Shown: positions 1-64,000 of the stretch, one piece after another
Numbering within the stretch: the stretch's first letter is position 1
How the letters are laid out: each line of letters starts with the position of its first letter
Assembly: GCA_934130045.1 (NCBI GenBank)
Contig: CAKOXI010000001.1
Coordinates: 14,900 to 78,899, forward strand
Reading direction: 5' to 3'
DNA: 64,000 nucleotides
DNA from: an uncultured Bacilli bacterium
GTDB lineage: Bacteria; Bacillota_I; Bacilli_A; RF39; UBA660
The notes under the pieces: model-generated
What the model saw: the letters and a program-made list of their open reading frames with translations, nothing else
What the model was told of the DNA's origin: nothing
Database searches by the model: none
Position numbers and translations under genes: made by a program

Positions 1-13
1 ACATTGAGCGCCA
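1..13 (+). tRNA. Probable 3' end of an upstream tRNA, truncated by the window edge. It ends in GAGCGCCA, 6 nt before the next tRNA
   Basis: The sequence acattgagcgCCA ends in a CCA tail and lies directly upstream of tRNA-Asn, so a tRNA array is likely. The identity cannot be determined from 13 nt. Confidence 0.25.
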
Positions 14-19
14 CTTATT

Positions 20-95
20 GCCTGATTAGCTCAGTTGGTAGAGCATCCGGCTGTTAACCGGCAGGTCGTAGGTCCGAGTCCTACATCAGGCGCCA
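20..95 (+). tRNA. tRNA-Asn (anticodon GUU)
   Basis: A 76-nt cloverleaf is readable. The acceptor stem GCCTGAT pairs with ATCAGGC, followed by discriminator G and CCA. The anticodon stem CCGG/CCGG closes a loop CTGTTAA, giving anticodon GTT. The T-arm is GTAGG-TCCGAGT-CCTAC. Confidence 0.9.
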
Positions 96-159
96 TATTT
101 GTTATTTAAATTTCTGAATTTTGTTTTTCAGAAATTTTTTATTTAAAGGAGGATTTTTT

Positions 160-459
160 ATGAGTAGTAAATTTACTAAAGAAATGGTTGATGACTATGC
201 AGATAAATTGCTTATAGGCTTAACTGAGGAAGAAAATAAAATGGTATTAGATGAATTTGAAATCATTGATAAAAATATTGATATAATTAATGAAATACCA
301 AATATTGAAAATGTCGAACCAATGTCATGGTGTTTGGATGATTTTTCTTTTGAACTTAGAGAAGATGAGGTAGAAGAATCTGTACCAATTGAAGATTTAT
401 TACAAAATTGTGATGTTTATAATGATCGTGAAGTAGAAGTGCCAAGGGTGGTGGAATAA
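160..459 (+). CDS. gatC: Asp-tRNA(Asn)/Glu-tRNA(Gln) amidotransferase subunit C
   Basis: The ~99-aa product begins MSSKFTKEMVDDYADKLLIGLTEEE, typical of GatC. The RBS AAGGAGG at 145-151 favours ATG 160 over the upstream start of ORF 121. The gene lies immediately upstream of gatA/gatB. Confidence 0.85.
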   Translation: MSSKFTKEMVDDYADKLLIGLTEEENKMVLDEFEIIDKNIDIINEIPNIENVEPMSWCLDDFSFELREDEVEESVPIEDLLQNCDVYNDREVEVPRVVE

Positions 460-460
460 T

Positions 461-1918
461 ATGAGTTATATGGATAAAACAATAAAAGAAATTCATGAAG
501 CATTAATTAATGGTGATGTTACTAGTGATGAATTAGTTAAAGAATCTTTAGAAAAATCTCACTTAGTACAAGATGAGTGTAATGCTTTTGTTACAATTTT
601 AGATGATGCTAAAGGGTGTGGCGTAACAGAGAATTTATTATCTGGTATTCCATATGGTATTAAAGATAATTATAGTACAAAAGGAATTCTTAGTACTGGT
701 TCATCTAATACACTTAAAGATTATGTGCCTTTTTTTACAGCAACTGCTATTTCAAATCTAGAAGCGTCAGGAGCTGTTCCTGTTAATAAAACTGTACTTG
801 ATGAATTTGGTATGGGTGGAACTGGTACTACAGGGCATACTGGAGTTGTAAAAAATCCTTGGGATAATACTCGTATGTGTGCTGGATCTAGTGCGGGTAG
901 TGCTTGCGCTGTTGCGGCTGGAGTATATCCTTATGCAACTGGATCTGATACAGGGGACTCTATTAGAAAACCTGCTGCATATTGTGGAATTGTAGGTTAT
1001 AAACCAACTTATGGAATGATTTCCCGTTATGGACTTTTTCCATTTGCTAGTAGTCTAGACCACTGCGGGGTGTTATCTAGATCTGTAGAAGATGCAGCAA
1101 TTGTTGTAGATAATATGAAGGGAATCGATAAAAATGATATGACTAGTTGGGATTCAAGTAATATTCATTTATATGATTCTTTAAATTCTGATGTTAAAGG
1201 TAAAAAATTATGTTATGTTAAAGAAATTTGCAATATAGAAAATTATCCTAATGCAAGTAGTGAATTAAGAGAACATTTAGAAAATTTTAAGAAAACACTT
1301 GATAAATGTAAGAGTCTTGGTATGGAAATTGAAGAAGTTTCGATCGATAAAAAACTTCTTAATGCTGTAGCAAGTGTGTATGTAGTTATTTCTTGTGCGG
1401 AAGCAACAAGTAATATGTCAAATTTAACTGGTATTATTTTTGGACCACGTGGAGAGGGTAAAAATTATATTGAGATGATGAAAAATTATCGTACAGTAGG
1501 TTTTTCTCCACTTATTAAAAGAAGATTTGTAATTGGTTCTTATGTATTACAAGCTCAAAACAAAAATCGTTATTTCTTTAATGCACAACGTGTAAGAAGA
1601 TTATTAGTTGATGAATGGAAAAAATTATATGAAAAATATGATGCGGTTATTTTACCAGTTGGAAGCGGTCCTGCAAAACACTTGGATGGTTCACTAGATA
1701 TATTAGATGAAAATACTGCTGTTTTAGAGGAACATTTACAAATTGGAAATTTTGGTGGTTTTCCTTCAATTACTATTCCAAACGGTTTTGTAGATGGATT
1801 GCCTGTTGGTGTTAATATTACTGGTAATTGTTATGATGATATTAATGTTTTGAATATTGCTTATGCATTAGAAAATTCTATGGATTATAAAAATCAAATA
1901 GCAAAGAGGTGTAAATAA
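461..1918 (+). CDS. gatA: Asp-tRNA(Asn)/Glu-tRNA(Gln) amidotransferase subunit A (amidase family)
   Basis: The 485-aa product carries an amidase signature (GGSSAGSA.AVAAG, GSDTGDSIRKPAAYCGIVGYKPTYG). It is translationally coupled to gatC and gatB. Confidence 0.95.
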   Translation: MSYMDKTIKEIHEALINGDVTSDELVKESLEKSHLVQDECNAFVTILDDAKGCGVTENLLSGIPYGIKDNYSTKGILSTGSSNTLKDYVPFFTATAISNLEASGAVPVNKTVLDEFGMGGTGTTGHTGVVKNPWDNTRMCAGSSAGSACAVAAGVYPYATGSDTGDSIRKPAAYCGIVGYKPTYGMISRYGLFPFASSLDHCGVLSRSVEDAAIVVDNMKGIDKNDMTSWDSSNIHLYDSLNSDVKGKKLCYVKEICNIENYPNASSELREHLENFKKTLDKCKSLGMEIEEVSIDKKLLNAVASVYVVISCAEATSNMSNLTGIIFGPRGEGKNYIEMMKNYRTVGFSPLIKRRFVIGSYVLQAQNKNRYFFNAQRVRRLLVDEWKKLYEKYDAVILPVGSGPAKHLDGSLDILDENTAVLEEHLQIGNFGGFPSITIPNGFVDGLPVGVNITGNCYDDINVLNIAYALENSMDYKNQIAKRCK

Positions 1919-3378
1919 TGAATGGATATAAAGTTCTTATTGGACTAGAAATGCACTGTGAAATTAGTGAAACTAATACTAAAGTTTTCTCTGGAGCTAG
2001 AAATAGTTATAGTGATATTCCAAATAGTAATATTAGACCAGTTGATATGGCTTTTCCAGGAACACTTCCAGTTGTAAATAAAGAAGCTATTAAAAAAGCT
2101 TTAATGGCAAGTATTATTTTAAATTGTAAGCAACCTGAATATATTTATTTTGAAAGAAAAAATTATTATTATCCAGATTTACCAAAAGGTTTTCAAATTA
2201 CACAAGAAACAAAACCTGCACCTGTTGGAATTTATGGTGAACTTACTTATGAATGTGGTGATGAGTTAAAAACTGTAAGAATTAATAATATTCACCTTGA
2301 AGAAGATGCCGCAAGTACTGATCACTATGCTACTGTATCAACAATCGATTATAATAGAGCAGGAGTACCTTTACTTGAACTTGTTACTTATCCAGATTTT
2401 CGTTCTGCAAATGAAGCTGTGGCTTTCCTTGAAACAATGAGATCTATTTACCAATATGCTGGTATTAGTGAAGCTGATAGTAAAAAAGGTCAAATTAGAT
2501 GTGATGTTAACGTTTCTATTATGGATGAAAATTTAGATGAAACTAAAGAAGAAAATTGGGGAACTAAGGTTGAAATTAAAAATGTTAACTCATTTGGTGG
2601 AGTAAGGGACGCAATTAACTTTGAAATTGAAAGACAAATTGAATTAAAAGAGTCTGGTGAATATGATTCTATGGAACAACAAACAAGACGTTGGGATGAA
2701 GAATCTGGTACTACTATTTATATGCGTAGTAAAGTTGACGCAATTGATTATAAATATTTTATTGAACCAAATTTACCAAAATTTAAGTTATCTAAAGATT
2801 GGTTAGAGAGTATTAAAGCTTCTATACCATTACTTGCTCCAGAAAGAAAAGAAAAATATATTAATGAGTTTGGTTTAACTAATTATGATGCTAAAATATT
2901 AGTAAAAGAAAAAAATGTTGCTGATTATTTTGAAGAAACTATTAAATTAGGCGCAAATCCAAAATCTGCCTCAAACTGGATTACTAGTATAATATTAGGT
3001 TTCTTAAATAAAAATGAATTAAGTATCGATGAGTTATTTTTTACTCCAAAGATGTTAGTTGAATTAATTAAAATGGTTGAAGATGGTAAAATTTCTTCTA
3101 AACAAAGTAAAGAAGTATTTTATAAATCATTAGAAGACAAAAAAGAACCTAGTGTTATTGTTGAAGAATTAGGCATTAAACAAATTGGTGGAACTGAAGA
3201 AATATTAAATATTGTTACTGAGGTATTAAACGAACATCCAGAAAGTATTGATACATATAAACAAGGTAGAACTAATATTGTTGATTTCCTAGTTGGTCAG
3301 GTAATGAAGAAAACTAAAGGACAAGCTAATCCAGCAATGACAAGAGAAATGATGATTAGTGAAATTGAAAAGAGGTAA
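1918..3378 (+). CDS. gatB: Asp-tRNA(Asn)/Glu-tRNA(Gln) amidotransferase subunit B
   Basis: The 486-aa product has GatB motifs (VLIGLEMHCEI, NRAGVPLLELVT). Its ATG overlaps the gatA stop codon (TAATGA). Confidence 0.95.
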   Translation: MNGYKVLIGLEMHCEISETNTKVFSGARNSYSDIPNSNIRPVDMAFPGTLPVVNKEAIKKALMASIILNCKQPEYIYFERKNYYYPDLPKGFQITQETKPAPVGIYGELTYECGDELKTVRINNIHLEEDAASTDHYATVSTIDYNRAGVPLLELVTYPDFRSANEAVAFLETMRSIYQYAGISEADSKKGQIRCDVNVSIMDENLDETKEENWGTKVEIKNVNSFGGVRDAINFEIERQIELKESGEYDSMEQQTRRWDEESGTTIYMRSKVDAIDYKYFIEPNLPKFKLSKDWLESIKASIPLLAPERKEKYINEFGLTNYDAKILVKEKNVADYFEETIKLGANPKSASNWITSIILGFLNKNELSIDELFFTPKMLVELIKMVEDGKISSKQSKEVFYKSLEDKKEPSVIVEELGIKQIGGTEEILNIVTEVLNEHPESIDTYKQGRTNIVDFLVGQVMKKTKGQANPAMTREMMISEIEKR

Positions 3379-3380
3379 TT

Positions 3381-5129
3381 ATGAAAGAGAATATATACAG
3401 AAATTGTTACTGTGGTGATATTAATAATGATTCAATATGTAAGTCTGTTAAAATTGCTGGTTGGATTGAAAATATTAGAGACCACGGTGGAGTTATATTT
3501 TTAGATATTAGAGATGAACACGGTACTGTTCAAGTTGTAAGTAACGATAATTCTATATTTGAGGGATTAACTCGTGAATCAGCTATCACTTTAACTGGAA
3601 ATGTTAGAAAGCGTAATGAAGAAGATTATAATCCACGTATTGCTAGTGGAGAAGTTGAAGTAGTTGTTGATAATATTGAGGTTTTAGGTAAATGCAAAAA
3701 TGTTTTACCATTTGAAGTAATTACTTCACGTGAAGTAAATGAAGAAACAAGACTTAAATATCGTTATTTGGATTTAAGAAATAAAAAAGTACATGATAAT
3801 ATTATTTTTAGATCTAAAGTTATTAATTTTTTAAGAAATGAAATGGAAAGTATGAATTTTACTGAAATTCAAACACCTATTTTAACAGCTTCTTCTCCAG
3901 AAGGGGCTAGAGATTTTGTTGTTCCATCACGACTTTTTCATGGTAAATTTTATGCACTACCACAGGCACCACAAATTTTTAAACAATTATTAATGGTAAG
4001 TGGATTTGATAGATATTTTCAAGTAGCTCCTTGTTTTAGAGATGAAGATGCAAGAGCGGATAGAGTATATGGAGAATTTTATCAATTAGATTTAGAAATG
4101 GCTTTTGCTACTGAGGAAGATGTTTACTCAGTTGGTGAGAAAATTTTTAAAGATGTTTTCCATAAATTTAGTGATAAAAAAATATCTGAACCTCCTTTTA
4201 GAAGAATACCATTTCGCGAAGCAATGCTTAAATATGGAAGTGATAAACCAGATTTAAGAATTCCATTTGAAATAATTGATTTAAGTGATATTTTTGTTAA
4301 TTCTAGTTTTAAACCATTTAAAGGCGTTACTGTAAGAGGTATTATGGTTCCAGATTTAGCAAGTAAATCTAATAGTTGGTTTAATGAGGTAGTTGATTAT
4401 GCTAAAAGTATTGGTATGCCTGGTATTGGTTATATTACTGTAGAAGATGATATGTCTTTTAAAGGGCCAATCGATAAATTTTTAACAGATGAAGATAGAA
4501 ATAATTTAATTCAAAGGGCTTCATTAAATGTTGGTAGTGTATTATTCTTTATAGCTGATAGAAGTGAATTACAAGCAAGTAAACAAGCTGGTCAAATTCG
4601 TTTAGAATTAGGTCGTAGATTGGATTTATTAGATCCAAATAGATATGAATTTTGTATAATAAATGATTTCCCAATGTTTGAATTTGATGAAGAAGAGAGA
4701 AAATATGTATTTACTCATAATCCATTTAGTATGCCTCAAGGTGGAATGGATAGTTTATTAAATAAAGAACCTGGAGAAGTTTTAGCTTATCAATATGATT
4801 TTGTATGTAATGGTATTGAACTTGTTAGTGGAGCTGTTAGAAATCATGATATAGAAATTATGAAGAAAGCTTTTGAAATTGCTGGATATGATGAAGAAAC
4901 ATTAAAAGACAAATTTAAGTCATTATATACTGCATTTCAATATGGAGCACCTCCACATGCTGGTATGGCAATAGGTATTGACCGTATGTTAATGCTTCTT
5001 AAAGATGAAGTAAGTATTCGTGAAACTATAGCTTTCCCTATGACAGCAAGTGGTACTGATATGTTAATGGGTTCACCTACTGAAATAAGTGAAAAACAAT
5101 TAAGAGAAGTTCATATTAAAGTTAGATAA
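3381..5129 (+). CDS. aspS: Aspartyl-tRNA synthetase, bacterial type (probably non-discriminating given the context)
   Basis: The 582-aa product has class II aaRS motifs (FRDED, GGMAIGIDR-like GMAIGIDRMLML), an OB anticodon-binding N-terminus and a GAD insertion. Confidence 0.95.
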   Translation: MKENIYRNCYCGDINNDSICKSVKIAGWIENIRDHGGVIFLDIRDEHGTVQVVSNDNSIFEGLTRESAITLTGNVRKRNEEDYNPRIASGEVEVVVDNIEVLGKCKNVLPFEVITSREVNEETRLKYRYLDLRNKKVHDNIIFRSKVINFLRNEMESMNFTEIQTPILTASSPEGARDFVVPSRLFHGKFYALPQAPQIFKQLLMVSGFDRYFQVAPCFRDEDARADRVYGEFYQLDLEMAFATEEDVYSVGEKIFKDVFHKFSDKKISEPPFRRIPFREAMLKYGSDKPDLRIPFEIIDLSDIFVNSSFKPFKGVTVRGIMVPDLASKSNSWFNEVVDYAKSIGMPGIGYITVEDDMSFKGPIDKFLTDEDRNNLIQRASLNVGSVLFFIADRSELQASKQAGQIRLELGRRLDLLDPNRYEFCIINDFPMFEFDEEERKYVFTHNPFSMPQGGMDSLLNKEPGEVLAYQYDFVCNGIELVSGAVRNHDIEIMKKAFEIAGYDEETLKDKFKSLYTAFQYGAPPHAGMAIGIDRMLMLLKDEVSIRETIAFPMTASGTDMLMGSPTEISEKQLREVHIKVR

Positions 5130-5157
5130 AATGTAAATTAATTTTTACATTTTTTTG
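5129..5157 (+). terminator. Rho-independent terminator after aspS
   Basis: A hairpin aaatgtaaa-ttaatt-tttacattt is followed by a T-run. Confidence 0.5.
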
Positions 5158-5211
5158 TTTTATGTGCATAATTATTATGTTTCAAACCATTATAAAAAAA
5201 GGAGGGATAAT

Positions 5212-5757
5212 ATGAAAAAATTTTTTGTTTTAGTTTTTATGTCTATTTTAATTTTTACAGGATGTGGTGAAAAAATGAATAATACACCAACAAAACAAGT
5301 TGAAATGTTTTTTATGAATTATCAAACTTTAGATTCAAAAGTTATTAAAGATTTGAATGATACTGTTGCTAAGGATGATTCAATGAATGATAAACAAAAA
5401 GATAGATATAAGGAAATAATGAAAGAACATTATAAAAATTTAGCATATGATATTAAAGATGAAGAAATTAATGGTGATAGTGCTGTAGTTAAAGTTGAAA
5501 TAGAGGTAACAGATTATTCAAAAACAATTTTGCAAGTTAATAATTATTTGAAAACTAACCCAGAGGAATTTTTAGATGATGATAAAAAGTATGATAGTGA
5601 AAAATTTATTGATTATAAGTTGGATGAATTAGAAAAAGTTAAAGATAAAGTAAAATATACTTTAGAATTAAATTTGACTAAAATTGATGATAAATGGGAA
5701 CTTGATAAATTATCTAGTGATGATGAAGATAAAATATTAGGGATATTTGAATATTAA
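5212..5757 (+). CDS. Putative lipoprotein of unknown function
   Basis: The product starts MKKFFVLVFMSILIFTGCGEK, with a lipobox LIFTGC. The RBS GGAGGG lies 7 nt upstream. I moved the start from ORF 5155 to ATG 5212. Confidence 0.6.
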   Translation: MKKFFVLVFMSILIFTGCGEKMNNTPTKQVEMFFMNYQTLDSKVIKDLNDTVAKDDSMNDKQKDRYKEIMKEHYKNLAYDIKDEEINGDSAVVKVEIEVTDYSKTILQVNNYLKTNPEEFLDDDKKYDSEKFIDYKLDELEKVKDKVKYTLELNLTKIDDKWELDKLSSDDEDKILGIFEY

Positions 5758-5781
5758 AAATAGATTATTCTATTTTTTTTA

Positions 5782-5809
5782 TTGATTTTTTTAAATAAAA
5801 TGTTATAAT
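5782..5809 (+). promoter_or_regulatory. Sigma-A-type promoter with an extended -10
   Basis: The -35 TTGATT (5782-5787) and -10 TATAAT (5804-5809) are separated by a 16-nt spacer. A TG is present at -15/-14. Confidence 0.4.
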
Positions 5810-5833
5810 ATTCAGAAAAAAAGGGGAATATAT

Positions 5834-6751
5834 ATGAATAATAGCACAAATGATGATTTAAATTTAATTTTAAAGATGATGAATAAAAATTTAATCAATA
5901 ATATGGATAATCATTCAAAAGCATTAAAATGGGCAAGAAGTAATGATAAGTTTTCAAAAATATCACAATGTTATTTATTTAGTAATGAAAATTTACGAGC
6001 TTATTATCCAAAATTTGATATAAATAATAAAAATGTATTAACTGTTGTTGGGTCTGGTGATCAGGTATTGAGTGCAATATTATATGGTGCTAAAGAAGTT
6101 GATTCCTTTGATTCTAATAAATTTGCATATTATACGTTTATGTTAAAAAAATATGCAATAATGAATTTATCTTATAGTGAATTTAAACGTTTTTATTTTT
6201 TAAATGATAATTATAATAGATTAGAAGATTACAAAAAAATATCTAAAAATATGCATGAAGAAAATGTAAAATATATTTGGGATAATATTTTCTATGCATA
6301 TCCTGAAAATTTTCGTGATTGTTTTTTTGAGGCAAGTGTTCTATATCATTTAGTTGTTGAAAGAATTCCTTATATGGATTATGATAGTTTTTATAAATTA
6401 AAAAATCAATTACATGATGTAAATATTAATTTTATGAATATAGATATTTTAAAAATTGATAAGTTTGATAATCAATACTCATTTATTAATTTATCAAATA
6501 TTTTAAATTATTGTACTAATAAAGAAAAATTTTTAAAGTTAATTAATAATTTAAAAAGTAATAATTTAGATGATAATGGCTCAATTTTATTAAATTATTA
6601 TTGGACTTGTTATCATTTATTTCAAAATGATAAAATAAATGGTGAAATTTATAAAAAATTAGGAGTTACTAATATGAAAATTGATAATCTTGCTATCAAT
6701 GATTCAATTCAAAAAGGAAGTGCTATTATATATACAAAAAAATCCAAGTAA
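5834..6751 (+). CDS. Hypothetical protein, possibly a Rossmann/SAM-methyltransferase-like fold
   Basis: The 305-aa ORF has an RBS AAGGGGAA upstream. A VVGSGDQVLSAILYGAKEVDSFD stretch resembles a nucleotide-binding loop. No family is confidently recognised. Confidence 0.5.
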   Translation: MNNSTNDDLNLILKMMNKNLINNMDNHSKALKWARSNDKFSKISQCYLFSNENLRAYYPKFDINNKNVLTVVGSGDQVLSAILYGAKEVDSFDSNKFAYYTFMLKKYAIMNLSYSEFKRFYFLNDNYNRLEDYKKISKNMHEENVKYIWDNIFYAYPENFRDCFFEASVLYHLVVERIPYMDYDSFYKLKNQLHDVNINFMNIDILKIDKFDNQYSFINLSNILNYCTNKEKFLKLINNLKSNNLDDNGSILLNYYWTCYHLFQNDKINGEIYKKLGVTNMKIDNLAINDSIQKGSAIIYTKKSK

Positions 6752-6760
6752 TTTGGATTT

Positions 6761-7348
6761 TTATTTTGTTTCAATACTAGTCAAAATATAGTCATAATCT
6801 GAGTTATTGTATATTGTTCCACAGTATTTGCATTTTCCAGTATTATTAATATCCATATTTGCTCCACATGAAGGACATTTTCTAATAGCACCTTGTTCTT
6901 TGAAGTTTCTCCTTTTAGTAAATGTTAAGAAATTTTCTTTTTGAACTCTACTTGTATTGTTACCACTTATTAATTTTTTAGTGGTTTTATCAATAACATA
7001 GTCCATATATCTTGATGTTAATTTTACATTTATAATAAAATTTTCATCTGTTATTTCTACATTTTCAATTTCAGTTGATTTTACATTTAATTCATCAAAC
7101 ATTTGAATTTGATTATCTTGATTTAGTTTATTTAATCTTTTATTGAATTCATTATATATATCTTCACTAATAAAATGTTTAACTCTTTCTAGGTTATTCG
7201 TCATTAGTGATATATGTAACATAACAAAAATATTGTCAACTTTTGTTAAAAATTTACTTTCAGAAAAAGTATTATCTAATTTTATTAATTCATTTAACAT
7301 ATCATATTTCCCTTTCATATAGTAATTGTAATTTATTAATTTTGTCAT
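6761..7348 (-). CDS. Tim44-like (NTF2-fold) domain protein with a C-terminal CxxC...CxxC zinc ribbon; paralog 1 of 3
   Basis: The C-terminus reads CPSCGANM...CKYCG. The central region aligns with the two upstream paralogs. The real start may be ATG 7300 (MLNEL, AAGGGA upstream), which would remove the overlap with the 7302 gene. Confidence 0.6.
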   Translation of the reverse strand: MTKLINYNYYMKGKYDMLNELIKLDNTFSESKFLTKVDNIFVMLHISLMTNNLERVKHFISEDIYNEFNKRLNKLNQDNQIQMFDELNVKSTEIENVEITDENFIINVKLTSRYMDYVIDKTTKKLISGNNTSRVQKENFLTFTKRRNFKEQGAIRKCPSCGANMDINNTGKCKYCGTIYNNSDYDYILTSIETK

Positions 7349-7895
7349 TTAAAATTTCAACTTCATATGTTTGTAAAACTTTTTTATTAATATTACCTTT
7401 AATTATTTTAGTTTTATATACTATATAATCATAACATTCAATAATCATTCTTAAATTTATTATTTTTTCATTTTCGTTTGGATTTAAATTTGTAATATAT
7501 GAATTGACATATTTTATATTTTGGACAATATTTTTTTGATTCTTTTCTATTAATGTATTTATTTGTCTTTCATATAAATCATAAACATTATTTGTTGTAA
7601 TATTTTTAATTGTATTTAAATCTAAATTCATTTTTGCTATTTTTAATTCTTTTAATTTATCAAAGGCTTTTTCTTGAATTTCCTTTTTTTCTTCAATATT
7701 ATTGTAATCATGATTTTCTAATAAAGGATCATTTTTTTTGTTATTAATAATATAATTTTTCTTTTTCTTTTTTGCGTTTATTTTAGTGATAAATGTAGAT
7801 ATTACAATAACTAATACCATAACAATTAAAATAATATAATTATCGCTTATTATGTTTTTGATTATTAATAATTTATTTTCTATATTTTGATCCAT
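7302..7895 (-). CDS. Membrane-anchored Tim44-like domain protein; paralog 2 of 3 (no zinc ribbon)
   Basis: An N-terminal TM (IILIVMVLVIVISTFI) is followed by a KKKKK stretch and an NTF2-like region homologous to its neighbours (NIKYVNSYITN / DITYVNNYITN). Confidence 0.55.
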   Translation of the reverse strand: MDQNIENKLLIIKNIISDNYIILIVMVLVIVISTFITKINAKKKKKNYIINNKKNDPLLENHDYNNIEEKKEIQEKAFDKLKELKIAKMNLDLNTIKNITTNNVYDLYERQINTLIEKNQKNIVQNIKYVNSYITNLNPNENEKIINLRMIIECYDYIVYKTKIIKGNINKKVLQTYEVEILNDKINKLQLLYEREI

Positions 7896-7904
7896 TTAAT
7901 CATC

Positions 7905-8762
7905 CTAATTTTGTTTTAACATTTCCTTTTTAGTCATAATCCAATCTGTTTCATTATTTATAATTGTTGATTTACAATAATTACATACTCCACCTGAATT
8001 TATACTTAATTCAGCACCACAATTAGGACAATATTTTAAGTTTGTTTTGCCAATTTTTCTTGTAAAAGTTAATTTGTATGTATAATGTACTTTAATATTT
8101 TTATTACCACGTACTACATTATTTTTGTCATCTACTAAATAATCAAAACAAGATACTTTTAGAATTGTTTCTATTGTTTCAGTATCATTATCTACTATTA
8201 TATTTGTAATATAGTTATTAACATATGTTATATCTGACATAATATTTTTTTGTGATTTTACCTTTAATGTATCTAGTTGCATTGAATACATATTATAAAT
8301 TTCATCGCTTACTAAGTTTCTAATTGTATCAAGGTCAAAATTAGACCATGCCTCTTGTATTTTTTTATAATTGTCGAAAACTTCATTGTTGAATTTTTCA
8401 ATATCTAAATCACTTATATATTCATGTATTTCATCATCGGAAAGTTTTGAATAAGAATCTATTTCAGTTAATTGACCTTCCTTTTTTGAACAAATAATAG
8501 ATATAACAATAATAACTATTACTGTAATTACTATTATTGCAAGCATACCTGAACCACTTAAATCTCCATCTGGATCAGAACTGTCCCAACTGGAGCTATC
8601 CCAATCGGATGAACTACCCCAATCAGATGAACTACCCCAATCAGATGATCCTGAATCCCAACTAGAATCAAATCCGGAATCGGCTTTAATTAGTTTAGGA
8701 CTATAAAGTATCCCAACAAATATTAAAAGCATAGTTGATAAATATAATACAAATTTTTTCAT
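7905..8762 (-). CDS. Secreted/membrane Tim44-like domain protein with an N-terminal SSDWGS repeat region and a C-terminal zinc ribbon; paralog 3 of 3
   Basis: The product has a signal peptide and an S/D/W-rich low-complexity repeat, then a TM, a Tim44-like domain and CPNCG...CNYCK. Confidence 0.65.
   Translation of the reverse strand: MKKFVLYLSTMLLIFVGILYSPKLIKADSGFDSSWDSGSSDWGSSSDWGSSSDWDSSSWDSSDPDGDLSGSGMLAIIVITVIVIIVISIICSKKEGQLTEIDSYSKLSDDEIHEYISDLDIEKFNNEVFDNYKKIQEAWSNFDLDTIRNLVSDEIYNMYSMQLDTLKVKSQKNIMSDITYVNNYITNIIVDNDTETIETILKVSCFDYLVDDKNNVVRGNKNIKVHYTYKLTFTRKIGKTNLKYCPNCGAELSINSGGVCNYCKSTIINNETDWIMTKKEMLKQN
8601..8654. repeat. Three tandem 18-nt repeats (ccaatc[ga]gatgaactacc) inside a CDS, encoding the SSDWGS repeat
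   Basis: The repeat is directly visible in the sequence and is a candidate for slipped-strand length variation. Confidence 0.5.
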
Positions 8763-9175
8763 AATCGCACCTCTATCATATATATATATTTTAACACATC
8801 TTTTATATAAATAAATTATTTTTCATTACAATTTTATATAAATTAATAATTTTTATAAAATTTGTTTATTTTAAAGCAGGTTATTAATTAATTTTAAATA
8901 AATTTATAAAAGATATTTGTATAATGTTCAAATTATTATTTTGAAACTATACCTATATATATTTTATGATTATTTTATAAATAATTTAAAATATGTAAAT
9001 AATTGTTAAAACTTTAACTAACTAATTTGTTTTAAAAAAATTAATTGAATACTACCTAGAACGTGTAATAGAAAATAAAGTTATACAATTTCTTATGACT
9101 ATAGAACTTATATAAATTTTTAACTAAGTAGGACATATTTTGTCCTTTTTTTCATATATTTTTGTAGGTGATAAT

Positions 9176-10261
9176 ATGAAGAAATTTATACCAATAATTT
9201 TAGTTATTTTTTTAATTTTACCGATTAAAACTAAAGCTTTTGATAGTAGTGCTAGTAGCGCAATATTAATGGATATGGATAGTTTAAGAATTCTTTATAG
9301 TAAAGATATTCATAATGTTAGGTCGGTTGCTTCTATATCTAAAATAATGACCTGTATTGTTGCGATTGAAAGTGGAAAATTAGAAGAAAATGTAACTATA
9401 GGTGATGAAATATTATCTGCTTATGGATCAGGTATTTATATTAAACAAGGTGAGCAGTTAAAATTAATTGATTTATTATATGGCTTAATGCTTAGAAGTG
9501 GCAATGATGCTGCTTTAGCGATAGCAAATTATGTTGGTGGAAGTGTTGATAATTTTGTAGTCATGATGAATGAAAAAGCTAAGGAAATTGGTATGAAAAA
9601 TTCTACGTTTAATAATCCAAGTGGACTTGATGCAAAAGAGGGAAATTATTCAACAGCTTATGATATGGCATTATTAACTAGTTATGCTATGAAAAATGAT
9701 ACTTATAGAAAAATTGTGGGAACAAAAAAGTATGTACTAACTACAAATATGAATACTTATGCTTGGTATAATAAAAATAAGCTTTTAAAAACTTATAAAT
9801 ATACAACTGGTGGAAAAACTGGTTTTACAGAAAAAGCTAGAAGAACACTTGTAACTACTGCAAGTAACAATAATTTAAATTTAGTGGTTGTTACATTAAA
9901 TGATGGAAATGATTTTCAGGATCATAAAAATTTGTATGAAGAAGCATTTGAAAATTATTCATCTTATAAAATATTAAAAGAGGGGGTAATCAATATATAT
10001 GATGATAATTATTATATAGATAAGGAGTTGTATATAAAAAATTCTTTTTCTTATCCATTAAAAAATGGTGAAAAAAATAATTTATATTTGAAAATTGAAC
10101 TAAATAGAAATGATGAGGTTAATGATGGTGATATTGTAGGAAATGTAAAAGTAATTAATGAGTCAAAAGAATTGTATGAAACTGAAATATATGTAAAGTC
10201 ATATGAAAAAAAAGAATATAAATGGTATCAAAAAATTGCTAATTGGTGGAAGAATTTATGA
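9176..10261 (+). CDS. dacB: D-alanyl-D-alanine carboxypeptidase (serine-type, PBP5*-like), sporulation-associated
   Basis: The product has a signal peptide and the motifs SISK (SxxK), SGN and KTG. It lies upstream of spmA-spmB, as in the Bacillus dacB operon. The start is ATG 9176 after a GGTG RBS. Confidence 0.8.
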   Translation: MKKFIPIILVIFLILPIKTKAFDSSASSAILMDMDSLRILYSKDIHNVRSVASISKIMTCIVAIESGKLEENVTIGDEILSAYGSGIYIKQGEQLKLIDLLYGLMLRSGNDAALAIANYVGGSVDNFVVMMNEKAKEIGMKNSTFNNPSGLDAKEGNYSTAYDMALLTSYAMKNDTYRKIVGTKKYVLTTNMNTYAWYNKNKLLKTYKYTTGGKTGFTEKARRTLVTTASNNNLNLVVVTLNDGNDFQDHKNLYEEAFENYSSYKILKEGVINIYDDNYYIDKELYIKNSFSYPLKNGEKNNLYLKIELNRNDEVNDGDIVGNVKVINESKELYETEIYVKSYEKKEYKWYQKIANWWKNL

Positions 10262-10839
10262 TAAATAAAATATGGGGTTTTTTTATTATAATTGGTATTA
10301 TGTTTTCTGTTATAAATGGAAATTTAGAACAAATTAATATTGAAATTTTGGATAGTGCTAAAGTGGCATTAGACATGGTTGTTAAAATTTTACCTGTTAT
10401 GGCACTTTGGTTAGGTATTATGAATATTGCTTCTAAATCTGGTTTACTAGAAAAATTTTCTAGGTTATTATCTCCAATTTTAACTAAGATTTTTCCAGAA
10501 ATACCTAAAAATCATGAATCGTTTGGATATATATCATCTAATATAGTTGCTAACATGTTTGGATTAGGTAATGCAGCAACACCTTTTGGAATTAAAGCAA
10601 TGAAATCTTTACAAGAGATTAATCCTAAAAAAGATGAAGCAACGCGTAGTATGATTACTTTTTTAGTTATTAATACCTGTGGATTAACGATTATTCCAAC
10701 CACTGTTATTAGTTTAAGAATGATGTATGGTAGTAGTAATCCCACATTTATAGTTCTTCCTTGTATTATTGTAACGTTTTCTTCATTAATTTTAGGTCTT
10801 ATTATTGATAGAATATTGTTTTATAGGAGTAAAAAATGA
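10258..10839 (+). CDS. spmA: Spore maturation protein A (nucleoside-recognition domain)
   Basis: The product is a membrane protein beginning MINKIWGFFIIIG. Its ATG overlaps the dacB TGA (ATGA). Confidence 0.8.
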   Translation: MINKIWGFFIIIGIMFSVINGNLEQINIEILDSAKVALDMVVKILPVMALWLGIMNIASKSGLLEKFSRLLSPILTKIFPEIPKNHESFGYISSNIVANMFGLGNAATPFGIKAMKSLQEINPKKDEATRSMITFLVINTCGLTIIPTTVISLRMMYGSSNPTFIVLPCIIVTFSSLILGLIIDRILFYRSKK

Positions 10840-11345
10840 TAAAGATAATTTCTAACCTTATAATTCCTATAATAATATTGATAATAATTTTATATGGAGT
10901 TAGAAAAAAAATAAATATATATGATGTATTTATTGATGGGGCTAGGGAAAGTATTGACTTATCTATAAATTTATTTCCATCAATGTTAGCTATGATTTTT
11001 GGTGTAAATATATTTTTAAAGTGTGGAATTATAGAATGGTTTTTGAACATTTTTGGCAATTTTAATTTTCCTCATCAAATATTACCGATGATAATAATGA
11101 GACCTATATCTGGTTCATCAGCATTAGCGATTTTAACAAATATTTTTGAAAACTTTGGACCTGATTCTTATGCTGGTATGTTTGGATCTATTTTACAAGG
11201 ATCAACAGATACAACTTTTTATATTTTGACAATATATTTTGGAACAGTTGGAATTAAAAAAATTCGTTATGCATTAAAAGCTGGAATTTTTACTGATATT
11301 ATTTGTATCATAGTTTCTTTTTTAATTATGTTATTTTTAAGATAA
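10836..11345 (+). CDS. spmB: Spore maturation protein B
   Basis: The polytopic membrane protein overlaps spmA by 4 nt. This is the conserved dacB-spmA-spmB arrangement. Confidence 0.8.
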   Translation: MIKIISNLIIPIIILIIILYGVRKKINIYDVFIDGARESIDLSINLFPSMLAMIFGVNIFLKCGIIEWFLNIFGNFNFPHQILPMIIMRPISGSSALAILTNIFENFGPDSYAGMFGSILQGSTDTTFYILTIYFGTVGIKKIRYALKAGIFTDIICIIVSFLIMLFLR

Positions 11346-11402
11346 TTCTATAGATAATTTGACTATTTTAGATTAAGGGTGTAATATTATTTTGGTGGTA
11401 AA

Positions 11403-11852
11403 ATGAAACAAAAATTTTTTATTATATTTACAATATTTTTTCTGACAGGGTGTAATAAAAATATATTGAAATGTGAAAAAATTGAAAAAAATCCTGGATA
11501 TGTTTATAAAGAAACTTATGAATTAATATATAATGATAATGGAGAAGAAATAAAAAATATTAATATTGATATAGATGCTAGTTTTAATGAAATGTATACT
11601 GATGATGAGATAGATGAACAATTTGAAACTGTTAGTAATTATTGTGCAAGTTTTGATTATGCAGATAAAAATATGATAAGATGTACTTCAAATAGAGATG
11701 GAAATAATTTAAACGTACAAATTTTTATTAATGCTACTGAAATTGATTCAGAAACTTTTGAGCAAATTATGTATGTTTCAAAGGAAGAAATTTTTAAAAA
11801 AAGTGAGACTAAAAAAAGATTAGAAAATGTTGGATATAGTTGTGCATTATAA
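11403..11852 (+). CDS. Putative lipoprotein of unknown function
   Basis: The product begins MKQKFFIIFTIFFLTGCNKN, with a lipobox LTGC. Confidence 0.5.
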   Translation: MKQKFFIIFTIFFLTGCNKNILKCEKIEKNPGYVYKETYELIYNDNGEEIKNINIDIDASFNEMYTDDEIDEQFETVSNYCASFDYADKNMIRCTSNRDGNNLNVQIFINATEIDSETFEQIMYVSKEEIFKKSETKKRLENVGYSCAL

Positions 11853-11877
11853 AAGCAATTTGTTGCTTTTTTTTTTC
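11852..11877 (+). terminator. Rho-independent terminator
   Basis: A hairpin aaagcaa-tttg-ttgcttt is followed by T9. Confidence 0.55.
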
Positions 11878-11907
11878 TTCTAAAGTATAATTAGTAAAGG
11901 TGATTTG

Positions 11908-12624
11908 ATGGAAAGATTACAGAAAGTTATAGCAAATAGTGGATATTGTTCAAGAAGAAAAGCAGAAGAATTAATTAGTAATGGTAGTGTTAAAGTAAAT
12001 GGTAATACAATTACAGAAATGGGTTATAAAATAAATCCAAGTGATGCGGTTGTTGTTGAAGGTAAATCTATAAGTTCTATTGAAAAAGAATATATTTTAC
12101 TTAATAAGCCAAGATCTGTTATTACTTCAACTTCTGATGATAAGGGTAGAAAAACTGTTCTTGATATTATAGAAACTGATAAGAGATTATATCCTGTAGG
12201 AAGACTTGATTATGATACAACGGGCGCTATTATACTTACTAATGATGGTGAACTTGCTAATTTACTTATGCATCCTAAGAATAGGGTTAATAAAGTATAT
12301 ATTGCTAAGGTAAATGGATTTTTTGATAAACAAAGCTTACTAAAAATGTCTAATGGTGTTTATATTGATGATTATAAAACAGCAAAATGTTTTGTAAAAT
12401 TAAAAAAATATGATAAAAAAACAAATACGTCAATTGTAGAAGTAACTATTCATGAGGGACATAATCATCAAGTGAAGAAAATGTTTGAAGCAGTGGGTTT
12501 TAACGTTTTAAAATTAAAGAGAGAGAAAATTGCCTTTCTAGATGTTTCTGACTTAAAATCTGGCGAATATCGTTATTTAAGCATTAAAGAAGTTAAACGA
12601 TTATATTCTGAAACTAAAAAATAA
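11908..12624 (+). CDS. rluB: Pseudouridine synthase, RsuA/RluB family (S4 domain plus catalytic domain)
   Basis: The product has an N-terminal S4 motif (SGYCSRRKAEELI) and a catalytic RLDYDTTG Asp motif. I prefer ATG 11908 over TTG 11905 as the start. Confidence 0.8.
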   Translation: MERLQKVIANSGYCSRRKAEELISNGSVKVNGNTITEMGYKINPSDAVVVEGKSISSIEKEYILLNKPRSVITSTSDDKGRKTVLDIIETDKRLYPVGRLDYDTTGAIILTNDGELANLLMHPKNRVNKVYIAKVNGFFDKQSLLKMSNGVYIDDYKTAKCFVKLKKYDKKTNTSIVEVTIHEGHNHQVKKMFEAVGFNVLKLKREKIAFLDVSDLKSGEYRYLSIKEVKRLYSETKK

Positions 12625-12640
12625 GCATTTCTGCTTATTT
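12621..12640. terminator. Bidirectional hairpin terminator between convergent rluB and the ferredoxin gene
   Basis: The hairpin ataagca-tttc-tgcttat is flanked by T-runs and overlaps the ferredoxin stop codon. Confidence 0.45.
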
Positions 12641-12841
12641 TTCTTCTTCTATAGCGCTTGTAGGACATCCTTCAATTGCTTCTTTTACATCTTCTTTTAA
12701 ATTTTCATCAATGTTTTCAAAATCGATATTTTCTTTTACTTGTGCAAGATCATCATCACCAAATTCAAAAATTTGATCGGCAATACCTACACATGCACCA
12801 CATCCAATACATTTCTCTTTGTCTACGAATACATTTTTCAT
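12635..12841 (-). CDS. 4Fe-4S ferredoxin
   Basis: The 68-aa product contains CIGCGACVG...CPTSAI, i.e. a CxxCxxC plus C-P ferredoxin signature. Confidence 0.8.
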   Translation of the reverse strand: MKNVFVDKEKCIGCGACVGIADQIFEFGDDDLAQVKENIDFENIDENLKEDVKEAIEGCPTSAIEEEK

Positions 12842-12947
12842 ATTATTCCTCCTTTTAAAATTATAAATAATTGACTATAAAAATGCAAGTATATATTTTA
12901 AATTTAAAAAAAATATGGTATTATTATTATAATAAGGTGGGATATTT

Positions 12948-13703
12948 ATGCCAAGTAGAATGGAAAAGTATTATCAGACTAAGAGTAATGTTCCAAGAAG
13001 AACAAGTAAAAACCAAAGCTTGTATAATGATATTTATGCTAATAATGATTATGATGTAGATAAAATTAGTAATGCAAATGAAATTAGTCCAGAAAAATTA
13101 AATGAAATTTTAAATCAATCAAAGAAATCTCAAAAAAGAATTGAACGAAATTATATTTCTGTTGATAATACTGATTTAGATGATGAAAAAAAATATGATA
13201 TTAATGAAGTATTAGCTAAGGCAAAAAGTCAATCAGTAAATAATAATTATAATTATGATAAACTAAAAATTGAAAGGGAAACTTTATTAAAAAAAATAGA
13301 AAATTACAAAGCTAGTAAACAGGAGCAAGATGAAAGTTTGAATGATTTACTTAATACAATTGCTAGTACAAAAATGCTTAGTAATATCAATGATAAAGAT
13401 TTATCTTTGGATTTGCTTAATGATTTAAAATCTAATAATGATAATACTGTTGTGGGTGGTATAAGTTCTATTGATAAAGTTTTAAATGATGTACCTAAAA
13501 AAAATATTCCTGTAGATGAAGATGGTATTGATAAATCTTTTTATACTTCAAGTATGAATTTTAATGAAGATGATTTTGACGAGTTAAATAGTTTAAAAAA
13601 GAGTGTTAAAAAGAATAATTTATTGATAAAGATTCTTGTAATTGCCCTATCTTTAATTGCTTTAATAGTATTAGTGTTAATAATATTTAGTTTAAAAAAA
13701 TAA
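12948..13703 (+). CDS. Hypothetical C-terminally membrane-anchored protein (N/D/K-rich)
   Basis: The 251-aa product has a single C-terminal TM (LLIKILVIALSLIALIVLVLIIF). No family is recognised. Confidence 0.45.
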   Translation: MPSRMEKYYQTKSNVPRRTSKNQSLYNDIYANNDYDVDKISNANEISPEKLNEILNQSKKSQKRIERNYISVDNTDLDDEKKYDINEVLAKAKSQSVNNNYNYDKLKIERETLLKKIENYKASKQEQDESLNDLLNTIASTKMLSNINDKDLSLDLLNDLKSNNDNTVVGGISSIDKVLNDVPKKNIPVDEDGIDKSFYTSSMNFNEDDFDELNSLKKSVKKNNLLIKILVIALSLIALIVLVLIIFSLKK

Positions 13704-13741
13704 AAAATCAATTCACAATTTTGTATGAGTTGATTTTTTTA

Positions 13742-14458
13742 TTATATATTTCCTTTTTTACAAGTTTGACCAGAATTAGTAAGTTTTTCTAATGCTGTAT
13801 CATAGGTATCATTAAATTGTAGTTCAAGTTCACTATCTGAATTTGTTAATTCTGAATAGGTTGTTTTTATAGAAATATAGTATTCATTATCGCTTAATTT
13901 GTAATAATTACTATCTGAATTTAAATAAATTAAGAATGCCTGCATAATACTTACGTATTGATCAAAATATTCTCTACTACTTTCATCTAAAAGTTTAACA
14001 TTTATTTCATTTACAGTATTTTTTAATTGATTATTACTAAAATTTACTGTTGTTTTAGCATTTACTTCTAGATAATATTGAGTATCTACTTCTTCACATA
14101 TTAGCTGTTCTGTGATTGGTGTTTCTTTTATATTTTCTGTATTTTCTTGTGTTTGTTCGTTATTATCTTCTTTTAATTCATTTTTAGCAATTTCTTCATC
14201 TGTTTTATTAATTATTTCATAGTTATCATAATTTTTAGATTCATTGTTGTTTAATTTTTCTTTATCTTTTGTATTAATTATATTAATAAATATAATGAGT
14301 CCTATAATAACCATTATAGCGCCAAGTATTAAAAAGAATTGCTTAAAAGGTTTCTTTTTTGGAGGTTCTTGATATTCAAATTTTTTTAAAGGATCAATTA
14401 TATCAATTTGATCTTCAATTGATTCATCGATTTTAACAAATGATTTGTTTTTTTCCAT
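13742..14458 (-). CDS. Hypothetical single-pass membrane protein
   Basis: I trimmed the start to MEKNK (ATG at 14458, with GGAAGTGA upstream). An N-terminal TM is followed by an acidic extracytoplasmic domain. Confidence 0.45.
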   Translation of the reverse strand: MEKNKSFVKIDESIEDQIDIIDPLKKFEYQEPPKKKPFKQFFLILGAIMVIIGLIIFINIINTKDKEKLNNNESKNYDNYEIINKTDEEIAKNELKEDNNEQTQENTENIKETPITEQLICEEVDTQYYLEVNAKTTVNFSNNQLKNTVNEINVKLLDESSREYFDQYVSIMQAFLIYLNSDSNYYKLSDNEYYISIKTTYSELTNSDSELELQFNDTYDTALEKLTNSGQTCKKGNI

Positions 14459-14552
14459 ATTATCACTTCCATATAAAATTTTATCATAATTAATAAGAAA
14501 AAACAAATTGTGTTGAAGTTTAAAAAATGATAAAATGTTTTTGGTGTTTAAT

Positions 14553-15794
14553 ATGAATGAAATAGAAATAATGAAATTTGATCATGAAGGAAGGGGTATT
14601 GGATATTTAAATGGCAAAACTATTTTTGTTGATAATACAATACCTGGTGATATAGTAAATATTAATATAAGAAAAAATAAAAAAAATTATTGTATTGCTG
14701 ATGTAGCACAATATATAAAATATAGTAGCAATAGAATTAAGCCTAATTGCCCATTTTTTAATAAATGTGGTGGGTGTGATTTACAAAATATTAGTTATGA
14801 TAAACAATTAGTTTTTAAAGAGGAAAAAGTAAAAGAAATACTTGAAAGATTTGCTAAAATAGATAAAGTTAAAGTGAAGCCTATTTTAAATAAGTGTGAA
14901 AATCAATTTTACTATAGAAATAAATTGACTCTTCAAGTTAATAAGAAAATTGGTTTATATGGTAAAAATAGCTATGATTTAGTTCCAATTAATAATTGTT
15001 TAATTTCTAGTAAAAAAATCAATGAAATTTTACCTTTAATTCAGGAAAATATTAATTTAGAAAATATAGGGCAAATTGTTATAAGAAATAGTTTTTATAA
15101 TAATAAAGTTATGATTATCTTTAAAGGAAAAAATATAAATATAAATAATGTTATGAATTTAAAAAATTTTGTTGATTCAATATATGTTGATGAAAATAAT
15201 AATTATAAATTAGTATATGGATTAGAATATTTAGAGGAAAAAATAGGAGATTATATTTTTAAAATTTCTCCCGATTCATTCTTTCAAGTTAATACTGTAA
15301 TGTGTAAAAAATTATATGATAAAATTATTGAATATGGTTCTTTTAATGGTACTCAAAATGTTTTAGATTTATATTGTGGTACGGGTACAATTGGTATATA
15401 TATAAGTAAATATGTGAAAAGTGTTGTTGGATATGAAATAAATAAATATGCGATTATGAATGCCCAAGATAATTTAAAAATAAATGATGTTTACAATGCT
15501 AATTTTTATTGTGGTAGTAGTGAACTATCTTTTGAAAATATTACCAATAATATTGATACTATAATAGTTGACCCGCCAAGAGGTGGATTAAATTTGGAAA
15601 CTATTCAAGGTATTATAAATGTAAAACCATGTAAAGTTATTTACGTTTCTTGTGATCCAGTTACATTAGCTCGGGACTTAAAAATACTTAGTGATTATTA
15701 TGATGTAATCGAGGTTACTCCTGTTGATATGTTTCCTAATACTAAACATGTTGAGTGTGTCGCAGCATTATATCGAGGAGAATCTAAAAAATGA
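14553..15794 (+). CDS. 23S rRNA (uracil-C5)-methyltransferase, RlmD/RumA family (TRAM, 4Fe-4S cluster and SAM-MTase domains)
   Basis: The product has a Cys cluster CPFFNKCGGCDLQ and the SAM motifs LDLYCGTGTIG and DPPRGG. The start could alternatively be ATG 14535. Confidence 0.8.
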   Translation: MNEIEIMKFDHEGRGIGYLNGKTIFVDNTIPGDIVNINIRKNKKNYCIADVAQYIKYSSNRIKPNCPFFNKCGGCDLQNISYDKQLVFKEEKVKEILERFAKIDKVKVKPILNKCENQFYYRNKLTLQVNKKIGLYGKNSYDLVPINNCLISSKKINEILPLIQENINLENIGQIVIRNSFYNNKVMIIFKGKNININNVMNLKNFVDSIYVDENNNYKLVYGLEYLEEKIGDYIFKISPDSFFQVNTVMCKKLYDKIIEYGSFNGTQNVLDLYCGTGTIGIYISKYVKSVVGYEINKYAIMNAQDNLKINDVYNANFYCGSSELSFENITNNIDTIIVDPPRGGLNLETIQGIINVKPCKVIYVSCDPVTLARDLKILSDYYDVIEVTPVDMFPNTKHVECVAALYRGESKK

Positions 15795-15849
15795 TATTAA
15801 ATTAATAAAATGAAAAAATAAATATTTTTTTATTAAGTAGGTGATAAGG

Positions 15850-16713
15850 ATGATTAGTAAAAAGAAAATTGATGAAGCATTTGAATTTTATAATATAGAA
15901 AAATCATATAAAGAAAAATGTTATAGGTGTGCTGAAAAGATAAATCAAAGTGAATATTATGGAAAGTTATTTAATGATGTATATAATACTTTATATTGTG
16001 ATGATTTTATTAAAATAAAAGAATTATGGAAGGTAAAAGATATTAATGAATTATTCGGAAATAATGTAAATCCATTTGTAACAAATTTAATGATAATACT
16101 AGGTTATGAATTACATAGAAATAATATTGATAAATATAGATTAGATATAAATCAAGTTAATATTCATAAAAATAGGTTAAAAGAATGTTTTGAGAGTGAC
16201 TTAATATATAGAAATTATGATGGAGTAAGAATATCACAAATGTTATGGGCAGTATATTTTATTAGAGTTAGAATTATAGAAATAGGAAGATTACAATTTG
16301 AATATGAGAGTACAGAAAAAAATATTTCTATAATAAAAATTCATATACCAAAAGGCAAAAAATTAGATTTAATCGAAGTAAAGGATTCAATAAAAGAATC
16401 CCAAAATAAAATAAAACAAATATATGGTTTAGATAAAATTAAATATATCTGTAATTCATGGTTATTAAGTAATCAAATTTATAATATAGTTGAAAAAAAT
16501 TCGAATATTTTCCTTTTTCACAATTTATTTGATATTAGGGATGGAGAAGATTGTATTAATGATATTATGAATTTTGTATATGGAGTAAACCAGTGTAGTG
16601 ATTATAAAGAATTATATGAAAATACAACATTGCAAAAGAAAATAAAAGAAAGTTTAATAAATAATCAGAAGTTTTATTTAGGCTTAGGTGTTTTAAGAAA
16701 AGAGATTTATTAA
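15850..16713 (+). CDS. Hypothetical protein
   Basis: The ORF is ~288 aa. ATG 15850 lies 5 nt after an AGGTGA RBS, whereas the ORF track began at GTG 15841. No family is confidently recognised. Confidence 0.45.
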   Translation: MISKKKIDEAFEFYNIEKSYKEKCYRCAEKINQSEYYGKLFNDVYNTLYCDDFIKIKELWKVKDINELFGNNVNPFVTNLMIILGYELHRNNIDKYRLDINQVNIHKNRLKECFESDLIYRNYDGVRISQMLWAVYFIRVRIIEIGRLQFEYESTEKNISIIKIHIPKGKKLDLIEVKDSIKESQNKIKQIYGLDKIKYICNSWLLSNQIYNIVEKNSNIFLFHNLFDIRDGEDCINDIMNFVYGVNQCSDYKELYENTTLQKKIKESLINNQKFYLGLGVLRKEIY

Positions 16714-16858
16714 AACCAAAGAATATTATAAATATAGATGTTAGATTAAAAATTGATATAGTTGTAAAAAGAACACATTATGTAATGGAAAAAAAGTAAT
16801 TTCTTTTATATTGTTAAAAATGTTTAGTATAATATATGTATATTTGATAAGGCAATTT

Positions 16859-16975
16859 ATGAGTAAAAATTTAATTAAAAATGAAAATAATATTATTTTT
16901 TATGAAGATGAAAATGGTAAAATGCATAAAGAATTAAAAAACAAGGTAAGAGTAAGAGTAGAAGTAGAAAATTGA
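16859..16975 (+). CDS. Candidate 38-aa small ORF (MSKNLIKNENNIIFYEDENGKMHKELKNKVRVRVEVEN) in a 660-bp gene-free region
   Basis: It follows a promoter-like TTGTTA...TAGTATAAT and a weak AAGG RBS. It falls below the ORF-track size cutoff and is speculative. Confidence 0.2.
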   Translation: MSKNLIKNENNIIFYEDENGKMHKELKNKVRVRVEVEN

Positions 16976-17373
16976 TATATACATAATAAACATTCATCCA
17001 TTAAGAGTGCTTATTATGTAGTAGTCAGTTATACTTAAACATATAAAAAGCAACTATTCATAATTAACGAACATGGCACGTGGAGTGTGTATGTTTGTTA
17101 AAATGTAAACAAATTCTTGAAATATAAAAAAATCAATTATAAATTAGGTGTAAAAAAAAGTAATTTTTAAAATCTGATAAAAGTATTTAATAATTTTATA
17201 TTAAAGTATTGTTGATTTAAATAAAAATTAATTTTTAATAAATATAATTTTTTATTATATATAATAGAGCAAAGCACTTATTTAATTTGATGATACAGAA
17301 TAAAATAAAATAGATAATATATATAAATATTTAGTAAAGTTTATAAAATAATAATTTAAAATGAGGAGAATAT

Positions 17374-17811
17374 ATGAAATATATTGTAGAAAATGCTACC
17401 AATGATGATATAGATTTTTTGATTGAATCTAAATTATATAGTATATTTAATTATGCTAATAATTTATCTAATGATGAAATAGAGAAAATTAATAACTATG
17501 TTTTTTGTCATGTTCATGATGCAGTAAATAATTATAAAATAGTTAAATGTAATGATAAAAAAATCGGTTGTTATTTAGTTGCTTTAAAAGATGATGGTGT
17601 TATATTAGATGAAATATATTTGTTGGATGACTATAGAAATAAAGGAATCGGATCAAGCATAATAAAAAATATATTAGAAAATAACCGTATAGTATATTTA
17701 TGGGTTTATAAAGAAAATAAAAAAGCTTTTTCTTTGTATAAAAAATTTGGTTTTGAAATATGTGAAGAAACTAATACAAGATATTATATGAAATATAGTA
17801 TTTTAGTGTAA
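17374..17811 (+). CDS. GNAT family N-acetyltransferase
   Basis: The 145-aa product has the RNKGIGSSII motif (Q/RxxGxG/A acetyl-CoA loop). A strong GAGGAG RBS lies upstream. Confidence 0.75.
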   Translation: MKYIVENATNDDIDFLIESKLYSIFNYANNLSNDEIEKINNYVFCHVHDAVNNYKIVKCNDKKIGCYLVALKDDGVILDEIYLLDDYRNKGIGSSIIKNILENNRIVYLWVYKENKKAFSLYKKFGFEICEETNTRYYMKYSILV

Positions 17812-17822
17812 AGAGGTTTTTA

Positions 17823-18788
17823 GTGAAAAGAAATAATTGTTTAAATTTATTAAAATTTGTGGCATGTTTTGGAGTAGTATTTATACATGTACCTTTCCCA
17901 GGAATTTTTGGAGAAATTATTAAGTATTTATCTGGTTTTTCTGTTCCATTATTTTTTATGATTTCTGGTTATTATTCATATGGTTGTGATTATAAAAAGA
18001 TAAAAAGTAAATTGATTAAAATATTAAAAATTTTATTATTTACTTATATTTTATATCTTTTTTATAACATTATTATGTCTATTAAAAATTCTGATTTTCC
18101 AGGTTGGCTTATAAGATATTATAATTTTCATAATATAATTTTATCTATTGTATTTTGTACAATATGGTGGGCAATTCCTTTATGGTATCTTATTGCAATG
18201 TCAGAAGTTTATTTAGTTTGGATGATAGTTGTTAAAAAAGGCTTGCAAAGTAAATTCACTTCTTTTACTTTTGTTTTACTATTGTTAGAATTAATACTTA
18301 CTATTTATGTGGATTCCGTGGGAATTAATTGGTATTATAAGACTAATTTTATATGTCGAGCTATGTCTTGGTTTATGCTTGGATATTTAATAAAAGAAAA
18401 ATATGAAAACAAACTTGATAAAATTAGTAATATAAAATTACTGTGTGTTGTATTTTTAGGAAGTTTTATTATTCTATCATTTATATTTTTTAAACCAACC
18501 ATCAATTATAGTTGTCTAGGTTTATTATTTATATCACCTGCATTGTTTTTAATTGGTATTAAAAATCCAGATATAAAAATAAATAAATTTATTGAATTTA
18601 TTGGGGATAAATTATCAATGTATATTTATATTTTTCATTTAATTATTTCTTGGTTAATTATATCTAGGATTAAGTTATTTGGAATAAACATTGATGGTAT
18701 TTATTCATATATTCATCCTATTTTTACTTTAATTGCCACAATTTTAATTTCATCAATTTTTTATTTTATTTTAAAAAAAAGAAAATGA
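17823..18788 (+). CDS. Acyltransferase family 3 (membrane O-acyl/acetyltransferase)
   Basis: The polytopic membrane protein begins NLLKFVACFGVVFIHV, which is typical of Acyl_transf_3. It starts with GTG. Confidence 0.7.
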   Translation: MKRNNCLNLLKFVACFGVVFIHVPFPGIFGEIIKYLSGFSVPLFFMISGYYSYGCDYKKIKSKLIKILKILLFTYILYLFYNIIMSIKNSDFPGWLIRYYNFHNIILSIVFCTIWWAIPLWYLIAMSEVYLVWMIVVKKGLQSKFTSFTFVLLLLELILTIYVDSVGINWYYKTNFICRAMSWFMLGYLIKEKYENKLDKISNIKLLCVVFLGSFIILSFIFFKPTINYSCLGLLFISPALFLIGIKNPDIKINKFIEFIGDKLSMYIYIFHLIISWLIISRIKLFGINIDGIYSYIHPIFTLIATILISSIFYFILKKRK

Positions 18789-18881
18789 ATTTTTAATTTG
18801 TATTTTATTGTGATAATATTATTTTTTCTATTATAAATTATATGTTATAATTTATATAGTTATTAAAAAGGCAGTGATTTA

Positions 18882-19850
18882 ATGAATAATAAAACATTAT
18901 ATATTATCGTTCCCTGTTATAATGAAGAAGAGGTTTTAATTGATACATCAAATAAGTTAAAAAATAAAATTAATTCTTTAATTTTAAGTAAAAGAATATC
19001 TAATAAAAGTAAAATAATGTTTGTAGATGATGGATCTAGTGATAAAACTTGGGAATATATAAAAGAAATTAGTTCTTGTGAAAAAATTTTTACGGGTATT
19101 TCTTTATCTAGAAATTTTGGTCATCAAAATGCTTTGGTAGCTGGACTTTTAAGTGCTAAAGAATATGCTGATGTTGTTATAACAATAGATGCAGATTTAC
19201 AAGATGATATAAATGCGATTGACTTGATGCTTGATAAATATTATAGTGGTAGTGATATTGTTTATGGGGTTAGAAATAAAAGAAAAAATGATTCTTATTT
19301 TAAACGTATGAGTGCTCAATTTTTTTATAAATTTATGAATTTTTTAGGAGCTGAATGTATTTATAATCATGCTGATTATAGATTAACCTCAAAAAAAGTT
19401 TTGAATGTTTTTTCTGATTATAAAGAGGTAAATTTATTTTTACGTGGAATATTTCCCTTAATTGGTTTTAATTCATCTTGTGTTTATTATGAAAGACTTG
19501 AACGTACGGGCGGTAAATCTAAATATTCATTTAAAAAAATGTTTCATTTTGCTTGTGATGGTATAACGTCTTTTAGCATTAAACCTCTTAGGTTTATTTG
19601 TTTAATTGGATTTTTAATTTTAATTATTAGTATATTTATAATGGTATATTCTTTAATTAGAAAGTTAAGTGGAAATACGGTTGATGGTTGGACTTTTTTA
19701 GCTATTTCAATTTGGTTTATTGGTGGATTACAAATGATTAGTATTGGAATTATTGGTGAATATATTGGAAAAATTTATGGTGAATCAAAATCTAGACCAA
19801 GATTCATTGTGGCAGAGGATTTAAATAAAAAAAATGAGGTGGAAGTATAA
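18882..19850 (+). CDS. GT2 glycosyltransferase, GtrB/DPM1-like bactoprenol-phosphate sugar transferase
   Basis: The product has YIIVPCYNEEE, VDDGSSD and DADLQDD motifs plus C-terminal TMs. Confidence 0.8.
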   Translation: MNNKTLYIIVPCYNEEEVLIDTSNKLKNKINSLILSKRISNKSKIMFVDDGSSDKTWEYIKEISSCEKIFTGISLSRNFGHQNALVAGLLSAKEYADVVITIDADLQDDINAIDLMLDKYYSGSDIVYGVRNKRKNDSYFKRMSAQFFYKFMNFLGAECIYNHADYRLTSKKVLNVFSDYKEVNLFLRGIFPLIGFNSSCVYYERLERTGGKSKYSFKKMFHFACDGITSFSIKPLRFICLIGFLILIISIFIMVYSLIRKLSGNTVDGWTFLAISIWFIGGLQMISIGIIGEYIGKIYGESKSRPRFIVAEDLNKKNEVEV

Positions 19851-19851
19851 A

Positions 19852-20235
19852 ATGAAAATTTTAATTGTAGATGATGATATGCATAAAATAAACCATATTT
19901 TATTTGCTTTTCAGAATGATAATATTGATATAAGTAACAATTTTTTTAATGGACTAAAGAAAATTCAATCAAATAGTTATGATTTATTAATTTTAGATAT
20001 GAATTTTCCGATTAGTGAAGGTGGGAAACTTCATGAATTAGGTTTTAAATTTTTAGATGAATTAAAAAGAGAAAAAATTAGTATGCCGACTATTATTTAT
20101 TCTAGTGAATTATATGATGTTGCTAATTATAAGAATGTAATAGATTATATTAAATATAACATTTTATCTGATGAAAGAGAACATATAAATAATATTAAAT
20201 CTAAAGTCTTATCATTAAATAAATGCAAGAATTAA
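19852..20235 (+). CDS. Stand-alone response-regulator receiver (CheY-like) domain protein
   Basis: The product begins MKILIVDDD, contains LLILDMNFP (phospho-acceptor Asp region) and has no output domain. The RBS is GAGGTGGAAG. Confidence 0.65.
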   Translation: MKILIVDDDMHKINHILFAFQNDNIDISNNFFNGLKKIQSNSYDLLILDMNFPISEGGKLHELGFKFLDELKREKISMPTIIYSSELYDVANYKNVIDYIKYNILSDEREHINNIKSKVLSLNKCKN

Positions 20236-20262
20236 TATTGTTTTATTTAATTTGTTAATTTA

Positions 20263-20291
20263 CATATTAATATATACATGTTATAATTGTT
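20263..20291 (+). promoter_or_regulatory. Sigma-A-type promoter with an extended -10
   Basis: The -35 TTTACA (20263-20268) is 17 nt from a TG-n-TATAAT (20283-20291). A second TGTTATAAT lies immediately downstream. Confidence 0.4.
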
Positions 20292-20311
20292 ATAATAAGT
20301 GAGGGATTGTT

Positions 20312-20692
20312 ATGAATGAAGAAAAGAATAATAATGAATTGAACTATAATTTTGATTTTGAGAGTCAAGTTAATAATAACAACACTAAAGAATCAAAAGA
20401 AACTGTTGAGGTATTAGATGATGAAACTTTGGAAGATAAACCAGTTTTAAATAATTTAGATACTGCTAATATTGTAGACAGCGAAAATAAAGTAAATACT
20501 GTTGATGACAATATAGAAATATTAGAAGAAAATGCTGATGAGCAAAAAGAAGAAGTAAAAGATAATAATGTAAAAAAAATAAAAATTCTTAATAAAGAGT
20601 TCAATTATGAAGATGTTATTTTAGTTGCTATGGGTATTATAATATTAGTTTCAATATTTTTATTACCAACTATAATGCGTATATTTAAATAG
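20312..20692 (+). CDS. Hypothetical acidic protein with a C-terminal TM anchor
   Basis: The 126-aa product is E/D/N-rich and ends with the TM VILVAMGIIILVSIFLLPTI. The RBS is GAGGGA. Confidence 0.45.
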   Translation: MNEEKNNNELNYNFDFESQVNNNNTKESKETVEVLDDETLEDKPVLNNLDTANIVDSENKVNTVDDNIEILEENADEQKEEVKDNNVKKIKILNKEFNYEDVILVAMGIIILVSIFLLPTIMRIFK

Positions 20693-20815
20693 AAAAGGTT
20701 TAATTGATATGAACCCCGTTTCTTGGACAAAGAAGCGAGGTTTTTATATCCATAAAAAAACCAATCTATAGATTGGCTATGTATAAAAAACTTGATTTAC
20801 AAGTTTAAGCACTTT

Positions 20816-20900
20816 GGTACCAGCCAAGGGACTTGAACCCTCATGATATTGCTATCGGTGGATTTTGAGTCCACTGCGTCTACCATTCCGCCAGGCTGGC
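20816..20900 (-). tRNA. tRNA-Leu (anticodon CAA), type II with a long variable arm
   Basis: The reverse complement gives GCCAGCC acceptor, a D-arm, anticodon stem GTGGA/TCCAC with loop CTCAAAA, a 16-nt variable arm, a T-arm and ACCA at the 3' end. Confidence 0.85.
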
Positions 20901-20946
20901 AAGTACAAATAGATTATATCAAACCTATTTTAAATAATCAATAATT

Positions 20947-21510
20947 TTATTGATTTTCTTTATATCTTGTCTCAAATAAATTTTCTTCTTTTTCGTTTTG
21001 TTCTATATTCATATTAATTGGTGGTAATTCTGTTAAACTTGATAATCCAAAGTAATCAAGAAAATGTGGAGTTGTTGAATATAATATTGGTCTACCTGGT
21101 AATTCTGATTTACCGCAATCTTGTATTAAATTTTTTATTAATAATTTTCTTATTACGTGGGTACTACTAACTCCTCTTATTTCTTCTATTTGATTTCTAG
21201 TAATTGGTTGATTATATGCGATTATTGCTAGTGTTTCTAATGCTGATTCACTTAATTCACCATTTGCTTCATTTTTTGCCATTTTTTCAAAATAATTCTT
21301 GTGTTCTTTTTTTGTAGTAAGCTTAAATGCTCCACCAAGTAATTCTAGCTTAATTCCTCTATTTGGTTTTTTATATGTTTCGTTAAGAGCTCTTATTACT
21401 TCTTTTCCTGTATTATCATCAACGTTTAAAATATCTTTAATTTGTTCAAATGTTAAACCATCACTACCTGCTAAAAAAAGTAGTCCTTCTAATACGGCTT
21501 CTAAATTCAT
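20947..21510 (-). CDS. scpB: Segregation and condensation protein B
   Basis: The 187-aa product begins LEGLLFLAG...LTFEQI. It is coupled to scpA upstream. Confidence 0.85.
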   Translation of the reverse strand: MNLEAVLEGLLFLAGSDGLTFEQIKDILNVDDNTGKEVIRALNETYKKPNRGIKLELLGGAFKLTTKKEHKNYFEKMAKNEANGELSESALETLAIIAYNQPITRNQIEEIRGVSSTHVIRKLLIKNLIQDCGKSELPGRPILYSTTPHFLDYFGLSSLTELPPINMNIEQNEKEENLFETRYKENQ

Positions 21511-21511
21511 T

Positions 21512-22237
21512 TTAATTCACCTCAATATTACGTAAAATTATTTGATCTAAATTATTTTCTTGTTCTATTATTATTTCTTTCTTTTTAGCTAAATCAAGTA
21601 TAGATAAAAATGTTACAATTATGTATTCTTTAGTTATTATATCAAATAATTCTATAAAGTTTATATATTTTTTCTTTTTCAAAATATTTTTTATTTCAAC
21701 ATTTCTTTTTTCTATGGAATATTCTTTTTTTGTTATTGTTGTGTTTAATGGTTTTTTTAGTTCTTTATTATTTAAAAAATTATTAAATGCTTCTGTTAAT
21801 TTAGATATATCACTTGTTTCATTATTTATTATATCATCATTTATGACTTGTAAATTTTCTGGCTCTTTAGTATATATGTTATTTCTTTCTAATTTTAATT
21901 CTTTTAATTGAGGAATGACATTTTTATAGTTATTATATTCTATAAGTTTGTTTATTAAATTTTCAGTGGGATTAATTTCATCTTCTTCAATATTTGTGTT
22001 TTTAGGGAGTAGTGAATATGATTTTATTTCCATTAATTCAGCTGCTACACTTAAGTATTCACTTGCTATATTTAAATTTAGTTTTTCACTTTCGTTTATT
22101 ATATTTAAATATTGTGTTGCTAATTCTGTAATATTAACATCATAAATATTTATGTTTGATTTTTTTATTAAGTGCAATAATAAATCTAGTGGTCCTTCAA
22201 AATCATTAATAGTAAATTTATATTCCATAAAACTCAC
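21512..22237 (-). CDS. scpA: Segregation and condensation protein A
   Basis: The 241-aa product begins FEGPLDLLLHLIKK, the ScpA N-terminus. Confidence 0.85.
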   Translation of the reverse strand: MSFMEYKFTINDFEGPLDLLLHLIKKSNINIYDVNITELATQYLNIINESEKLNLNIASEYLSVAAELMEIKSYSLLPKNTNIEEDEINPTENLINKLIEYNNYKNVIPQLKELKLERNNIYTKEPENLQVINDDIINNETSDISKLTEAFNNFLNNKELKKPLNTTITKKEYSIEKRNVEIKNILKKKKYINFIELFDIITKEYIIVTFLSILDLAKKKEIIIEQENNLDQIILRNIEVN

Positions 22238-22363
22238 TCCAAGTAGAATTATTATATCAATTTTTTTATATTTTGTAAATTTAAATTTTTAGTGTTAGGT
22301 TTGCTAAAATTGACTTTTATGTTTTAAATTTATATAATATATTCATAATAGTTAGGTGGATTT

Positions 22364-22666
22364 ATGAAACAGTTTTTTAAAAAAGATGAAGAATTTATTT
22401 GTGATAATTGTGGTAAAAGTGTAGGAAAATTATTATATACTACTAGGGATCATTGTCCATATTGTTTATATTCAAAACATGTTGATATAAACCCAGGTGA
22501 TAGAGCTAATAAATGTTTAGGACTTTTAGTACCTATTGATATTGAAAAATTTAAAAGTAGTTATAAAATAATTTATAAATGTAATAGATGTGGTATAATT
22601 CATAAAAATATTATGGCCAGTGATGATGATTTTGAAAAAATAATTGTATTAAGTAAGAAAAGATAA
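22364..22666 (+). CDS. RNHCP-domain zinc-ribbon protein
   Basis: The product contains CDNCGK...RDHCPYCLYSKH...CNRCG, the literal RNHCP-like (RDHCP) motif. Confidence 0.6.
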   Translation: MKQFFKKDEEFICDNCGKSVGKLLYTTRDHCPYCLYSKHVDINPGDRANKCLGLLVPIDIEKFKSSYKIIYKCNRCGIIHKNIMASDDDFEKIIVLSKKR

Positions 22667-22730
22667 ATTTTCCTTTTTTTTTTTATATTTTTAGTATATA
22701 CTAAATATAGAATAAAAAGTAGGTGTTTGG

Positions 22731-24335
22731 ATGATTTTAAAAAAACCTTATAAATTTTTAATTAAAAATTTTAAGTTAATACATTTAATATTAACTATTT
22801 TAATGGTATATGTTATTTACAAATTTAATTTTATTTTTTCATTTTTTAATATGTCCGTTAGTGATTATGGTGGTGTTATTACAACTGATGCAACAGGTAC
22901 TTTATATAATCTCTATATATATTTAGCAATTATGTTGATTATAATTGTTTCTTTAGTATTGATTGGTGTATTGTATTTTAAGAAAAAACCGATTAAATTA
23001 TATATTTTAAATATTATATTTTATATTTTTGTTGCAATACTAATTGCTTATTCTTATAGTGTTGTTAGCACTATGCAACTAAAAATAGTTGATGTGAAAA
23101 TTATAAGAAATGTTAGAGATTTTTTGATTTTAGGATATTTATTACAGGTAATTTCTATTATTTTATTTGGCATTAGATCTTTAGGCTTTGATATAAAAAA
23201 GTTTGATTTTAAAAAAGATTTAGAAGAATTTGATATTACTGCCGAAGATAATGAGGAATTTGAGTTTCAATTTGAAATTGATACTAATAAGGTTCATAGA
23301 AAATATAATAAAGGCAAAAGATATTTAGGATATTTTTATAAAGAAAATAGATATTTATTTTTTATAATAAGCAGTATATGTGTTGTAATTTTAAGTTTTA
23401 CTATATATTTAGGATTTAATGTTTATACAAAGGAATTTAAACAAAATGAATATTTTAAAACAACAGAATTTATGATAGGAATTAATAACAGTTACAAAAC
23501 GATTAATGATTATAGGGGAAATGTTGTTTCTGAAAATTCTACTTTTATTATTTTGGAAATTAGTATTAAAACTAATTATTCAAAGGACCTTGACTTAAAT
23601 TTAGCACGACCAGAACTTATTGTTGGAAACAATAAATATTATCACAATACTACCTATAATGACAAATTTATTGATTTAGGCAACACTTATCTTGATCAAA
23701 CTATATCTAACAAATTTGCTAAATATTTGCTGGTTTATGAAATACCAAATAATTTAATGAGTGATGATATAACTTTTAGATATGTTGATAAAAATGCAAA
23801 TATTACTAAACTTGAATCAAAGACAATTAATGTAAAGATAAATGTTAGAAATTTAGATGAAAATAAAAAAATTACCGAATATAAATTAGGTGATACTATA
23901 GATTTTTCTGGTAGTATTTTGGGTAAAACAGATTTTAATTTAAGTAGCTGCTTTATTAGTAATAAGTTTGATATTTATTATGACTTTTGTATTGAGGATA
24001 AATGTTATAATTCAATAGAAAGGTTAAAACCATCTATTTTAAATAATTATGACAAAGTTTTATTGAGAACAATTGGTAAAATTAATTGGGATGAAAATAT
24101 CGCGGCTAATAAAAAAGATAATTTGTTTAGATTTTTATCTATGTTTGGAACTTTTAGATATGAAATTGATGGTGTTGAAAAGGAAGATTTTACCACATTA
24201 AAAAATGTTGTTTCAAATAGAAAACAGGAAACAGATACTTATTATTTGGAAGCTATTAATGAAATAATTAATGCTTCAAAAATTGATTTGATTATTAAAG
24301 TTAGAGATTATACTTACATTTATAATATAAAATAA
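22731..24335 (+). CDS. Hypothetical polytopic membrane protein with a large C-terminal extracytoplasmic domain
   Basis: The 534-aa product has about 5 N-terminal TMs followed by a ~300-aa soluble domain. It sits at the proximal boundary of the accessory island. Confidence 0.45.
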   Translation: MILKKPYKFLIKNFKLIHLILTILMVYVIYKFNFIFSFFNMSVSDYGGVITTDATGTLYNLYIYLAIMLIIIVSLVLIGVLYFKKKPIKLYILNIIFYIFVAILIAYSYSVVSTMQLKIVDVKIIRNVRDFLILGYLLQVISIILFGIRSLGFDIKKFDFKKDLEEFDITAEDNEEFEFQFEIDTNKVHRKYNKGKRYLGYFYKENRYLFFIISSICVVILSFTIYLGFNVYTKEFKQNEYFKTTEFMIGINNSYKTINDYRGNVVSENSTFIILEISIKTNYSKDLDLNLARPELIVGNNKYYHNTTYNDKFIDLGNTYLDQTISNKFAKYLLVYEIPNNLMSDDITFRYVDKNANITKLESKTINVKINVRNLDENKKITEYKLGDTIDFSGSILGKTDFNLSSCFISNKFDIYYDFCIEDKCYNSIERLKPSILNNYDKVLLRTIGKINWDENIAANKKDNLFRFLSMFGTFRYEIDGVEKEDFTTLKNVVSNRKQETDTYYLEAINEIINASKIDLIIKVRDYTYIYNIK

Positions 24336-24407
24336 TGTAAATAGATACCTTAATTTATTGATTTTTAAAAAAAAGTATATTATAATTAGAATGCGAGGTA
24401 GTATATA

Positions 24408-25064
24408 GTGATAAAAAAAATATTGAAAATTTCATTTTTGTACTTTTTTTTGAGTTTATTACCTATTAGTGCTAAAGCCTTTTGTAGAGAAAGCAGTATG
24501 TCTTCACTCAAAGAACTTGCTAGCAATATAAATGTAAGCTATTCATATAAAATTCAGAATGATTATGCTTTATTTGATGTTACTTTGGACAATGTATTTG
24601 GTGAAGTTTATGTACTAGATGAAAATCAAAATAGATATGATTATAATAAATATAATAAAGGCGTTTTAGTTTTTACAAACCTTTCACAGGGAAAAAATTA
24701 TGCTTTTCAAATTTATGCTAATGGTGGTGAATGTGGTGATGCATATTTGACCACTGTTTATGCTACTACACCTACATATAATAGATATTATAATTCAAAT
24801 ATATGTAGTAATGCTAAAGAATATGAATTATGTGGAAGATGGGTTAGTCATAATTTGAATTATCATGATTTTGTTAATAAAGTTAAAGAATATGTAGAAA
24901 AAAAAGATAATGATAAAACAATCGAAGATAATAAAAGTATACCTACAATATCTTATGTACTAAATTTTATTGAAATGTATTATGTGTATATAATTATTAC
25001 CATTGTTATTGTTATTTTACTAATTAAATATATAAAATATAAACGCGATACATTTGGATTTTAG
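24408..25064 (+). CDS. Hypothetical secreted protein with a C-terminal TM anchor
   Basis: It starts with GTG and has a signal peptide LLPISAKA and a C-terminal TM YVYIIITIVIVILLI. It is the first gene of the co-directional island block. Confidence 0.4.
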   Translation: MIKKILKISFLYFFLSLLPISAKAFCRESSMSSLKELASNINVSYSYKIQNDYALFDVTLDNVFGEVYVLDENQNRYDYNKYNKGVLVFTNLSQGKNYAFQIYANGGECGDAYLTTVYATTPTYNRYYNSNICSNAKEYELCGRWVSHNLNYHDFVNKVKEYVEKKDNDKTIEDNKSIPTISYVLNFIEMYYVYIIITIVIVILLIKYIKYKRDTFGF

Positions 25065-25078
25065 AAAAAGGTGAATTT

Positions 25079-25459
25079 ATGAAAAAAATATTGATTGTCG
25101 TTAATTTAATGATAATTGCATTTGCCATGAGTGGGTGTGGATGCAGCAAGAAAAATAAAATATTACAGTGTACTAGTGAACTAGATGAATATAATGAAAA
25201 AAAATATGTTGAAGCAAAATTTGAAGATGATTATTTAGTAAGTCAATCTATTGAAACTACAACAGTTTTTGATAGTGAAATAAATGCGACAAGATTTTAT
25301 GAAATGTACAAAGATTCTGACATGTATGAAACATCAATAAATGGATTAGAAGTTACTTTGAAACAAAATGCTGACAATTCCTCGACTGATGATATATTTA
25401 AATATGATAATTTCTATAATTCAATGATTGAAAATAATTTTAAATGTAAAAAAAAGTAA
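25079..25459 (+). CDS. Putative small lipoprotein
   Basis: The product begins MKKILIVVNLMIIAFAMSGCGCSK, with a lipobox. Confidence 0.5.
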   Translation: MKKILIVVNLMIIAFAMSGCGCSKKNKILQCTSELDEYNEKKYVEAKFEDDYLVSQSIETTTVFDSEINATRFYEMYKDSDMYETSINGLEVTLKQNADNSSTDDIFKYDNFYNSMIENNFKCKKK

Positions 25460-25474
25460 CAAGGTGGTGATATA

Positions 25475-28400
25475 ATGAAGAAAAAAAGATTTTTATTATT
25501 AATGATTATGTTTATTACCAACTTTTTAATAGTTACAAATGTAAGTGCCGCGGTTGGAGAGTGGATTGGTGATTATTGTGATTCATGTGGTACTTATGGA
25601 ACTGCGGGAAAATGTGATCAGGTTAAGTATACTAATGTTGGCTTATTTCGAGTAACATTTTATTTGAATGGTGAAAAAATCGGCTCTAGTGTTAATGTTA
25701 GCAGCAACGAAACGTATAAAGATTTAGCAAAAAATGCAAAGTGGCATTGGGGTGATGGAAAAACTGATATTGTATCATATGCATCAGGTCAAACTTTAGG
25801 TACTCCTGTTTCTGGCGGACTTGATACAATTGTTATTAATGGTATAAATGTAAGTAATGTTCAAAACAAATTAAGCCCATCAAAAAATTCAAAAAATGTT
25901 CAGAAAATTTTAACTGAAGCTGGTATTACAAAATTTAAATTTAAAAATGGAAAAATATATTATACACCAGATGATGGAGTGTGCGAGGAAGATTATCAAA
26001 TTCAAATGGTTGTTGAATCTATGCAAGTCATTAATTGGCTATGTACTACAGATGGACTTGATAATCATAGGTGGATTGGGACACCTTATGAATTAAATAA
26101 TGGTTTGTTGCAACAAGGTTATGATAGTCATGTTGGCGGAAACGGTTATATGAGTGGCTCAATTGTTGATAAAACATTATTAAGCTCTCTTAGAATAGAT
26201 AAAGATGTTAAAATTGGTAATGTTGCTTTTACTTCAGTTGATGATTGCTTGAAAATACATATTAGAGGGTACAAACCAACGGAAGGGTATGGATTTAATG
26301 TTTATGATTTAACAGGAGAGATAAAAATTGATTGTGAACCAGAATGTTGTGTTCCATGTAATACATCAAATCCAAATTTAATCACTGCAATAAATTCTGG
26401 TAAATTTGCATGTGATCCAAATAACTGTGATGGTGAAGACGAAATAGCAACTGACATTGATTCAGAAGGAAAGCTTGTTTGTGAACCTTATATTCCTGAT
26501 GATTGTTGTAATCCAACAATAGAAGATTGCTGTGAGATTGGAACTAAATTATGTGGTGGTGGTATTGTTACTAAATCATATTATGACAAATATTGTACTA
26601 GCACATGTGAATATCAAATTGATCCCCCTACAGCGACTACTGGAGTGTGTACAACTGAAAAGTTACATTCTGAGTCTAAATTTACAGATGGTCATTTTAG
26701 TGAAAATTACTGGGTTTACCTAAATTTATTTTATCAAAACAAAGGTGCAATTTATCAAGAAGAAATGTCATCAACGTATTGTGAAACATATTGTCAAGAA
26801 AAAACTATAATAGAATTACCTGAAAATTATCCATATGTAAATGCAGGAAGGTATTTTACTTGGACAATAGCCGATTCAAAGGATTCTTTAATAAAAGAAA
26901 CTGTTTATAAAAACTGTGCTACTAATATTGAACTTGATAAATGGCGTAAAGATTATAAAAATGCATTAGATGATATAAATGGAAACTTTTATTATGTAAA
27001 GAACGATACATCTCCTAGCGGAATAGAAAATAGGGCTTATGAATTGATTGATGCATACAATAAATGTATGGGTGATGCAAGTTCTCCATCTGATGAGCAA
27101 AAACAAGCATACAGAGATGGACTAAATATAGATGATATAAGAGATGGTGTAATTCAAGATATTAATGATTGGAATAGTAACTTGCAAAATGCAAAAGATG
27201 ATTATGGTGATGGGTCATATGGTAGTCATTGGGATAATGATTTTGGATGTGATGCACATCATCCAGGATGTTTTAATGATATGTCACCAAAACCAACTGA
27301 TGATGCCTCTATTGATGCTGCTACTGAAGAAAAAATTAATGAAATGTTTAAACAATCCCGCGAAAGCGTTTGCATTACTATGTTTTCAGATGGTACGAGA
27401 AGGCTAACTATTTTGGCAAATGCTAGGGGTGATTCAATAAGTATTGATGCTAAAAGCCGTAATGTAACTTATATTGAAAAAAGCTTGGAACCTACTTTAC
27501 ATAATTTGATTTCTCAATTAAAAAATTGCCAGTATGAAGATAATCCGGAAGACGGGCCAGAACTTTCACTTTCTGAATATTTTGAGAAATATTTAAGCAA
27601 TTTAAATTCCACAGATTTGAAACTAAATTTAAATTATCAAACTTATTTATCAGAAAGAGAATACTCAAATGATGATATGATTAAAAACTCAAACATTATT
27701 GAACCATCAAAAAATGGTGGCTGTAATCAAAAAGATAAAAATAAATGCAATCCGAAAGATATTTTTGAAAGCAATGTTTGTGAGAATAAAATTATAAAAG
27801 CTAATTCTAATGATGGTGAAGGTATTAATGAATATGGAATTGGTTTTATTCCATCAGTGCTTGGTGAAGATTCAGTTTACTCAAAAAAACAAGATATATC
27901 AGGGAATTGGAAATCTTATGTATTCCTTAAAACTACTTCGGAAAATGATTTTAAATTAAAAAATAATATTAATGCTTGTATTTGCAAAGACGGTACGATT
28001 ATTGATGCGGCTGAAGATGGAAGTTGTGAATGTCCTGATATGAATTCTGTAACAGAAATAATTGCTGATATTTCTGATCAATATTCTTGTTATTTTGAAT
28101 GGAAAACAACGTATTATTATACAACTGTAGAAGATGGAAATTTAAGTGTTGAATATATGACTCCTACAGGATTATATCCGTTACAGCTTGATTACTCTAA
28201 TATTGGTACAAATAACGGACATTTTAGCAATTTTATGAGAAATGGAATTCTTGGAAGTGTTCCACATTGTCAAGGTGGTGTATGCCATTATTCTGATGAA
28301 GATGGGAAATGTTATTTTATAGTTAATAATGAAGTTATTACTGATGGTGGAAAAATTTATGACAATATTTGCCCAAATGGTAATTGCGGTGATGATGATA

Positions 28401-28921
28401 AATGTACTGAAGGGGATTGCTCTAATTATTGTGAAGTAGGCCATTGTTCTAATGATTCTAGTATTGGTGGAATGGAAATTATTTATAGGCAAGTTGATTT
28501 AAATAATCCATTTCCAGATAGAGAAGCTGGCAAAAATTGGCAAGGACATGAGAGTATAATAACACTTAATCGTGAAGTGGAAGGCTCAAATTTGTATAGT
28601 AGTAAACTTGAACCAGTTTATTCAATTACAATGACACCTGCAACTATAAAAGAAATTAGAAAGGTTAATGAAGCATTAAATTATGATTATTCATCAATTG
28701 GTACTATGATTTTTGATAAAGAAAAAATAACTGGTGGAGTAAGTTATATATTACGTGGAAGTTTAAAAAATATTGCTGAAAGTACTGGTGGAACATTTAC
28801 TATTAATTTAAATGATGCTAATACCGATGGAAGATTTGATGAAATTATGAATAATCCAAGTATAGACAGTTCTGGTAATTTAACAACTTGTCGTGAAATA
28901 GCAAGTGAGGTGATAGGATGA
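25475..28921 (+). CDS. Very large (1148 aa) secreted, extremely cysteine-rich protein; candidate pilus- or T4SS-associated adhesin or substrate
   Basis: The product has a signal peptide (FLIVTNVSAA). Dense CxxC and CC clusters occur throughout (DYCDSCGTYGTAGKCD, CCVPCNTS, DDCCNPTIEDCCEIG, CSNYCEVGHCSND). There is no LPxTG motif and no TM. Confidence 0.55.
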   Translation: MKKKRFLLLMIMFITNFLIVTNVSAAVGEWIGDYCDSCGTYGTAGKCDQVKYTNVGLFRVTFYLNGEKIGSSVNVSSNETYKDLAKNAKWHWGDGKTDIVSYASGQTLGTPVSGGLDTIVINGINVSNVQNKLSPSKNSKNVQKILTEAGITKFKFKNGKIYYTPDDGVCEEDYQIQMVVESMQVINWLCTTDGLDNHRWIGTPYELNNGLLQQGYDSHVGGNGYMSGSIVDKTLLSSLRIDKDVKIGNVAFTSVDDCLKIHIRGYKPTEGYGFNVYDLTGEIKIDCEPECCVPCNTSNPNLITAINSGKFACDPNNCDGEDEIATDIDSEGKLVCEPYIPDDCCNPTIEDCCEIGTKLCGGGIVTKSYYDKYCTSTCEYQIDPPTATTGVCTTEKLHSESKFTDGHFSENYWVYLNLFYQNKGAIYQEEMSSTYCETYCQEKTIIELPENYPYVNAGRYFTWTIADSKDSLIKETVYKNCATNIELDKWRKDYKNALDDINGNFYYVKNDTSPSGIENRAYELIDAYNKCMGDASSPSDEQKQAYRDGLNIDDIRDGVIQDINDWNSNLQNAKDDYGDGSYGSHWDNDFGCDAHHPGCFNDMSPKPTDDASIDAATEEKINEMFKQSRESVCITMFSDGTRRLTILANARGDSISIDAKSRNVTYIEKSLEPTLHNLISQLKNCQYEDNPEDGPELSLSEYFEKYLSNLNSTDLKLNLNYQTYLSEREYSNDDMIKNSNIIEPSKNGGCNQKDKNKCNPKDIFESNVCENKIIKANSNDGEGINEYGIGFIPSVLGEDSVYSKKQDISGNWKSYVFLKTTSENDFKLKNNINACICKDGTIIDAAEDGSCECPDMNSVTEIIADISDQYSCYFEWKTTYYYTTVEDGNLSVEYMTPTGLYPLQLDYSNIGTNNGHFSNFMRNGILGSVPHCQGGVCHYSDEDGKCYFIVNNEVITDGGKIYDNICPNGNCGDDDKCTEGDCSNYCEVGHCSNDSSIGGMEIIYRQVDLNNPFPDREAGKNWQGHESIITLNREVEGSNLYSSKLEPVYSITMTPATIKEIRKVNEALNYDYSSIGTMIFDKEKITGGVSYILRGSLKNIAESTGGTFTINLNDANTDGRFDEIMNNPSIDSSGNLTTCREIASEVIG

Positions 28922-29319
28922 AGGAATCACTTTGGAGTATATTTATTGTTGGGGTTGGAGTTACAATGATATTCTTTATATATTTTTTTCAATCTTTAAC
29001 TAATACAGATGAACAAAATTATGCAATGTTAAAAGAAACTGTTGAAGCTTCAATGTATGATTCCTTTGATCTTGCATCATATCATGCAAGTGGGGTATAT
29101 AGAATTGATGCTGAAAAGTTTGTCGAAAGTTTTTACAGGAGATTTGCTGAAAATGCAAATTTGGCTAGAACTTATGAAATAAAAATAATGGACATCAATG
29201 AGACTCCACCTAAAGTAAGTGTAAAGGTTTCTTCCAGTCAAAGCAGTAGCTTTACTGGTGAAATAATAAATTTTGATATTTCTAATACTATTGATGCAAT
29301 ATTAGAAACGCCATATTAA
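28918..29319 (+). CDS. Small N-terminally anchored membrane protein (pilin- or pseudopilin-like topology)
   Basis: Its ATG overlaps the stop of the giant upstream gene (ATGA). An N-terminal TM (IFIVGVGVTMIFFIYFF) is followed by a ~100-aa domain. Confidence 0.4.
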   Translation: MKESLWSIFIVGVGVTMIFFIYFFQSLTNTDEQNYAMLKETVEASMYDSFDLASYHASGVYRIDAEKFVESFYRRFAENANLARTYEIKIMDINETPPKVSVKVSSSQSSSFTGEIINFDISNTIDAILETPY

Positions 29320-29336
29320 AAAGAAGGAGAGAAAAT

Positions 29337-30152
29337 ATGAATAATGTAATTATTTCAGTAAAAAAATTTTTTACAAATAAGAATACTGTAACAATTCTTG
29401 GTGTAATTGTAATTATTTTAATTATTTATTTTGGTTACAATTCACAAATTAAAAAAGCAACTAACCCTATACAGGTTCCAGTTGCAAGTAAAACAATACA
29501 ACCTAGAACATTAATTACTGATGATATGATAAAATTAACAAGTATACCATCTGTATCAGTATCTACTAATGTAATACGTAGTAAGGCAAGTGTTGTTGGA
29601 AAATATACTGCTGTTAATACTGTAATACCAAGTGGTAGTATGTTTTATCAAGAAGCAGTTGTCAGTAAAAGACCTGATGCTGTTTTTGAAAATGTCAATG
29701 ATGGAGAAGTTTTATATAATTTTCCAGTTACTATGGCTTCAACTTATGGTAATTTGATTTTGCCTGGTAGTTATATTGATATTTATATGAAGGCTGTTAA
29801 TGGAACAAATGGATTAATGGTTGGCAAATTATTAGAAAATGTTAAAGTCTTAGCTGTTAAGGATAGTAGTGGTAATGATGTTTTTGAAGATACTTCAACA
29901 AATAGAACTCCTGCTTATATCTATTTTGGTGTAACAGAAGATATTAATATTTTATTACGTAAGGCTCAATATATGACAAGTAATTCTGTTGTGTTATTCC
30001 CTGTTCCACATGGTACAATTGTATCTGATGAGGATTTAGTAACTGAAGTTAGTACTCAGTATTTAAGAGATTTTATTAATGCTAATACAATTGTTATTGA
30101 TTCTACAAAAACTGATAATGTATCTAATACTACTACAAATGGTGAACAATAA
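29337..30152 (+). CDS. CpaB/RcpC-like pilus assembly protein (N-terminal TM plus SAF domain)
   Basis: An N-terminal TM is followed by a SAF-like segment (IQPRTLITDDMIKLTSIP...ASVVGKYTAVNTVIPSGSMF), matching the architecture of Flp-pilus CpaB. Confidence 0.5.
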   Translation: MNNVIISVKKFFTNKNTVTILGVIVIILIIYFGYNSQIKKATNPIQVPVASKTIQPRTLITDDMIKLTSIPSVSVSTNVIRSKASVVGKYTAVNTVIPSGSMFYQEAVVSKRPDAVFENVNDGEVLYNFPVTMASTYGNLILPGSYIDIYMKAVNGTNGLMVGKLLENVKVLAVKDSSGNDVFEDTSTNRTPAYIYFGVTEDINILLRKAQYMTSNSVVLFPVPHGTIVSDEDLVTEVSTQYLRDFINANTIVIDSTKTDNVSNTTTNGEQ

Positions 30153-31297
30153 TGAATGATAATATGTTTCAATCAATCGACTTTGGACCTTTAAAGGAGT
30201 ATCTTGATACTGATGATATCACCGATATTTCTTATAGTAATGGTGGACAAGTATGGTTGAAAACATTGTCAAGAGGAAATTATAGGGTAGAAAATCCTGC
30301 TATAAATAATCAGTTTATGGAAAAACTAGCATTTCAGTGTTCAAATGTTATGGGTAAAACATTTAATATGGCTCATCCGTTTTTGGATGCTGAAAGTGCT
30401 GAGTTACGTCTTAATTTTGTTCATGAATCTATTGCTAGAAATGGTATAGCTGTCGTAGTTCGTAAAACTCCAGCTAAAATTAGGCTTGAAAAAGAAAAAA
30501 TATTAAGAGAAAATTATATTACTCTTGATATACATAATTTTTTAGAATACTGTGTTTTAGGTCATTGCAACATAATTGTTTGTGGTGAAACTGGTTCTGG
30601 TAAAACTGAATTTGTTAAATATCTTGCTTCAAAAATTCGTGAAAATGAAAAGATAATAACAATTGAGGATACATTGGAACTTCACCTTGATAGAATATTT
30701 CCACATCGTGATATTGTTGCGATGAAAACGAATAATATTGCTTCATATACTGATGTATTGGTAACATGTATGCGCCAAAATCCTAAATGGATTTTATTAT
30801 CAGAGGTACGTAGTGCTGAAGCTGTTTTGGCGGTTCGTAACTCAATATCTTCAGGACACTATATTTTATCTACTATTCATGCTGATAAAGCTGCTTCAAT
30901 ACCAAGCCGTATGTATAGTTTGCTTGAGACTAATCAAGATATTGATCAATTTTTAAAGTCTATTCATAGATATGTTCAAATTGGTGTATATATACGTGGT
31001 TATCAAGATAAGAAAACAGGGCATTTTATTCGTGAAATAGCTGAAGTAACTGAATTTTATGTATCAAAAGATAATAAAGCTGAGTCAAATACAATTTATA
31101 GAAAAACTCCTGAGGGAAGTGTACATCGTAATAATCCAAGTCCATATTTAATTGATTATTTAGAGGCACAGGGAGTAATTTTACCTAAAGATATTATTGA
31201 TGTTGATAAAAATCAAAATGTAGTAGTTAATAATGATAATTTAAAAAACATTACAAATGAAAATAATACAGAAAATATAGAAGTTTTATTTGAATAG
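30152..31297 (+). CDS. TadA/CpaF-family secretion ATPase (VirB11/GspE superfamily)
   Basis: The product has Walker A IIVCGETGSGKTEF, an Asp box/Walker B IITIEDTLEL and a His box LSTIHAD. It is coupled to upstream and downstream genes. Confidence 0.75.
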   Translation: MNDNMFQSIDFGPLKEYLDTDDITDISYSNGGQVWLKTLSRGNYRVENPAINNQFMEKLAFQCSNVMGKTFNMAHPFLDAESAELRLNFVHESIARNGIAVVVRKTPAKIRLEKEKILRENYITLDIHNFLEYCVLGHCNIIVCGETGSGKTEFVKYLASKIRENEKIITIEDTLELHLDRIFPHRDIVAMKTNNIASYTDVLVTCMRQNPKWILLSEVRSAEAVLAVRNSISSGHYILSTIHADKAASIPSRMYSLLETNQDIDQFLKSIHRYVQIGVYIRGYQDKKTGHFIREIAEVTEFYVSKDNKAESNTIYRKTPEGSVHRNNPSPYLIDYLEAQGVILPKDIIDVDKNQNVVVNNDNLKNITNENNTENIEVLFE

Positions 31298-31308
31298 GAG
31301 GAGTTTGC

Positions 31309-32211
31309 ATGAATTTTCTAATGTTAATAATTATATCAGCTATTATAATATTTATTACTGTATACCGTAGAAATATTGGAACTGATGTTTATAAATTTTT
31401 TACAAATAAAGCTGGTTTAATTTATGATAAATTTGCCCCATATTCTTTTAAAATTATAAGAGAAAAGGTAAAAGATTTAGGTCAGGAATATACTCCAAGA
31501 CAATATGCAATTCAAATAGTTACTTTTGCAGTTTTTGGCTTTATGGTTTCATATATGTATTTTTACAGTATAATTATTTCTATTATGTATGCGTTAATAG
31601 CAATTGCTGTAATACCATATTTAACATACTTGCGTTGTAAAAGAGTATATAGTGAATTTATTTTTGAACAAATTCAGGTTTATACTACAAATACTATTAT
31701 GGAGTTTGCTACTACTCAATCCTTTGTTAAAGCTTTGGAAGGAGTAGTACAGTCAGGTGTACTTGAAGATCCTGTTAAGTCTGATGTTGAGTTGATGATC
31801 AGTATGGCCTATGAAAATGGTACAATTGAACAATCCTTAGTATATATGAATGAAAAATATGATTATTATGTTGTAAAAAATATGCATCAGTTGTTTTTAC
31901 AAATAACTAATGAAGGTAGTAAAGATTCTAGTGAAGCATTAGAGAATATGTCTCTTGATATAGATATGCTTGTAGAGGGAGTATATCGTGATAGGATGGA
32001 TCGTGCTAATTTCCATAAAAAATTTTTACAATTTGGTATAATTTTATATTTATTAGTTATGTTAGTTCAGTTTATGCTTGGAGTTGATTCCTATATTTCA
32101 TTATTAAGTAATTGGATGGTACAAGCAATACTTCATTTGATAATAGTTATTAATTCTTTATTTTTACTAAATGGAGAAAAATATTATAATGAGAATGTGG
32201 GTGGTGAATAA
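31309..32211 (+). CDS. TadB-like inner-membrane platform protein (T2SSF-type)
   Basis: It has an N-terminal TM plus two C-terminal TMs. The cytoplasmic segment carries T2SSF-like LEGVVQSGVL and GTIEQSLVYMNEKY elements. Confidence 0.5.
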   Translation: MNFLMLIIISAIIIFITVYRRNIGTDVYKFFTNKAGLIYDKFAPYSFKIIREKVKDLGQEYTPRQYAIQIVTFAVFGFMVSYMYFYSIIISIMYALIAIAVIPYLTYLRCKRVYSEFIFEQIQVYTTNTIMEFATTQSFVKALEGVVQSGVLEDPVKSDVELMISMAYENGTIEQSLVYMNEKYDYYVVKNMHQLFLQITNEGSKDSSEALENMSLDIDMLVEGVYRDRMDRANFHKKFLQFGIILYLLVMLVQFMLGVDSYISLLSNWMVQAILHLIIVINSLFLLNGEKYYNENVGGE

Positions 32212-32993
32212 TGAATTTTATAATAATTGCGGTAATTATTTTGTTTATATTAGAATATAACAAACAAATTGATACAAAAAAATTTATTAATGACATTGAC
32301 CCTTATTTTCGATTTTTAATGGAAGATGATTATAAATTTTTGTTAACCGTTAAATATGGTAATGATGTTGATTTGGACAAAATGTTTTCAAAAAGAATCA
32401 GAGATGGATTGGTAGTAATTGTTTTTATAATATTTTTGTTTTTATATAAATTAAATTTTTTATATGTTATTTTTTCCATAGTTGTTGGTTTTTTAGCATT
32501 CAAATTACCATACAATCAGTTAAAAAATTTTTATAAAAAAAATTTGTATAAAATTAATTTGATGTTACCTTATTATTTAAAAGGATTAGAAATTTTAATT
32601 CAACATTATACTGTTCCTGTTGCTTTGAGTCGTTCAGTGGAAACAGCTCCAGAAATTTTTCAACCTGGTTTACAAAGACTTGTAGCAAGAATTGAAGAAG
32701 GTGATTCATCTGTTGATCCATATATGGATTTTGCAAAAGAATATCCTGTTAGAGATTCGATGAGAATGATGAGACTATTATATCGTTTAGGACTTGGTAG
32801 TCAGGAAAATAAGCAAGAACAGTTAATAATGTTTTCTAAAACAGTTTCTACGTTACAAAATAAGTCTCGTGAACAAAAATATAAGGATCGTTTGGATCAT
32901 ATGGAAAATAAAACAATGCAGATGTTATTTGCAACAGGTGGTGGAATACTACTTTTGATGTTATTTGCAATGATGATGATGATGAAATTTTAG
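32211..32993 (+). CDS. TadC-like inner-membrane platform protein (T2SSF-type)
   Basis: Its start overlaps the TadB-like stop. The topology is TMs, a cytoplasmic helical domain (LQRLVARIEEGDS) and C-terminal TMs. It ends in an (ATG)5 repeat encoding MMMMM. Confidence 0.45.
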   Translation: MNFIIIAVIILFILEYNKQIDTKKFINDIDPYFRFLMEDDYKFLLTVKYGNDVDLDKMFSKRIRDGLVVIVFIIFLFLYKLNFLYVIFSIVVGFLAFKLPYNQLKNFYKKNLYKINLMLPYYLKGLEILIQHYTVPVALSRSVETAPEIFQPGLQRLVARIEEGDSSVDPYMDFAKEYPVRDSMRMMRLLYRLGLGSQENKQEQLIMFSKTVSTLQNKSREQKYKDRLDHMENKTMQMLFATGGGILLLMLFAMMMMMKF

Positions 32994-33066
32994 AGGAATT
33001 TGTTTATTTTATTTAGTTTATGATATAATATATACGTAATTAATTTTAAGTAAAGGTGGTGAGATA

Positions 33067-33285
33067 ATGAAAGAAGCTGCAAGTGAGGCAAATTTAACTG
33101 TTATTGCTATTGTATTAATAGGTGTTGTAGCTGCAGTAGTAACTCCACTTATTAGCGGGTTATTAAATGGCCAAGCAAAAAGATCATGTTGTAATTCTTT
33201 AGGTGGAGTTTATAGTGGTGGAAAATGTGAAGGTGTTGAAGAAGCCGAACTAAATACATGTATGGAAGGTCAAAAGAACGAATAA
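33067..33285 (+). CDS. Small (72 aa) Flp-pilin-sized membrane protein; candidate major pilin
   Basis: The product begins MKEAASEANLTVIAIVLIGVVAAVV, i.e. a short charged leader then a hydrophobic helix. Its position after tadC matches the flp position in Tad loci. A canonical G/XXXXEY motif is not evident. The tail has Cys pairs (SCCNS, GKCEG, NTCMEG). Confidence 0.35.
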   Translation: MKEAASEANLTVIAIVLIGVVAAVVTPLISGLLNGQAKRSCCNSLGGVYSGGKCEGVEEAELNTCMEGQKNE

Positions 33286-33308
33286 TATTTATTTGAAGGG
33301 AGTAACTT

Positions 33309-34028
33309 ATGAGGGAAGGTATTGGAAGTGTAGCATTATATAATATAATTATAGTATTTATTTTTGTAACTTTTTCTGTTTTAGCTGGAACCATGAGTTA
33401 CTCTAAAGCCTTTAAAACAAATAATAGAATTATAAATGCTATTGAAAAATATGAAGGATATAATGTTAATTCAAGCAACGAAATTGATGAAATCTTAGGT
33501 AATATTGGGTATAGATTAAGTGCATCAAAAAAATGTTCTAAAAAAAGAGGTTATGAAGCATTGAGTACTTTAAATAGTTCATATGATTTTTGTGTTTATG
33601 AAATACCAGAAGAAACACGTGAATGGAATGGTAGATATAGTACATATGGTGTTATTACCTATATCTATTTAGATATGCCAGTAGTTGGTGATTTTTTCAA
33701 AATACCTGTATATGGTCAAAGTAAACCAGTGTTTAGTTTTAATGCTAAAAATGCTCCATCGAGAGATGATTTGACTGTTACATATGATGTTGAGGTTGAG
33801 CCTGAATATTTGGCAAATCGTACTGATTGTTATATTATCTTTTCAAGAAGTAATCTACCTAAAACCTTTGATGATGTTTTTAATGTTATAAAAAGATTTT
33901 CTGATGGGGAAAGTGTTTCGGCTTTATTTAGCATTGAGGGCTTTAATATAAATGTATCTAATGGAAGATTAAATATAAGAGCCGATGGAGAATTAATTGA
34001 GTCTTTTTCGTACTGTATGATTGATTAA
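33309..34028 (+). CDS. TadE-like pseudopilin (N-terminal TM)
   Basis: An N-terminal hydrophobic segment (ALYNIIIVFIFVTFSVLAGTMSYSKAF) is followed by a domain paralogous to the next gene (YDFCVYEIPE...YGVITYIYLDMPVVG). Confidence 0.45.
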   Translation: MREGIGSVALYNIIIVFIFVTFSVLAGTMSYSKAFKTNNRIINAIEKYEGYNVNSSNEIDEILGNIGYRLSASKKCSKKRGYEALSTLNSSYDFCVYEIPEETREWNGRYSTYGVITYIYLDMPVVGDFFKIPVYGQSKPVFSFNAKNAPSRDDLTVTYDVEVEPEYLANRTDCYIIFSRSNLPKTFDDVFNVIKRFSDGESVSALFSIEGFNINVSNGRLNIRADGELIESFSYCMID

Positions 34029-34058
34029 TTTTATATTTTTAGTGATTGAGGTGATTAG

Positions 34059-34541
34059 ATGAAAGAGTCATTGGGTAATGCATTTGTTTTTGGATTTTTT
34101 ACAATTTTTGCTTTTTTAACTTTGTTTATTTTAATTACTGCAATCAATTATTCTAGGGCAGTAAAGATAAAAGATAGATTATTAACTTATGTTCAGTCAT
34201 ATGCTGAAAATCATGCTAATGTTGATAGTGATGGTGCTGTAGAAATTATAAATTTTGATGATCCTGAATTTAGGGATATGATTGATCATGAACTATCTGT
34301 TTTAGGATATAGAAGAAATGTTAATGTAACTAATACGACAGAATGTCCAAATCGTGAAGGGGCAATTATTGCAAATACTAGTAGTACTTATAAATACTGT
34401 ATTTATGCAAGGGAAACAAGCAGAGGATACTATTATGGGGTGATGACTTATATGTATTTTGATATACCTATAATTGGTACTACTTTAGAATTTCCAATAT
34501 ATGGTGAATCTAAAATAATTTATAATTTAGGTGATAAATAG
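34059..34541 (+). CDS. TadE/TadF-like pseudopilin, paralog of the preceding gene
   Basis: The product begins FVFGFFTIFAFLTLFILITAINYSRAV and contains YKYCIYARE...YGVMTYMYFDIPIIG. Confidence 0.45.
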   Translation: MKESLGNAFVFGFFTIFAFLTLFILITAINYSRAVKIKDRLLTYVQSYAENHANVDSDGAVEIINFDDPEFRDMIDHELSVLGYRRNVNVTNTTECPNREGAIIANTSSTYKYCIYARETSRGYYYGVMTYMYFDIPIIGTTLEFPIYGESKIIYNLGDK

Positions 34542-34553
34542 GAAGGTGTTAAA

Positions 34554-35564
34554 ATGAATGTAATTATTACTAATAAATATGCATCAATGTTGCAAGGACT
34601 TGATATAGATATTATCAAATCTTTAAATGGGGAATTTGATGCGGAAGAAATAATATCTACTTTTCAAAATTTTTATTTTCAAAGAATGATATTGGATATT
34701 ACTGCAATAAAAAATTATAGAGATATTAGGAATTTACAAAAACTTTCTATTGCCTTAGATATGGAAAAAGTAATTTTATTACTTGATGATTCTATTGAAA
34801 GTTCTTCAACAGAATATTTATCTAAGTTAATTTCGATGGGAATTTATAATTTTACTAAAAATGCTGAAGGAATTATGTATTTATATAATAATCCTAATTC
34901 ATATAGAGATGTTGCTCATATTCATCAACTTGAAATCGAAAAGGATGAAAAAGTTTCTGATGATTCTGGGGATACTTATGTGCGTGGTCGTGGAACTACT
35001 ATAATTGGTATAAAAAATATGACTAAGCATGCTGGAGCAACAAGTTTGATATATATGATGAAAAAGCAATTGTCTAAAAATTATTCTGTAATTGCAATTG
35101 AAGTTGATAAACGTGATTTCATGTATTATGGTGATAAGGAAATGGTTAATACTACAAGTGTTGAGGTTGGTAATACTATTGCTAAATATAGTGATAGAGA
35201 TATAGCACTTGTTGATATAAATGACAGTAAACAAGCTGAAAGTATTTGTAATACAGTAATTTGTTTATTAGAACCATCTATTATTAAACTTAATAAATTA
35301 ATGATGTTAGATAGACATGCTTTTTCTAAACTAAAAGGAAAAGATGAAAAATATAAAATAGTTTTAAATAAGAGTTTATTAAGTTCTAAGGATGTATTAG
35401 AATTTGCCTATGAGGCAAAAACAAAAGTTGTTTATAATTTGCCACCACTTGATGATCGTGAAAGAAATATTCATGCATTGAATGGATTTTTAATTAAACT
35501 TGGATTTGAAGTGGAAGAAGATTTTGAAGAACAAAAAAAGAATAAAATATTAGGACTTTTTTAA
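34554..35564 (+). CDS. Possible TadZ/CpaE-like (ParA/MinD-fold) protein with a degenerate P-loop
   Basis: Its position after the pseudopilins is suggestive. The segment GRGTTIIGIKNMTKHAGATSLIYMMKKQL resembles a deviant Walker A in which the GKGGxGKT consensus has been lost. Confidence 0.3.
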   Translation: MNVIITNKYASMLQGLDIDIIKSLNGEFDAEEIISTFQNFYFQRMILDITAIKNYRDIRNLQKLSIALDMEKVILLLDDSIESSSTEYLSKLISMGIYNFTKNAEGIMYLYNNPNSYRDVAHIHQLEIEKDEKVSDDSGDTYVRGRGTTIIGIKNMTKHAGATSLIYMMKKQLSKNYSVIAIEVDKRDFMYYGDKEMVNTTSVEVGNTIAKYSDRDIALVDINDSKQAESICNTVICLLEPSIIKLNKLMMLDRHAFSKLKGKDEKYKIVLNKSLLSSKDVLEFAYEAKTKVVYNLPPLDDRERNIHALNGFLIKLGFEVEEDFEEQKKNKILGLF

Positions 35565-35659
35565 AAAAATGATATAAATTGTAAATAAACCGTTTGTTTT
35601 ATTGATATTTGTTGACTTTTGTAGTATTTTATTGTATTATTTTTTTAGGAGGAATTATT

Positions 35660-36004
35660 ATGATGAATTTATTTAATGTATTGGCATCTTGTGCTGGTGG
35701 TACAATTTCTTTTGATGCTGTTTTACCATCAACAATTAGTGCGATTGTTAATATTTTAAAAATTGCTATTCCAATTATGGTTATTATATTTGGACTTATT
35801 GATTTGGGAAAAGCAGTTATGGCTCAAAAAGAAGATGATATTAAGAAAAATCAAGGATTACTTATCAAAAGAGTTATAGTTGCAGTATTTGTTTTCTTTG
35901 TTGTTGCAATTGTTCAATTTGTTATTGGAATTGTTGGTGGATCTGATAGTGAAAATATTACATCTTGTATTAATTGTTTTATCAATAATGATTGTGGCAA
36001 TTAG
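35660..36004 (+). CDS. Small two-TM hairpin membrane protein, family member 1 of 5 (KAVMAQKEDDIKK loop); VirB2/TrbC-like topology
   Basis: Its start is MMNLF after the RBS TAGGAGG. The product reads TM1 (IPIMVIIFGLIDLGKAV), a polar loop, TM2 (VIVAVFVFFVVAIVQFV) and a Cys-containing tail CINCFINNDCGN. Confidence 0.5.
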   Translation: MMNLFNVLASCAGGTISFDAVLPSTISAIVNILKIAIPIMVIIFGLIDLGKAVMAQKEDDIKKNQGLLIKRVIVAVFVFFVVAIVQFVIGIVGGSDSENITSCINCFINNDCGN

Positions 36005-36014
36005 TATAAATTAT

Positions 36015-36037
36015 AGAAGCAATTTGCTTCTTTTTTC
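36015..36037 (+). terminator. Rho-independent terminator
   Basis: A hairpin agaagcaa-tt-tgcttct is followed by T6. Confidence 0.55.
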
Positions 36038-36058
36038 TTTTTATAAATTATTGTTGTA

Positions 36059-36087
36059 TTGTTAAAAATTTATATATATGTTATAAT
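36059..36087 (+). promoter_or_regulatory. Sigma-A-type promoter with an extended -10, upstream of the small-pilin-like gene and the T4SS genes
   Basis: The -35 TTGTTA (36059-36064) is 17 nt from a TG-n-TATAAT (36079-36087). Confidence 0.45.
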
Positions 36088-36128
36088 TTATCTATGGATA
36101 TGTATGAATATAAAAATGGAGGATTTTT

Positions 36129-36476
36129 ATGGAAAAAATAAAAAAAGTTTTATTTATTTGTTGTTTTTTTAGTATTTTATTTATTCCTACAGTCTTTGCA
36201 GAAAGCTGTAAGGAATTATTAGGTACTAATGCAGCTCGAATGATCAAGGATTTTTATTATATGGTTGGATATGTTGTTGCTGCGGTAGCAGTAATATTAG
36301 GAATACTTGATTTTTTTAAAGTATTTACTGGCGGAGATAAAAGTGAATTAAAGGGCGTTGCACAAAAATTTGCAAAGAGAATTATAGCACTTGCTATATT
36401 CTTGATGTTACCAGGTTTAGTTGAATGGATTTTAGAAATTGCTGGAATAACTAACCATGGAGGAACTTGTTTATAA
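36129..36476 (+). CDS. Small secreted two-TM membrane protein, divergent member of the same hairpin family
   Basis: The product has a signal peptide (FIPTVFAES) and two hydrophobic helices (VVAAVAVILGILDFFKVF, IIALAIFLMLPGLVEWI) around a polar loop, and ends GGTCL. Confidence 0.45.
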   Translation: MEKIKKVLFICCFFSILFIPTVFAESCKELLGTNAARMIKDFYYMVGYVVAAVAVILGILDFFKVFTGGDKSELKGVAQKFAKRIIALAIFLMLPGLVEWILEIAGITNHGGTCL

Positions 36477-36510
36477 ATTGTTTGTATAATTATTGCGGGG
36501 AAGTGATTGA

Positions 36511-38658
36511 ATGGATACTGTCGGAGTAAGAGGTTTTTTTGCATCTGTTGATGTTTTTATTGCGTCAATGATAGAAAAAGTATATGGCTTAATTCTTTTA
36601 ATTGCTGACGTAGACATTTGGTCTAAGGTTGGAAATAAAATATTTAACAAAGTTTTTTCATTGATTGCTGTTTTTATGTTATTTAAAGCAGCTATAATTG
36701 TAATACAATATGTTATTAATCCAGATGAGTTAATATCATCTAAAAAGGGTGGTGTGAAATTTTTAAAAAATATTGTTATTTCTTTATTTATGCTTACAAT
36801 GGCTACAACTGTTTTTGAAAAATTATATCAATTACAGGGCATTGTTTTAAATGAAAATGTACTTGGTAGAATTTTTTTGGAAGATTCGAAAGAAAATGCA
36901 ACTGAACAATCTAAAGATTTTAATAATATTGGAAAAGAAGTCGCATATTACATCTTTAGTTCTTTTCTTGATTATAGTAGAGATGGTGCTTTAGCTCCTG
37001 TTTTTCCTGATTATTGTAAAAATATTTTTGTGGAAGAGGATTATGAGTTAAATAAAGAAACATATTATGTTTCTTATATTAATCCATATAATGGCTTTGT
37101 AATTAATGTTGCAAGACCGGTTTATACATGTGCATCGTATGTTACTCATGGGCAAAATGTTGGAATGTCAAACTTAGTTTATGATTCGAGGATTGATTCA
37201 AGATTTAATAGACTTGATGATGGTACAGCTATAAATTGGTCTGGTAGCATTTTGGGTAGTTGTGGTTCTCAAACTGGTGGATATTATACTTGTAAATCAT
37301 ATTTGTGTCAGTCATATAATTGTGGCTCTAAAAATGGAGTTTATCTTGTTAATTTAATTAATAATGCAAGGGAAAATAAGGACGTAAAATTAATGCTTTC
37401 CGATGATATTTTGTCATCGACTGAGAGTGATTATATATTTGCACCTGGTATTATGTCTGGCTCAAATTATTCATCTTCTTTATCGGATTCTATTCAAATT
37501 TGCAAATGTTATAGTTGTTTTGCTCCATATGTAAAAGATTCTTATGATTGTAATACATCAGATGGAGATTTTATTTTCGAATATAAATTTGGTGTTTCAT
37601 CATTAGTAGGTTTTATTATATTAATTATGATAATTGTTCTTGCTGTTGATGTTGCAATAAGAACTGTAAAGTTAGCATTTTTGGAAATTATTGCCCCAAT
37701 TCCAATTGTTTCTTTTATGGATATTAAAGAAAGCGGTTTATTTAAAAGTTGGGTAAAATTATTTATTAATGTATATTTAGAATTATTTTTAAAGTTGGGG
37801 TCTATATATTTTGGTTTTTTCTTTATTAAATTACTTATGAATGGAAGTTTTTCTGATATTCCTGCTTTTCAAAATGTTTTCGGAAGATTTTTTATGATTT
37901 TTGGTTGTTTACTTTTTGGAAAAAAATTTCCAGATTTTGTTAGCCAGATGATTGGACTTGGTGGAGATACTGGTGTAGGCAGTTTCTTTAAAACGTCTTT
38001 AAAATTTGTTACTGGAGCAGGAGCTATGGCTGTTGCAGGTATTGGTGGTGCTACTTCAAATTTGGCTTCAGGTGTAGAAAAGATTAGCAGTGCTAATGGT
38101 ACTAAAGCAAAATTGTTACAAACTGGTAAAACTGTTGCTAGTGTCTTTGGCGGTGCTGGTAGTGCTGCAGTTAGAACAATGGCTAATCAAATTTCATCTA
38201 AAGGTAGTGGAACTAAAAATAATATTATGCGTGGAATATATGGTAGCTCATATGCGAGAAAACAAAATGAAATGGGAAATCATATTGGTAATCGTGCTTT
38301 AGATAGTGCTAGGGATTTATTTCAAATAAATAATAAAGAAAAATTATCTACTGAAGATATGAAAAAAGAACTAGAAAATATTAAAAAAGAAAAACTAGAA
38401 AATGATAATATGATTAATTCTTTACTTAATAATGAAAGTAATGCAACTAGCATAAGAAATGCTTTTGAATTAGATGATAAAAATAATAGATTGTATAAAA
38501 ATTATGAGGAATATTCAAATAATGTTTCAAATTCTATAAGTGAAGAGTTATATAATTCTTATGATTATTATTATAATTTAAGGGATGAACATAATAAAAG
38601 AATTAAAGAATTGACTGAAGAAATTGAACATAACGAAGCGAATGATTCTTATAAATAA
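36511..38658 (+). CDS. VirB6-like polytopic channel protein (ConG/TcpH/Orf15-type), copy 1
   Basis: The 715-aa product has multiple TMs in two clusters, a Cys-rich periplasmic loop and a long hydrophilic coiled-coil C-tail. Its N-terminal ~100 aa are paralogous to the next gene. Confidence 0.5.
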   Translation: MDTVGVRGFFASVDVFIASMIEKVYGLILLIADVDIWSKVGNKIFNKVFSLIAVFMLFKAAIIVIQYVINPDELISSKKGGVKFLKNIVISLFMLTMATTVFEKLYQLQGIVLNENVLGRIFLEDSKENATEQSKDFNNIGKEVAYYIFSSFLDYSRDGALAPVFPDYCKNIFVEEDYELNKETYYVSYINPYNGFVINVARPVYTCASYVTHGQNVGMSNLVYDSRIDSRFNRLDDGTAINWSGSILGSCGSQTGGYYTCKSYLCQSYNCGSKNGVYLVNLINNARENKDVKLMLSDDILSSTESDYIFAPGIMSGSNYSSSLSDSIQICKCYSCFAPYVKDSYDCNTSDGDFIFEYKFGVSSLVGFIILIMIIVLAVDVAIRTVKLAFLEIIAPIPIVSFMDIKESGLFKSWVKLFINVYLELFLKLGSIYFGFFFIKLLMNGSFSDIPAFQNVFGRFFMIFGCLLFGKKFPDFVSQMIGLGGDTGVGSFFKTSLKFVTGAGAMAVAGIGGATSNLASGVEKISSANGTKAKLLQTGKTVASVFGGAGSAAVRTMANQISSKGSGTKNNIMRGIYGSSYARKQNEMGNHIGNRALDSARDLFQINNKEKLSTEDMKKELENIKKEKLENDNMINSLLNNESNATSIRNAFELDDKNNRLYKNYEEYSNNVSNSISEELYNSYDYYYNLRDEHNKRIKELTEEIEHNEANDSYK

Positions 38659-38757
38659 GTTTCAATGATTGTTAAGTAATTTATTTATATTGATTGTATT
38701 TTGTTTCATATTTATGTTATAATTATATAATATGTTAAAGATTTGGAGATGATTTGA

Positions 38758-40887
38758 GTGGGTGCTTGGTTTCATGGTATTATAAACATGCTTATGTCTG
38801 GTATTATTACTTTTTTGTGCTGGGTAGTCAATAATGTTTACAATTTAATATTACTATTGGCGGATATAAATATTTTTAGTAATGATGCAATATCAGCTAT
38901 GAAAGATAAAGTTTTTTCACTTATAGCATTATTTATGGTATTTAAGTTAGCTTTTTCTATAATACAATATATTGTTGATCCTGATAAATTAACAGATAGT
39001 ACAAGTGGTGCACAAAAATTACTTGTTCGTATTGTTATTTCTCTTGCATTATTAACTGTTGTTGATACTGCATTTGAAAAAGCTATGGAGTTTCAAAATA
39101 TTATTTTACAAGAAGGAATTTTAAATAAAATTATTTTTGGAACATCATCTGGTGATGATTCTCCTACACTGGAAGATTCAAATACTTCAATTGATGAACT
39201 TGAAAAAAAGAAACAAACTCCATCGTGGTTTATATCATATACATTAGTTTCGGCATTTGTTGATTGGAATGATGATGCATTTGATGATAAATTAAATGGT
39301 GATACATGTGAGGTTTCTCCATTTATTAAGGTTATTGGTAAATACAAGGAGGCTGATATTAGTAAGTTAACTGGTGGAAAATGTTATGAGTTATTTGTAA
39401 AAGAAATAGGTAATAGTGTAAATAAGGATTTTAAAAGTTATTTAAAGTCTTATGATATAGGAAGAGCTATTTCGAAGGTTGCAAGGGCAAAACGTAACAG
39501 TGAACTTATGATTAGTTTAAATTTTTTTACCCCATTGTTTCTTATAATTTTTATTGTTGTTTTAGTAATTATTGCAGTTAATGTGGCAGTTAGGGCAGTT
39601 AAGTTATCTGCACTTATGATTATTGCACCTTTGCCTATTATTTCTTATATTGATCCTAAAGAAAAAGATGGTTTATTTAAAAAATGGTATAAATTAGTAT
39701 TTAAAACATATTTAGACCTATTTATACAGCTTGTATCATTTTATTTTGCAGTATTTTTAATAACTAATATTATAGGGCAAAATTCTTTGACAGGTTATTC
39801 TGGTACAACATATGAAATTGCTAAACATCCATTATTATATATATTTATAATTATTGGTATATTTCTGTTTGCAATGCAATTACCAAAATTAATTTCTGAT
39901 TTAACTGGTGCTAAAACTGATGGCATTGCTAAGGGAATTAAATCTGGTATGGGGATTCTTGGAACTACTGCTGTTGCGGGAGTTGGCGGTGCCGTTGGTG
40001 GTATGGTAGCTGGTTGGCAACATGGAACTGGATTTGGAAAAGTTGGACATGCTTTAGCTTCTGGTGTTACTGGTGGACTTGGTGCACAGGTACGAGGTAT
40101 ATGGAATGGTAGAAACGGTGGAAATGTTTTTGCTAATGCTGGAAAAGCTATAACTGCATCTGGTGTTGCTAGAAATGCAAATTGGGTTCGTGATTCAAAT
40201 GGTAACCGTGTTAGAAGTCGTATTCCATTTGTTTCATCTGCCGCTAATTCTTTTGGAAAAATGGCAGGTTTAAAAAATCCAACTGTTGGTGTTGGTAGGT
40301 TAAAGGCAGATAAAAAATATGCTGATGAAGCATTGAAGAGTGCTCAAACAGCTTTACAGGATCAAATGACTGCTAGAAATGATGCTTTTACGCGTCAAGT
40401 TAATGCTGAAAATGAAATGAATCGTTTACGTGGTCAATTAAATAGTAAACTTAATAACTTGGATGGAATTGAGGGAGGATTTAATAACTCTACAGGTGAT
40501 TTTGAATTAAAATATAATAATCAAAATATGAGTATACGTAATTTGGATTATGGACAATTTAGAAGTGCAATGTATGAAAATAGAAATCGTATTAACAGTA
40601 AGAGAGCAAATGGAGAATTGGATGATCAAAACTATAATAGAATTATGAGTAATATTGATTCATTATCTCGTATGTCTGAAAGTGAATTTAATTCATATAG
40701 AGGTGAAATATCTGATTTATCTAGTAGACTTTCAAGTAGTAGAGAGGTTTATGATAATGCTACAACTGCTTTAAATAATGCTAATAATCAAATAAGTTCA
40801 ATTCGTTCATTTATTGATTCTGCTCAAAAACAAAGTGATAGTTCCTCAAAAAGCCTTGATACTTTAAATAAGTCGCTTGGTAAATAA
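38758..40887 (+). CDS. VirB6-like polytopic channel protein, copy 2
   Basis: The 709-aa product starts with GTG and has the same architecture as copy 1. Its C-terminal half is Gly-rich and S/N-rich with coiled coil. Confidence 0.5.
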   Translation: MGAWFHGIINMLMSGIITFLCWVVNNVYNLILLLADINIFSNDAISAMKDKVFSLIALFMVFKLAFSIIQYIVDPDKLTDSTSGAQKLLVRIVISLALLTVVDTAFEKAMEFQNIILQEGILNKIIFGTSSGDDSPTLEDSNTSIDELEKKKQTPSWFISYTLVSAFVDWNDDAFDDKLNGDTCEVSPFIKVIGKYKEADISKLTGGKCYELFVKEIGNSVNKDFKSYLKSYDIGRAISKVARAKRNSELMISLNFFTPLFLIIFIVVLVIIAVNVAVRAVKLSALMIIAPLPIISYIDPKEKDGLFKKWYKLVFKTYLDLFIQLVSFYFAVFLITNIIGQNSLTGYSGTTYEIAKHPLLYIFIIIGIFLFAMQLPKLISDLTGAKTDGIAKGIKSGMGILGTTAVAGVGGAVGGMVAGWQHGTGFGKVGHALASGVTGGLGAQVRGIWNGRNGGNVFANAGKAITASGVARNANWVRDSNGNRVRSRIPFVSSAANSFGKMAGLKNPTVGVGRLKADKKYADEALKSAQTALQDQMTARNDAFTRQVNAENEMNRLRGQLNSKLNNLDGIEGGFNNSTGDFELKYNNQNMSIRNLDYGQFRSAMYENRNRINSKRANGELDDQNYNRIMSNIDSLSRMSESEFNSYRGEISDLSSRLSSSREVYDNATTALNNANNQISSIRSFIDSAQKQSDSSSKSLDTLNKSLGK

Positions 40888-40916
40888 AAAATTATGAATA
40901 AAAAGGAGGTTTATAT

Positions 40917-41240
40917 ATGTATGGAAGATTTTTAATTCCTGCAAACTCGAAAAAATCGGCATTGATACTTGGTTTATTTAAGCCTGCCGATTTAGTTATA
41001 ATATCGATAGGTGTGATTTTGTCATTTATTTTATTACTTACATTACCTATTGAACAAATGACATATACGATAATTGCTATTTTTCCTGCTTCATTTGCTG
41101 CTTTCTTAGTTTTTCCAATGGCATATTATCACAATGTAAGAACATTCATTGTTATACTTTTTAAGTATTTAACATCTAGACAAAAATTTGTATGGAAGGG
41201 TTGGTGTTATATAGATGAAGTCAACAAATTCAAAAAGTAA
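40917..41240 (+). CDS. VirB3-like small membrane protein (PrgI/ConD/Orf17-type)
   Basis: The 107-aa product has two TMs and lies immediately upstream of, and overlapping, the VirB4 ATPase, the conserved position for VirB3-like proteins. The RBS is AAGGAGG. Confidence 0.5.
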   Translation: MYGRFLIPANSKKSALILGLFKPADLVIISIGVILSFILLLTLPIEQMTYTIIAIFPASFAAFLVFPMAYYHNVRTFIVILFKYLTSRQKFVWKGWCYIDEVNKFKK

Positions 41241-41775
41241 ATATACTAATGATGTATTTGTTCCAATTAAAAGCATAACAAATGGTATGATTATTTTGGA
41301 TAATAATTTAAAAGTTTCTGGTGTTAAGATTAGACCAAGAAATATATTTATTCTTGAACAAGAAGCGCAAGATATTATTATTTCAAATCTAAAAAATGTT
41401 TATAATATGATTGATTATGAATTTTGGATAATTGCAGCTGATAGACCAGTTGATATTCATGTATATTTATCTCAATTGCAACTTCTTTATAATTCTGTAA
41501 CAAGTCAAGCAAAAAGAAAATTAATAACGCAAGATATTCAAAAAGCAAATATGTTTATGAATAATAATGTTGTTGATACTGAGTATTATTTGCTTTTCAA
41601 ACATAAAGATATTGATGTTATACAAAAGAGAATTCGTAATTTAATTAATAATTTTGCAAATGCTGGTTTAACTACTGCGCAGACATCCAATGATGATTTA
41701 AGAATGGTATTAGATAACTTTTTAAATGGTGGTCAAACCACTACGTTTGGGACGGTGATGAGTGATGGATATTAA
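41215..41775 (+). CDS. VirB4-family T4SS ATPase, N-terminal fragment (frame 1)
   Basis: The 186-aa fragment ends 14 nt inside the next ORF. Together the two parts reconstitute a ~780-aa VirB4/TraE/ConE-like protein. Confidence 0.55.
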   Translation: MKSTNSKSKYTNDVFVPIKSITNGMIILDNNLKVSGVKIRPRNIFILEQEAQDIIISNLKNVYNMIDYEFWIIAADRPVDIHVYLSQLQLLYNSVTSQAKRKLITQDIQKANMFMNNNVVDTEYYLLFKHKDIDVIQKRIRNLINNFANAGLTTAQTSNDDLRMVLDNFLNGGQTTTFGTVMSDGY

Positions 41776-43549
41776 GAGTCAAATAGCTCCAAAAGGGCTT
41801 GAATTTAAAGCTGCAGATTTTGTTATAAGTGATAAATATGCTTGTATATTAACAGTAGTTTCTTATCCTAAATATATAGAACCTGGTTATTTATCAAATT
41901 TAACTAGTATGTCAGGTATTAAGGTTGTTATTAAACATTTACCATTACCTTTTGATATCTTAAGAAGAATGCTTAATAAAGAAATTGCTGACTTGAAACA
42001 AAGATATCATGAAGAAAATGATAAAACAATTCAAGAAAGAATTAGACAGGATTATGAATCATTGGAACAATTTATTTCTCAAATTGCTGCAAGTCAGTCA
42101 AAAATATATGATTTCCAAATGCATATTATGGTTACTGCTGATTCACAAGAAGAATTAGCAGGAAAAAAATTCCAAATAAAAAACTATTTGGAAGCAATGG
42201 AAATGAAAGCATTTCCACTTAGATTTGAACAAGAAAAAGTTTTAAAATCGATGATTCCAATATTTCCTAAACAAGATATTGAAGAAAGAATTGGTACACC
42301 AATGCCTACACCAACAATGGCGGCAATGTATCCATTTATTTTCGATAGTATAAAAGATCCAGGGTTAGCTACTTTACTCGGAGTTGATTTTTCTGGTGGT
42401 GTAATATTATTTAATCAATTTTTATATCAAATAAAAAAAGAACACAATAGAAATAATGCTAATTTAATTATTTTAGGTACATCTGGTTCTGGTAAATCAA
42501 CTGCTGCTAAATTAATGCTTCGTTCTCATATTAGAAATAATTGCAAAATTATTTATATAGATCCAGAGGGCGAATTAGAGGAAATGGCTAAAATGTATGA
42601 TGGTGATTTTATGGATTTAGGTAAGGGTGGAGAATATGGTATGATTAATCCACTTGAGGTTGTAATGGATGCAGATGAAGATGAAATTAAAGAGGGATTG
42701 GGATATACTGTATTAACAAGAACTTTACAAACTATAAAAGCTTTTTTAAAGTATTATGATCCTTCAATTGAAGAAGATGTTTTAACAATGTTTAGTGAAG
42801 TTGTTCAGGACACATATAGACGTTTTGGTATGAATTTTGATACTGATTTTTCTAAATTTAAATCTGAAGATTATCCAACATTTAGGGATGTATATGCGAC
42901 TATAAAGGGACGTATTTTATCAATGCCTGAGCAAAGCCATGAAAAAGATATATTGGAAAAACTTGAAATTAAGATTAGACCAATTACAAAAGAATTAAAG
43001 TATTACTTTGATGGTCATACAACTATATCTCCTAATAGTGATTTTATTGTATTTAATATAAGAGAACTTATGAATGCTGATACAAATATTAGAAATGCAT
43101 TATTCTTTAATATTTTGAAATATGCATGGGGATTAACTTTGGATAAAAGTGTAAATTCAGTTCTAACTGTTGATGAAGCTCACGTACTTTTAAGTGGAAA
43201 TAATACATTAGGGGCTGACTTCTTAGCTCAAATTCAAAGACGTGCTAGAAAATATAATACTGGTACAATAATTATTACACAACAACCAAGTGATTTTAGT
43301 GATCCAAATGTTATTACACAGGGAAAAGCTATATTTGATAATGCTTCATATTATTTAATAATGGGATTAAAAAAACAAGCAGTAGAAGATTTAGCAAAAT
43401 TAATTGATTTAAATGAAAATGAAAAGGAAAGTATTAAACGTTACAATCAAGGAGAAGCACTATTTGTTTGTGGTAGTAGACGTATGAGAATAAATGTTGT
43501 TGTTACCGAACAAGAATTAGATTCGTTTGGTAGCGGTGGAGGTTTGTAG
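41762..43549 (+). CDS. VirB4-family T4SS ATPase, C-terminal fragment (frame 2) carrying the Walker A/B motifs
   Basis: The product has Walker A LIILGTSGSGKST, Walker B LTVDEAH and a CagE/TrbE/VirB4 C-domain. It overlaps the upstream fragment at 41762-41775 in the +1 frame. Confidence 0.75.
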   Translation: MMDIKSQIAPKGLEFKAADFVISDKYACILTVVSYPKYIEPGYLSNLTSMSGIKVVIKHLPLPFDILRRMLNKEIADLKQRYHEENDKTIQERIRQDYESLEQFISQIAASQSKIYDFQMHIMVTADSQEELAGKKFQIKNYLEAMEMKAFPLRFEQEKVLKSMIPIFPKQDIEERIGTPMPTPTMAAMYPFIFDSIKDPGLATLLGVDFSGGVILFNQFLYQIKKEHNRNNANLIILGTSGSGKSTAAKLMLRSHIRNNCKIIYIDPEGELEEMAKMYDGDFMDLGKGGEYGMINPLEVVMDADEDEIKEGLGYTVLTRTLQTIKAFLKYYDPSIEEDVLTMFSEVVQDTYRRFGMNFDTDFSKFKSEDYPTFRDVYATIKGRILSMPEQSHEKDILEKLEIKIRPITKELKYYFDGHTTISPNSDFIVFNIRELMNADTNIRNALFFNILKYAWGLTLDKSVNSVLTVDEAHVLLSGNNTLGADFLAQIQRRARKYNTGTIIITQQPSDFSDPNVITQGKAIFDNASYYLIMGLKKQAVEDLAKLIDLNENEKESIKRYNQGEALFVCGSRRMRINVVVTEQELDSFGSGGGL

Positions 43550-43562
43550 TTTTATTTATTAG

Positions 43563-45281
43563 GTGGTGAGGTTAATGGATAATGAAAATAATAAAAATAA
43601 TGATTTAGTAAAGCAAACATCTAAAGTTGCATTAAATGCAGCCTTATCACCTATAAAAAAGAGTATATTATTAAGTCTTTTGCCTATAATACCGTATTTA
43701 ATTGGTGCATTTTTAATTATCATATTATTTTGCGGAATTTATATGTCCATTGATGAACAAGCAGATGCTGTTACAAACCTTGGTCAAAAGGTTGGAAATG
43801 CAGTTCAGCTTTATGGGTTTAAAACTGAGGCAGAAGTTGAACAACAAGAAGAAGATAGATTTTATAATACTCTTGAATTTTACAAGGGTGTTTATGATTT
43901 AGATCGTTATGACATTCTTTTGATATCTAATACATTACTTTTTGAAGGAATGTATGAAGATAAACTAGAATTTGTTGAGGATAGTCGTGATGAAATTGAA
44001 ATCACTATACCTAGTAAGGATGGTAATATTTTAGTTGAATTTTTTGATATGATTAATTCTATTTATAAAAGTTTTTATAGTGGTTTTTCAAGTGCATTTA
44101 TGAGCTCTAGTCAATATAAGAAGGCTAATAAAATTTTATCTGAACCTGTTATAGTAATAAAAAAATGTCACAGTTTAACTAGTAATATGGAAGATTTTAA
44201 GCAATGTTATCGTGGATATTTAGTAGCTGAATATGATGAATTTTTAGATCAACTTATTGAATCTGATAAGATAGAAACAGAAGTTAAACCAGGATATTTA
44301 ATTCTTGACGATATATTTAATCTTAAGGATTTAAATATAGATTTAAATGATGAAATTGAAGATAGTTTGTTTAATTTAAATAATTTTATTTTTAAATTTA
44401 ATCCCGTTGCTTGGCTTTTAAATGCTATTCGTATACATTTGGGTGTTGAATTTAAACGTTTTAATGACCAATTAAGAACCGCTATTACTATTTTAATATT
44501 TGGAAAATTAGCAGGTCCACCAATTGATAGAAGTTGGTGGAATAATAAGCATTTTTTCTATAATGGATATATTGTTAAATACTTGAGGGAATATTATAAA
44601 ATTTCAAAGGATGAATATTCAGATGGTAATTTGAATGATATTTATACAGATAGGAAAAATAAGTTAGAAATTGCTAATTTGATTATTGAAACAACTGATG
44701 CATATATGGATATGGATTCTGATACTAAAAATAATAATCCTAGTAAAGGCGATTCTGGATATGCAACTGGTTCAAGTTGTAAACCGATAAGTTCAAATGA
44801 TTTAGAAAGTTTTTCATCTCCTACAAATGGTGTATCATGTTCAGTTAATTCATGTTTTGGAGTTTATGCTGGAAAATGGGCATGTACTGCACATAAGGGT
44901 GTTGATGTTAATGCTTCTAGCGGAATATATGGTGTTTGCGATGGTGTTGTTACATTTGCTGGTATGTATAATAATGGTTCAGCTAGTGCCATAGAAACGG
45001 ATTGTAATATAAATGGTAAAGTGTACCATGTTAGATATCTTCATATGCCACTGGATGATGTTTATAGATTTAAAGTTGGAGATGTAATAAGTAGTGGACA
45101 ACGACTTGGTAATCAAGGAGCAGTTGGTAATGGTGTAACAGGTGCTCATTTGCATTTGGATGTTTCTTTAAATGGGGTGTATGTTAATCCTGAATCAATA
45201 GTTTCTGGATGTAGTTTTTCTTATGATTGCGAAGGAACGCGTAATAGTTGTCAATCTACTGGACAGTATTTTTGTAAATAG
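43563..45281 (+). CDS. Membrane-anchored peptidoglycan hydrolase with a C-terminal M23 (LytM-type) peptidase domain; T4SS cell-wall-remodelling enzyme (VirB1 functional analog)
   Basis: An N-terminal TM is followed by a C-terminal M23 domain with HxxxD (AHKGVD) and HxH (AHLHLD) motifs. It lies between virB4 and virD4. Confidence 0.7.
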   Translation: MVRLMDNENNKNNDLVKQTSKVALNAALSPIKKSILLSLLPIIPYLIGAFLIIILFCGIYMSIDEQADAVTNLGQKVGNAVQLYGFKTEAEVEQQEEDRFYNTLEFYKGVYDLDRYDILLISNTLLFEGMYEDKLEFVEDSRDEIEITIPSKDGNILVEFFDMINSIYKSFYSGFSSAFMSSSQYKKANKILSEPVIVIKKCHSLTSNMEDFKQCYRGYLVAEYDEFLDQLIESDKIETEVKPGYLILDDIFNLKDLNIDLNDEIEDSLFNLNNFIFKFNPVAWLLNAIRIHLGVEFKRFNDQLRTAITILIFGKLAGPPIDRSWWNNKHFFYNGYIVKYLREYYKISKDEYSDGNLNDIYTDRKNKLEIANLIIETTDAYMDMDSDTKNNNPSKGDSGYATGSSCKPISSNDLESFSSPTNGVSCSVNSCFGVYAGKWACTAHKGVDVNASSGIYGVCDGVVTFAGMYNNGSASAIETDCNINGKVYHVRYLHMPLDDVYRFKVGDVISSGQRLGNQGAVGNGVTGAHLHLDVSLNGVYVNPESIVSGCSFSYDCEGTRNSCQSTGQYFCK

Positions 45282-45295
45282 AAAATGGTGGTTTT

Positions 45296-45994
45296 ATGAA
45301 ATATAAATTTGTTTTAATTCTTTTTTCATTATTATTTTGTTGTACTGCCTGTTCTATTAACTATAATATTGAATTAAATGAAAGTAATTATTATGAAAAA
45401 ATATATGCCATTGAGAATCATATCGATTATTTTAAAAAGAATAATAATTCATATAAAAATTTAGTTGGATATAACAAATTAAACGTCGAGACTGAACTTG
45501 ATCAACCACAGGATTTAGATTATTTAAAACTTTATAATTATTTTAATGTAATAGAATCTGGTGCTTATTTGGATGGAGAAATTAGAAGCTTTGCTGAATA
45601 CAGCTTTGGATTATATAAATGTTATGATGATTATATTTTAGAAAATAATGATAATATCATAACTTTAAAAACTAGTGGTAATTTTCTTTGTGATAATATT
45701 TTAAGTCAAACAGATAATTTTTATGTTAATATTAAAAGTGATTATAAATTGATTGAAACTAATGCAAATACAGTTAAAAATAATATTTATACTTGGAATT
45801 TAAAAGAAAATGTTGATAAAAATATAATTTTGAAATTGAAAGTTGAAAATTTAAATAATAAAATAAATGAAAGCTCGAAAAGTAAATTTTTAGATTTTAA
45901 ATTTTTAACAGTAACTTTATTTGGAACTGTATTATTAATAACATTTATATCTTTGTTTATATATATTAAAAATAAGAATTCAAATAAAATTTGA
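45296..45994 (+). CDS. Hypothetical lipoprotein with a C-terminal TM anchor (T4SS accessory)
   Basis: The product has a signal peptide/lipobox LLFCCTAC and a C-terminal TM FLTVTLFGTVLLITFISLFIYI. Its stop overlaps the virD4 start. Confidence 0.4.
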   Translation: MKYKFVLILFSLLFCCTACSINYNIELNESNYYEKIYAIENHIDYFKKNNNSYKNLVGYNKLNVETELDQPQDLDYLKLYNYFNVIESGAYLDGEIRSFAEYSFGLYKCYDDYILENNDNIITLKTSGNFLCDNILSQTDNFYVNIKSDYKLIETNANTVKNNIYTWNLKENVDKNIILKLKVENLNNKINESSKSKFLDFKFLTVTLFGTVLLITFISLFIYIKNKNSNKI

Positions 45995-48117
45995 ATGGAG
46001 TGATACTAATGAAATTAAAATTTAGAGCTACACCAAAGGATATGTTAGCATTTGCTGGTTTTTCTGTTGTTCTTTTGTATTTTGTTGCAATTGCAATTTT
46101 AAATATATCAACATTTGTAAAAACTGGTGAATTATCTGGTTTTAATCCATTTCCAGCATTTGTTGGTGAAAATTTACCTAAAACAATGATTGCATTTTTA
46201 CTTATTATCATTTTTGTTATAACTAGTGTTTCTTCAACTATATTTAATAGGGAAAAGGGTATTGGATTTGAAATAAAAGATAAGGCTGATAAAGGATATT
46301 CTCGTTGGGCAAAAGAAAAAGAAATGAAAAAAGAATTAAAAATGGTTTTACCTGGTGAGGAACATTCGCAATATGGCGGAATACCTTTAATTAATAATGG
46401 TAAAGAAATATGGGTCGATGATGGTGAGTATCATAATTTAATTATTGGTTCTACTGGTAGTGGTAAAACCCAAATGACTGTTCAACCAATGGTTAAGTGT
46501 TTAGCTAAAAGTAATCAGTCAATGATTATTACAGACCCAAAAGGTGAAATATATGAAAATAATGCTACGGAATTAAGAGAACGTGGTTATAAAATTGTTT
46601 TACTTAATTTTCGTGATCCACAAAAAGGAAATTGTTGGAATCCATTAGCACTCCCTTATTCACTTTATAAATCAGGAAATTCTGATAAAGCTAATGAGTT
46701 GCTTGATGACCTTGCTATGAATATCTTGTATGATGAGAAATCCCAAAATTCTGATCCATTCTGGGAAAAAACTTCTGCTGATTATTTTGCAGGACTGGCT
46801 TTAGCTCTATTTGATGATGCTAAAGAGGAAGAAATAAATTTAAATACAATAAATTTAATGACTACTGTTGGTGAAGAAAAATTTAGAAATACAACATATA
46901 TGAAAGAATACTTTAGCTATAAAGATCAAGCATCTCCTGCTTATGTTAATGTTTCTAGTACTTTATTAGCACCATCTGATACAAAAGGGTCAATTTTATC
47001 AGTATTTAAGCAAAAAATAAAGTTGTTTTCTTCTCGTGAAAATTTATCAGAAATGTTATCACATAGTGATTTTGATATGAAAGATATCGGTAGAGAAAAA
47101 ACTGCAGTATTTATTGTTGTTCAAGATGAAAAAAAGACATACCATTCTTTAGTAACAATATTTATAAAGCAAGTATATGAAACTTTAATTGATGTTGCAC
47201 AAGAATCTGGTGGAAAACTTCCATTTAGAACTAATTTTATTCTTGATGAATTTGCTAATATGCCACCATTAAAGGATGTTACTACAATGGTTACTGCAGC
47301 TCGTAGTAGGGCAATTAGATTTAGTTTTATTATTCAAAATTTTGCACAATTATATCAAGTGTATGGAAAAGAAAATGGTGAAACTATAAAAGGTAACTGT
47401 GGTAATATTGTTTATTTAATAAGTAGTGAACTTGCTGCATTAGAAGAATTGAGTAAAATGTGTGGTGAAGAAAAATCAAAAGAAAAAGATAAAACAGCAT
47501 CTACACCACTTGTTACTGTCAGTGATTTACAAAGACTTCCACAATGGAGTATGGTTGTTTTAAGAATTAGAATGATGCCATTTAAAACGAAATTGACACC
47601 TAATTGGAAAATGGAAAAAGAAAATTTGTGGGGTAAAAAGTACGAAAAAGCTGAATATCCTACACGTGAAAAAGAGCCATTACATTTATTTGATTTAAAG
47701 AAATTTGTTGAAGAAAAAAATGAAGAAAAAATGAGACAAATGATGAATGGCAATAATGATAACACTATTCCTGGAATGATGGGTGGAAATCCTTTTGGTT
47801 TTGGTGGAGGTATTCCTCCAATGTTTGGTGGTATGAGTTCAAATAATAATGCAGGAAATAATTCTCAAGGTGGATTTAATGTTGAAGATATAATTAAAAA
47901 GATTGATGAAAAAATTGCTGCAATAGAGGAAGAAGAAAGACAACAATCATTGCAATCTGAAAGTAAAAAAGATATACTTGATAATAATGATGATAAAATT
48001 ATTCAACAAAATACAGAATTTGATAACAATATTATTCAAGAAAAATCAGAACCTGATAATAATTCAGAAGTTTCAGATGATCAGTTTTTTGATGATTTCT
48101 TCAGTGATGAAGATTAA
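45991..48117 (+). CDS. VirD4/TraG/TcpA-type coupling protein (T4CP)
   Basis: The product has N-terminal TMs, Walker A LIIGSTGSGKTQ and Walker B NFILDEFAN. Its tail is G/N-rich low-complexity with an acidic C-terminus (DDQFFDDFFSDED). Confidence 0.8.
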   Translation: MNGVILMKLKFRATPKDMLAFAGFSVVLLYFVAIAILNISTFVKTGELSGFNPFPAFVGENLPKTMIAFLLIIIFVITSVSSTIFNREKGIGFEIKDKADKGYSRWAKEKEMKKELKMVLPGEEHSQYGGIPLINNGKEIWVDDGEYHNLIIGSTGSGKTQMTVQPMVKCLAKSNQSMIITDPKGEIYENNATELRERGYKIVLLNFRDPQKGNCWNPLALPYSLYKSGNSDKANELLDDLAMNILYDEKSQNSDPFWEKTSADYFAGLALALFDDAKEEEINLNTINLMTTVGEEKFRNTTYMKEYFSYKDQASPAYVNVSSTLLAPSDTKGSILSVFKQKIKLFSSRENLSEMLSHSDFDMKDIGREKTAVFIVVQDEKKTYHSLVTIFIKQVYETLIDVAQESGGKLPFRTNFILDEFANMPPLKDVTTMVTAARSRAIRFSFIIQNFAQLYQVYGKENGETIKGNCGNIVYLISSELAALEELSKMCGEEKSKEKDKTASTPLVTVSDLQRLPQWSMVVLRIRMMPFKTKLTPNWKMEKENLWGKKYEKAEYPTREKEPLHLFDLKKFVEEKNEEKMRQMMNGNNDNTIPGMMGGNPFGFGGGIPPMFGGMSSNNNAGNNSQGGFNVEDIIKKIDEKIAAIEEEERQQSLQSESKKDILDNNDDKIIQQNTEFDNNIIQEKSEPDNNSEVSDDQFFDDFFSDED

Positions 48118-48168
48118 TATGGTTTAATGTAATTACTATATTAATCTTTTTTCATATATTATATTAGG

Positions 48169-48468
48169 GTGATTATATTTATGCAAAGGATATCAATTAA
48201 TGATTTAATACCAATAATTAATAGTATAAAAATAATTGATATTAGAAGTATTCAAAGTTTTAATAATAATCATATTCCTAATTCAGTAAATATACCTGTT
48301 GAAAAATTACTTTATAATCCAGAACAATATATTAATAAAAATGATATATATTATATTTATTGTCAAAAAGGCATATCTAGTTATAATGTATGTAATATAT
48401 TAAATAAATTAGGTTATAGGACAATAAGTATTGATGGTGGGTATGAAGCTTGGATATTAAAAAATTAA
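48169..48468 (+). CDS. Rhodanese-like domain protein
   Basis: The 99-aa product has an active-site loop YIYCQKGISS. Confidence 0.65.
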   Translation: MIIFMQRISINDLIPIINSIKIIDIRSIQSFNNNHIPNSVNIPVEKLLYNPEQYINKNDIYYIYCQKGISSYNVCNILNKLGYRTISIDGGYEAWILKN

Positions 48469-48508
48469 AAAAATCAACATGAAAAAAATGTTAAAAAAGT
48501 AGTTAAAT

Positions 48509-48553
48509 AAAAAACTGATATTTAGAATTATATTTCTATTTATCAGTTTTTTA
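48509..48553. terminator. Bidirectional rho-independent terminator between convergent genes
   Basis: The structure aaaaaactgata-(22-nt loop)-tatcagtttttt is an 11-bp perfect inverted repeat flanked by A/T runs. Confidence 0.55.
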
Positions 48554-48766
48554 TTGATGAATATATGATTTTTTTATTCAATCATATCAGTTAATTGTTT
48601 CCAAAAATTATCTTTTTTAATTACAATATTTGAGCATTTATTAGAATTTTAATCATTTTGTTTTGATATTAATATTATTATCTTCATTTAATAATAATAT
48701 AATAAAAAAACTATTGATATATGTTACAGAAACTCTGTATATCTTTTCAATAGTCTCTCTATTTTT

Positions 48767-49585
48767 TTATTTTCTGCGACCTTTATTATAATCATTATGA
48801 TGATACATATCTACATCATTACTATTATTATATTTTGCCGCTATAATCCTCGCTAAAGAACTTGGATCATTACTTCCATTTAAAACTTCTTGATACATTT
48901 TTGCTTCTTTTGATTCAATATCAAATTTTTGATCGGCTTTTTCTTGAGTAATTCTCATGTCTTGTTCATGATTTTTTTCTTTTATTGTTCTTTGTGCTTC
49001 TGAATTAGTTTTATCGGCTTCTATATGTCTTATGTGTGGAACAATAATGCTATTTGAATTAATTGCTGTAATTTCAACACCATATTTGCTTAAAAAATTT
49101 TTAAAAAATGTATTATCAAAATCTATTTTTGAGATATTTGTTTTATGTGAAATTTCATCGGCATTATATTTTTTTAAATATGAGCTTATTAATGTTTCAC
49201 AATCTTCTCTTATAGTTGTTTTTATATCTTGCGTTGTGTCGACCATTTTTTTTGAATCTCTTATAATATATTTTATATACCAATCAATTTGAACAATTTG
49301 CTCATCTTTTGAATTATATGATTGAACTGGAATATCAAATGTTGTTTCTCTTTTATCTGTTATTTGATGTATTGTTCTCCAAGGAAATTTAACAAAAAAT
49401 GGTCCATTTGCAACTTTTGTTTGTCCACCTTCTGAGTATACAACATCAATATTATTATTTAAAATATTGATTCCACTGTGTAATTGTAAGTTTGATATTG
49501 AATTTTTTTCTTTATTTTGATCTGTTTTTTTATCTGAATTATTTGAAAATTCTGGATATTTTTTACTTAATTCTTCATATGTCAT
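48767..49585 (-). CDS. SPFH/band-7 domain protein
   Basis: I trimmed the start to MTYEEL (ATG at 49585, with an AAAGGGGGA RBS). The SPFH-like core is VVYSEGGQTKVANGPFFVKFPW...QIDWYIKY. Confidence 0.55.
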   Translation of the reverse strand: MTYEELSKKYPEFSNNSDKKTDQNKEKNSISNLQLHSGINILNNNIDVVYSEGGQTKVANGPFFVKFPWRTIHQITDKRETTFDIPVQSYNSKDEQIVQIDWYIKYIIRDSKKMVDTTQDIKTTIREDCETLISSYLKKYNADEISHKTNISKIDFDNTFFKNFLSKYGVEITAINSNSIIVPHIRHIEADKTNSEAQRTIKEKNHEQDMRITQEKADQKFDIESKEAKMYQEVLNGSNDPSSLARIIAAKYNNSNDVDMYHHNDYNKGRRK

Positions 49586-49691
49586 ATGATATTCCCCCTT
49601 TGTATGCCTATATATTAGCACATTCAAATTTTTTTGTCAATTTATATTGTAAAACATAATGTAAATATATTATAATTATTATGGTGATAAA

Positions 49692-50756
49692 ATGGAATTT
49701 ATAATAATATTTTTGTTAATTATAATTTTAATTATATCTGTAATCTCATTATTTAAAAATATTAATGAATCTAATATAACTGAAAGATTAGGTAAATTAG
49801 AAAATAGTATGATTAAAGAAATTTCTGATTTTAAATTTGATTTGAATAAAAATATGAATGATGATTTTAATAACTTGACTGATAGAATGGATAATCGTTT
49901 AAATCTTATTAATCAAAAAGTTAATGAGAGATTGGATGAAAATTTTGAAAAAACAAATAAAGCTTTTACTTCTGTTTTAGAAAGAATTTCTAAAATAGAT
50001 GAAGCTCAAAAGAAAATAGATAGTTTATCAACAGATATAGTGTCTTTACAAAGTGTTTTGACTGATAAAAAAACAAGAGGAATATTTGGAGAAGTCAATC
50101 TTGCACATTTGATGAGTAGTGTTTTTGGCGAAAAAAATGACAGAATTTATCAATTACAATATAGTTTTAATAATGGCACAATTGCTGATTGCGTTCTATT
50201 TGCGCCAGAGCCACTTGGAACTGTTGCAATTGATTCAAAATTTCCTTTAGAAAACTATCAAAATATGGTTGATAAATCCATAAGTTTGGAAGAAAGAAAT
50301 AATTATTCTAAAAAATTTAAAAATGATTTAAAAAAGCATATTGATGATATAAGTAATAAATATATAATACCAAATGTTACCTCAAATCAAGCAATAATGT
50401 TTTTACCTGCTGAGGCAATTTTTGCTGAAGTTAATGCCTATCATACTGACGTAATAGAGTATGCATATAAAAAAAGAGTTTGGATTACTTCTCCAACTAC
50501 TTTAATTAGTACAATGACAACTATAGAGGTTATTATAAAAAATATCGAAAGAGATAAATATGCAACTATAATACATAAAGAACTTAACTTATTATCAGAT
50601 GAATTTAGAAAATATAAAGAACGTTGGGATAAATTATCTAGAAGTATTGAGACAGTTAATAAAGATATTAAAGATATTTATAACACTACTGAAAAAATAA
50701 CGAAAAGATTTGATTCAATAAATCAAGTTGAAATAGATAAAGTAAATGAAAAATAA
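49692..50756 (+). CDS. rmuC: DNA recombination protein RmuC
   Basis: An N-terminal TM is followed by a long coiled coil and a RmuC C-terminal nuclease-like region (CVLFAPEPLGTVAIDSKFPLENY). Confidence 0.75.
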   Translation: MEFIIIFLLIIILIISVISLFKNINESNITERLGKLENSMIKEISDFKFDLNKNMNDDFNNLTDRMDNRLNLINQKVNERLDENFEKTNKAFTSVLERISKIDEAQKKIDSLSTDIVSLQSVLTDKKTRGIFGEVNLAHLMSSVFGEKNDRIYQLQYSFNNGTIADCVLFAPEPLGTVAIDSKFPLENYQNMVDKSISLEERNNYSKKFKNDLKKHIDDISNKYIIPNVTSNQAIMFLPAEAIFAEVNAYHTDVIEYAYKKRVWITSPTTLISTMTTIEVIIKNIERDKYATIIHKELNLLSDEFRKYKERWDKLSRSIETVNKDIKDIYNTTEKITKRFDSINQVEIDKVNEK

Positions 50757-50940
50757 TGAAATAATTTTATATAATATTTAGTATTAGTAAGTTATATTTT
50801 ACTAATATTTTTTTGCATAAAATAAAAAAATTTTCTTTCTTTAAAAAATAAATAATTAAATTAATATATAAATGCAGAATATATATTTTTTTATTTTGAA
50901 ATAATGTTTAAACTATATTAAAGAAAACTAAAAGAATGGA

Positions 50941-51754
50941 TGTTTCTGTTTCTGTCATTGATCGTATACTAAATGAAATATCATCTAATACTGTTTTAAG
51001 GCATCCTACTTTACCAAAATCAATGAATTGGGATGAATTTAAAGCACTAAAGGTAAAATTACTTTTATTATTACTAATAATGTTAGTTTATTTGATATAA
51101 ATTATTCTAGAAAATCTAGAGATTTAGAAAAAAATTTACAGATATTATAAAAAAGAACGTGGCAAAGTAAAACATATATAAATTGATTTTTATTCAGGCT
51201 ATGTCTATTTGGCTAAAAAATTATTAATATATCTATTGATAGATTTCATATTGTAGTTCAAGCTTATAATGCTTTGAATAGTACTAGGGTTAGTTTATGT
51301 AAAAAAGATAATACTAATTATAATAAATTAAAAGACTATTGGAAATTAATCGTTAAAAATAAAAATGATTTATCTGAAGTAATATAATACTCTAAACAAT
51401 TTTCACAAAGATATAGTTAAAGTCAATATTTGATTAATACAAAGCCAATTTTAAAAGCCACTTATGAATGTTATCAATATTTAATCAATTCTTTAAAAAA
51501 AGATTTTAACAAGTTTAAAGCAATGACATTAAATCAAAATAAAAATTTATCTTCAAAAATTGAAACAAGCATTAATGTTATATAAAGAAAATATTAAATA
51601 CATTGAAAACTCATTTAAATATGATATTAATAATGGAATTATAGAAAGCATTGATAATTTAATTAAATTTATTAAAAGAATTACTTTTGACTATAGAAAA
51701 TATAACCATTTTCTATTTTGTATTTTCTTAATTAAAGTCATTATAAAAGGATGA
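50941..51754 (+). pseudogene. Decayed ISL3-family transposase remnant, with multiple frameshifts and stops
   Basis: Fragmentary translations match ISL3 transposase hallmarks. An N-terminal fragment reads HPTLPKSMNWDEFKALK (ISL3 ...DEFK... motif). The C-terminal ORF 51560-51754 reads NGIIESIDNLIKFIKRITFDYRKYNHFLFCIFL, comparable to the consensus N-IEG-NN-IK-IKR-A-GYRNF-NF--RIL. No intact reading frame remains. Confidence 0.5.
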
Positions 51755-51923
51755 ATTTCATCATCCCTTATAATCATACTTCATTTATCAAATTTATTGT
51801 TTGCCAACACTATTTGACAAGAAATCTAAACTTTATATCAATTTTCAGCATTATTGGAACTAATTTTTAAGAATTATATTTATTTATAATATTAAAATTA
51901 TAGATATTTATTAAATAATATAT

Positions 51924-52739
51924 TTATTGATCGCATTCGTTTATACATATATTTACTATGTTATTTTTTAGATATGTTTCTGCATATTCTTCACATATTT
52001 CACTTGGATTATCAACATACTCAGTATTATATTTTTCTTTATACTCTATATATTTATTATATTGATTTGAGCAATTTTTTTTATCAACGTCATCTTTGGT
52101 TATATCTTCACATGCTTCAGCACCATCAAAGCAATCTTCTAATTCTCTGCATGCCATGCCAAACTCTCCATTATCATAATCAAAGGCTTTTTTACAGTTG
52201 TCTATAATTATTCCTCGATCTGTAAATTTTGGAATGTAGGTTCCCAATTTATAATTTTCTACACATGTGTCAACGCATTTAGTTACATCTGGAGTAGTAT
52301 ATTTTAAAGTGTAAGTTGACGAAGAAGTGGTAGAGTTTGAATTGTCATCATTGTTATGACCACCACTAGGTGTAAAATAATTTTTATCATGTTGCCTATA
52401 GCCACCATTTAACATTAAATCTAAACATGTAAAGGTATTACCTGCAGTTGTTTCCCCGTTTGTATCAAGATCTGATATTAATTTTACAACCCAACCAACT
52501 ATGACTGCAACAAAAAATACTAATGCACCAGCAACAAGTTTTTGTAAAAAAGAACTTTGTGCTTTTTTTATTTGATCTTCTTGTTGTGCCATAACGGCTT
52601 TAAGAAAGTCAATACTTCCCATTATAATTATTAATAATGGGACCAAAAATTTAATTATTGTATAAATATTTGCTATAAGTTGAACTGTTTGATCAGGAAG
52701 CCAGCCACAATCTCTATTTACTGTATCTAATATAAGCAT
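51924..52739 (-). CDS. Two-TM hairpin family member 3 with a long Cys-rich C-terminal extension
   Basis: Its N-terminal ~100 aa align to the 35660 protein (LLIIIMGSIDFLKAVMAQQEDQIKKAQSSFLQKLVAGALVFFVAVIVGWV). The 170-aa tail has about 12 Cys. Confidence 0.5.
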   Translation of the reverse strand: MLILDTVNRDCGWLPDQTVQLIANIYTIIKFLVPLLIIIMGSIDFLKAVMAQQEDQIKKAQSSFLQKLVAGALVFFVAVIVGWVVKLISDLDTNGETTAGNTFTCLDLMLNGGYRQHDKNYFTPSGGHNNDDNSNSTTSSSTYTLKYTTPDVTKCVDTCVENYKLGTYIPKFTDRGIIIDNCKKAFDYDNGEFGMACRELEDCFDGAEACEDITKDDVDKKNCSNQYNKYIEYKEKYNTEYVDNPSEICEEYAETYLKNNIVNICINECDQ

Positions 52740-52741
52740 AA

Positions 52742-53077
52742 TTATTCTCCACTATTATTATTTCCAAGTATTGAATTTACGCAACTTAAGGCATCATTTG
52801 CACCACTTACATTTTTTCCAATAACATTCATGCCAAATTTTACAATGGCAAGAACAAAAAATGCTAAAAAACCAGTAAGTAATCTTTTTAAAAAAACACT
52901 TGTATTTTTCTTTATTTCATCTTCTTTACCCGATATAACAGCTTTTACGAAGTCTATTAATCCAAATATTATAATAGCAATTGGAATTGCCATCAATAAT
53001 ATATTATATATTATTCCTATTGTATTTGTTATTTCTGATGGTATTGAGCCACAATCTAATATAAACATTTTTAACAT
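52742..53077 (-). CDS. Two-TM hairpin family member 4 (short form)
   Basis: The product contains IPIAIIIFGLIDFVKAVISGKEDEIKKNTSVFLKRLLTGFLAFFVLAIVKF. Confidence 0.5.
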   Translation of the reverse strand: MLKMFILDCGSIPSEITNTIGIIYNILLMAIPIAIIIFGLIDFVKAVISGKEDEIKKNTSVFLKRLLTGFLAFFVLAIVKFGMNVIGKNVSGANDALSCVNSILGNNNSGE

Positions 53078-53122
53078 CTCCTTTAAACAAATTTTATAAT
53101 AAAACTATATATATGTATTTAA

Positions 53123-53803
53123 TTATTGATTCTTACAATCTTTCATACAAGTGTAATCTCTATCTTGACCAGAAAGTATACATGTTTCTAGACACTCTTT
53201 ATATGTTATATTATTTTCAGTTTTACATATTTCGTTAGTATATAATGGCGAATTGAATTTTTGATAGTTTTCAATACATTTTTTATAAGCAGCATTTGTT
53301 GTAGTAGTTGTTGTTGTCGCATTAACACTAGAACAACTTGAGTTACATTTATTTTGAGCTTCTTTAAGACAATCTTGTTCTTTATTAGTACCGTTTTGAT
53401 TTTTTGATAAGCAAATATTATAGTTTTGATTACAGCACTCTGTATTATTTTCATATTTTCCTGGTTGAATAACTGTACCGCTATTTCCACCTAAAATATC
53501 ACTTGCACATTTAAATGCACTAGATGCATCACCAACTCCTGCATTGCCTAATATTGTAAATACCCATTTTACAAGTGAAAAAACAAAGAAGGCTAAAAGT
53601 CCATATAATAGTCTTTTTACAAATAACCTTGAATTTATATCTTTTTCATCTTTACCCATTATTGCTTTTAAAAAATCAAGTGTTCCAAACAGAACAATGC
53701 CAACTGGGATTAGATACCTTATAATGTTGTATGCTTCATGCAATATGGCAACAATTATACTTGGTAAACTACAAGACCCTTTAATTGTTACTAAAAAATA
53801 CAT
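53123..53803 (-). CDS. Two-TM hairpin family member 5 with a Cys-rich, Thr-run C-terminal extension
   Basis: The product contains IPVGIVLFGTLDFLKAIMGKDEKDINSRLFVKRLLYGLLAFFVFSLVKWV. Its tail has a TTTTTTT run and many Cys. Confidence 0.5.
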   Translation of the reverse strand: MYFLVTIKGSCSLPSIIVAILHEAYNIIRYLIPVGIVLFGTLDFLKAIMGKDEKDINSRLFVKRLLYGLLAFFVFSLVKWVFTILGNAGVGDASSAFKCASDILGGNSGTVIQPGKYENNTECCNQNYNICLSKNQNGTNKEQDCLKEAQNKCNSSCSSVNATTTTTTTNAAYKKCIENYQKFNSPLYTNEICKTENNITYKECLETCILSGQDRDYTCMKDCKNQ

Positions 53804-53910
53804 ATTATCTAGTCCTTTCCTAAATTTATTATAGCATACAACTTTATTTATATCAAATAAAAATGTTATTTTTGTATATATTATTTTTATTTTGTAAAAA
53901 ATAAATTAGG

Positions 53911-54804
53911 GTGATAACTATGTTCTTGGTATATATTGAAAATAATAGTTTCTTAAGTAAAATTGTTACATATTTAGATTATGGTAAAATAGATTATACA
54001 TTTGATATAAATTCTAAATATGATAAAATTATAATTGCTCAAAATAGTTCTAAAACATTAGAATTAATGAAGAAAGCTAAAAAAATTATATATGTTATGT
54101 ATTTAGATGAGTTAAAATATTATAATAATTATTATAGAAATAATAAGCGTAGTAATGTATATATAAGTAATATGAAGAAATTTTTTAGTTATTGTAATAT
54201 TATAATAACAAGTTTACCTTTTTTTAAAAAAATAGTAGCTTCAAAAAAAGTATATATATTACCTTTAGAAAATATTTATTTTTCAGTATGTAAAAATAAG
54301 TTATTAAATTTTGGAAAAAAAACAATTACTATTATTGATAGTAATTATAAATATTTAAATAATTCTATAGAACTTATTAATAAATATCCTAATTATCAAT
54401 TTAATTTAATTGGTTTTAATAGTAATTTAAAAAAATCTGATTTAAAAATTTTAAGTGATATACCAAGTAATGTAACTTTATATAAATATTGTAATGATAT
54501 TCTTTTAAATAATTATATAGTTAATAGTATGATTATAGTTTCTTTTGATAGTATTTTGGATAATAATTATATAAATATTTGTTTAAATATGAAAAAAAAT
54601 ATTTTGCTTTTAAACAGTAAATTATATTCAGATTATTTTGTAGATAATAAGAATATATATTTATTTGATAGTAATGATATTTTAAAGAAATTTAATAAAA
54701 TAATAAGTAATAGAGTTAGTAATTTAGGTGGTGAAGGTTATAATTTAATATGCAACAATAATTTTAAAGAAATTGCTGACAAGTTTTGTAAACTTATTAA
54801 ATAA
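53911..54804 (+). CDS. Hypothetical protein
   Basis: The 297-aa product is N/K/I-rich. No family is recognised. Confidence 0.35.
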   Translation: MITMFLVYIENNSFLSKIVTYLDYGKIDYTFDINSKYDKIIIAQNSSKTLELMKKAKKIIYVMYLDELKYYNNYYRNNKRSNVYISNMKKFFSYCNIIITSLPFFKKIVASKKVYILPLENIYFSVCKNKLLNFGKKTITIIDSNYKYLNNSIELINKYPNYQFNLIGFNSNLKKSDLKILSDIPSNVTLYKYCNDILLNNYIVNSMIIVSFDSILDNNYINICLNMKKNILLLNSKLYSDYFVDNKNIYLFDSNDILKKFNKIISNRVSNLGGEGYNLICNNNFKEIADKFCKLIK

Positions 54805-54854
54805 TTATATCATTTTGTTTTTTTTTAATTTATAATTACATTAGAGGTGTTTAT

Positions 54855-56978
54855 ATGAAAGAGTCAATTTTAGAACTTTTAAAAAATTCAGATAAAGCTT
54901 TAAGTGTTTATGAAATAGAAGATAAACTTGGATTAAGTGGTGTTGAAGATTTAAAACAATTATTAAAAGAATTGAATGAACTTGAAGATAATTTATCTAT
55001 TTATAGAACAAACAAAAATAATTATATGCCTTTTACTAATAGTCATTTGAAGGTTGGTAAAATGATTGGCAATAAAAAAGGATTTGGATTTGTTGATATT
55101 GAAGGTGATGAGGATGTATTTATTTCTTCATCTAATATGAATGGCGCAATTCATGGAGATAAGGTAATTGTTGAAATTATTTCTAAAAAAGGACTTGATT
55201 TAGAAGGAAGAATTGTAAAAATAGTTGACCGAAAATTTAAACAAATGGTAGGAGAATTTTATTATGATCATGGAGTTGGTCATGTTAAATTAGATGAAGA
55301 AAAAGTAAAGATTGAATTGATTATTGATAAAAATAAAACTATGGGCGCTATGAATGGTCATAAAGTACTTGTTAAAGTTGGCTCAAAATTACAAGGAAAT
55401 GTTTATAAGGCTGAAGTAATTAAAATTTTGGGACATAAAAATGATCCAGGTGTAGATATTTTATCAATTGTTAATAAATATTCAATAAATGATGTTTTTA
55501 GTGATGAAGTAATGTCAGAAGTAAGTCAATTACCTAATGAAGTTAGTGAAGAAGAAATGAAAGGTAGAAGGGATTTAAGAGAAAAGGAAATATTTACTAT
55601 TGATGGCGATGATACAAAAGATATTGATGATGCTATTTCTATTGATGTATTAGAAAATGGAAATTATAAATTAGGTGTGCATATAGCTGATGTTAGTTAT
55701 TATGTAAAGGAAAATAGTAAATTAGATTGTGAAGCCTATGATAGAGGTACGAGTGTTTATTTAGCTGATAGAGTAATTCCAATGTTACCTCATAAATTGT
55801 CTAATGGTATTTGCTCTTTAAATCCAAATGTTTCAAGACTTGCAATATCATGTGAAATGGAAATAAATAAAAAAGGTGATATTGTATCATATGATATATT
55901 TGAAAGTGTAATATGTTCTAAGAAGCAAATGACTTATAAGTGTGTTAATAAAATATTAGAAGAAAATATTGTTACACCAGGGTATGAACCTTTTGTTGAT
56001 AGTTTATTAAAAATGCAAGAATTAGCTCATATTTTAAGGCAAAATAAAATAAGACGAGGTTATATCGATTTCGATATCGATGAAGCGAAAATTATTGTTA
56101 ATGATAAGGGCGAAGCTATTGATGTTAAGATTCGTGAACGTGGAACTGGTGAAGCTTTAATTGAGGACTTTATGATAGCTGCTAATGAAACAGTTGCAAC
56201 TTGTATTAATTATATGGAGTTACCTTTTGTATATCGTATACATGGTGAACCAAGTGAGGAAAAAATAAATAATTTTTTAAGATTTGTTAATATTTTAGGA
56301 TATAAAGTTAATGGAAAAATAAAGGGTAATATAACTCCTTATAGTATGCAAAATATATTGGCACAGTTAAAAGATAAAAAAGAATTTTCTATTTTATCTA
56401 AACTACTTTTAAGAAGTATGCAAAAAGCTGTTTATGATAAAAATAATATAGGACATTTTGGTCTTGCAAGTAAATGTTATACACATTTTACTTCACCTAT
56501 TAGAAGATATCCAGATACTACAGTACATAGATTATTAAGAAAATATTTATTTGAACATAAATTAGATAGTGATACATTAGAGTATTGGGATAATAAACTG
56601 CCATTTTTAACTGAACATGCATCAAATAAAGAAAGAGATTCTATTGAATGTGAAAGAGAAGTAGATGATATGAAAAAGGCAGAATATATGTCTAAACATA
56701 TTGGCGAAGAATTTGATGGCATGATAAATAGTATTATGAGTTTTGGAATGTTTGTTGAACTACCGAATTTGGTAGAGGGTTTAGTTAAAATAGATGATTT
56801 GACTGATGATACATATATATATGATGAAGAAACTTTTAGTTTAAGAGGAGTTAAAAATAAACGTGGTTATAGACTTGGTGATAATGTAAGAGTTAAAGTT
56901 AAGGCAGCTAATAAGGAAACTAAAACAGTTGATTTTTTAATTGTTAAACCTAATAGTTCAGATATCAAAGAAAATTAG
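54855..56978 (+). CDS. rnr: Ribonuclease R (RNB catalytic domain plus C-terminal S1)
   Basis: The 707-aa product has the RNB motif EIFTIDGDDTKDIDDAISI and a C-terminal S1 domain. A terminator follows. Confidence 0.9.
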   Translation: MKESILELLKNSDKALSVYEIEDKLGLSGVEDLKQLLKELNELEDNLSIYRTNKNNYMPFTNSHLKVGKMIGNKKGFGFVDIEGDEDVFISSSNMNGAIHGDKVIVEIISKKGLDLEGRIVKIVDRKFKQMVGEFYYDHGVGHVKLDEEKVKIELIIDKNKTMGAMNGHKVLVKVGSKLQGNVYKAEVIKILGHKNDPGVDILSIVNKYSINDVFSDEVMSEVSQLPNEVSEEEMKGRRDLREKEIFTIDGDDTKDIDDAISIDVLENGNYKLGVHIADVSYYVKENSKLDCEAYDRGTSVYLADRVIPMLPHKLSNGICSLNPNVSRLAISCEMEINKKGDIVSYDIFESVICSKKQMTYKCVNKILEENIVTPGYEPFVDSLLKMQELAHILRQNKIRRGYIDFDIDEAKIIVNDKGEAIDVKIRERGTGEALIEDFMIAANETVATCINYMELPFVYRIHGEPSEEKINNFLRFVNILGYKVNGKIKGNITPYSMQNILAQLKDKKEFSILSKLLLRSMQKAVYDKNNIGHFGLASKCYTHFTSPIRRYPDTTVHRLLRKYLFEHKLDSDTLEYWDNKLPFLTEHASNKERDSIECEREVDDMKKAEYMSKHIGEEFDGMINSIMSFGMFVELPNLVEGLVKIDDLTDDTYIYDEETFSLRGVKNKRGYRLGDNVRVKVKAANKETKTVDFLIVKPNSSDIKEN

Positions 56979-57206
56979 AATATAATACCTTTAAGGTTAA
57001 TACTAAATAAAAATATTAAATTATTTAGAAATAACTTTAGAGGTTTTTTTTATAAATATAAAATAGCAATTTAATTAATAAAATAACAAAAATAAAATTA
57101 AATGAAAAATAAAAAATACGTTAATTGTTATATCAATTAACATATTCAAAATAAGTCGCACTGTTTATCATATATTTTTTAAGTATTAACTATACTTATA
57201 TTACCA

Positions 57207-57241
57207 TAAAACAAGACTTTTTTCAAGTCTTGTATATTTTT
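57207..57241 (+). terminator. Rho-independent terminator
   Basis: A hairpin caagactt-ttttc-aagtcttg is followed by a T-run. Confidence 0.5.
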
Positions 57242-57274
57242 TTATTCAAGTGTATTAAATATATGAGGTGATTT

Positions 57275-57718
57275 TTGATGAATCTTAATATAGATAATTT
57301 TTCACTTACTAATAGAAATTTAACTTTAAAAAAAATATCAGAATTAAATGAATTAACTTTAAAATATGGATTAAAATTAACTGACAAAGAAATAAATAAT
57401 TTAATTGATCATAAGAATAATATTTTAAAAGAAATAGGAAGAGTTGAAATTCTTGATAATACATTAGAAAATTTAATTTATGAATTTTGTGATTCAAATT
57501 ATATAGATAGTGAAAACTATTATCAAATTTTATATGAATTAACTAATATATTTTATATATACCAAAATGAATTTTGTCATAAATTAACTGATGAACAAAT
57601 TATAAAATATTTAAAATTTAATTTTGAAAATAATTGTGCTTCATCAATAGAACTTTTAGAAAGTGTATATTTTGAAGATTTAAAAAACAAATTATCAAAT
57701 GGATTAAATGATGAATAA
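57275..57718 (+). CDS. Hypothetical protein
   Basis: The 147-aa product overlaps the next gene by 11 nt, so the two are probably co-translated. Confidence 0.4.
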   Translation: MMNLNIDNFSLTNRNLTLKKISELNELTLKYGLKLTDKEINNLIDHKNNILKEIGRVEILDNTLENLIYEFCDSNYIDSENYYQILYELTNIFYIYQNEFCHKLTDEQIIKYLKFNFENNCASSIELLESVYFEDLKNKLSNGLNDE

Positions 57719-59021
57719 AATAACTCATAAAGAAGATTTTATAAAAAATGAACTAGATTATAATAATTTAATTGAAAGTATAATTAATACATCTTTAAAA
57801 TATAAATATATATCACATTCTGAATATCAGCAAATCACTTTAAAAGTTATGGATTTATTATTATTTACAACAAAAAGGTATACGGGTTGTTTAACAAATT
57901 CTGTTACTATTCAAACTTTAAAAAATATTAATGAATCAAATTTATTTATAATAGGTTTATATTTAAAAGAAAAAAGTATAAAAGAAATAATTAATATATT
58001 ATTACTATATGATATAAAAGAAATTTACGATTATAGTAAAAAAAATATTAGTATTATTTTTGAAAAGACGAAATTATTTTATAAAACAATATTTATAAAT
58101 AATTTAATTACGACTGAAAATTATTTTTATAATTCTACGTTAAAAGAGGGAATTTTAAGTTTTTTTAAAATGTATAACTATGATTATGATTCAAAGAATA
58201 TTTTTATTACAGCTGATTATGAACCGTATTTAGAAAGACCAAAATTATGTGGAATTGAATTTATAAAGCAATATCTAGAATATATCAATTATGAAAATAT
58301 TTTTTGCAATAAGTTTTCAAAAGAAAAAATAGAAAACTTATTAAATAATATTTTTGACAATTATATTGATTTACCTATTAATATATTTGAAGTAGTTTTA
58401 ACTACTGCTATTATCTTAAAATATTTAGATAAAGATATTTTTTCTTTAAATATATTAGATATTAATGTTAATACATTGTATAATGATTATAATTTAGATG
58501 ATAAAACATATATTGAAAATTTAGAATATTCCTTAAATGAGATAAAATCAATATTAAACTTGAATAGTAGTGTTAACAATTATATTGATAATAGTTTTAA
58601 TAAAATTTTAAAAAAACTACTTTATTATACAAAAGAAAATCATTTAGATATATTGTTTAGGAAAAATTTAAAAAATGTAATAAACTATGAGGCAAATACA
58701 AGATTAAGTGATAAAGAATATGTAAAGATTTTAGAAAACTTGAAAATGGCAAATAGTTGTGAAAAAGTGTATATATTTAAAAATTACATAACTTCATTAT
58801 ATGATTTTGTAGATATTTTAGATTTAATAGAATTAACAAAAAAAGAATTATTCCAAATTTTTAGTAATTTAAAACTAATTGAATTAATAGTTTTAAAAAA
58901 ATATTTGACTGAATTTGAAAGTAAATATTTAGAAATTTTAAATGAATATATTAGTAGTATGGATATAAGAAAACAAAGTGTTATAAATAATAATTATGAG
59001 TTAGTTATTTTTAAACCATAA
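57708..59021 (+). CDS. Hypothetical protein
   Basis: The 437-aa soluble protein has no recognised motifs. Confidence 0.4.
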   Translation: MMNKITHKEDFIKNELDYNNLIESIINTSLKYKYISHSEYQQITLKVMDLLLFTTKRYTGCLTNSVTIQTLKNINESNLFIIGLYLKEKSIKEIINILLLYDIKEIYDYSKKNISIIFEKTKLFYKTIFINNLITTENYFYNSTLKEGILSFFKMYNYDYDSKNIFITADYEPYLERPKLCGIEFIKQYLEYINYENIFCNKFSKEKIENLLNNIFDNYIDLPINIFEVVLTTAIILKYLDKDIFSLNILDINVNTLYNDYNLDDKTYIENLEYSLNEIKSILNLNSSVNNYIDNSFNKILKKLLYYTKENHLDILFRKNLKNVINYEANTRLSDKEYVKILENLKMANSCEKVYIFKNYITSLYDFVDILDLIELTKKELFQIFSNLKLIELIVLKKYLTEFESKYLEILNEYISSMDIRKQSVINNNYELVIFKP

Positions 59022-59097
59022 CATTAAAATTAAATATAAATATTTTTAAATTACATAAAAATATAGTATAATATCATAGAGTTTATGAGGAGGTAGT

Positions 59098-59403
59098 ATG
59101 AATAATTCGTATTTTGATGGTAGTTTATTACAATTGATATGTGTAAAAATAATAGGATTTTTAGTAACTGTATGTACATTAGGAATTTGTTATCCTTGGG
59201 CTTTATGCAAAGTGTATAATTGGGAGATAAAGCATACAGTTATAGAAGGAAAAAGATTAAGATTTGATGGAAGCGCTGTTGGATTATTTGCTAATTGGAT
59301 AAAATGGCTTTTGTTAATTATTATTACATTAGGTATTTATTCATTTTGGGTTGGAATCGCTTTAAAGAAATGGAAAGCAAAACATACTTTTTTTGAGTGT
59401 TAG
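59098..59403 (+). CDS. Small membrane protein (YjgN/DUF898-like)
   Basis: The product has two hydrophobic hairpins, with TLGICYPWA and TLGIYSFWVG repeats. The RBS is GGAGG. Confidence 0.45.
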   Translation: MNNSYFDGSLLQLICVKIIGFLVTVCTLGICYPWALCKVYNWEIKHTVIEGKRLRFDGSAVGLFANWIKWLLLIIITLGIYSFWVGIALKKWKAKHTFFEC

Positions 59404-59415
59404 TGATTAATTTTT

Positions 59416-59447
59416 ATAGGAATTAAAAGTTCCTATTTTTATTTTTT
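59416..59447 (+). terminator. Rho-independent terminator
   Basis: A hairpin ataggaa-ttaaaag-ttcctat is followed by a T-run. Confidence 0.5.
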
Positions 59448-59540
59448 AATAAATGTGAAATGTTTTTCATATTGTATTGATTTTATGAATAAACTATGAT
59501 AGTATTAATATGAAAAAAATTTCATATAAAAGGAGGAGTT

Positions 59541-60251
59541 ATGAAAAATTTTATTGAATTTAAAAATGTCGTTAAAACTTATAATGTTGGTGAAAAAAGT
59601 TTTAATGCTTTAGACGGAATGAGTTTTACTATTCCAAAAGGAGAATTTGTAGTAATTTTAGGACCATCTGGTGCCGGAAAATCTACATTATTAAATTTAT
59701 TAGGTGGTATGGATAGTGCTACAAGTGGAAGTATTATAATAGATTCAGAAAATATCGAAAATTTTGACAAAAATCAAATGACTGAATATAGGGCAGAAAA
59801 TGTTGGGTTTATTTTTCAATTTTACAATATTTTGCCTACATTAACAGTTTTAGAAAATGTTGAAATAGTAAAAGATATTGTAAAACAACCAAAAAGTGCT
59901 AGAAAAATTTTAAAAGAGGTAGGACTTTCTAATCATTTAGATAAATTTCCAAATCAATTATCAGGTGGAGAACAACAAAGAGTTTCAATTGCGCGTGCAA
60001 TAGCTAAAAATCCAAAATTATTGTTATGTGATGAACCAACTGGAGCTCTTGATTCAAAAACTGGTGTTGAAGTTTTAAAATTGTTAAAAAAATGCTGTGA
60101 TGCTAATAATGGTGAAAATACAGTTGTAGTTGTTACTCATAATGCTTTAATTGCTGAAATTGCTGATAGAGTAATTAGAGTTAAAAATGGTAAAGTAGAT
60201 AGTATTACTGAAAACAAAAAACCTAAAGATATTGATGAGGTGAAGTGGTAA
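59541..60251 (+). CDS. ABC transporter ATP-binding protein (MacB/LolD/FtsE-like)
   Basis: The product has Walker [10 protein letters not shown], an ABC signature [14 protein letters not shown] and a Walker B LLLCDEPT. Confidence 0.9.
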
Positions 60252-62626
60252 TGCTTAACAAAAAAATGTTTAGAGATATAAAGAAAAATTTATCTCAATT
60301 TATTACTATATTTTTAATGGTATTTTTAGGAGTTTTTGTATATGCTGGTGTTCATTCTTATATGGATGGAATGGATGTAAGTGGTAAAAATTATTATGAA
60401 GAAAATAATTTGCAAGATTTGTGGCTTGTAAAACAAAATTTTACTTTAGATGATTTAAATACTATAAAAAGTATTGATAATGTAAAAAATGCTGAAAGAC
60501 AACTTTCAATTAATACATCATTAAAAGATTATGATGACGTTACATTAGAAACAATATTTATTGAATCTAATGATATTTCAAAAATGTATGTAGTAGAGGG
60601 AACTGGTTTTGATAGTGACAAAAAAGGTGTTTGGTTTGATAGTTATTTAGCTCGTTATCTAAATTTAAAAGTAGGAGATAAAATTACATTAAACTATCAA
60701 GGATATGAATTAACTGAAGAAATATTAGGATTGATTAATACACCTGATCATGTTTATTTTGTAAAGGATTCTACAGAACTTTTTCCAAATCATAAAGACT
60801 ATGGATATGTCTATCTTTCAATTAATGAATTTCCAACAAGTATAATTGATGATGAATTAAAGGAAAAAACGGGAATTGATGATATTGATAAAATAAAAGA
60901 AAATATAGAAAATTTTGATTATAAAGATTACTATGTTTTTAACAATATTATAGTTGATGTAAATAATATAGATAATGTAGATGCTACAAAACTTGAAATC
61001 GAAGCAGAAATTAATGGTATTATAGCTGCAACAGATAGAAGTGCTAGTCCATCTTATGAAGTTTATAATTCAGAAATTGAGGAAGGTGCAACTTACTCTA
61101 CAGTATTTACTGCCTTATTCTTATTTATCGCTATTTTATCTGTAGTAACAACTATGAATCGTTTTGTAAAGAAACAAAGAATGCAAATTGGTACATTAAA
61201 AGCATTAGGATTCCGTGAAAGCAAAATTGTAAAACACTATATAAGTTATGGATTTTATATTAGTTTACTTGCTTCTATTATGGGATTATTACTAGGAAGT
61301 TTAATAATTGGTAATTTCTTTTTAAATATGGAAATATCATATTTTGAAGTTCCAATATATCACACAGTAATTATTGATAAAGTTTATATTTTAGCTATAG
61401 CAGTTGTTATAATTATAACATTTGTAACATATTTTTCTTGCAAAAAAGTTTTAAAAGAACCTGCTAGTGAATCATTAAGATTACAATTACCTAAGGTAAA
61501 AACTGCTAAATTTAATTTAACAACTAAAGGTATATTTAAAAAATCTTCTTTAACTACAAGATGGAATTTAAGAGACATTTTTAGAAATAAAGGAAGAAGT
61601 ATTATGGCCATAGTTGGAATAGTAGGATCTTGTATGCTAATAGTTTGTGCTTTTGGTCTTTTGGATAGTATGAATGGTTATCTTGATTGGGAATTTGAAA
61701 AAATTTCAAAATTCAAATATAAAATAACATTAGATGGTAGTTATACTGATTCTGAGTTTTCCGATTTAACAGAAAAATATAGTAATGCAACTAGTGAAAG
61801 TATTGGTATAGAAGTTAAAGATAGTGATGGAGTAAAACTAGTTAATACTCTAACTGTTAATGATGCTAAAGACTATTTAAAATATACAGATTATAATAAA
61901 AATTACATTGATCTAAATAGTGATGGCGTATATATTACCGAAAAATTATCAAAAATTTTAAATCTAAAATTAAATGATACAATAAGTTTTCGTATTTTTG
62001 GTAGTGATAAATGGTATGATGTAAAAATATCAGGAATTAATAGAGATCCACAATCACAACAATTAAATATGACAAAGGAATTTTATGAATCATTAGATTT
62101 AGAATATAGGCCAGATACTATATATACTAATCTTGATTTAAGTAGTGTTAAAGAATTACCTGGTGTAAGTCAAATTCAAGGAATAGAAGTATTAAGAAAA
62201 AGTATGGAAAGTATGTTAAATACTATGAAGACTATGTTAGTTATCTTAATTTTAGTAGCGTCTATTTTAGGATTTGTTATTATATATAATTTAGGTATTT
62301 TATCATTTACTGAAAAAAATTATCAATTTTCTACTTTAAAAGTTTTAGGTTTTAAAGATAAACAAATTAGAAAAATATTTGTAAGACAAAATACTTGGTT
62401 AACAATAATCGCAATTATAATTGGATTACCATTAGGATTTTTAATGACTGATTATATTTTTAAATCTGCATTAGGAGACTCTTACGATTTTAATGCAAGT
62501 ATAAAACTTATTTCTTATGTTTTTGCTGCATTTGGAGCATTTATAGTTTCATTTGTAGTAAATAAAATTTTATCTAAAAAGGTAGATAAAATTGATATGG
62601 TAACAAGTTTAAAAGGTAATGAATAA
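60245..62626 (+). CDS. ABC transporter permease with two FtsX-type domains (MacB-like)
   Basis: The 793-aa product has a TM, a large extracytoplasmic domain and 3 TMs, repeated twice. It overlaps the ATPase gene. Confidence 0.8.
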   Translation: MVMLNKKMFRDIKKNLSQFITIFLMVFLGVFVYAGVHSYMDGMDVSGKNYYEENNLQDLWLVKQNFTLDDLNTIKSIDNVKNAERQLSINTSLKDYDDVTLETIFIESNDISKMYVVEGTGFDSDKKGVWFDSYLARYLNLKVGDKITLNYQGYELTEEILGLINTPDHVYFVKDSTELFPNHKDYGYVYLSINEFPTSIIDDELKEKTGIDDIDKIKENIENFDYKDYYVFNNIIVDVNNIDNVDATKLEIEAEINGIIAATDRSASPSYEVYNSEIEEGATYSTVFTALFLFIAILSVVTTMNRFVKKQRMQIGTLKALGFRESKIVKHYISYGFYISLLASIMGLLLGSLIIGNFFLNMEISYFEVPIYHTVIIDKVYILAIAVVIIITFVTYFSCKKVLKEPASESLRLQLPKVKTAKFNLTTKGIFKKSSLTTRWNLRDIFRNKGRSIMAIVGIVGSCMLIVCAFGLLDSMNGYLDWEFEKISKFKYKITLDGSYTDSEFSDLTEKYSNATSESIGIEVKDSDGVKLVNTLTVNDAKDYLKYTDYNKNYIDLNSDGVYITEKLSKILNLKLNDTISFRIFGSDKWYDVKISGINRDPQSQQLNMTKEFYESLDLEYRPDTIYTNLDLSSVKELPGVSQIQGIEVLRKSMESMLNTMKTMLVILILVASILGFVIIYNLGILSFTEKNYQFSTLKVLGFKDKQIRKIFVRQNTWLTIIAIIIGLPLGFLMTDYIFKSALGDSYDFNASIKLISYVFAAFGAFIVSFVVNKILSKKVDKIDMVTSLKGNE

Positions 62627-62683
62627 TTTTTAAAATTTAAAGTAATGTGTTAAAATAGTATTAATTATTAATAGGAGGCATAT

Positions 62684-63286
62684 ATGGGTGAAATAAGAGA
62701 ACCAATAAAAAAATCATCAATTGAGAAAAAAAATAAAATTATTGAAAAAGGTTTTGAATTAATCTGTAATAATGGATATTATAATGTTAATTGTTGTGAT
62801 ATAGCAAAATATGCAGGTGTTTCAACAGGAATTATCTATCAATATTTTAAAGATAAAAAAGACATATTTATTTTAGGTGTAAAAAATTATGCCAATAATA
62901 TAATGTTTCCTATGATTGATATTTTAGATAATACTCATATAGATATTGATAATTTAGAAAATATTTTAAATAAAATGCTTGATAGTTTTATTAAAACACA
63001 TAAAATCAGTAAGAAGGCTCACGAAGAATTAATGGCTATGAGTCATATTGATAAAGAAATCGGCGAAATTTTTGCTGATGGTGAAATCAAAATGGCTAAT
63101 AAAATTGTAGAGGTCTTAAAGTATAATAATTTTAATGAAAAAGACATAAATGAAAATGTTCATATTATTATTGGATTAATTGATAAATTTTGCCATGAGG
63201 TTGTATATCACCAACATAAAAATATAAACTATGATGTAATGAAAAAAAAGATAATTGAAATAACATTATCTTTGTTAGAAAATTAA
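62684..63286 (+). CDS. TetR/AcrR family transcriptional regulator
   Basis: The product has an N-terminal HTH (YNVNCCDIAKYAGVSTGIIYQYFKDKKDIF). Confidence 0.8.
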   Translation: MGEIREPIKKSSIEKKNKIIEKGFELICNNGYYNVNCCDIAKYAGVSTGIIYQYFKDKKDIFILGVKNYANNIMFPMIDILDNTHIDIDNLENILNKMLDSFIKTHKISKKAHEELMAMSHIDKEIGEIFADGEIKMANKIVEVLKYNNFNEKDINENVHIIIGLIDKFCHEVVYHQHKNINYDVMKKKIIEITLSLLEN

Positions 63287-63315
63287 ATATATGTTAATGA
63301 TTTAATAATTAAGTA

Positions 63316-63366
63316 AAAAACTATAAAGTTAGTACTAAAATTATGATGCTAACTTTATAGTTTTTA
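63316..63366. terminator. Bidirectional rho-independent terminator between convergent genes
   Basis: A 13-bp inverted repeat actataaagttag...ctaactttatagt is flanked by an A-run and a T-run. Confidence 0.55.
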
Positions 63367-63945
63367 TTCTTCAATTATTTTTATGTTTTCTTTAAAATAC
63401 TTAGTTAAATTTTTAATATTTCTTTTTAACACAATCATATTTATTATGTCAGAAATCGCATAAACAATGATTACTATTCCTATAAATAATGTAATCGCAA
63501 CTGATGAATCAATTGGATTTAAGATTAAAATAAATCCACATACTATTGATAAAATAGAAATTAACATTAATAATATCCAAGGAGTATTTTTTATTTTGCT
63601 TAAATATAATGTTAAGCGAATTTTAAAAATACTTGTCATTATAAACCATGTACCTAGTATTAATGGAATAATTATGCTTAATATATTAGGATATATTAGT
63701 ATCATAATTCCAAGTAGAATAGATAACATACTTGCTGGTAGTATATCAACAGGAATAAAATTATTATTTAATTTTATATCTGTAATCATTAAAATAATGC
63801 CATTTATAATTAGTATGACTGATAATATAACTCCTAAAATTTCTAAAGACATCTTAGGCATTATTACCATAATAATTCCAATAATTATAAACATAATAGA
63901 TATACAAATTGAAGAATTAATAAATGAATTTAATTTCTTTATCAT
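63364..63945 (-). CDS. Polytopic membrane protein (HdeD/DUF308-like)
   Basis: The 193-aa product has about 6 TM helices. No other motifs are present. Confidence 0.45.
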   Translation of the reverse strand: MIKKLNSFINSSICISIMFIIIGIIMVIMPKMSLEILGVILSVILIINGIILMITDIKLNNNFIPVDILPASMLSILLGIMILIYPNILSIIIPLILGTWFIMTSIFKIRLTLYLSKIKNTPWILLMLISILSIVCGFILILNPIDSSVAITLFIGIVIIVYAISDIINMIVLKRNIKNLTKYFKENIKIIEE

Positions 63946-64000
63946 AACTCACCACCTTTCTTAACTGTTTAATTAATTTATTTTGTGTTATAATAATTAA

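What the first reader, a model, noticed from the sequence alone, without database searches (positions are those of the whole stretch)
24408..48117. Chromosomal island fusing a Tad/Flp-type pilus module to a Gram-positive conjugation-type T4SS core, with no relaxase, integrase or oriT
A ~24-kb co-directional block with overlapping or short-spaced genes encodes two modules, plus at least one internal terminator-promoter pair (36.0-36.1 kb).

The Tad-like set is: CpaB-like, TadA/CpaF ATPase, TadB, TadC, a pilin-sized membrane protein, two TadE/F-like pseudopilins and a TadZ-like protein. This is the canonical tad order.

The T4SS set is that of Gram-positive conjugative elements: 2x VirB6-like, VirB3-like, VirB4, a cell-wall hydrolase and VirD4.

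The island sits between core genes (scpAB/RNHCP at 22 kb, rnr at 55 kb). The whole element is therefore in view, yet no relaxase, integrase/recombinase or replication gene is recognisable. Known Gram-positive T4SSs normally lack any pilus and are carried on ICEs or plasmids. A domesticated T4SS physically and probably transcriptionally coupled to a Tad pilus and a giant Cys-rich exoprotein suggests an uncharacterised contact-dependent secretion/adhesion or DNA-exchange apparatus rather than a classic ICE.
Basis: partly seen in the sequence, partly recalled or inferred. Interest (0 to 1): 0.85.

Follow-up and report, generated by a model that had tools for sequence, protein, structure and literature searches.

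The report
Chromosomal secretion machine with pilus module
An uncultured, very AT-rich gut bacterium related to mycoplasmas carries in its chromosome a conjugation-type secretion channel joined to a pilus-building module, with no genes for mobilising DNA; the same block sits at the same place in hundreds of related species, so it looks like a long-kept cellular machine rather than a mobile element.

Summary
A co-directional block at 22.7-48.1 kb encodes two modules. The first is a Tad-like type IV filament module: CpaB-like, a VirB11/CpaF-family ATPase, two paralogous GspF-like platform proteins, a prepilin-like protein, three N-anchored pseudopilin-like proteins and a ParA/MinD-fold protein. 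The second is a monoderm T4SS: VirB2-like pilins, 2x VirB6, a split VirB3/VirB4, an M23 hydrolase and VirD4. No relaxase, integrase or replication gene gave a Pfam hit in the 64 kb, and there are no att-like repeats.

The interpretation needs three corrections.

1. It is not a recent island. VirB4 relatives occur in 329 species-level genomes of uncultured gut Bacilli/Mycoplasmatota. Gene order, the Tad-T4SS junction (54/58 loci) and the right flank (rhodanese, RmuC) are conserved. Core ATPases have dN/dS of 0.04-0.13.

2. The coupling has a precedent. pLS20-family and other Firmicutes conjugative plasmids carry a homologous ATPase plus two platform-like proteins inside their conjugation operons, annotated only as "VirB11 + unknowns".

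3. The system is larger than reported. It includes an upstream membrane protein and five VirB2-like pilin paralogues, three of them at 51.9-53.8 kb.

The closest analogue is the chromosomal, relaxase-less T4SS of Patescibacteria. The function is inferred to be contact-dependent transfer, with the substrate unknown.

The parts
22731..24335 (+).
   Evidence: No Pfam hit. A 537-aa homologue (37% identity over the full length) sits immediately upstream of the DUF5411 gene in a genome where the system lies in a different chromosomal context, next to secA. Identity is 56% in GCA_964408085.1; dN/dS 0.39.
24408..25459 (+). Two small exported proteins: a 218-aa protein with a signal peptide and C-terminal anchor, and a 126-aa lipoprotein-like protein. 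Variable accessory genes.
   Evidence: Sequences; no significant families. p218 is found in a few relatives at 34-41% identity; dN/dS 0.65.
25475..28921 (+). 1148-aa secreted Cys-rich protein (47 Cys). It occupies the position of the surface adhesin in pLS20-type operons. It is variable and not universal.
   Evidence: Signal peptide visible; 47 Cys. No Pfam, NCBIfam or PDB sequence match. Only partial 31-38% identity in the nearest other species, and absent in L005-L007.
28918..29319 (+). DUF5411 protein, 133 aa, with an N-terminal hydrophobic anchor after an MKES leader. Candidate minor pilin or pseudopilin.
   Evidence: PF17424 169.6 bits. Conserved at 63-73% identity; dN/dS 0.08. In-register but non-significant match to the small protein that precedes the ATPase in pLS20-like plasmids.
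29337..30152 (+). CpaB/RcpC-like protein (SAF + RcpC domains) with an N-terminal anchor
   Evidence: RcpC 27.8 bits (GA 28.8) and SAF 21.0 (GA 21). TIGR03177 CpaB 52.3 bits (cutoff 71).
30152..31297 (+). Hexameric secretion ATPase of the VirB11/CpaF/FlaI group, with intact Walker A (GETGSGKT)
   Evidence: T2SSE 95.7 bits. NCBIfam best hits are VirB11 119 bits, then TadA-conjugal 98, then TrbB 90, all below their cutoffs. PDB: FlaI 69.7, CpaF 69.3, VirB11 63.2 bits. Best plasmid relatives are Firmicutes 'CpaF/VirB11 family' proteins at 30-33% identity. dN/dS 0.075.
31309..32993 (+). Two paralogous polytopic proteins (300 and 260 aa): GspF/TadB-TadC-like platform proteins
   Evidence: No direct Pfam or NCBIfam hit. 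The profile of the first matches the second (hhalign 94.8%, E 5e-8). It also matches the protein after the ATPase in a pLS20-like Paraclostridium plasmid (96.9%, E 1.8e-10). One of 16 distant homologues hits Pfam T2SSF at E 3.9e-4. AF2 model pLDDT 81. Best PDB fold matches with low rmsd are the cytoplasmic domains of EpsF (prob 0.98, TMt 0.68) and OutF (prob 0.87).
33067..33285 (+). 72-aa prepilin-like protein: short charged leader MKEAA(G/S), a hydrophobic helix of about 22 residues, and a small Cys-containing head
   Evidence: The N-terminus MKEAAGEAN(L/M)TV... and the CC..GG.W..C motif are conserved in 46 homologues. No Flp family hit. Followed by no terminator.
33309..34541 (+). Two pseudopilin-like proteins (239 and 160 aa) with leaders MREGIG / MKESLG followed by a hydrophobic helix
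   Evidence: Sequences. Mutually related and present in 52 loci. Only one family member hits Pfam TadE (E 5.4e-4).
34554..35564 (+). Two-domain cytoplasmic protein. The C-terminal domain has a ParA/MinD (SIMIBI) fold with a degenerate P-loop. TadZ-like.
   Evidence: No sequence-family hit. AF2 model: the C-terminal domain has pLDDT 83-90 and the N-terminal domain is not predicted. Foldseek: HypB, ParA, MinD and MipZ at E 8e-6 to 1e-4, prob 1.0. Alignment shows a conserved RIIGxKNVTKxSGATT motif. dN/dS 0.13.
35660..36476 (+). Two VirB2-like T4SS pilin-family genes (about 114 and 115 aa). The first has its own promoter-like site, an RBS and a terminator (36015-36031).
   Evidence: T4SS_pilin PF18895 gives 16.5 bits (below GA 26.6) for 36129-36476. 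26 of about 56 family members from relatives hit PF18895 at E<=0.01, best 6.3e-7. Copy number in relatives is 1-5. Terminator and promoter. The likely true start is ATG 35660, after AGGAGG.
36511..40887 (+). Two VirB6-like channel proteins (715 and 709 aa) with large variable extracytoplasmic and C-terminal regions
   Evidence: TrbL_4 34.9 and 48.5 bits. Mycoplasma ICE families Mbov_0396 / MMCAP2_0566 hit below cutoff. Fast evolving: 25-35% identity between species, dN/dS 0.66-0.78.
40917..43549 (+). VirB3-like (107 aa) + VirB4 N-domain (186 aa, TraC-like) + VirB4 ATPase (595 aa). Together these form a split version of the single mycoplasma-ICE VirB4 protein.
   Evidence: NF045975 (894 positions): the 107-aa protein matches positions 2-95 (E 0.004), the 186-aa protein 96-276 (E 1e-16) and the 595-aa protein 295-891 (E 2e-106, 357 bits). 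P-loop_TraG and AAA_10 hits. PF26593 TraC-like hit on homologues. dN/dS 0.04-0.09.
43563..45994 (+). Membrane-anchored M23 peptidoglycan hydrolase (572 aa) and a 232-aa lipoprotein-like protein. This is the variable slot of the system.
   Evidence: Peptidase_M23 42.9 bits. In other species this slot holds CHAP, GH25, glucosaminidase, SpoIID or C39-like hydrolases.
45991..48117 (+). VirD4-type coupling protein with an N-terminal membrane anchor, intact Walker motifs and an acidic C-terminal tail
   Evidence: PF02534 185 bits, TrwB_AAD_bind 92 bits, TraG-D_C 81 bits. NF045973 (CD1115 family) 293.5 bits, above its cutoff of 250. Present in 73 of 80 loci; dN/dS 0.09.
48169..48468 (+). Single-domain rhodanese, tightly linked downstream of virD4 across species. 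Whether it is part of the system is uncertain.
   Evidence: Rhodanese 63.8 bits. Found within 4.5 kb downstream of VirD4 in 52 of 57 loci with enough sequence.
51924..53803 (-). Three further VirB2-like pilin paralogues (271, 111 and 226 aa). Two carry Cys-rich C-terminal extensions.
   Evidence: tblastn and alignment to the 35660-36004 protein give 30-44% identity, with a shared motif IP..II.FG.ID..KAV...ED.IKKN. In other species such genes lie between the rhodanese gene and rmuC.

Best explanation
This is an old, vertically inherited, chromosomally fixed ('domesticated') cell-envelope machine of uncultured gut Bacilli/Mycoplasmatota. It is not a mobile element. It joins two assemblies.

1. 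A monoderm conjugation-type T4SS. Its parts are VirB4 (split into three ORFs), two VirB6-like proteins, a wall hydrolase, a VirD4 coupling protein and an array of VirB2-like pilin-family proteins. Its nearest curated relatives are mycoplasma-ICE and C. difficile-type conjugation proteins.

2. A type IV filament module of the kind embedded in pLS20-type conjugation operons. Its parts are a VirB11/CpaF-family ATPase, two GspF-like platform proteins, one prepilin-like and three pseudopilin-like proteins, plus CpaB-like and ParA/MinD-fold (TadZ-like) accessories.

Inferred mechanism:
- The ATPase and platform assemble a short filament or pseudopilus from the MKExxG-leader proteins.
- Together with the fast-evolving surface proteins (the giant Cys-rich protein, the VirB6 ectodomains, the pilin heads), this filament makes specific contact with another cell and/or opens a path through the wall.
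- VirD4 then feeds a substrate to the VirB4/VirB6 channel.

My best guess for the substrate is DNA exchanged between cells of the same lineage, by analogy with the archaeal Ced+Ups system and with mycoplasma chromosomal transfer. Any relaxase would be unlinked, or the process would be relaxase-independent. Protein delivery or nutrient piracy on a partner cell, as proposed for Patescibacteria, is nearly as likely.

Shown: composition, homologies, conservation, selection, and the absence of mobility genes in the window. Inferred: assembly of a filament, cooperation between the two modules, and the substrate.
For: - Composition.
- Platform proteins are paralogous and have a GspF-type cytoplasmic fold. 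The TadZ-like protein has a ParA/MinD fold. Four proteins share a short MKExxG leader followed by a hydrophobic helix.
- Homology of the filament module to pLS20-type plasmids; PMC8557374.
- Distribution: more than 8000 near-identical-family proteins in gut metagenomes. 329 GTDB species representatives carry a VirB4 relative, and the best 80 are 80-94% identical.
- Synteny is conserved. A TadZ-like gene lies upstream of VirB4 in 54/58 loci; rhodanese lies downstream of VirD4 in 52/57; RmuC in 21/22.
- dN/dS is 0.04-0.13 for the ATPases, platform proteins and VirD4, against 0.4-0.8 for surface parts.
- No relaxase, integrase or replication Pfam hit in the 64 kb, nor in 10 in-system unknowns from relatives. 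No att-like repeats.
- VirD4 passes the curated cutoff of a conjugative T4CP family.
- Analogues in the literature: Patescibacteria have a chromosomal, relaxase-less MPF_FATA-like T4SS with VirB2-like arrays (PMC12102498). Ced+T4P and mycoplasma chromosomal transfer are described.
Against: - No direct family hit for the platform proteins, pilin, pseudopilins or TadZ-like protein. Those assignments rest on remote profile and fold evidence. The Foldseek E-value for the GspF domain is poor (1.1), although the probability is 0.98.
- No Flp G/XXXXEY motif, and no prepilin peptidase in the window.
- The ATPase cannot be placed as CpaF rather than VirB11.
- An internal terminator and promoter separate the modules. 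In 4 of 58 species the T4SS block has no Tad-like module within 10 kb. Co-function is therefore inferred from linkage only.
- The rest of the genome could not be searched for a relaxase, a peptidase or a second copy.
- In the Pfam scan of 137 neighbour ORF clusters only the top 25 families could be seen.
- dS is about 1, near saturation, so the ratios are approximate.
- All genomes are MAGs. No expression or function data exist.
Confidence: 0.6

Rival explanations
1. Two independent systems that merely lie side by side: a Tad-like adhesion pilus for gut colonisation, and a separate T4SS.
For: - A terminator-promoter pair lies between the modules.
- 4 of 58 species have the T4SS block without a Tad-like module within 10 kb.
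- Tad pili of Gram-positive gut bacteria are known adhesion organelles (general knowledge).
Against: - Adjacency and order are kept in 54/58 species.
- A homologous ATPase plus platform pair is embedded inside conjugation operons of unrelated Firmicutes plasmids (PMC8557374).
- A canonical Flp/Tad set also sits beside a VirB4 cluster on a Mycoplasmatota plasmid.
- The terminator follows a pilin-family gene. That is a usual way to over-express a structural subunit and does not by itself mark a system boundary.
Confidence: 0.15
2. A decaying or mobilisable-in-trans ICE whose relaxase and integrase lie elsewhere or were lost recently.
For: - All nearest relatives of VirB4, VirB6 and VirD4 are conjugation proteins.
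- GC is higher than in the flanks (0.28 vs 0.21).
- tRNA-Leu lies 2 kb to the left.
Against: - The same site and gene order are found across many species.
- All ATPases have intact motifs, and dN/dS is 0.04-0.13, lower than the neighbouring housekeeping rmuC at 0.15.
- No att-like repeats.
- scpAB and RNHCP lie between the tRNA and the block.
- The gatCAB/aspS region has similarly raised GC, so GC here tracks conserved coding sequence and does not indicate foreign origin.
Confidence: 0.07
3. A DNA-uptake (competence) machine, like Helicobacter ComB or archaeal Ced used in import mode only.
For: - Domesticated T4SSs do serve DNA import (PMC12857230; PMC12102498).
- Tad-like pili drive transformation in some bacteria (PMC8513845 title; Micrococcus from memory).
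- rmuC is linked.
Against: - ComB lacks VirD4 and VirB11. Here VirD4, a substrate receptor for export, is among the best conserved parts.
- No ComEA/ComEC-like gene in the window.
Confidence: 0.1

Closest known systems
pLS20-family conjugation operon of Bacillus plasmids, and similar operons on Paraclostridium, Lactococcus and Listeria plasmids
   Same: - Same order: a large surface protein, a ~130-aa N-anchored protein, a VirB11/CpaF-family ATPase, two membrane proteins of ~240-300 aa, small N-anchored or pilin-sized proteins, then VirD4, VirB6, VirB3-like, VirB4 and a hydrolase.
- The ATPase is 30-33% identical.
- The platform-protein profile matches at 96.9%.
   Different: - Those are plasmids with a relaxase, oriT, replication and quorum-sensing control. 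Here none is present and the block is chromosomal and clade-wide.
- The adhesin is not homologous (no thioester domain).
- The VirB6 proteins do not hit the pLS20_p028 family.
- pLS20 lacks CpaB-like, TadZ-like and VirB2-like genes.
- VirD4 is at the end of the block instead of before VirB6.
Chromosomal T4SS of Patescibacteria (CPR), PMC12102498
   Same: - Monoderm MPF_FATA-related T4SS that is chromosomal and widespread in a reduced-genome lineage.
- Relaxase absent.
- Arrays of divergent VirB2-like pilins matching PF18895.
   Different: - Different phylum.
- Here a type IV filament module is physically joined to the T4SS. In Patescibacteria, T4P are encoded separately.
- VirB4 affiliation to the Patescibacteria clade was not tested.
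- The host here has a peptidoglycan wall (PBP5 and hydrolases).
Mycoplasma ICE (MICE) T4SS: Mbov_0397 VirB4, Mbov_0396 membrane protein
   Same: These are the best curated matches for VirB4 (357 bits) and for both VirB6-like proteins. The hosts are related. MICE machinery also moves chromosomal DNA without a canonical relaxase (PMC12857230).
   Different: - Scores are below the family cutoffs.
- VirB4 is split into three ORFs here.
- MICE are mobile (DDE recombinase), wall-less and, from memory, have no filament module.
Tad/Flp (type IVc) pilus
   Same: - A CpaB/RcpC-like protein, a T2SSE-family ATPase and two paralogous platform proteins.
- A small pilin plus pseudopilin-like proteins with a shared leader.
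- A ParA/MinD-fold accessory protein.
   Different: - No Flp G/XXXXEY motif and no TadV peptidase in view.
- No secretin, TadD or TadG.
- The order differs from flp-tadV-rcpCAB-tadZABCDEFG.
- The ATPase is not closer to CpaF than to VirB11 or FlaI.
- Pfam T2SSF, Flp and TadE are not hit by the window proteins.
Archaeal Ced DNA-import system working with Ups type IV pili
   Same: A domesticated, relaxase-less conjugation-derived channel that depends on a type IV filament for cell contact (as summarised in PMC12102498).
   Different: Only weak sequence relation (CedB/CedD hits at E 5e-4 to 4e-11 over P-loop parts). Ced lacks VirD4. The two archaeal systems are at separate loci.

Membership tests
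Tad/Flp pilus (type IVc) | TadA/CpaF-type secretion ATPase | tested here: inconclusive
   T2SSE 95.7 bits passes GA, but the subfamily is unresolved. NCBIfam gives VirB11 119 bits, then TadA-conjugal 98, all below cutoffs. PDB gives FlaI 69.7, CpaF 69.3, VirB11 63.2 bits.
Tad/Flp pilus (type IVc) | Two paralogous GspF-family platform proteins (TadB, TadC) | tested here: inconclusive
   Pfam T2SSF is not hit by either window protein. Paralogy is shown (hhalign E 5e-8). One of 16 distant homologues hits T2SSF at 3.9e-4. The AF2 model's best low-rmsd PDB matches are the EpsF and OutF cytoplasmic domains (prob 0.98 and 0.87, but E about 1).
Tad/Flp pilus (type IVc) | Flp prepilin with G/XXXXEY processing motif | tested here: not met
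   The conserved N-terminus is MKEAAG-EANLTV, with no E-Y pair. No Flp family hit. Canonical Flp motifs are seen in the Mycoplasmatota plasmid for comparison.
Tad/Flp pilus (type IVc) | Dedicated prepilin peptidase (TadV, A24 family) | tested here: not met
   No Peptidase_A24 hit in any scanned ORF of the 64-kb window. Three of the unscanned ORFs were read by eye and are not A24-like. The rest of the genome is not testable.
Tad/Flp pilus (type IVc) | CpaB/RcpC | tested here: inconclusive
   RcpC 27.8 vs GA 28.8; SAF 21.0 vs GA 21; TIGR03177 52.3 vs cutoff 71.
Tad/Flp pilus (type IVc) | TadZ/CpaE (atypical receiver domain + MinD/ParA-type ATPase) | tested here: inconclusive
   The C-terminal domain has a ParA/MinD/HypB fold (E 8e-6). 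The P-loop is degenerate. The N-terminal domain is not predicted (pLDDT <50). No sequence hit.
Gram-positive conjugative T4SS (MPF_FATA-like) | VirB4 ATPase | tested here: met
   P-loop_TraG 47.4 and AAA_10 46.5 bits, above GA. NF045975 357 bits and NF045971 180 bits, both below their equivalog cutoffs.
Gram-positive conjugative T4SS (MPF_FATA-like) | VirD4-type coupling protein | tested here: met
   PF02534 185 bits. NF045973 293.5 bits, above its cutoff of 250.
Gram-positive conjugative T4SS (MPF_FATA-like) | VirB6-like channel protein and cell-wall hydrolase | tested here: met
   TrbL_4 34.9 and 48.5 bits, above GA 27. Peptidase_M23 42.9 bits, above 28.7.
Gram-positive conjugative T4SS (MPF_FATA-like) | VirB8-like (NTF2-fold) wall-spanning subunit | not tested
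   No family hit among the island proteins. The candidates (the 232-aa protein, and the 268-aa family in relatives) were not modelled.
Conjugative element (ICE or plasmid) | Relaxase (MOB) and oriT | tested here: not met
   No relaxase family hit in the window or in 10 in-system unknown proteins of relatives. MOBscan on whole genomes was not possible.
Conjugative element (ICE or plasmid) | Integrase/excisionase or replication module, with flanking att repeats | tested here: not met
   No such Pfam hits. Only low-complexity chance repeats. The same chromosomal site is used across species.
pLS20-type conjugation operon | VirB11-like ATPase followed by two conserved membrane proteins inside the T4SS operon | tested here: met
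   ATPase 30-33% identity to plasmid homologues. hhalign to the downstream plasmid protein 96.9%, E 1.8e-10. Gene order and PMC8557374.
pLS20-type conjugation operon | pLS20_p028-family VirB6, thioester adhesin Tie, relaxase Rel_LS20 | tested here: not met
   NCBIfam gives Mbov_0396 / MMCAP2_0566 and not pLS20_p028. The giant protein has no thioester or any other domain hit. No relaxase was found.
Patescibacteria-type chromosomal T4SS | Chromosomal and relaxase-less, with arrays of VirB2-like (PF18895) pilins | tested here: met
   Five paralogues in the window. The window protein alone scores 16.5 bits, below GA 26.6. 26 of about 56 family members hit PF18895 at E<=0.01, best 6.3e-7. VirB4 clade membership was not tested.

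The most novel reading that the evidence does not exclude
A whole order-level lineage of small-genome, uncultured gut Mycoplasmatota-related bacteria (the records are named Bacilli, Tenericutes, Acholeplasma sp. CAG:878, Ca. Fimihabitans and Ca. Faecisoma; probably GTDB RF39, from memory) has kept for a very long time a hybrid nanomachine. It consists of a conjugation-derived channel with its own VirB2-like pilins, joined to a type IV filament motor, and is used as a core cellular function.

That function would be either species-specific chromosomal DNA exchange without a relaxase, or obligate contact-dependent exploitation of partner cells, as in Patescibacteria.

If so, it would also mean that the 'VirB11 + unknowns' segment of pLS20-type plasmids is a hidden filament-assembly module. 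Gram-positive conjugation systems would then not be universally pilus-less.
Probability: 0.4. Interest if true: 0.85.

Novelty: new variant of a known kind. Interest (0 to 1): 0.72.

Why it matters
A December 2025 review (PMC12857230) states that Gram-positive T4SSs universally lack VirB11 homologues. It also states that Patescibacteria are unique among monoderms in their potential to make T4SS pili.

This locus contradicts both statements for a walled Bacilli/Mycoplasmatota lineage that is very common in human and animal guts:
- It has a VirB11/CpaF-family ATPase with GspF-like partners and prepilin-like proteins.
- It has VirB2-like pilin arrays.
- It has no mobility genes in view, and it is fixed in the chromosome under strong selection.

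It offers a second, independent case of T4SS domestication in a reduced-genome lineage. It also gives a concrete hypothesis for how mating-pair formation or wall crossing works in pLS20-type Gram-positive conjugation, and a handle on the biology of an uncultured gut group.

No paper in the searchable library links this lineage (searched as RF39) to a T4SS, or links pLS20 to TadB/TadC/GspF.

Tried and rejected
- An exact-match look-up of the VirB4 product found nothing. The TadB-candidate look-up worked.
- tblastn of island proteins against the two plasmid loci detected only the ATPases. Profile methods were needed.
- The TadB-candidate profile did not match the annotated T2SSF protein of the Mycoplasmatota plasmid.
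- The DUF5411 profile against the small pLS20-type proteins was in register but not significant.
- The TadZ-candidate profile found nothing in PDB sequences. Its N-terminal domain could not be modelled.
- The afdb50 fold library was unavailable.
- The giant Cys-rich protein has no family or PDB match.
- The Rfam scan found only two tRNAs, so no riboswitch control is evident.
- The promoter-like scan is uninformative in this AT-rich DNA: 155 sites found against 155 expected.
- The direct-repeat search gave only low-complexity matches.
- The Pfam scan of 137 neighbour ORF clusters shows only the top 25 families, so rare relaxase or integrase hits among singletons cannot be excluded.
- The higher GC of the block was considered as a sign of horizontal origin and rejected. 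Conserved housekeeping genes at 1-5 kb are equally GC-enriched.
- The tRNA-Leu gene was considered as an integration site and rejected, because scpAB and RNHCP intervene and the site is conserved.

Full report
**What is in the sequence**

The window is very AT-rich. The flanks have about 0.21 GC and the 24-48 kb block about 0.28.

From 22731 to 48117, twenty-four ORFs lie on the + strand with overlaps or short gaps.

The T4SS half is clear from the HMM scans:
- There are two TrbL_4 (VirB6-like) proteins.
- The VirB4 ATPase hits P-loop_TraG and AAA_10.
- There is an M23 hydrolase.
- VirD4 scores 185 bits on PF02534. It also passes the curated cutoff of the CD1115 conjugative coupling-protein family, with 293.5 bits against a cutoff of 250.
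- The 107-aa, 186-aa and 595-aa ORFs map to consecutive parts of one mycoplasma-ICE VirB4 model. VirB3, the VirB4 N-domain and the ATPase are therefore split here.

The flanks are core genes: scpB/scpA/RNHCP on the left and rhodanese, SPFH, RmuC and RNase R on the right.

No relaxase, integrase, transposase or replication family was hit by any scanned ORF of the 64 kb. There are no att-like repeats and no Rfam elements other than two tRNAs.

The terminator and promoter at 36.0-36.1 kb are real.

**The Tad-like half**

Direct HMM support exists only for two proteins:
- The ATPase hits T2SSE at 95.7 bits.
- The CpaB-like protein is borderline, with RcpC one bit under GA and SAF at GA.

The ATPase cannot be assigned to CpaF or to VirB11. 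NCBIfam prefers VirB11 (119 bits) over the conjugal TadA model (98 bits), with neither near its cutoff. PDB sequences rank FlaI, CpaF and VirB11 within 7 bits of each other.

The two putative platform proteins have no family hit. The following results support them:
- A profile of the first finds the second (hhalign 94.8%, E 5e-8).
- One distant homologue hits Pfam T2SSF.
- An AF2 model (pLDDT 81) has, as its only low-rmsd PDB matches, the cytoplasmic domains of the T2SS platform proteins EpsF and OutF.

The 72-aa protein has a very conserved N-terminus, MKEAAG-EAN(L/M)TV, followed by a hydrophobic helix and a small Cys-containing head. The two following proteins and the DUF5411 protein share a similar short MKExxG-type leader plus helix. 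This is what a pilin with its minor pilins looks like. However, the Flp G/XXXXEY motif is absent and no prepilin peptidase is in the window.

The 336-aa protein has a C-terminal ParA/MinD-type fold (Foldseek E 8e-6) with a degenerate P-loop. This is compatible with TadZ. Its N-terminal domain could not be modelled.

The order (CpaB-like, ATPase, platform x2, pilin, pseudopilins, TadZ-like) is only partly that of tad loci.

First, the ORFs at 35660-36004 and 36129-36476 belong to a family of small two-helix membrane proteins.
- 26 of about 56 members from related genomes hit Pfam T4SS_pilin (PF18895, VirB2-like; best E 6.3e-7).
- The window has five paralogues. Three lie on the minus strand at 51924-53803, and two of those carry Cys-rich extensions.
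- Relatives have one to five copies next to VirB6.
- The first copy has its own promoter-like site, RBS and terminator, as expected for an abundant subunit.

Second, the 534-aa membrane protein at 22731-24335 stays with the system even where the system lies in another chromosomal context. The block therefore begins there.

**Distribution and evolution**

The TadB candidate has more than 8000 relatives at 70% identity or more in gut metagenomes, yet only 243 representatives at 50% clustering. This indicates one heavily sampled lineage.

The window's own species is present in Hadza gut assemblies.

A scan of one genome per species found VirB4 relatives in 329 species. The best 80 are 80-94% identical. 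All are MAGs named uncultured Bacilli, Tenericutes, Mollicutes, Acholeplasma sp. CAG:878, Ca. Faecisoma or Ca. Fimihabitans, from human, rabbit, deer, sheep, mouse and chicken guts. NCBI places the named ones in Mycoplasmatota incertae sedis.

Gene order is the same throughout:
- A TadZ-like gene lies upstream of VirB4 in 54 of 58 loci with enough sequence.
- Rhodanese follows VirD4 in 52 of 57 loci.
- RmuC follows in 21 of 22 loci.
- Four species lack a Tad-like module within 10 kb.

Against the nearest other species, dN/dS values are as follows (dS is about 1, so these are approximate):
- VirB4, its N-domain, the ATPase, VirD4, both platform proteins and the TadZ-like protein: 0.04-0.13.
- The pilin, VirB6 proteins, hydrolase and other surface proteins: 0.4-0.8.

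The slot after VirB4 holds different wall hydrolases in different species.

This pattern fits a long-resident, functional machine whose exposed parts diversify. It does not fit a recent island or a decaying ICE.

**Precedents**

The ATPase's best plasmid matches are 'CpaF/VirB11 family' proteins of Bacillus, Lactococcus, Listeria and Paraclostridium plasmids.

In the Paraclostridium and B. halotolerans plasmids the order is: thioester adhesin, ~128-aa N-anchored protein, ATPase, two membrane proteins of ~270 and ~240 aa, small N-anchored and 47-aa proteins. In the Paraclostridium plasmid, VirD4, VirB6, DUF5592, VirB4 and a hydrolase then follow.

This is the pLS20-family operon. Its authors call gene 37 a putative VirB11, call genes 36 and 38-41 unknown, and state that pilus components are absent (PMC8557374).

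The window's platform profile matches the Paraclostridium gene-38 equivalent (96.9%, E 1.8e-10). The filament module is thus homologous to a segment of known Gram-positive conjugation operons.

A Mycoplasmatota plasmid carries a canonical Flp/Tad set beside a VirB4 cluster, so the association recurs.

The chromosomal, relaxase-less state with VirB2-like arrays matches what was described for Patescibacteria in 2025 (PMC12102498).

A recent review says Gram-positive T4SSs universally lack VirB11, and that Patescibacteria are unique among monoderms in possibly making T4SS pili (PMC12857230). I found no paper linking this lineage (searched as RF39) to a T4SS, or pLS20 to TadB/TadC/GspF.

**Mechanism (inferred)**

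The ATPase and the two platform proteins would polymerise the MKExxG-leader proteins into a short filament or pseudopilus. CpaB-like and TadZ-like proteins would position the assembly.

The filament, the variable Cys-rich surface proteins and the VirB2-like pilins would make partner contact and, together with the hydrolase, a path through the wall. VirD4 would then hand a substrate to the VirB4/VirB6 channel.

The retention of a conjugative-type VirD4 argues for export rather than uptake.

DNA exchange, either relaxase-independent or with an unlinked relaxase, is my first choice. The analogies are Ced+Ups in archaea and mycoplasma chromosomal transfer. Protein transfer or partner exploitation, as proposed for Patescibacteria, is close behind. 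None of this could be tested here.

**Verdict**

The finding is a new variant of known kinds: a pLS20-type filament module plus a monoderm T4SS, domesticated in the Patescibacteria-like manner. It has real interest for T4SS biology and for an uncultured gut lineage.

Noticed in passing
window 51924-53803 (minus strand): Three more VirB2-like pilin paralogues (271, 111 and 226 aa) lie about 4 kb beyond virD4. Two have Cys-rich C-terminal extensions. Local GC is raised.
   Followed up: yes
window 6761-8762 (minus strand): Three tandem genes each encode a Tim44-like domain protein (195, 197 and 285 aa). This is an unusual triplet for a bacterium, in the lowest-GC part of the window.
   Followed up: no
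L051:1182-3755 and 8 other species' loci: A YfhO-family membrane glycosyltransferase (Pfam E 4e-140) is inserted between the TadC-like gene and the pilin gene in nine species. This hints at glycosylation of the pilin or of the wall at the machine.
   Followed up: partly
L005:4197-5477 (also L006, L007): Where the system lies next to hpf/secA, it is preceded by a thioredoxin-fold protein (weak TraF hit, PedC-like) and a bPH_3 protein. Together with the Cys-rich exposed parts of the machine, this suggests dedicated disulfide formation.
   Followed up: no
window 48169-48468 and 49692-50756: A single-domain rhodanese and rmuC follow virD4 in nearly all species (52/57 and 21/22 loci). In some species pilin-like genes lie between them. 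It is unclear whether they serve the system.
   Followed up: partly
L002 (plasmid CP074574, Mycoplasmatota bacterium zrk4) 19962-37041: A 98-kb plasmid typed as non-mobilizable carries a VirB4 cluster directly followed by a canonical Tad set: SAF protein, AAA ATPase, CpaF, T2SSF and Flp-type pilins with the G/xxxxEY motif. A 1650-aa protein follows.
   Followed up: partly
L001:23196-23599 and L010:8781-9147: pLS20-type plasmids carry one or two tandem 47-65-aa proteins with a central hydrophobic helix just after the platform-like genes. They are pilin-sized and unannotated.
   Followed up: partly
window 57275-59021: An adjacent DUF6323 and DUF6179 gene pair of unknown function lies in a stretch of 0.16 GC.
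   Followed up: no
L035, L046, L066, L082 (upstream of VirB6): Four species have the T4SS block without any detectable Tad-like module in the 10 kb upstream. Whether the module is elsewhere or lost is unknown.
   Followed up: partly

Follow-up and report, generated by a model that had tools for sequence, protein, structure and literature searches.

The ORF at 25475-28921 on the forward strand of the window (the whole 64,000-nt stretch of DNA analyzed here) encodes an 1148-aa exported protein which, judging from its sequence and gene order, appears to belong to an undescribed and uncharacterized family and to be the obligatory partner, within a Tad-like filament operon, of a pilin-like DUF5411 protein. 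The protein is a mosaic, with N-terminal and central cassettes swapped between close relatives. Of the roles considered for it, the leading one, put forward tentatively, is that of a filament-associated specificity or adhesion module docking on DUF5411.

The Large Protein and Its Family

The N-terminus (MKKKR-FLLLMIMFITNFLIV-TNVSA, followed after the predicted cleavage site by AVGEW) shows the three parts (n, h, and c) of a Sec/SPase I signal, and a comparable signal peptide starts all of the relatives; the signal is of the standard Sec type, with V-S-A at the cleavage site, and a pilin-type (class III) signal, in which a short leader precedes a hydrophobic alpha-1 helix that stays in the mature protein, is absent. 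A sequence-only reading of this DNA had described an 1148-aa product with a signal peptide and no anchor, and sequence, hydropathy, and an LPXTG search all bear this out: there is no hydrophobic segment outside the signal peptide (maximum Kyte-Doolittle 19-residue window 0.94), there is no LPXTG-like motif and no C-terminal hydrophobic segment, and no wall-binding domain or membrane anchor was found. The protein is acidic (pI 4.5) and roughly 125 kDa.

A search of 1.8 billion representative proteins turned up only about 90 relatives, and a profile search of a word-indexed database added none. The 1148-aa protein has all of the features that define the family (signal peptide, core block A, and the C-terminal block C signature). 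Scans against Pfam, NCBIfam, and PHROGs gave no family match for it, nor did a Pfam scan of 55 relatives; no adhesin, Ig-like, toxin, or enzyme domain was seen in the protein or in these relatives. Remote homology and structure prediction, which the sequence-only reading had proposed, yielded no fold match: PDB searches by sequence and by family profile returned chance-level matches only (E ≥ 0.05), and the AF2 models are weak, with pLDDT 54 for the full length (36 sequences) and 72 for aa 800-1148 (90 sequences). That reading had also allowed that homologues might turn out to be ordinary annotated cell-wall proteins, or pseudogenes; they are not such proteins, and most are intact. The large gene had no match by tblastn in plasmid and phage collections, so there is no evidence of its riding on known mobile elements.

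Table 1. Features of the large gene and of the block in which it lies, with positions in the window.
Feature	Position	Strand	Basis or remark
534-aa gene, polytopic N-terminal part and large extracytoplasmic part, conserved	22731-24335	+	True first gene of the block
218-aa gene, signal peptide and C-terminal membrane anchor, conserved	24408-25064	+	Sequence reading
126-aa lipoprotein gene, lipobox ...AMSGC	25079-25459	+	N-terminus weakly matches lipoprotein families
Shine-Dalgarno-like AAGGTGGTG of the large gene	25461-25469	+	5 nt 5' of ATG
Sec signal peptide, aa 1-25	25475-25549	+	Sequence reading; predicted cleavage between VSA and A
N-terminal cassette, aa 27-285, exchangeable between relatives	25553-26329	+	Identity and dS comparison
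Cys-rich spacer, aa 286-395	26330-26659	+	15 of the 47 Cys, including all three CC pairs
Conserved core block A, aa 396-495	26660-26959	+	YCxxYCQE...LPxNYPxxNAGRYFxW
Central hypervariable cassette, aa 496-811	26960-27907	+	Mostly predicted helical
Conserved core block B, aa 812-960	27908-28354	+	INACxCKDG..., YPLxLxYxNIG..HF
Cys-rich hinge, aa 961-1000	28355-28474	+	Tandem CxxGxC hexapeptides
Conserved core block C (aa 1001-1100), tail, and stop	28475-28921	+	
DUF5411 gene, 133 aa, pilin-like N-terminus (MKESLW and hydrophobic helix)	28918-29319	+	Pfam 4e-50
Filament-assembly core (CpaB/RcpC-like, ATPase, two membrane proteins)	29337-32993	+	
CpaB/RcpC-like gene	29337-30152	+	RcpC 2.5e-6; CpaB TIGR03177 5e-14, under curated cut-off
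T2SSE-family ATPase	30152-31297	+	T2SSE 3e-27
Two polytopic membrane proteins, TadB/TadC positions	31309-32211, 32211-32993	+	Labels by position only
72-aa pilin-like gene (4 Cys), two pseudopilin-like genes, 336-aa gene in TadZ position	33067-35564	+	Sequence features, conserved order
Two pseudopilin-like genes	33309-34028, 34059-34541	+	
Monoderm-type T4SS module	35609-48117	+	Two VirB2-like, two TrbL/VirB6-like, VirB3/VirB4 over three ORFs

Gene Neighborhood

The large gene was initially placed at the head of a pilus/T4SS block, a position that belongs instead to the first of three preceding genes; the large gene is the fourth of a conserved block, and the three before it co-occur with it in relatives. 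The first of these, whose 534-aa product has no family match, has orthologues in the same position in loci L001-L010, L017, L020, L023, and L082; orthologues of the 218-aa gene lie upstream of a family member even in distant loci; the lipoprotein gene is found only in close relatives (L001-L005, L009, L017).

Downstream, the TGA stop (28919-28921) overlaps the ATG (28918-28920) of the DUF5411 gene as ATGA, the overlap with a small pilin-like gene that had been noticed from the sequence. In about 80 loci (every related locus with enough flanking DNA), all from low-GC gut Bacilli, a family member stands directly upstream of DUF5411-CpaB-ATPase, at a distance of 0-13 nt or, often, with the same 4-nt overlap; after the ATPase come two membrane proteins, pilin-like genes, and VirB2/VirB6-like genes. 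This order holds even at the weakest homologue (P0133, E = 6e-4), and it spans relatives so distant that the alignment consists only of a 65-aa motif. The sequence-only reading had proposed to look for homologues beside tad or virB4 genes elsewhere; the order that recurs across these loci gives strong support to a link with the apparatus. That the large protein is an unrelated surface protein, a chance neighbor of pilus and T4SS genes, is very improbable: it has no detectable homology to known pilus or T4SS components, as such a bystander might, but a bystander would hardly keep its position, and often its overlap, in all of these loci, very distant relatives included.

The block itself reads as a Tad-like filament operon fused to a chromosomal T4SS of the Mycoplasma-ICE type. 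The “Tad” label should be taken as soft, the assignments of TadB, TadC, TadZ, and pilins being positional: the ATPase is closest to VirB11 (best score) and TadA-type models, under their curated cut-offs, and the pilin-like, pseudopilin-like, and 336-aa genes have no curated family match. Besides the components in Table 1, the T4SS module has an M23 peptidase, a lipoprotein, and a VirD4 coupling protein. Its VirB4 matches the Mbov_0397 family (2e-106, under the curated cut-off for that family), and the VirD4 matches the CD1115 family above cut-off. No relaxase was found within the window.

Mosaic Structure of the Large Protein

The large gene is the most divergent of its cluster: aligned globally, its product is about 40% identical to P0010, vs. 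72-81% for neighboring genes of the L001 locus, and dN/dS against L082 is 0.18-0.29 in its alignable parts, vs. 0.03-0.06 for the ATPase and membrane proteins. Two segments of the protein are exchangeable cassettes. The N-terminal cassette is 96% identical to that of P0002, with a dS of 0.098 vs. 0.4-0.8 in flanking genes, and P0003 and P0004 carry unrelated N-terminal domains on the downstream sequence that they have in common with P0002. The central cassette (945 nt) has no nucleotide similarity to L082 or L084, whose flanks are 86-89% identical; amino-acid identity here is 33%, and the helices modeled at about aa 487-710 have low pLDDT. Repeats of shufflon, DGR, or phase-variation type sought in 22000-30000 gave chance-level AT-rich matches only, no shufflon-like repeats or recombinase were found, and the cassette variation is seen between lineages, not inside one genome.

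Between the two cassettes and after the second lies a conserved core. In block A, which is retained even in minimal family members of 435-462 aa, C436, C440, E442, P449, G458, and C481 are invariant. Block B is modeled at pLDDT 76-89 in the AF2 model of the C-terminal part. Block C carries the family signature, [IV]YRxIDLxNPFP...GxNW...NNR...Y..P.Y.[IF]T.TP..IK.IR, with R1005, F1013, R1016, N1021, and W1022 invariant among 90 sequences, and in most relatives where it is detected, 87-182 aa separate this motif from the C-terminus. Of the Cys-rich stretches, the spacer has a pLDDT of about 70-85 (aa 290-400 in the full-length model), and the hinge, whose hexapeptide copy number differs among relatives, is modeled at low confidence, as if disordered.

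The DUF5411 Partner

The DUF5411 protein and the two pseudopilin-like proteins of the block have in common an MKESxG/W-plus-hydrophobic-helix N-terminus; by hhalign, the match extends over 25 N-terminal residues only, at a probability of 14%. DUF5411 homologues fall into 1664 clusters, the best 120 of these 1664 being 62-99% identical. The length of the DUF5411 protein varies inversely with that of the upstream protein (Spearman rho = -0.82, n = 37, the loci not being phylogenetically independent): where the latter is minimal (435-462 aa), the DUF5411 protein is Cys-rich and has 570-1029 aa, and in locus L027 it bears two Big_2 Ig-like domains. The long C-terminal extensions of these DUF5411 proteins were tested for homology to the 1148-aa protein, and none was found.

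One way to read this partnership is that the large protein is a structural component of the envelope and not an adhesin: with CpaB and DUF5411 it might form, in this monoderm, a wall-spanning collar or conduit that replaces the secretin/RcpA layer, its variable segments being exposed loops under phage or immune pressure. This is a serious alternative, if a less probable one. Every cluster has a family member close to CpaB, the component joined to the secretin in the Tad systems of diderms; the core is kept across members of 435 to 1494 aa; and three more conserved extracytoplasmic or membrane proteins are encoded just upstream. Against it, the machine parts of the cluster are 70-85% conserved, vs. 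30-40% identity or less for the 1148-aa protein, whose entire domains have been swapped between close relatives and which has neither a membrane anchor nor a wall-binding domain. In some lineages, moreover, extra mass including Big_2 domains is carried by the pilin-like partner, and display is therefore suggested rather than a conduit.

Cysteines and Possible Disulfide Bonds

The 47 Cys of the large protein amount to 4.09% of its residues, vs. a mean of 1.36% in the other 41 ORFs tallied within the window (binomial tail 8e-11). The Cys richness originally called “extraordinary” is thus real, at about three times the local background, but that word is too strong; other exported proteins of the block also bear Cys (5.6% in the 72-aa pilin-like protein, 3.5-3.8% in the VirB2-like proteins). 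Likewise, both of the Cys-dense peptides then quoted are present (aa 342-363 and 969-994), but the motif counts are modest: three CC, two CxC, and two CxxC. Chance composition is not the explanation, since, across 36 full-length homologues, Cys is kept at 32 of the 47 positions in 80% of sequences or more.

An even-Cys signature serves as an indicator of disulfide formation (PMC2823432). Among 100 non-redundant relatives, 69 have an even count (p = 2e-4); that of the 1148-aa protein itself is odd. Together with the conserved positions, the bias in relatives may reflect disulfides in this family. Repeated disulfide modules such as the sequence-only reading had suggested looking for, with the fixed Cys pattern of cystine-knot and repeated-module proteins, were rejected, self-BLAST having found no internal repeats in the protein, just four CxxGxC hexapeptides. 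No thiol-disulfide oxidoreductase gene was found within the window; a thioredoxin/PedC-like gene adjoins the cluster in loci L013 and L014 only. Aerobic Firmicutes tend to keep cysteine out of exported proteins (PMC2823432), which is where the description of this one as unusual for Firmicutes holds good; it has less force here, the host being probably a gut anaerobe. The bias toward even Cys counts in an exported Cys-rich family suggests that disulfides form outside the cytoplasm in a lineage of Firmicutes.

A Sec signal with no anchor, on a Cys-rich and acidic protein, would also suit a secreted substrate, i.e., a colonization factor or toxin released to the medium, perhaps with the aid of the filament, and not retained on the apparatus. 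There is precedent for pilus-dependent secreted factors in TcpF and CofJ, which are encoded in the operons of type IVb pili. This reading is nonetheless unlikely. Toxin and enzyme domains are lacking throughout the relatives scanned, and a monoderm has no outer membrane for which pilus-assisted release would be needed; universal presence, the conserved C-terminal core, and translational coupling to the pilin-like gene are better explained by a stoichiometric partner. Export by the T4SS fares no better: T4SS effectors are recruited from the cytoplasm by the coupling protein and normally have no Sec signal, which here is present in all relatives. Among the three roles first proposed (tip adhesin, secreted substrate, or effector), an adhesin or specificity factor fits, and an effector or toxin is unsupported in view of the Sec signal, the universal presence with a conserved core, and the absence of any toxin-like domain.

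A Possible Specificity Module

An adhesin or specificity role fits because the large gene evolves fastest in its cluster, because its N-terminal and central cassettes are exchangeable, and because its length is inverse to that of a DUF5411 partner that is Big_2-bearing in one lineage. Docking on DUF5411, surface display, and binding are what these patterns suggest. The protein would be exported by Sec, and its Cys-stabilized conserved core (blocks A, B, and C; aa 396-495 and 812-1100) would fold outside the membrane and dock on DUF5411, co-produced through the ATGA-coupled start. Docking would put the protein on the filament or at its tip, where the N-terminal (27-285) and central (496-811) cassettes may point outward and set the binding target of the filament, either the surface of a host or a cell with which the T4SS would engage.

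Counting against adhesion are the lack of a known fold or adhesin domain, the weak AF2 models, and the odd Cys count. Rapid evolution and mosaicism would also fit any exposed structural part on which phages or immunity exert pressure.

Accessory proteins that are not pilins but confer binding specificity on type IV filaments are known from the type IVa and type IVb pili of diderms; we know of no established case among Tad-type filaments or in monoderms. The present family is a candidate for such a role, being universal in one type of cluster, with no known relatives and with clear cassette exchange. If that role is confirmed, it would account for the way in which abundant gut Bacilli, uncultured and with small genomes, select host surfaces or partner cells. 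The locus also draws attention to a conserved chromosomal arrangement in which a filament module is fused to a Mycoplasma-ICE-type T4SS, with no relaxase in the window.

Comparison with Known Systems

PilY1/PilC proteins are tip-associated non-pilin adhesins of type IVa pili, dependent on minor pilins and with a C-terminal beta-propeller domain. The 1148-aa protein resembles them in size (about 1000-1200 aa), in having a Sec rather than a prepilin signal, in the position of its gene beside minor-pilin genes, and in the conservation of its C-terminal part relative to a variable N-terminal part; it differs in lacking any PilY1/PilC domain, sequence, or fold similarity, and in its many conserved Cys, its monoderm host, and a Tad-like filament fused to a T4SS. 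In modular type IV pilins, such as PilB and PilC of Streptococcus sanguinis, and in the large pseudopilins of TadG type, Gram-positive type IV filaments likewise display extra binding modules, and the DUF5411 proteins of sister lineages are themselves pilin-like modules of this kind, with Big_2 or Cys-rich extensions; the 1148-aa protein, by contrast, starts with a Sec signal of the cleavable type and lacks the N-terminal helix of pilins.

PrgB, a large surface protein that is encoded with a monoderm T4SS and mediates cell contact, has an LPXTG anchor and known adhesin domains. PrgB-type mating adhesins of Gram-positive T4SSs are mentioned in PMC12102498. Large size, a putative place at the surface with a role in cell contact, and the accompanying monoderm T4SS are the points of likeness; the anchor and the adhesin domains are both absent from the 1148-aa protein.

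PilV of the IncI plasmid R64, an adhesin, is a true pilin in which a site-specific shufflon exchanges the C-terminal segments. As here, the genes for a type IV-type filament adjoin those of a conjugation-type T4SS, and the specificity determinant, putative in the present case, occurs in exchangeable variants; the 1148-aa protein differs in not being a pilin and in having no shufflon-like repeats or recombinase that could be found. The thin pilus of R64 is a type IVb pilus serving a T4SS (PMC12102498).

Also comparable are the DUF5411-containing CpaF/PilC loci predicted in gut Clostridia (Roseburia, Ruminococcus, Eubacterium; PMC9523054), in which DUF5411 is likewise beside a CpaF-family ATPase and a putative cell-interaction protein; by their published description, to which this comparison is limited, these loci have an internalin-like protein and no T4SS genes. 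The TANB77 pilus cluster (PMC11680825) was considered as the same system and rejected, its gene architecture being different.

A broader and decidedly speculative possibility, rather doubtful at present, is that the block at 22731-48117 is a single vertically inherited chromosomal machine, in which the filament would join cells, the T4SS would then move DNA or proteins between them, and the swappable cassettes would make the Cys-rich protein the determinant of partner recognition, deciding which cells are engaged. Such a joint machine, if real, would be a bacterial counterpart of the archaeal pair of Ups pili and the Ced DNA-exchange system, or of the T4P plus T4SS of epibiotic Patescibacteria.

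Family and cysteine content

The large gene is a genuine ORF, with a Shine-Dalgarno-like AAGGTGGTG 5 nt upstream of its ATG and a textbook Sec signal (MKKKR-FLLLMIMFITNFLIV-TNVSA/A) at the start of its 1148-aa product. The mature protein (~125 kDa, pI 4.5) has no further hydrophobic segment or LPXTG-like motif by sequence scan, so the sequence-only reading was right to describe it as secreted without an anchor motif; a signal peptide also begins every complete member of its family. One possibility for such a protein, that it is a released secreted factor, seems improbable.

Among 5.8 billion proteins, a word-indexed search recovered 19 clusters of relatives, and scanning 1.84 billion representatives exhaustively with HMMER gave 91 hits, about 22 of them full-length (1150-1500 aa) and the remainder 470-1040 aa or fragments with only two blocks in common. 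All of this comes from gut MAGs of uncultured "Bacilli" or "Tenericutes" hosts. The remote-homology and structure-prediction check proposed in the sequence-only reading was run and placed the protein in no known family: there were no matches in Pfam, NCBIfam or PHROG, in plasmid or phage collections, or among PDB chains (single sequence or family profiles), nor any Pfam match for 55 relatives, and AlphaFold2 models (pLDDT 54 for the whole protein, 72 for aa 800-1148) found nothing in the PDB or viral models with Foldseek. No source names a family member, and no description was found in the literature of the family or of a fused filament-T4SS block. The domain layout in the table is based on family alignments and on comparison with minimal members (435-462 aa), which consist of blocks A and C joined by a short linker. 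Two members stand in tandem on one contig (L021), so the gene can be duplicated.

Coordinates of features in the large protein (aa), the window and related metagenomic loci (nt)
Sequence	Position	Strand	Feature
Large protein	1-25		Signal peptide
Large protein	27-285		N-terminal domain
Large protein	286-395		Cys-rich spacer
Large protein	396-495		Core block A (YCxxYCQE...NAGRYFxW)
Large protein	496-811		Variable insert, mostly helical
Large protein	812-960		Core block B
Large protein	961-1000		Hinge with CxxGxC hexapeptides
Large protein	1001-1100		Core block C ([IV]YRxIDLxNPFP...GxNW...NNR...TP..IK.IR)
Large protein	1101-1148		Tail
Window	6761-8762	-	Three adjacent genes, each for a Tim44-like domain protein
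Window	22364-22666		RNHCP
Window	22731-48117		Filament-T4SS block
Window	22731-25459		Three conserved genes
Window	25079-26330		Low-dS island, lipoprotein gene through N-terminal domain
Window	25475-28921	+	Large gene
Window	33067-33285		Exported, Cys clusters
Window	35609-36476		Exported, Cys clusters
Window	36511-38658		Exported, Cys clusters
Window	40917-41240		VirB3/VirB4, first ORF
Window	41215-41775		VirB3/VirB4, second ORF
Window	41762-43549		VirB3/VirB4, third ORF
Window	51924-52739	-	High-Cys ORF, 12 Cys/271 aa
Window	53123-53803	-	High-Cys ORF, 14 Cys/226 aa
L013	8674-9105		Thioredoxin/PedC-like gene
L014	307-738		Thioredoxin/PedC-like gene
L021	5492-7729		Family member, tandem
L021	7878-10067		Family member, tandem
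L027	10323-12035		Long DUF5411 protein
L072	892-2079		Long DUF5411 protein
L081	4397-7486		Long DUF5411 protein
L082	2928-4778	-	Large serine recombinase, 616 aa

The protein contains 47 cysteines (4.09%, against a mean of 1.36% for the other tallied ORFs of this 25% GC window; binomial tail 8e-11), including those of both peptides quoted earlier. "Extraordinary", as this content had been called, overstates what is about three times background: there are just three CC, two CxC and two CxxC motifs, and the suspected repeated disulfide-rich modules do not appear, the large protein having no internal repeats. Cysteine is at least 80% conserved at 32 of the 47 positions among 36 full-length homologues. 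Of 100 non-redundant relatives, 69 have an even count (p = 2e-4), which Daniels et al. (PMC2823432) take as an indicator of disulfide formation; that of the query is odd. We infer that the protein may form disulfides. Most members of 590-770 aa have 1.5-2.4% cysteine and most longer ones 3.3-5.3% (exceptions include the 610-aa member of locus L020, with 3.9%), so a high cysteine content mainly marks the large-protein clade and does not characterize the family as a whole.

Other exported block components also have cysteine clusters: there are 4 Cys in the 72-aa pilin-like protein and C-terminal cysteines in both VirB2-like proteins, while the first VirB6-like protein contains, for example, CKSYLCQSYNCGS and CKCYSC. 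Two further high-cysteine ORFs of the window lack Pfam matches. In a distant relative (L013, L014), the cluster is closely preceded by a thioredoxin/PedC-like gene that may encode an extracytoplasmic thiol-disulfide oxidoreductase; the window has no counterpart of this gene.

Gene neighborhood

Contrary to what had been claimed, the large gene is not at the head of the block, because three conserved genes precede it. Its stop codon does overlap the start of the small pilin-like gene (ATGA), as described, and the 133-aa product of the latter matches Pfam DUF5411 (4e-50). There follow a CpaB/RcpC-like protein, a T2SSE-family ATPase, two polytopic membrane proteins, a 72-aa pilin-like protein with 4 Cys, two pseudopilin-like proteins, a protein in the TadZ position, two VirB2-like and two TrbL/VirB6-like proteins, a VirB3/VirB4 split into three ORFs, an M23 peptidase, a lipoprotein and VirD4.

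The block (~25 kb) is a Tad-like filament module fused to a T4SS of Mycoplasma-ICE/Firmicute type: VirD4 scores above the curated cut-off for the CD1115 family, and VirB4 matches the Mbov_0397 family model (2e-106) under its cut-off. The "Tad" label is softer, the TadB, TadC, TadZ and pilin labels reflecting position and topology; the ATPase scores best against VirB11 and next against TadA-type models, and its scores and those of CpaB are under curated cut-offs. The three overlapping VirB3/VirB4 ORFs are colinear with residues 2-95, 96-276 and 295-891 of the 894-aa Mycoplasma ICE VirB4 model (Mbov_0397 family), and the split is more likely genuine than a frameshift, since this arrangement also begins at the end of the distant locus L013, with a 108-aa ORF and then a 186-aa TraC-like ORF.

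Housekeeping genes flank the block (scpA/scpB/RNHCP upstream; rhodanese, SPFH, RmuC and RNase R downstream), its chromosomal position recurs in related genomes, and there is no relaxase or integrase anywhere in the window. In the closest relative (L082), a few genes separate scpB from a large serine recombinase upstream of it; no recombinase stands at the corresponding position here.

In all, 84 related loci (GC 24-36%) were gathered, and the block's gene order was found again in about 60 metagenomic loci. With the window's proteins as probes, wherever there is enough DNA, an ORF with the family signature lies directly upstream of DUF5411, nearly all intact cases having between a 4-nt overlap and a 13-nt gap; even the weakest homologue, P0133, has this adjacency. 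CpaB, the ATPase, two membrane proteins, pilin-like genes and VirB2/VirB6-like genes follow. That the large protein is a coincidental neighbor of these genes is scarcely credible. Two metagenomic contigs (L055, L068) have the family member, as well as most genes of the cluster, split into several short ORFs, reflecting either decayed clusters or assembly or sequencing errors.

Relation to the DUF5411 protein

The DUF5411 protein begins with MKES[FL]W and a hydrophobic helix, and the two pseudopilin-like proteins begin similarly (MKESxG and a helix); in profile comparison, only these 25 N-terminal residues align, with low probability. Lengths of family members and their DUF5411 partners are inversely related (Spearman rho = -0.82 over 37 non-redundant, phylogenetically non-independent loci): upstream proteins of 767-1459 aa, and the 610-aa member of L020, accompany DUF5411 proteins of 133-142 aa, those of 591-752 aa accompany 287-319 aa, and those of 435-462 aa accompany 570-1029 aa. 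In some lineages the DUF5411 protein reaches 395-1029 aa beside an upstream member of just 435-462 aa. These long DUF5411 proteins have Cys-rich C-terminal extensions (40 Cys in that of L081), with no homology to the large protein; that of L027 contains two Big_2 Ig-like domains (E = 2.5e-14). This reciprocal pattern suggests that the two proteins form one functional unit, with variable exposed mass on either partner. Earlier computational work had recorded DUF5411 in gut Clostridia as well, next to CpaF/PilC genes and to a protein with a putative role in cell interaction (PMC9523054).

Divergence and recombination

The large gene is the most divergent of the cluster: its product is ~40% identical (global) to the homologue P0010, in whose locus (L001) DUF5411, CpaB, the ATPase and the membrane proteins are 71-81% identical to the window's, and DUF5411 homologues are 62-99% identical among the best 120 of 1664 clusters. 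Compared with L082, the closest other genome (flanks 86-89% identical in nucleotides), it is a mosaic: the N-terminal domain is 96% identical (dS 0.10, flanking genes 0.4-0.8), residues 286-495 have dS 0.8-1.25, and nucleotide similarity is absent over the central 945 nt. The dN/dS ratio is 0.18-0.29 in the alignable parts and 0.03-0.06 in the genes for the ATPase and membrane proteins. Among homologues, P0003 and P0004 have N-terminal domains unrelated to that of P0002 and the same sequence downstream. The gene has neither shufflon-like nor tandem repeats, so its variation arises through recombination between lineages. The low-dS island (0.10-0.23; 0.4-0.8 in the rest of the cluster) suggests that this segment was exchanged recently by recombination; RNHCP has a similarly low dS (0.10).

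Possible roles

The reading tentatively preferred, at somewhat short of an even chance, is that the large protein would be a module for specificity or adhesion associated with the filament, with a conserved, Cys-stabilized core that docks on DUF5411 and with its N-terminal and central cassettes exposed. A role as a structural envelope component is unlikely. The closest functional analogues of the preferred specificity or adhesion module are PilY1/PilC (type IVa pili), the PilV adhesins from the thin pilus of R64, a pilus that serves a T4SS, and the modular pilins of Gram-positives. The large protein belongs to none of these families: tests for their defining domains or pilin signals found none. 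On a broader and rather unlikely view, the block might be a chromosomal machine for cell-to-cell exchange or epibiosis, with the large protein as its partner-recognition determinant; such a machine, for which the window contains no relaxase, would be likened to Ups/Ced in Sulfolobales or to the T4P and T4SS of Patescibacteria (PMC12102498, PMC9905601).

Follow-up and report, generated by a model that had tools for sequence, protein, structure and literature searches.

Do the type IV secretion systems (T4SSs) of uncultured gut Bacilli have pilin-like subunits of their own? This question is raised by a 64,000-nucleotide stretch of DNA from an uncultured Bacilli bacterium (hereafter the window), in which two genes for small membrane proteins, here called P1 and P2, lie next to a block of VirB6-, VirB3- and VirB4-like genes. 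A preliminary description of this DNA likened both proteins to VirB2/TrbC pilins and assumed that no such proteins are known from Gram-positive T4SSs. That assumption is outdated: VirB2-like pilin arrays have been published for the monoderm Patescibacteria (PMC12102498, PMC12857230), PrgF of plasmid pCF10 has been shown to be a VirB2-like protein that is essential for conjugation (bioRxiv 10.64898/2025.12.18.695078, a preprint of December 2025), and NCBIfam already names a protein of Mycoplasma ICEs 'pilin-like conjugal transfer protein' (NF045849). VirB2-like pilins in Gram-positive T4SSs are already known, and the family described here would be a further case with some unusual features.

Results

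P1 and P2 are membrane hairpins encoded directly before the T4SS genes

The open reading frames of P1 and P2 were confirmed directly before the VirB6-, VirB3- and VirB4-like genes (Table 1), with 35 nt between the end of P2 and the first VirB6-like gene. As had been described, a first transmembrane helix (TM1), a short charged loop, a second helix (TM2) and a Cys-containing tail could be read in both proteins. P1 consists of a short N-terminal tail with an invariant Cys11, TM1, the loop GKAVMAQKEDDIKKNQGLLIKR, TM2 and the tail SCINCFINNDCGN, and its AlphaFold2 model was a helical hairpin (helices 21-54 and 58-92, mean pLDDT 73.7). P2 carries a canonical signal peptide, MEKIKKVLFICCFFSILFIPTVFA|ESC, with predicted cleavage after VFA, and its mature form begins with ESC and ends with GGTCL. 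The N-terminal leader that had been assigned to each protein was thus found in P2 but not in P1, where about 10 residues precede the invariant Cys. The 'LASC'-like sequences in this region resemble a lipobox, but the preceding stretch of about 10 residues contains no basic n-region, and we rejected a lipoprotein assignment.

P1 and P2 are only 15% identical, yet profile comparison found them to be homologous (hhalign 93%, E 2.7e-7). P1, which has homologs in 64 clusters, is the most conserved copy across species, and its start residue is the same in its orthologs. The gene at the P2 position in other genomes often encodes a longer protein of 350-600 aa, in which a large extracellular domain follows a signal peptide and the hairpin lies at the C-terminus. 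The three further paralogs described at 51.9-53.8 kb were recovered by the family HMM with E values of 1e-21 to 1e-28, which gives two copies at the T4SS and three satellites, with 15-43% identity to P1. These satellites have no canonical leader and, as in P1, about 10 residues precede the invariant Cys; two of them owe their greater length to Cys-rich C-terminal extensions. The loop motif KAVMAQKED, which had been taken as a mark of the family, occurs literally only in P1 and in a near form in the 271-aa paralog.

Upstream of P2 we found the sequence GGAGG, and P1 has the ribosome-binding site given in Table 1. Promoter-like hexamers of the kind claimed earlier are present, but they were no more frequent than chance would give in DNA this rich in AT (7 found vs 9.9 expected from shuffled sequence). 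Terminator-like hairpins with a T-run were above chance (2 found vs 0.2 expected), and the one that follows P1 would give P1 its own transcript or serve as an attenuator. Rfam and tRNA scans returned nothing relevant near the hairpin genes.

Table 1. Positions of the hairpin genes, their putative signals and neighboring genes in the window
Feature	Position	Strand	Evidence or remarks
Tad-like pilus module	28918..35564	+	DUF5411, RcpC/SAF, CpaF-type ATPase, two TadB/C-like proteins, 72-aa Flp-like protein, two TadE-like proteins, 336-aa protein
Promoter-like site 5' of P1	35612..35640	+	TTGACT-17-TATTAT; 10 of 12 positions match; weak
P1 ribosome-binding site	35648-35653		AGGAGG, 6 nt 5' of the start
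P1	35660..36004	+	114-aa two-helix membrane hairpin
Terminator-like hairpin with T-run, directly 3' of P1	36015..36041	+	Hairpin at 36015-36031
Promoter-like site 5' of P2	36059..36087	+	Extended -10, TTGTTA-17-TG-TATAAT; weak
P2	36129..36476	+	115-aa P1 paralog with Sec signal peptide
VirB6/TrbL-like polytopic membrane protein, copy 1	36511..38658	+	715 aa; Pfam TrbL_4 1.4e-8; NCBIfam MMCAP2_0566 and Mbov_0396 ICE transmembrane families
VirB6/TrbL-like protein, copy 2	38758..40887	+	709 aa, coiled-coil C-terminus; Pfam TrbL_4 9.7e-13; NCBIfam matches
VirB3-like small membrane protein	40917..41240	+	Aligns to positions 2-95 of the 894-aa Mycoplasma ICE VirB4 model NF045975
VirB4 N-terminal (TraC-like) domain, separate ORF	41215..41775	+	NF045975 positions 96-276, 1e-16; orthologs with PF26593 TraC-like
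VirB4 ATPase	41762..43549	+	NF045975 2e-106; Pfam P-loop_TraG/AAA_10
Cell-wall hydrolase (M23 peptidase), functional VirB1 analog	43563..45281	+	Pfam Peptidase_M23 5.8e-11
VirD4 coupling protein	45991..48117	+	Pfam T4SS-DNA_transf 2.8e-54; NCBIfam CD1115 family, 293 bits (cut-off 250)
Satellite paralog, 271 aa	51924..52739	-	N-terminal hairpin (KAVMAQQED loop) and Cys-rich C-terminal extension; family HMM 1.5e-26
Satellite paralog, 111 aa	52742..53077	-	Hairpin only; family HMM 9.8e-28
Satellite paralog, 226 aa	53123..53803	-	Hairpin and Cys-rich C-terminal extension; family HMM 1.5e-21

Across the 22.3-48.2 kb region, Pfam and NCBIfam searches, which left several ORFs unannotated, detected neither a relaxase nor an integrase, and a search for att-like direct repeats found none. 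The flanks of the T4SS region consist of housekeeping genes.

The hairpin proteins belong to a large family that accompanies VirB6

The family HMM recovered 226 members in 84 related loci and the window, almost always at the same position, and this recurrence makes the hairpin observation more than chance. The 80 related genome loci contain one to six hairpin copies each and come without exception from uncultured gut Bacilli or from metagenome-assembled genomes (MAGs) of Mollicutes-like type; one of the genomes of these related reduced-genome gut Bacilli (RF39/Mollicutes-like) is a circular contig of 1.2 Mb. VirB6 was present in 60 of the 80 loci, in 59 of which a family member ends 18-219 bp before it, and of the 50 loci whose downstream sequence spans 8 kb or more, 44 contain VirB4. 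The expectation that homologs in other genomes would occur together with T4SS genes was therefore borne out.

The topology was consistent among 220 distinct members. Their loops contain about six K/R residues and average a net charge of +3.0, and the N- and C-terminal tails are net negative. Since P2 and the long members carry a signal peptide, their N-terminus is placed outside, and the AlphaFold2 hairpin, the charges and the signal peptides together give two transmembrane helices, a short basic cytoplasmic loop and both termini outside. An N-side and a C-side Cys, each on the extracellular side, occurred together in 219 of the 220 members. The loop and the ends of the helices show the strongest conservation (P39, G46, D49, K52, K63, K71, R72 and F80 in HMM column numbering), a pattern that would fit recognition by a conserved cytoplasmic or membrane machine.

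The family falls into 10,025 clusters at 50% identity and is unannotated. No source consulted in the cluster look-up gave the hairpin proteins a name, none of the 64 close P1 homologs had a precomputed Pfam domain, and the exact P1 sequence was not on record. A word-indexed search with P2 as the query returned just two relatives, and a tblastn search of plasmids with P1 returned no match.

Comparison with profiles of pilin families and with structures

We compared the family with Pfam, in which PF18895 (T4SS_pilin, like the family here a two-TM hairpin of about 70 residues) was the top family both by count and by score, with matches in 18 of 27 members at E values up to 1. P1, P2 and the 271-aa paralog scored 11.5, 16.5 and 19.6 bits (E 0.001 for the last), all below the gathering score of 26.6 bits, and the 111-aa and 226-aa paralogs had no match. 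In the wider family, 48 of 126 representatives matched at E values up to 0.01, the best at 1.4e-7 (about 32 bits, extrapolated), and the alignments were full-length and in register. DUF621 (5.4e-6) and 7tm_1 (1.9e-4), which are unrelated multi-TM families, scored nearly as well, and part of the PF18895 signal is thus compositional. P0074, a relative with 56% identity to the pAW63-type plasmid protein that occupies the equivalent gene position, has PF18895 as a precomputed annotation.

In NCBIfam, NF045849 ranked second, with weak matches in 12 of 27 members (best E 0.0014; the cut-off is 40 bits) and none reported for the five window copies at E values up to 0.5, and the genes 3' of the hairpins matched NF045889, NF045848 and NF045975. 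PF04956 (TrbC/VirB2) had no match at E values up to 1. A profile search of PDB sequences returned just rhodopsin TM5-TM6 noise, and Foldseek returned nothing with E < 1; the fold search is uninformative because a helical hairpin is too generic. In hhalign comparisons, the family profile scored below 1% against the pAW63-type hairpin family, the hairpin of a Mycoplasmatota plasmid and PrgF. By sequence criteria, then, these searches found no statistically solid homology to an experimentally characterized pilin. Of the VirB2/TrbC likeness proposed earlier, the topology and the gene position held up, and similarity to TrbC, VirB2 or TraA was undetectable by sequence or fold.

Comparison with known secretion systems

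Among the closest known counterparts is PrgF (PrgF_B2) of Enterococcus faecalis pCF10, which is encoded near virB6 and whose 75 residues form two TM helices around a charged loop (bioRxiv 10.64898/2025.12.18.695078). Neither PrgF nor P1 has a signal peptide, the loop between the two TM helices is short and charged in both, and the prgF gene also lies just 5' of VirB6, VirB3 and VirB4 genes of the same MPF-FATA-type machinery. PrgF has no detectable sequence similarity to the family described here (hhalign 0.6%), its best Pfam match is Maff2 and not T4SS_pilin, and it is a single-copy protein without the Cys pair, whereas the present family is multi-copy, chromosomal and often fused to large extracellular domains. 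In the same study, ter Beek et al. searched for proteins of 50-150 aa with two predicted TM helices and PrgF-like topology close to virB6, and reported candidates in 95% of 174 representative Gram-positive plasmids, including pXO1 and pXO2; 71% gave reliable pilus-like models, a confident AlphaFold model being one of 10 copies with 5 VirB6 at an ipTM >0.65 (bioRxiv 10.64898/2025.12.18.695078). P1 and P2 have the size, topology and virB6 proximity that define these candidates.

The Patescibacteria offer another close parallel. Their divergent VirB2-like arrays comprise 2-11 genes near virB4 (PMC12102498), and in Southlakia epibionticum and Nanosynbacter lyticus TM7x such arrays of hairpin paralogs adjoin a chromosomal, monoderm-type T4SS (PMC12102498, PMC12857230), just as tandem divergent hairpin paralogs lie near virB4 here. 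The two settings also have in common that no relaxase was detected nearby, that a type IV-pilus-class system is present and that the host genomes are small. The Patescibacteria are a different phylum from the Bacillota/Mollicutes-like gut MAGs considered here, and the likeness is drawn from published descriptions.

Among plasmids, those of the pAW63/pXO2/pBT9727 type from the Bacillus cereus group had the VirB4 most similar to the one here (29% identity across 99% of the length). Their tra block, like the present locus, contains a VirD4 of the CD1115 family, a small hairpin protein, TrbL, PrgI, VirB4, a wall hydrolase and a CpaF-type Tad-like module with DUF5411 and SAF/RcpC proteins. Their hairpin protein has no detectable similarity to the family here, and these plasmids carry a MobP3 relaxase, whereas a search of the window and its 84 related loci gave no MobP3 homolog. 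For the Mbov_0395 family of Mycoplasma ICEs (NF045849), the neighbors Mbov_0396 (transmembrane) and Mbov_0397 (VirB4) are matched by downstream genes here, and the consecutive Mbov locus numbers suggest the same gene order; the matches of the hairpins themselves are weak, and the family is not an equivalog.

The Gram-negative VirB2, TrbC and TraA pilins have the same topology (N-out, basic cytoplasmic loop, C-out), and their gene, like the hairpin genes here, heads a VirB6/VirB3/VirB4 block. They differ from the present family in that there is no sequence match and no specific structural match, and in that the system here has no outer membrane, VirB5, VirB7, VirB9 or VirB10 and no sign of a cyclase or a long leader.

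Discussion

We consider it probable, with appreciable room for doubt, that the MPF-FATA-like T4SS of this monoderm bacterium has its VirB2-type (pilin-like) subunits in P1, P2 and the three paralogs. The topology and the synteny make this reading well supported, though not proven. Once inserted in the membrane, each protein would form a helical hairpin whose two ends lie outside the cell and whose positive loop lies in the cytoplasm; P2-type and long members would enter through Sec and have their signal peptide cleaved, and P1-type members would translocate a short N-tail only. The Cys before TM1 and at least one Cys after TM2, both extracellular, probably clamp the two ends together. This disulfide clamp would be a counterpart of the head-to-tail cyclization of TrbC/VirB2, in that the paired terminal Cys could mimic a joining of the N- and C-termini.

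The VirB4 ATPase and a VirB6 platform would then pull the subunits out of the membrane and assemble them as a stacked tube that crosses the wall, with the loops lining the lumen and the tails facing outward. We infer this polymerization, like the disulfide, the division of labor between copies and the nature of the substrate, from the observed features of the proteins and their genes. P1 would be the major subunit, given that no other copy is as well conserved and that P1 has a strong ribosome-binding site and a putative terminator of its own. The P2-type, long and satellite copies would be minor or alternative subunits that show variable extracellular domains and may serve as a surface decoration of adhesin-like or antigenically variable kind. 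Against the pilin reading, no member of this lineage has been seen with a pilus.

The strongest competing explanation, which we regard as unlikely, is that the hairpin is a non-polymerizing membrane anchor for variable surface proteins such as adhesins and enzymes, and that its adjacency to the T4SS reflects co-regulation or a role in docking or adhesion. About one third of the 220 distinct members are extended at the N-terminus by roughly 50-500 aa, in most cases after a signal peptide. In a few others, two of the window paralogs among them, the extension is C-terminal and Cys-rich, and esterase/lipase or Listeria-Bacteroides repeat domains occur in few. The extracellular domains of 100-500 aa present in many members could not all fit into a tightly packed pilus, which counts against the pilin reading. 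The great diversity of the family also favors an anchor, as do the satellite arrays away from any T4SS gene, which made up 13 of the 64 loci with enough downstream sequence. However, the best conserved and most widespread members, those of the P1 type (105-135 aa), have no extracellular domain to anchor, and a conservation peak in the cytoplasmic loop would be unusual for a passive anchor. The presence of a member directly before VirB6 in 59 of 60 loci and the in-register PF18895 matches over the full profile length also argue for a pilin.

Might the hairpins instead be parts of the neighboring Tad-like pilus machine, such as a platform or an accessory subunit? The 336-aa gene that ends the Tad-like module is the commonest neighbor (70 of 84 loci), and in several genomes hairpin arrays flank it on both sides. 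Pairing of a T4SS with a Tad module is also found in Bacillus thuringiensis pBMB68 (pAW63-type) and in a Mycoplasmatota plasmid, but in both of these a position-equivalent protein with two TM helices, or with a signal peptide and two TM helices, directly precedes the VirB6-like gene, with the Tad module elsewhere, kilobases away. Similarly, in one locus (L022) the hairpin remains with the T4SS before VirB6, and there is neither a Tad gene nor the 336-aa gene within 10 kb upstream. The Tad module moreover has its own Flp-like and TadE-like pilins, and we know of no two-TM hairpin component of Tad systems. Assignment to the Tad machine is quite improbable. The hairpins were also rejected as type IV (Flp) pilins themselves, since each has a pair of TM helices but lacks a prepilin motif, and since the module has a Flp-like gene of its own.

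It is extremely improbable that the proteins have nothing to do with secretion and are holin-like, bacteriocin-immunity or other small generic membrane proteins, an idea that the strict synteny with VirB6 effectively refutes: the small two-TM architecture with a charged loop is generic, and fold searches gave only generic helical hairpins, but tblastn found no match in 50,697 phage records, 2.9 million viral contigs yielded only one weak relative where genomes yielded more than 197, the viral structures of BFVD had no match at E 0.001 or better, and no lysis, bacteriocin, endolysin or phage genes lie near the hairpin genes. These searches thus gave no match to an unrelated family of the kind that would have spoken against the earlier proposal, and PF18895 remained the most frequent and best-scoring profile.

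Pilin-like subunits of the VirB2 type in monoderm T4SSs are an idea that has been in the literature only since 2023-2025, and it was recovered here independently from raw sequence and extended to gut Bacilli that are uncultured and have small genomes, where the family is large (about 10,000 clusters) and unannotated. The hairpin genes should be annotated as T4SS pilin-like, and PF18895 could be widened to cover them. The paired extracellular Cys, the tandem and satellite arrays and the fusions to extracellular domains provide testable handles on how a pilus-like conduit could be assembled and diversified where there is no outer membrane. The VirB4 ATPase is 80-83% identical across species, and the contrast between such highly conserved ATPases and the fast-evolving surface parts suggests selection from partners or hosts.

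A further and speculative step, which we think has a low probability, is that the T4SS and the Tad-like pilus together form a relaxase-less chromosomal apparatus that is vertically kept and is not a mobile conjugation module, and that the hyper-diversified, disulfide-clamped pilins and pilin-adhesin fusions would build a wall-spanning conduit for contact-dependent exchange with other cells. If this were true, the system would be a second, independent 'lifestyle' T4SS of the Patescibacteria type, and the first with pilin subunits that bear large displayed domains.

Results

The window is very AT-rich (19–32% GC), and its long ORFs read through under table 11 (the standard bacterial code). The two small hairpin ORFs located by the preliminary description just upstream of the VirB6-like genes, P1 and P2, proved to be real; in each product, two hydrophobic helices flank a charged loop, and a short tail containing Cys follows. 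Because the P1 start residue is the same in orthologs of other genomes, a longer TTG-initiated ORF was rejected as the P1 gene. AlphaFold2, given a 27-sequence alignment, modeled P1 as a helical hairpin (helices 21–54 and 58–92; mean pLDDT 73.7). P1 and P2 are only 15% identical yet homologous (profile comparison: 93% probability, E 2.7e-7), and the invariant Cys11 of P1 aligns with a P2 Cys lying just past the site of signal-peptide cleavage. The three further paralogs described at 51.9–53.8 kb, here called satellite paralogs, do belong to the same family, with Cys-rich extensions at the C-terminal end of two. Their array adjoins a region (50900–51800) holding only short ORFs that resemble degraded-transposase fragments (e.g. 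...MNWDEFKALK...). Other details of the preliminary description fared less well: the leader ascribed to each protein was found in P2 (a Sec signal peptide), with P1 and the three paralogs having no canonical leader; the KAVMAQKED loop is literal in P1 and nearly so in one paralog, and is confined to these two; and for the separate promoter, promoter-like hexamers are present but were not above chance. A terminator-like hairpin directly 3' of P1 was above chance.

Features of the hairpin genes and neighboring modules in the window
Feature	Position	Strand	Properties
Tad-like pilus module	28918–35564		directly upstream of T4SS; DUF5411, RcpC/SAF, CpaF-type ATPase, plus TadB/C-, Flp- and TadE-like
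P1	35660–36004	+	114 aa; AGGAGG upstream
P2	36129–36476	+	115 aa; textbook Sec signal peptide (cleavage between …TVFA and ESC…)
Tandem "extended" VirB6-like genes	36511–40887		two, about 710 aa each; long hydrophilic or coiled-coil C-terminal parts
Split VirB4	40917–43549		three consecutive slightly overlapping ORFs: VirB3-like, TraC-like N-domain, ATPase
Paralog ORF	51924–52739	-	family HMM match, E within 1e-21 to 1e-28; 271 aa
Paralog ORF	52742–53077	-	family HMM match, E within 1e-21 to 1e-28
Paralog ORF	53123–53803	-	family HMM match, E within 1e-21 to 1e-28

Downstream of P2 follow two VirB6/TrbL-like genes, VirB3-like and TraC-like genes, a VirB4 ATPase, an M23 wall hydrolase and VirD4 (CD1115 family). 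The N-terminal regions of the VirB6-like genes are alike (85-nt repeat, 75% identity, 36649–36733 versus 38908–38992), and the split-VirB4 ORFs map in order to positions 2–95, 96–276 and 295–891 of NF045975, an 894-aa Mycoplasma ICE VirB4 model. The Tad-like module encodes two TadB/C-like proteins, a 72-aa Flp-like protein with a Cys-rich tail and two TadE-like proteins, and ends with a 336-aa protein lacking a family match; no prepilin peptidase was seen with it. GC content is 26–31% within the T4SS/Tad locus versus 19–25% outside, and the flanks are housekeeping (ScpA/B, tRNA-Leu, rhodanese, RmuC, RNase R). VirD4 is present, yet searches around the locus (22300–48200) found neither a relaxase or integrase nor att-like or flanking direct repeats. 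ORFs 22731–24335, 24408–25064 and 25475–28921 (1148 aa) had no convincing family match, and ORF 25079–25459 had only weak lipoprotein-type N-terminal matches, with no convincing family.

Scanning one genome per species yielded more than 197 relatives, from which 80 loci were kept, all from uncultured gut MAGs (one a 1.2-Mb circular contig) labeled mostly as Bacilli, Tenericutes/Mycoplasmatota, Erysipelotrichaceae or Acholeplasmataceae, with a few bins evidently mislabeled. The family indeed co-occurred with T4SS genes: VirB6 was present in 60 of the 80 loci, in 59 of which a family member ends 18–219 bp before it, and VirB4 in 44 of the 50 loci having at least 8 kb of downstream sequence. Each locus carries one to six hairpin copies; in some genomes with up to six (L011, L036, L066, L084) these in some cases flank the 336-aa gene, and L084 (9624–11586) has five small tandem copies with no T4SS gene within 10 kb. 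Between species (L005–L084 versus the window), VirB4, VirD4 and CpaF are 69–83% identical, whereas the hairpins are 40–50% and VirB6 only 25–32% identical, so that the motors evolve far more slowly than the surface and membrane parts.

A word-indexed search gave 64 related clusters, which lack names and Pfam domains alike, and 1.84 billion representatives, searched exhaustively by profile, gave 10,025 clusters at E ≤1e-3 (5,987 at E ≤1e-10), in many of which the hairpin forms the C-terminal end of a 150–540-aa protein. The window and 84 related loci hold 226 family ORFs (220 distinct, 102–605 aa). Across these 220 members conservation is strongest at loop positions and helix ends, the loop, with about six K/R, averages a net charge of +3.0 between net acidic tails, and a Cys before TM1 together with one after TM2 occurs in 219. 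Several representatives (P0075–P0200, alignment A4) contain two hairpin matches within one protein.

Each window copy scores below every Pfam cut-off. The recurrent match, PF18895 (T4SS_pilin), spans its whole 71-position profile (P1 11.5, P2 16.5 and the 271-aa paralog 19.6 bits; cut-off 26.6). It matched more often than any other family, both in 27 close members (18 at E ≤1) and in 126 representatives (48 at E ≤0.01; best E 1.4e-7, extrapolated to about 32 bits and thus above the cut-off). Because DUF621 and 7tm_1, which are unrelated multi-TM families, score nearly as high, we consider this match only suggestive. NF045849 (Mbov_0395 family pilin-like conjugal transfer protein) was the second commonest NCBIfam match (12/27 members, best E 0.0014) and the top match for position-equivalent proteins of B. 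thuringiensis pBMB68 and a Mycoplasmatota plasmid; for the pBMB68 protein, a relative with 56% identity has PF18895 as a precomputed annotation. Direct profile comparisons of the hairpin family with the pBMB68 family, the Mycoplasmatota plasmid protein and PrgF of pCF10 were all negative.

Discussion

Until recently, reviews held that Gram-positive T4SSs lack VirB2 homologs, with the exception of Patescibacteria, where 2–11 divergent VirB2-like genes are arrayed near virB4 and are essential in Southlakia (PMC12102498; PMC12857230). The preliminary description shared this premise, which is outdated by a December 2025 preprint on PrgF and Gram-positive plasmids (bioRxiv 10.64898/2025.12.18.695078); the description's inference is exactly that now being established experimentally. 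PrgF (75 aa, two TM, charged loop), whose gene lies two positions upstream of that for the VirB6 homolog, is essential for conjugation and was modeled with VirB6 as a pilus, its loop residues behaving as lumen-lining; of 174 representative Gram-positive plasmids, pXO1/pXO2 among them, 95% have small two-TM candidates close to virB6, with almost no sequence conservation according to the authors (same preprint). The best Pfam match of PrgF is Maff2. As PrgF (L088, 11546–11773) and the pAW63-type hairpin protein of pBMB68 (L086, 6649–7029) have the loop motif MS(N/D)(D/N)DP in common, this experimentally supported protein may be related to the Bacillus one.

By topology and synteny, the pilin-like reading is well supported, while unproven by homology or structure. 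We judge it probable, on balance, that the hairpins are T4SS tube subunits. Charge and signal-peptide logic show N-out/C-out insertion with the basic loop cytoplasmic; VirB4 and VirB6 would then extract the hairpins and stack them, by analogy, as a wall-spanning tube with loops lining the lumen. P1, the most conserved copy, with a strong RBS and a terminator to itself, would be the major subunit, and P2-type, long and satellite copies would be minor or alternative subunits showing variable domains. The near-universal outer-side Cys pair may clamp both ends, a putative disulfide counterpart of TrbC/VirB2 cyclization.

Alternatively, the hairpins could be a non-polymerizing membrane anchor of variable surface proteins. 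Long members consist of a signal peptide, a 100–500-aa extracellular region and then the hairpin, and satellite arrays without T4SS genes occur in 13 of 64 loci with enough downstream sequence; set beside the position before VirB6, we find this reading unlikely. A few representatives among P0075–P0200 have esterase/lipase-type (Abhydrolase_2, Peptidase_S9, GDSL) or Listeria-Bacteroides repeat domains, presumably located in the extracellular extension. A Tad-system accessory role appears quite improbable. T4SS and Tad modules usually adjoin, so we sought cases that separate them: in L022, the 10 kb upstream of the hairpin that precedes VirB6 lack any Tad gene, and on pBMB68 (pAW63/pXO2-type) and the Mycoplasmatota plasmid, where the T4SS/Tad pairing recurs, the hairpin protein is encoded directly upstream of the VirB6-like gene with the Tad-like module kilobases off. 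A holin or immunity protein is scarcely credible for a family so regularly placed before VirB6.

As candidate tube subunits, the hairpin proteins form a new, very large and unannotated family that belongs to a kind now known. Its interest lies in its variations: arrays, fusions, a putative Cys clamp and a chromosomal locus apparently without a relaxase, in small-genome gut Bacilli.
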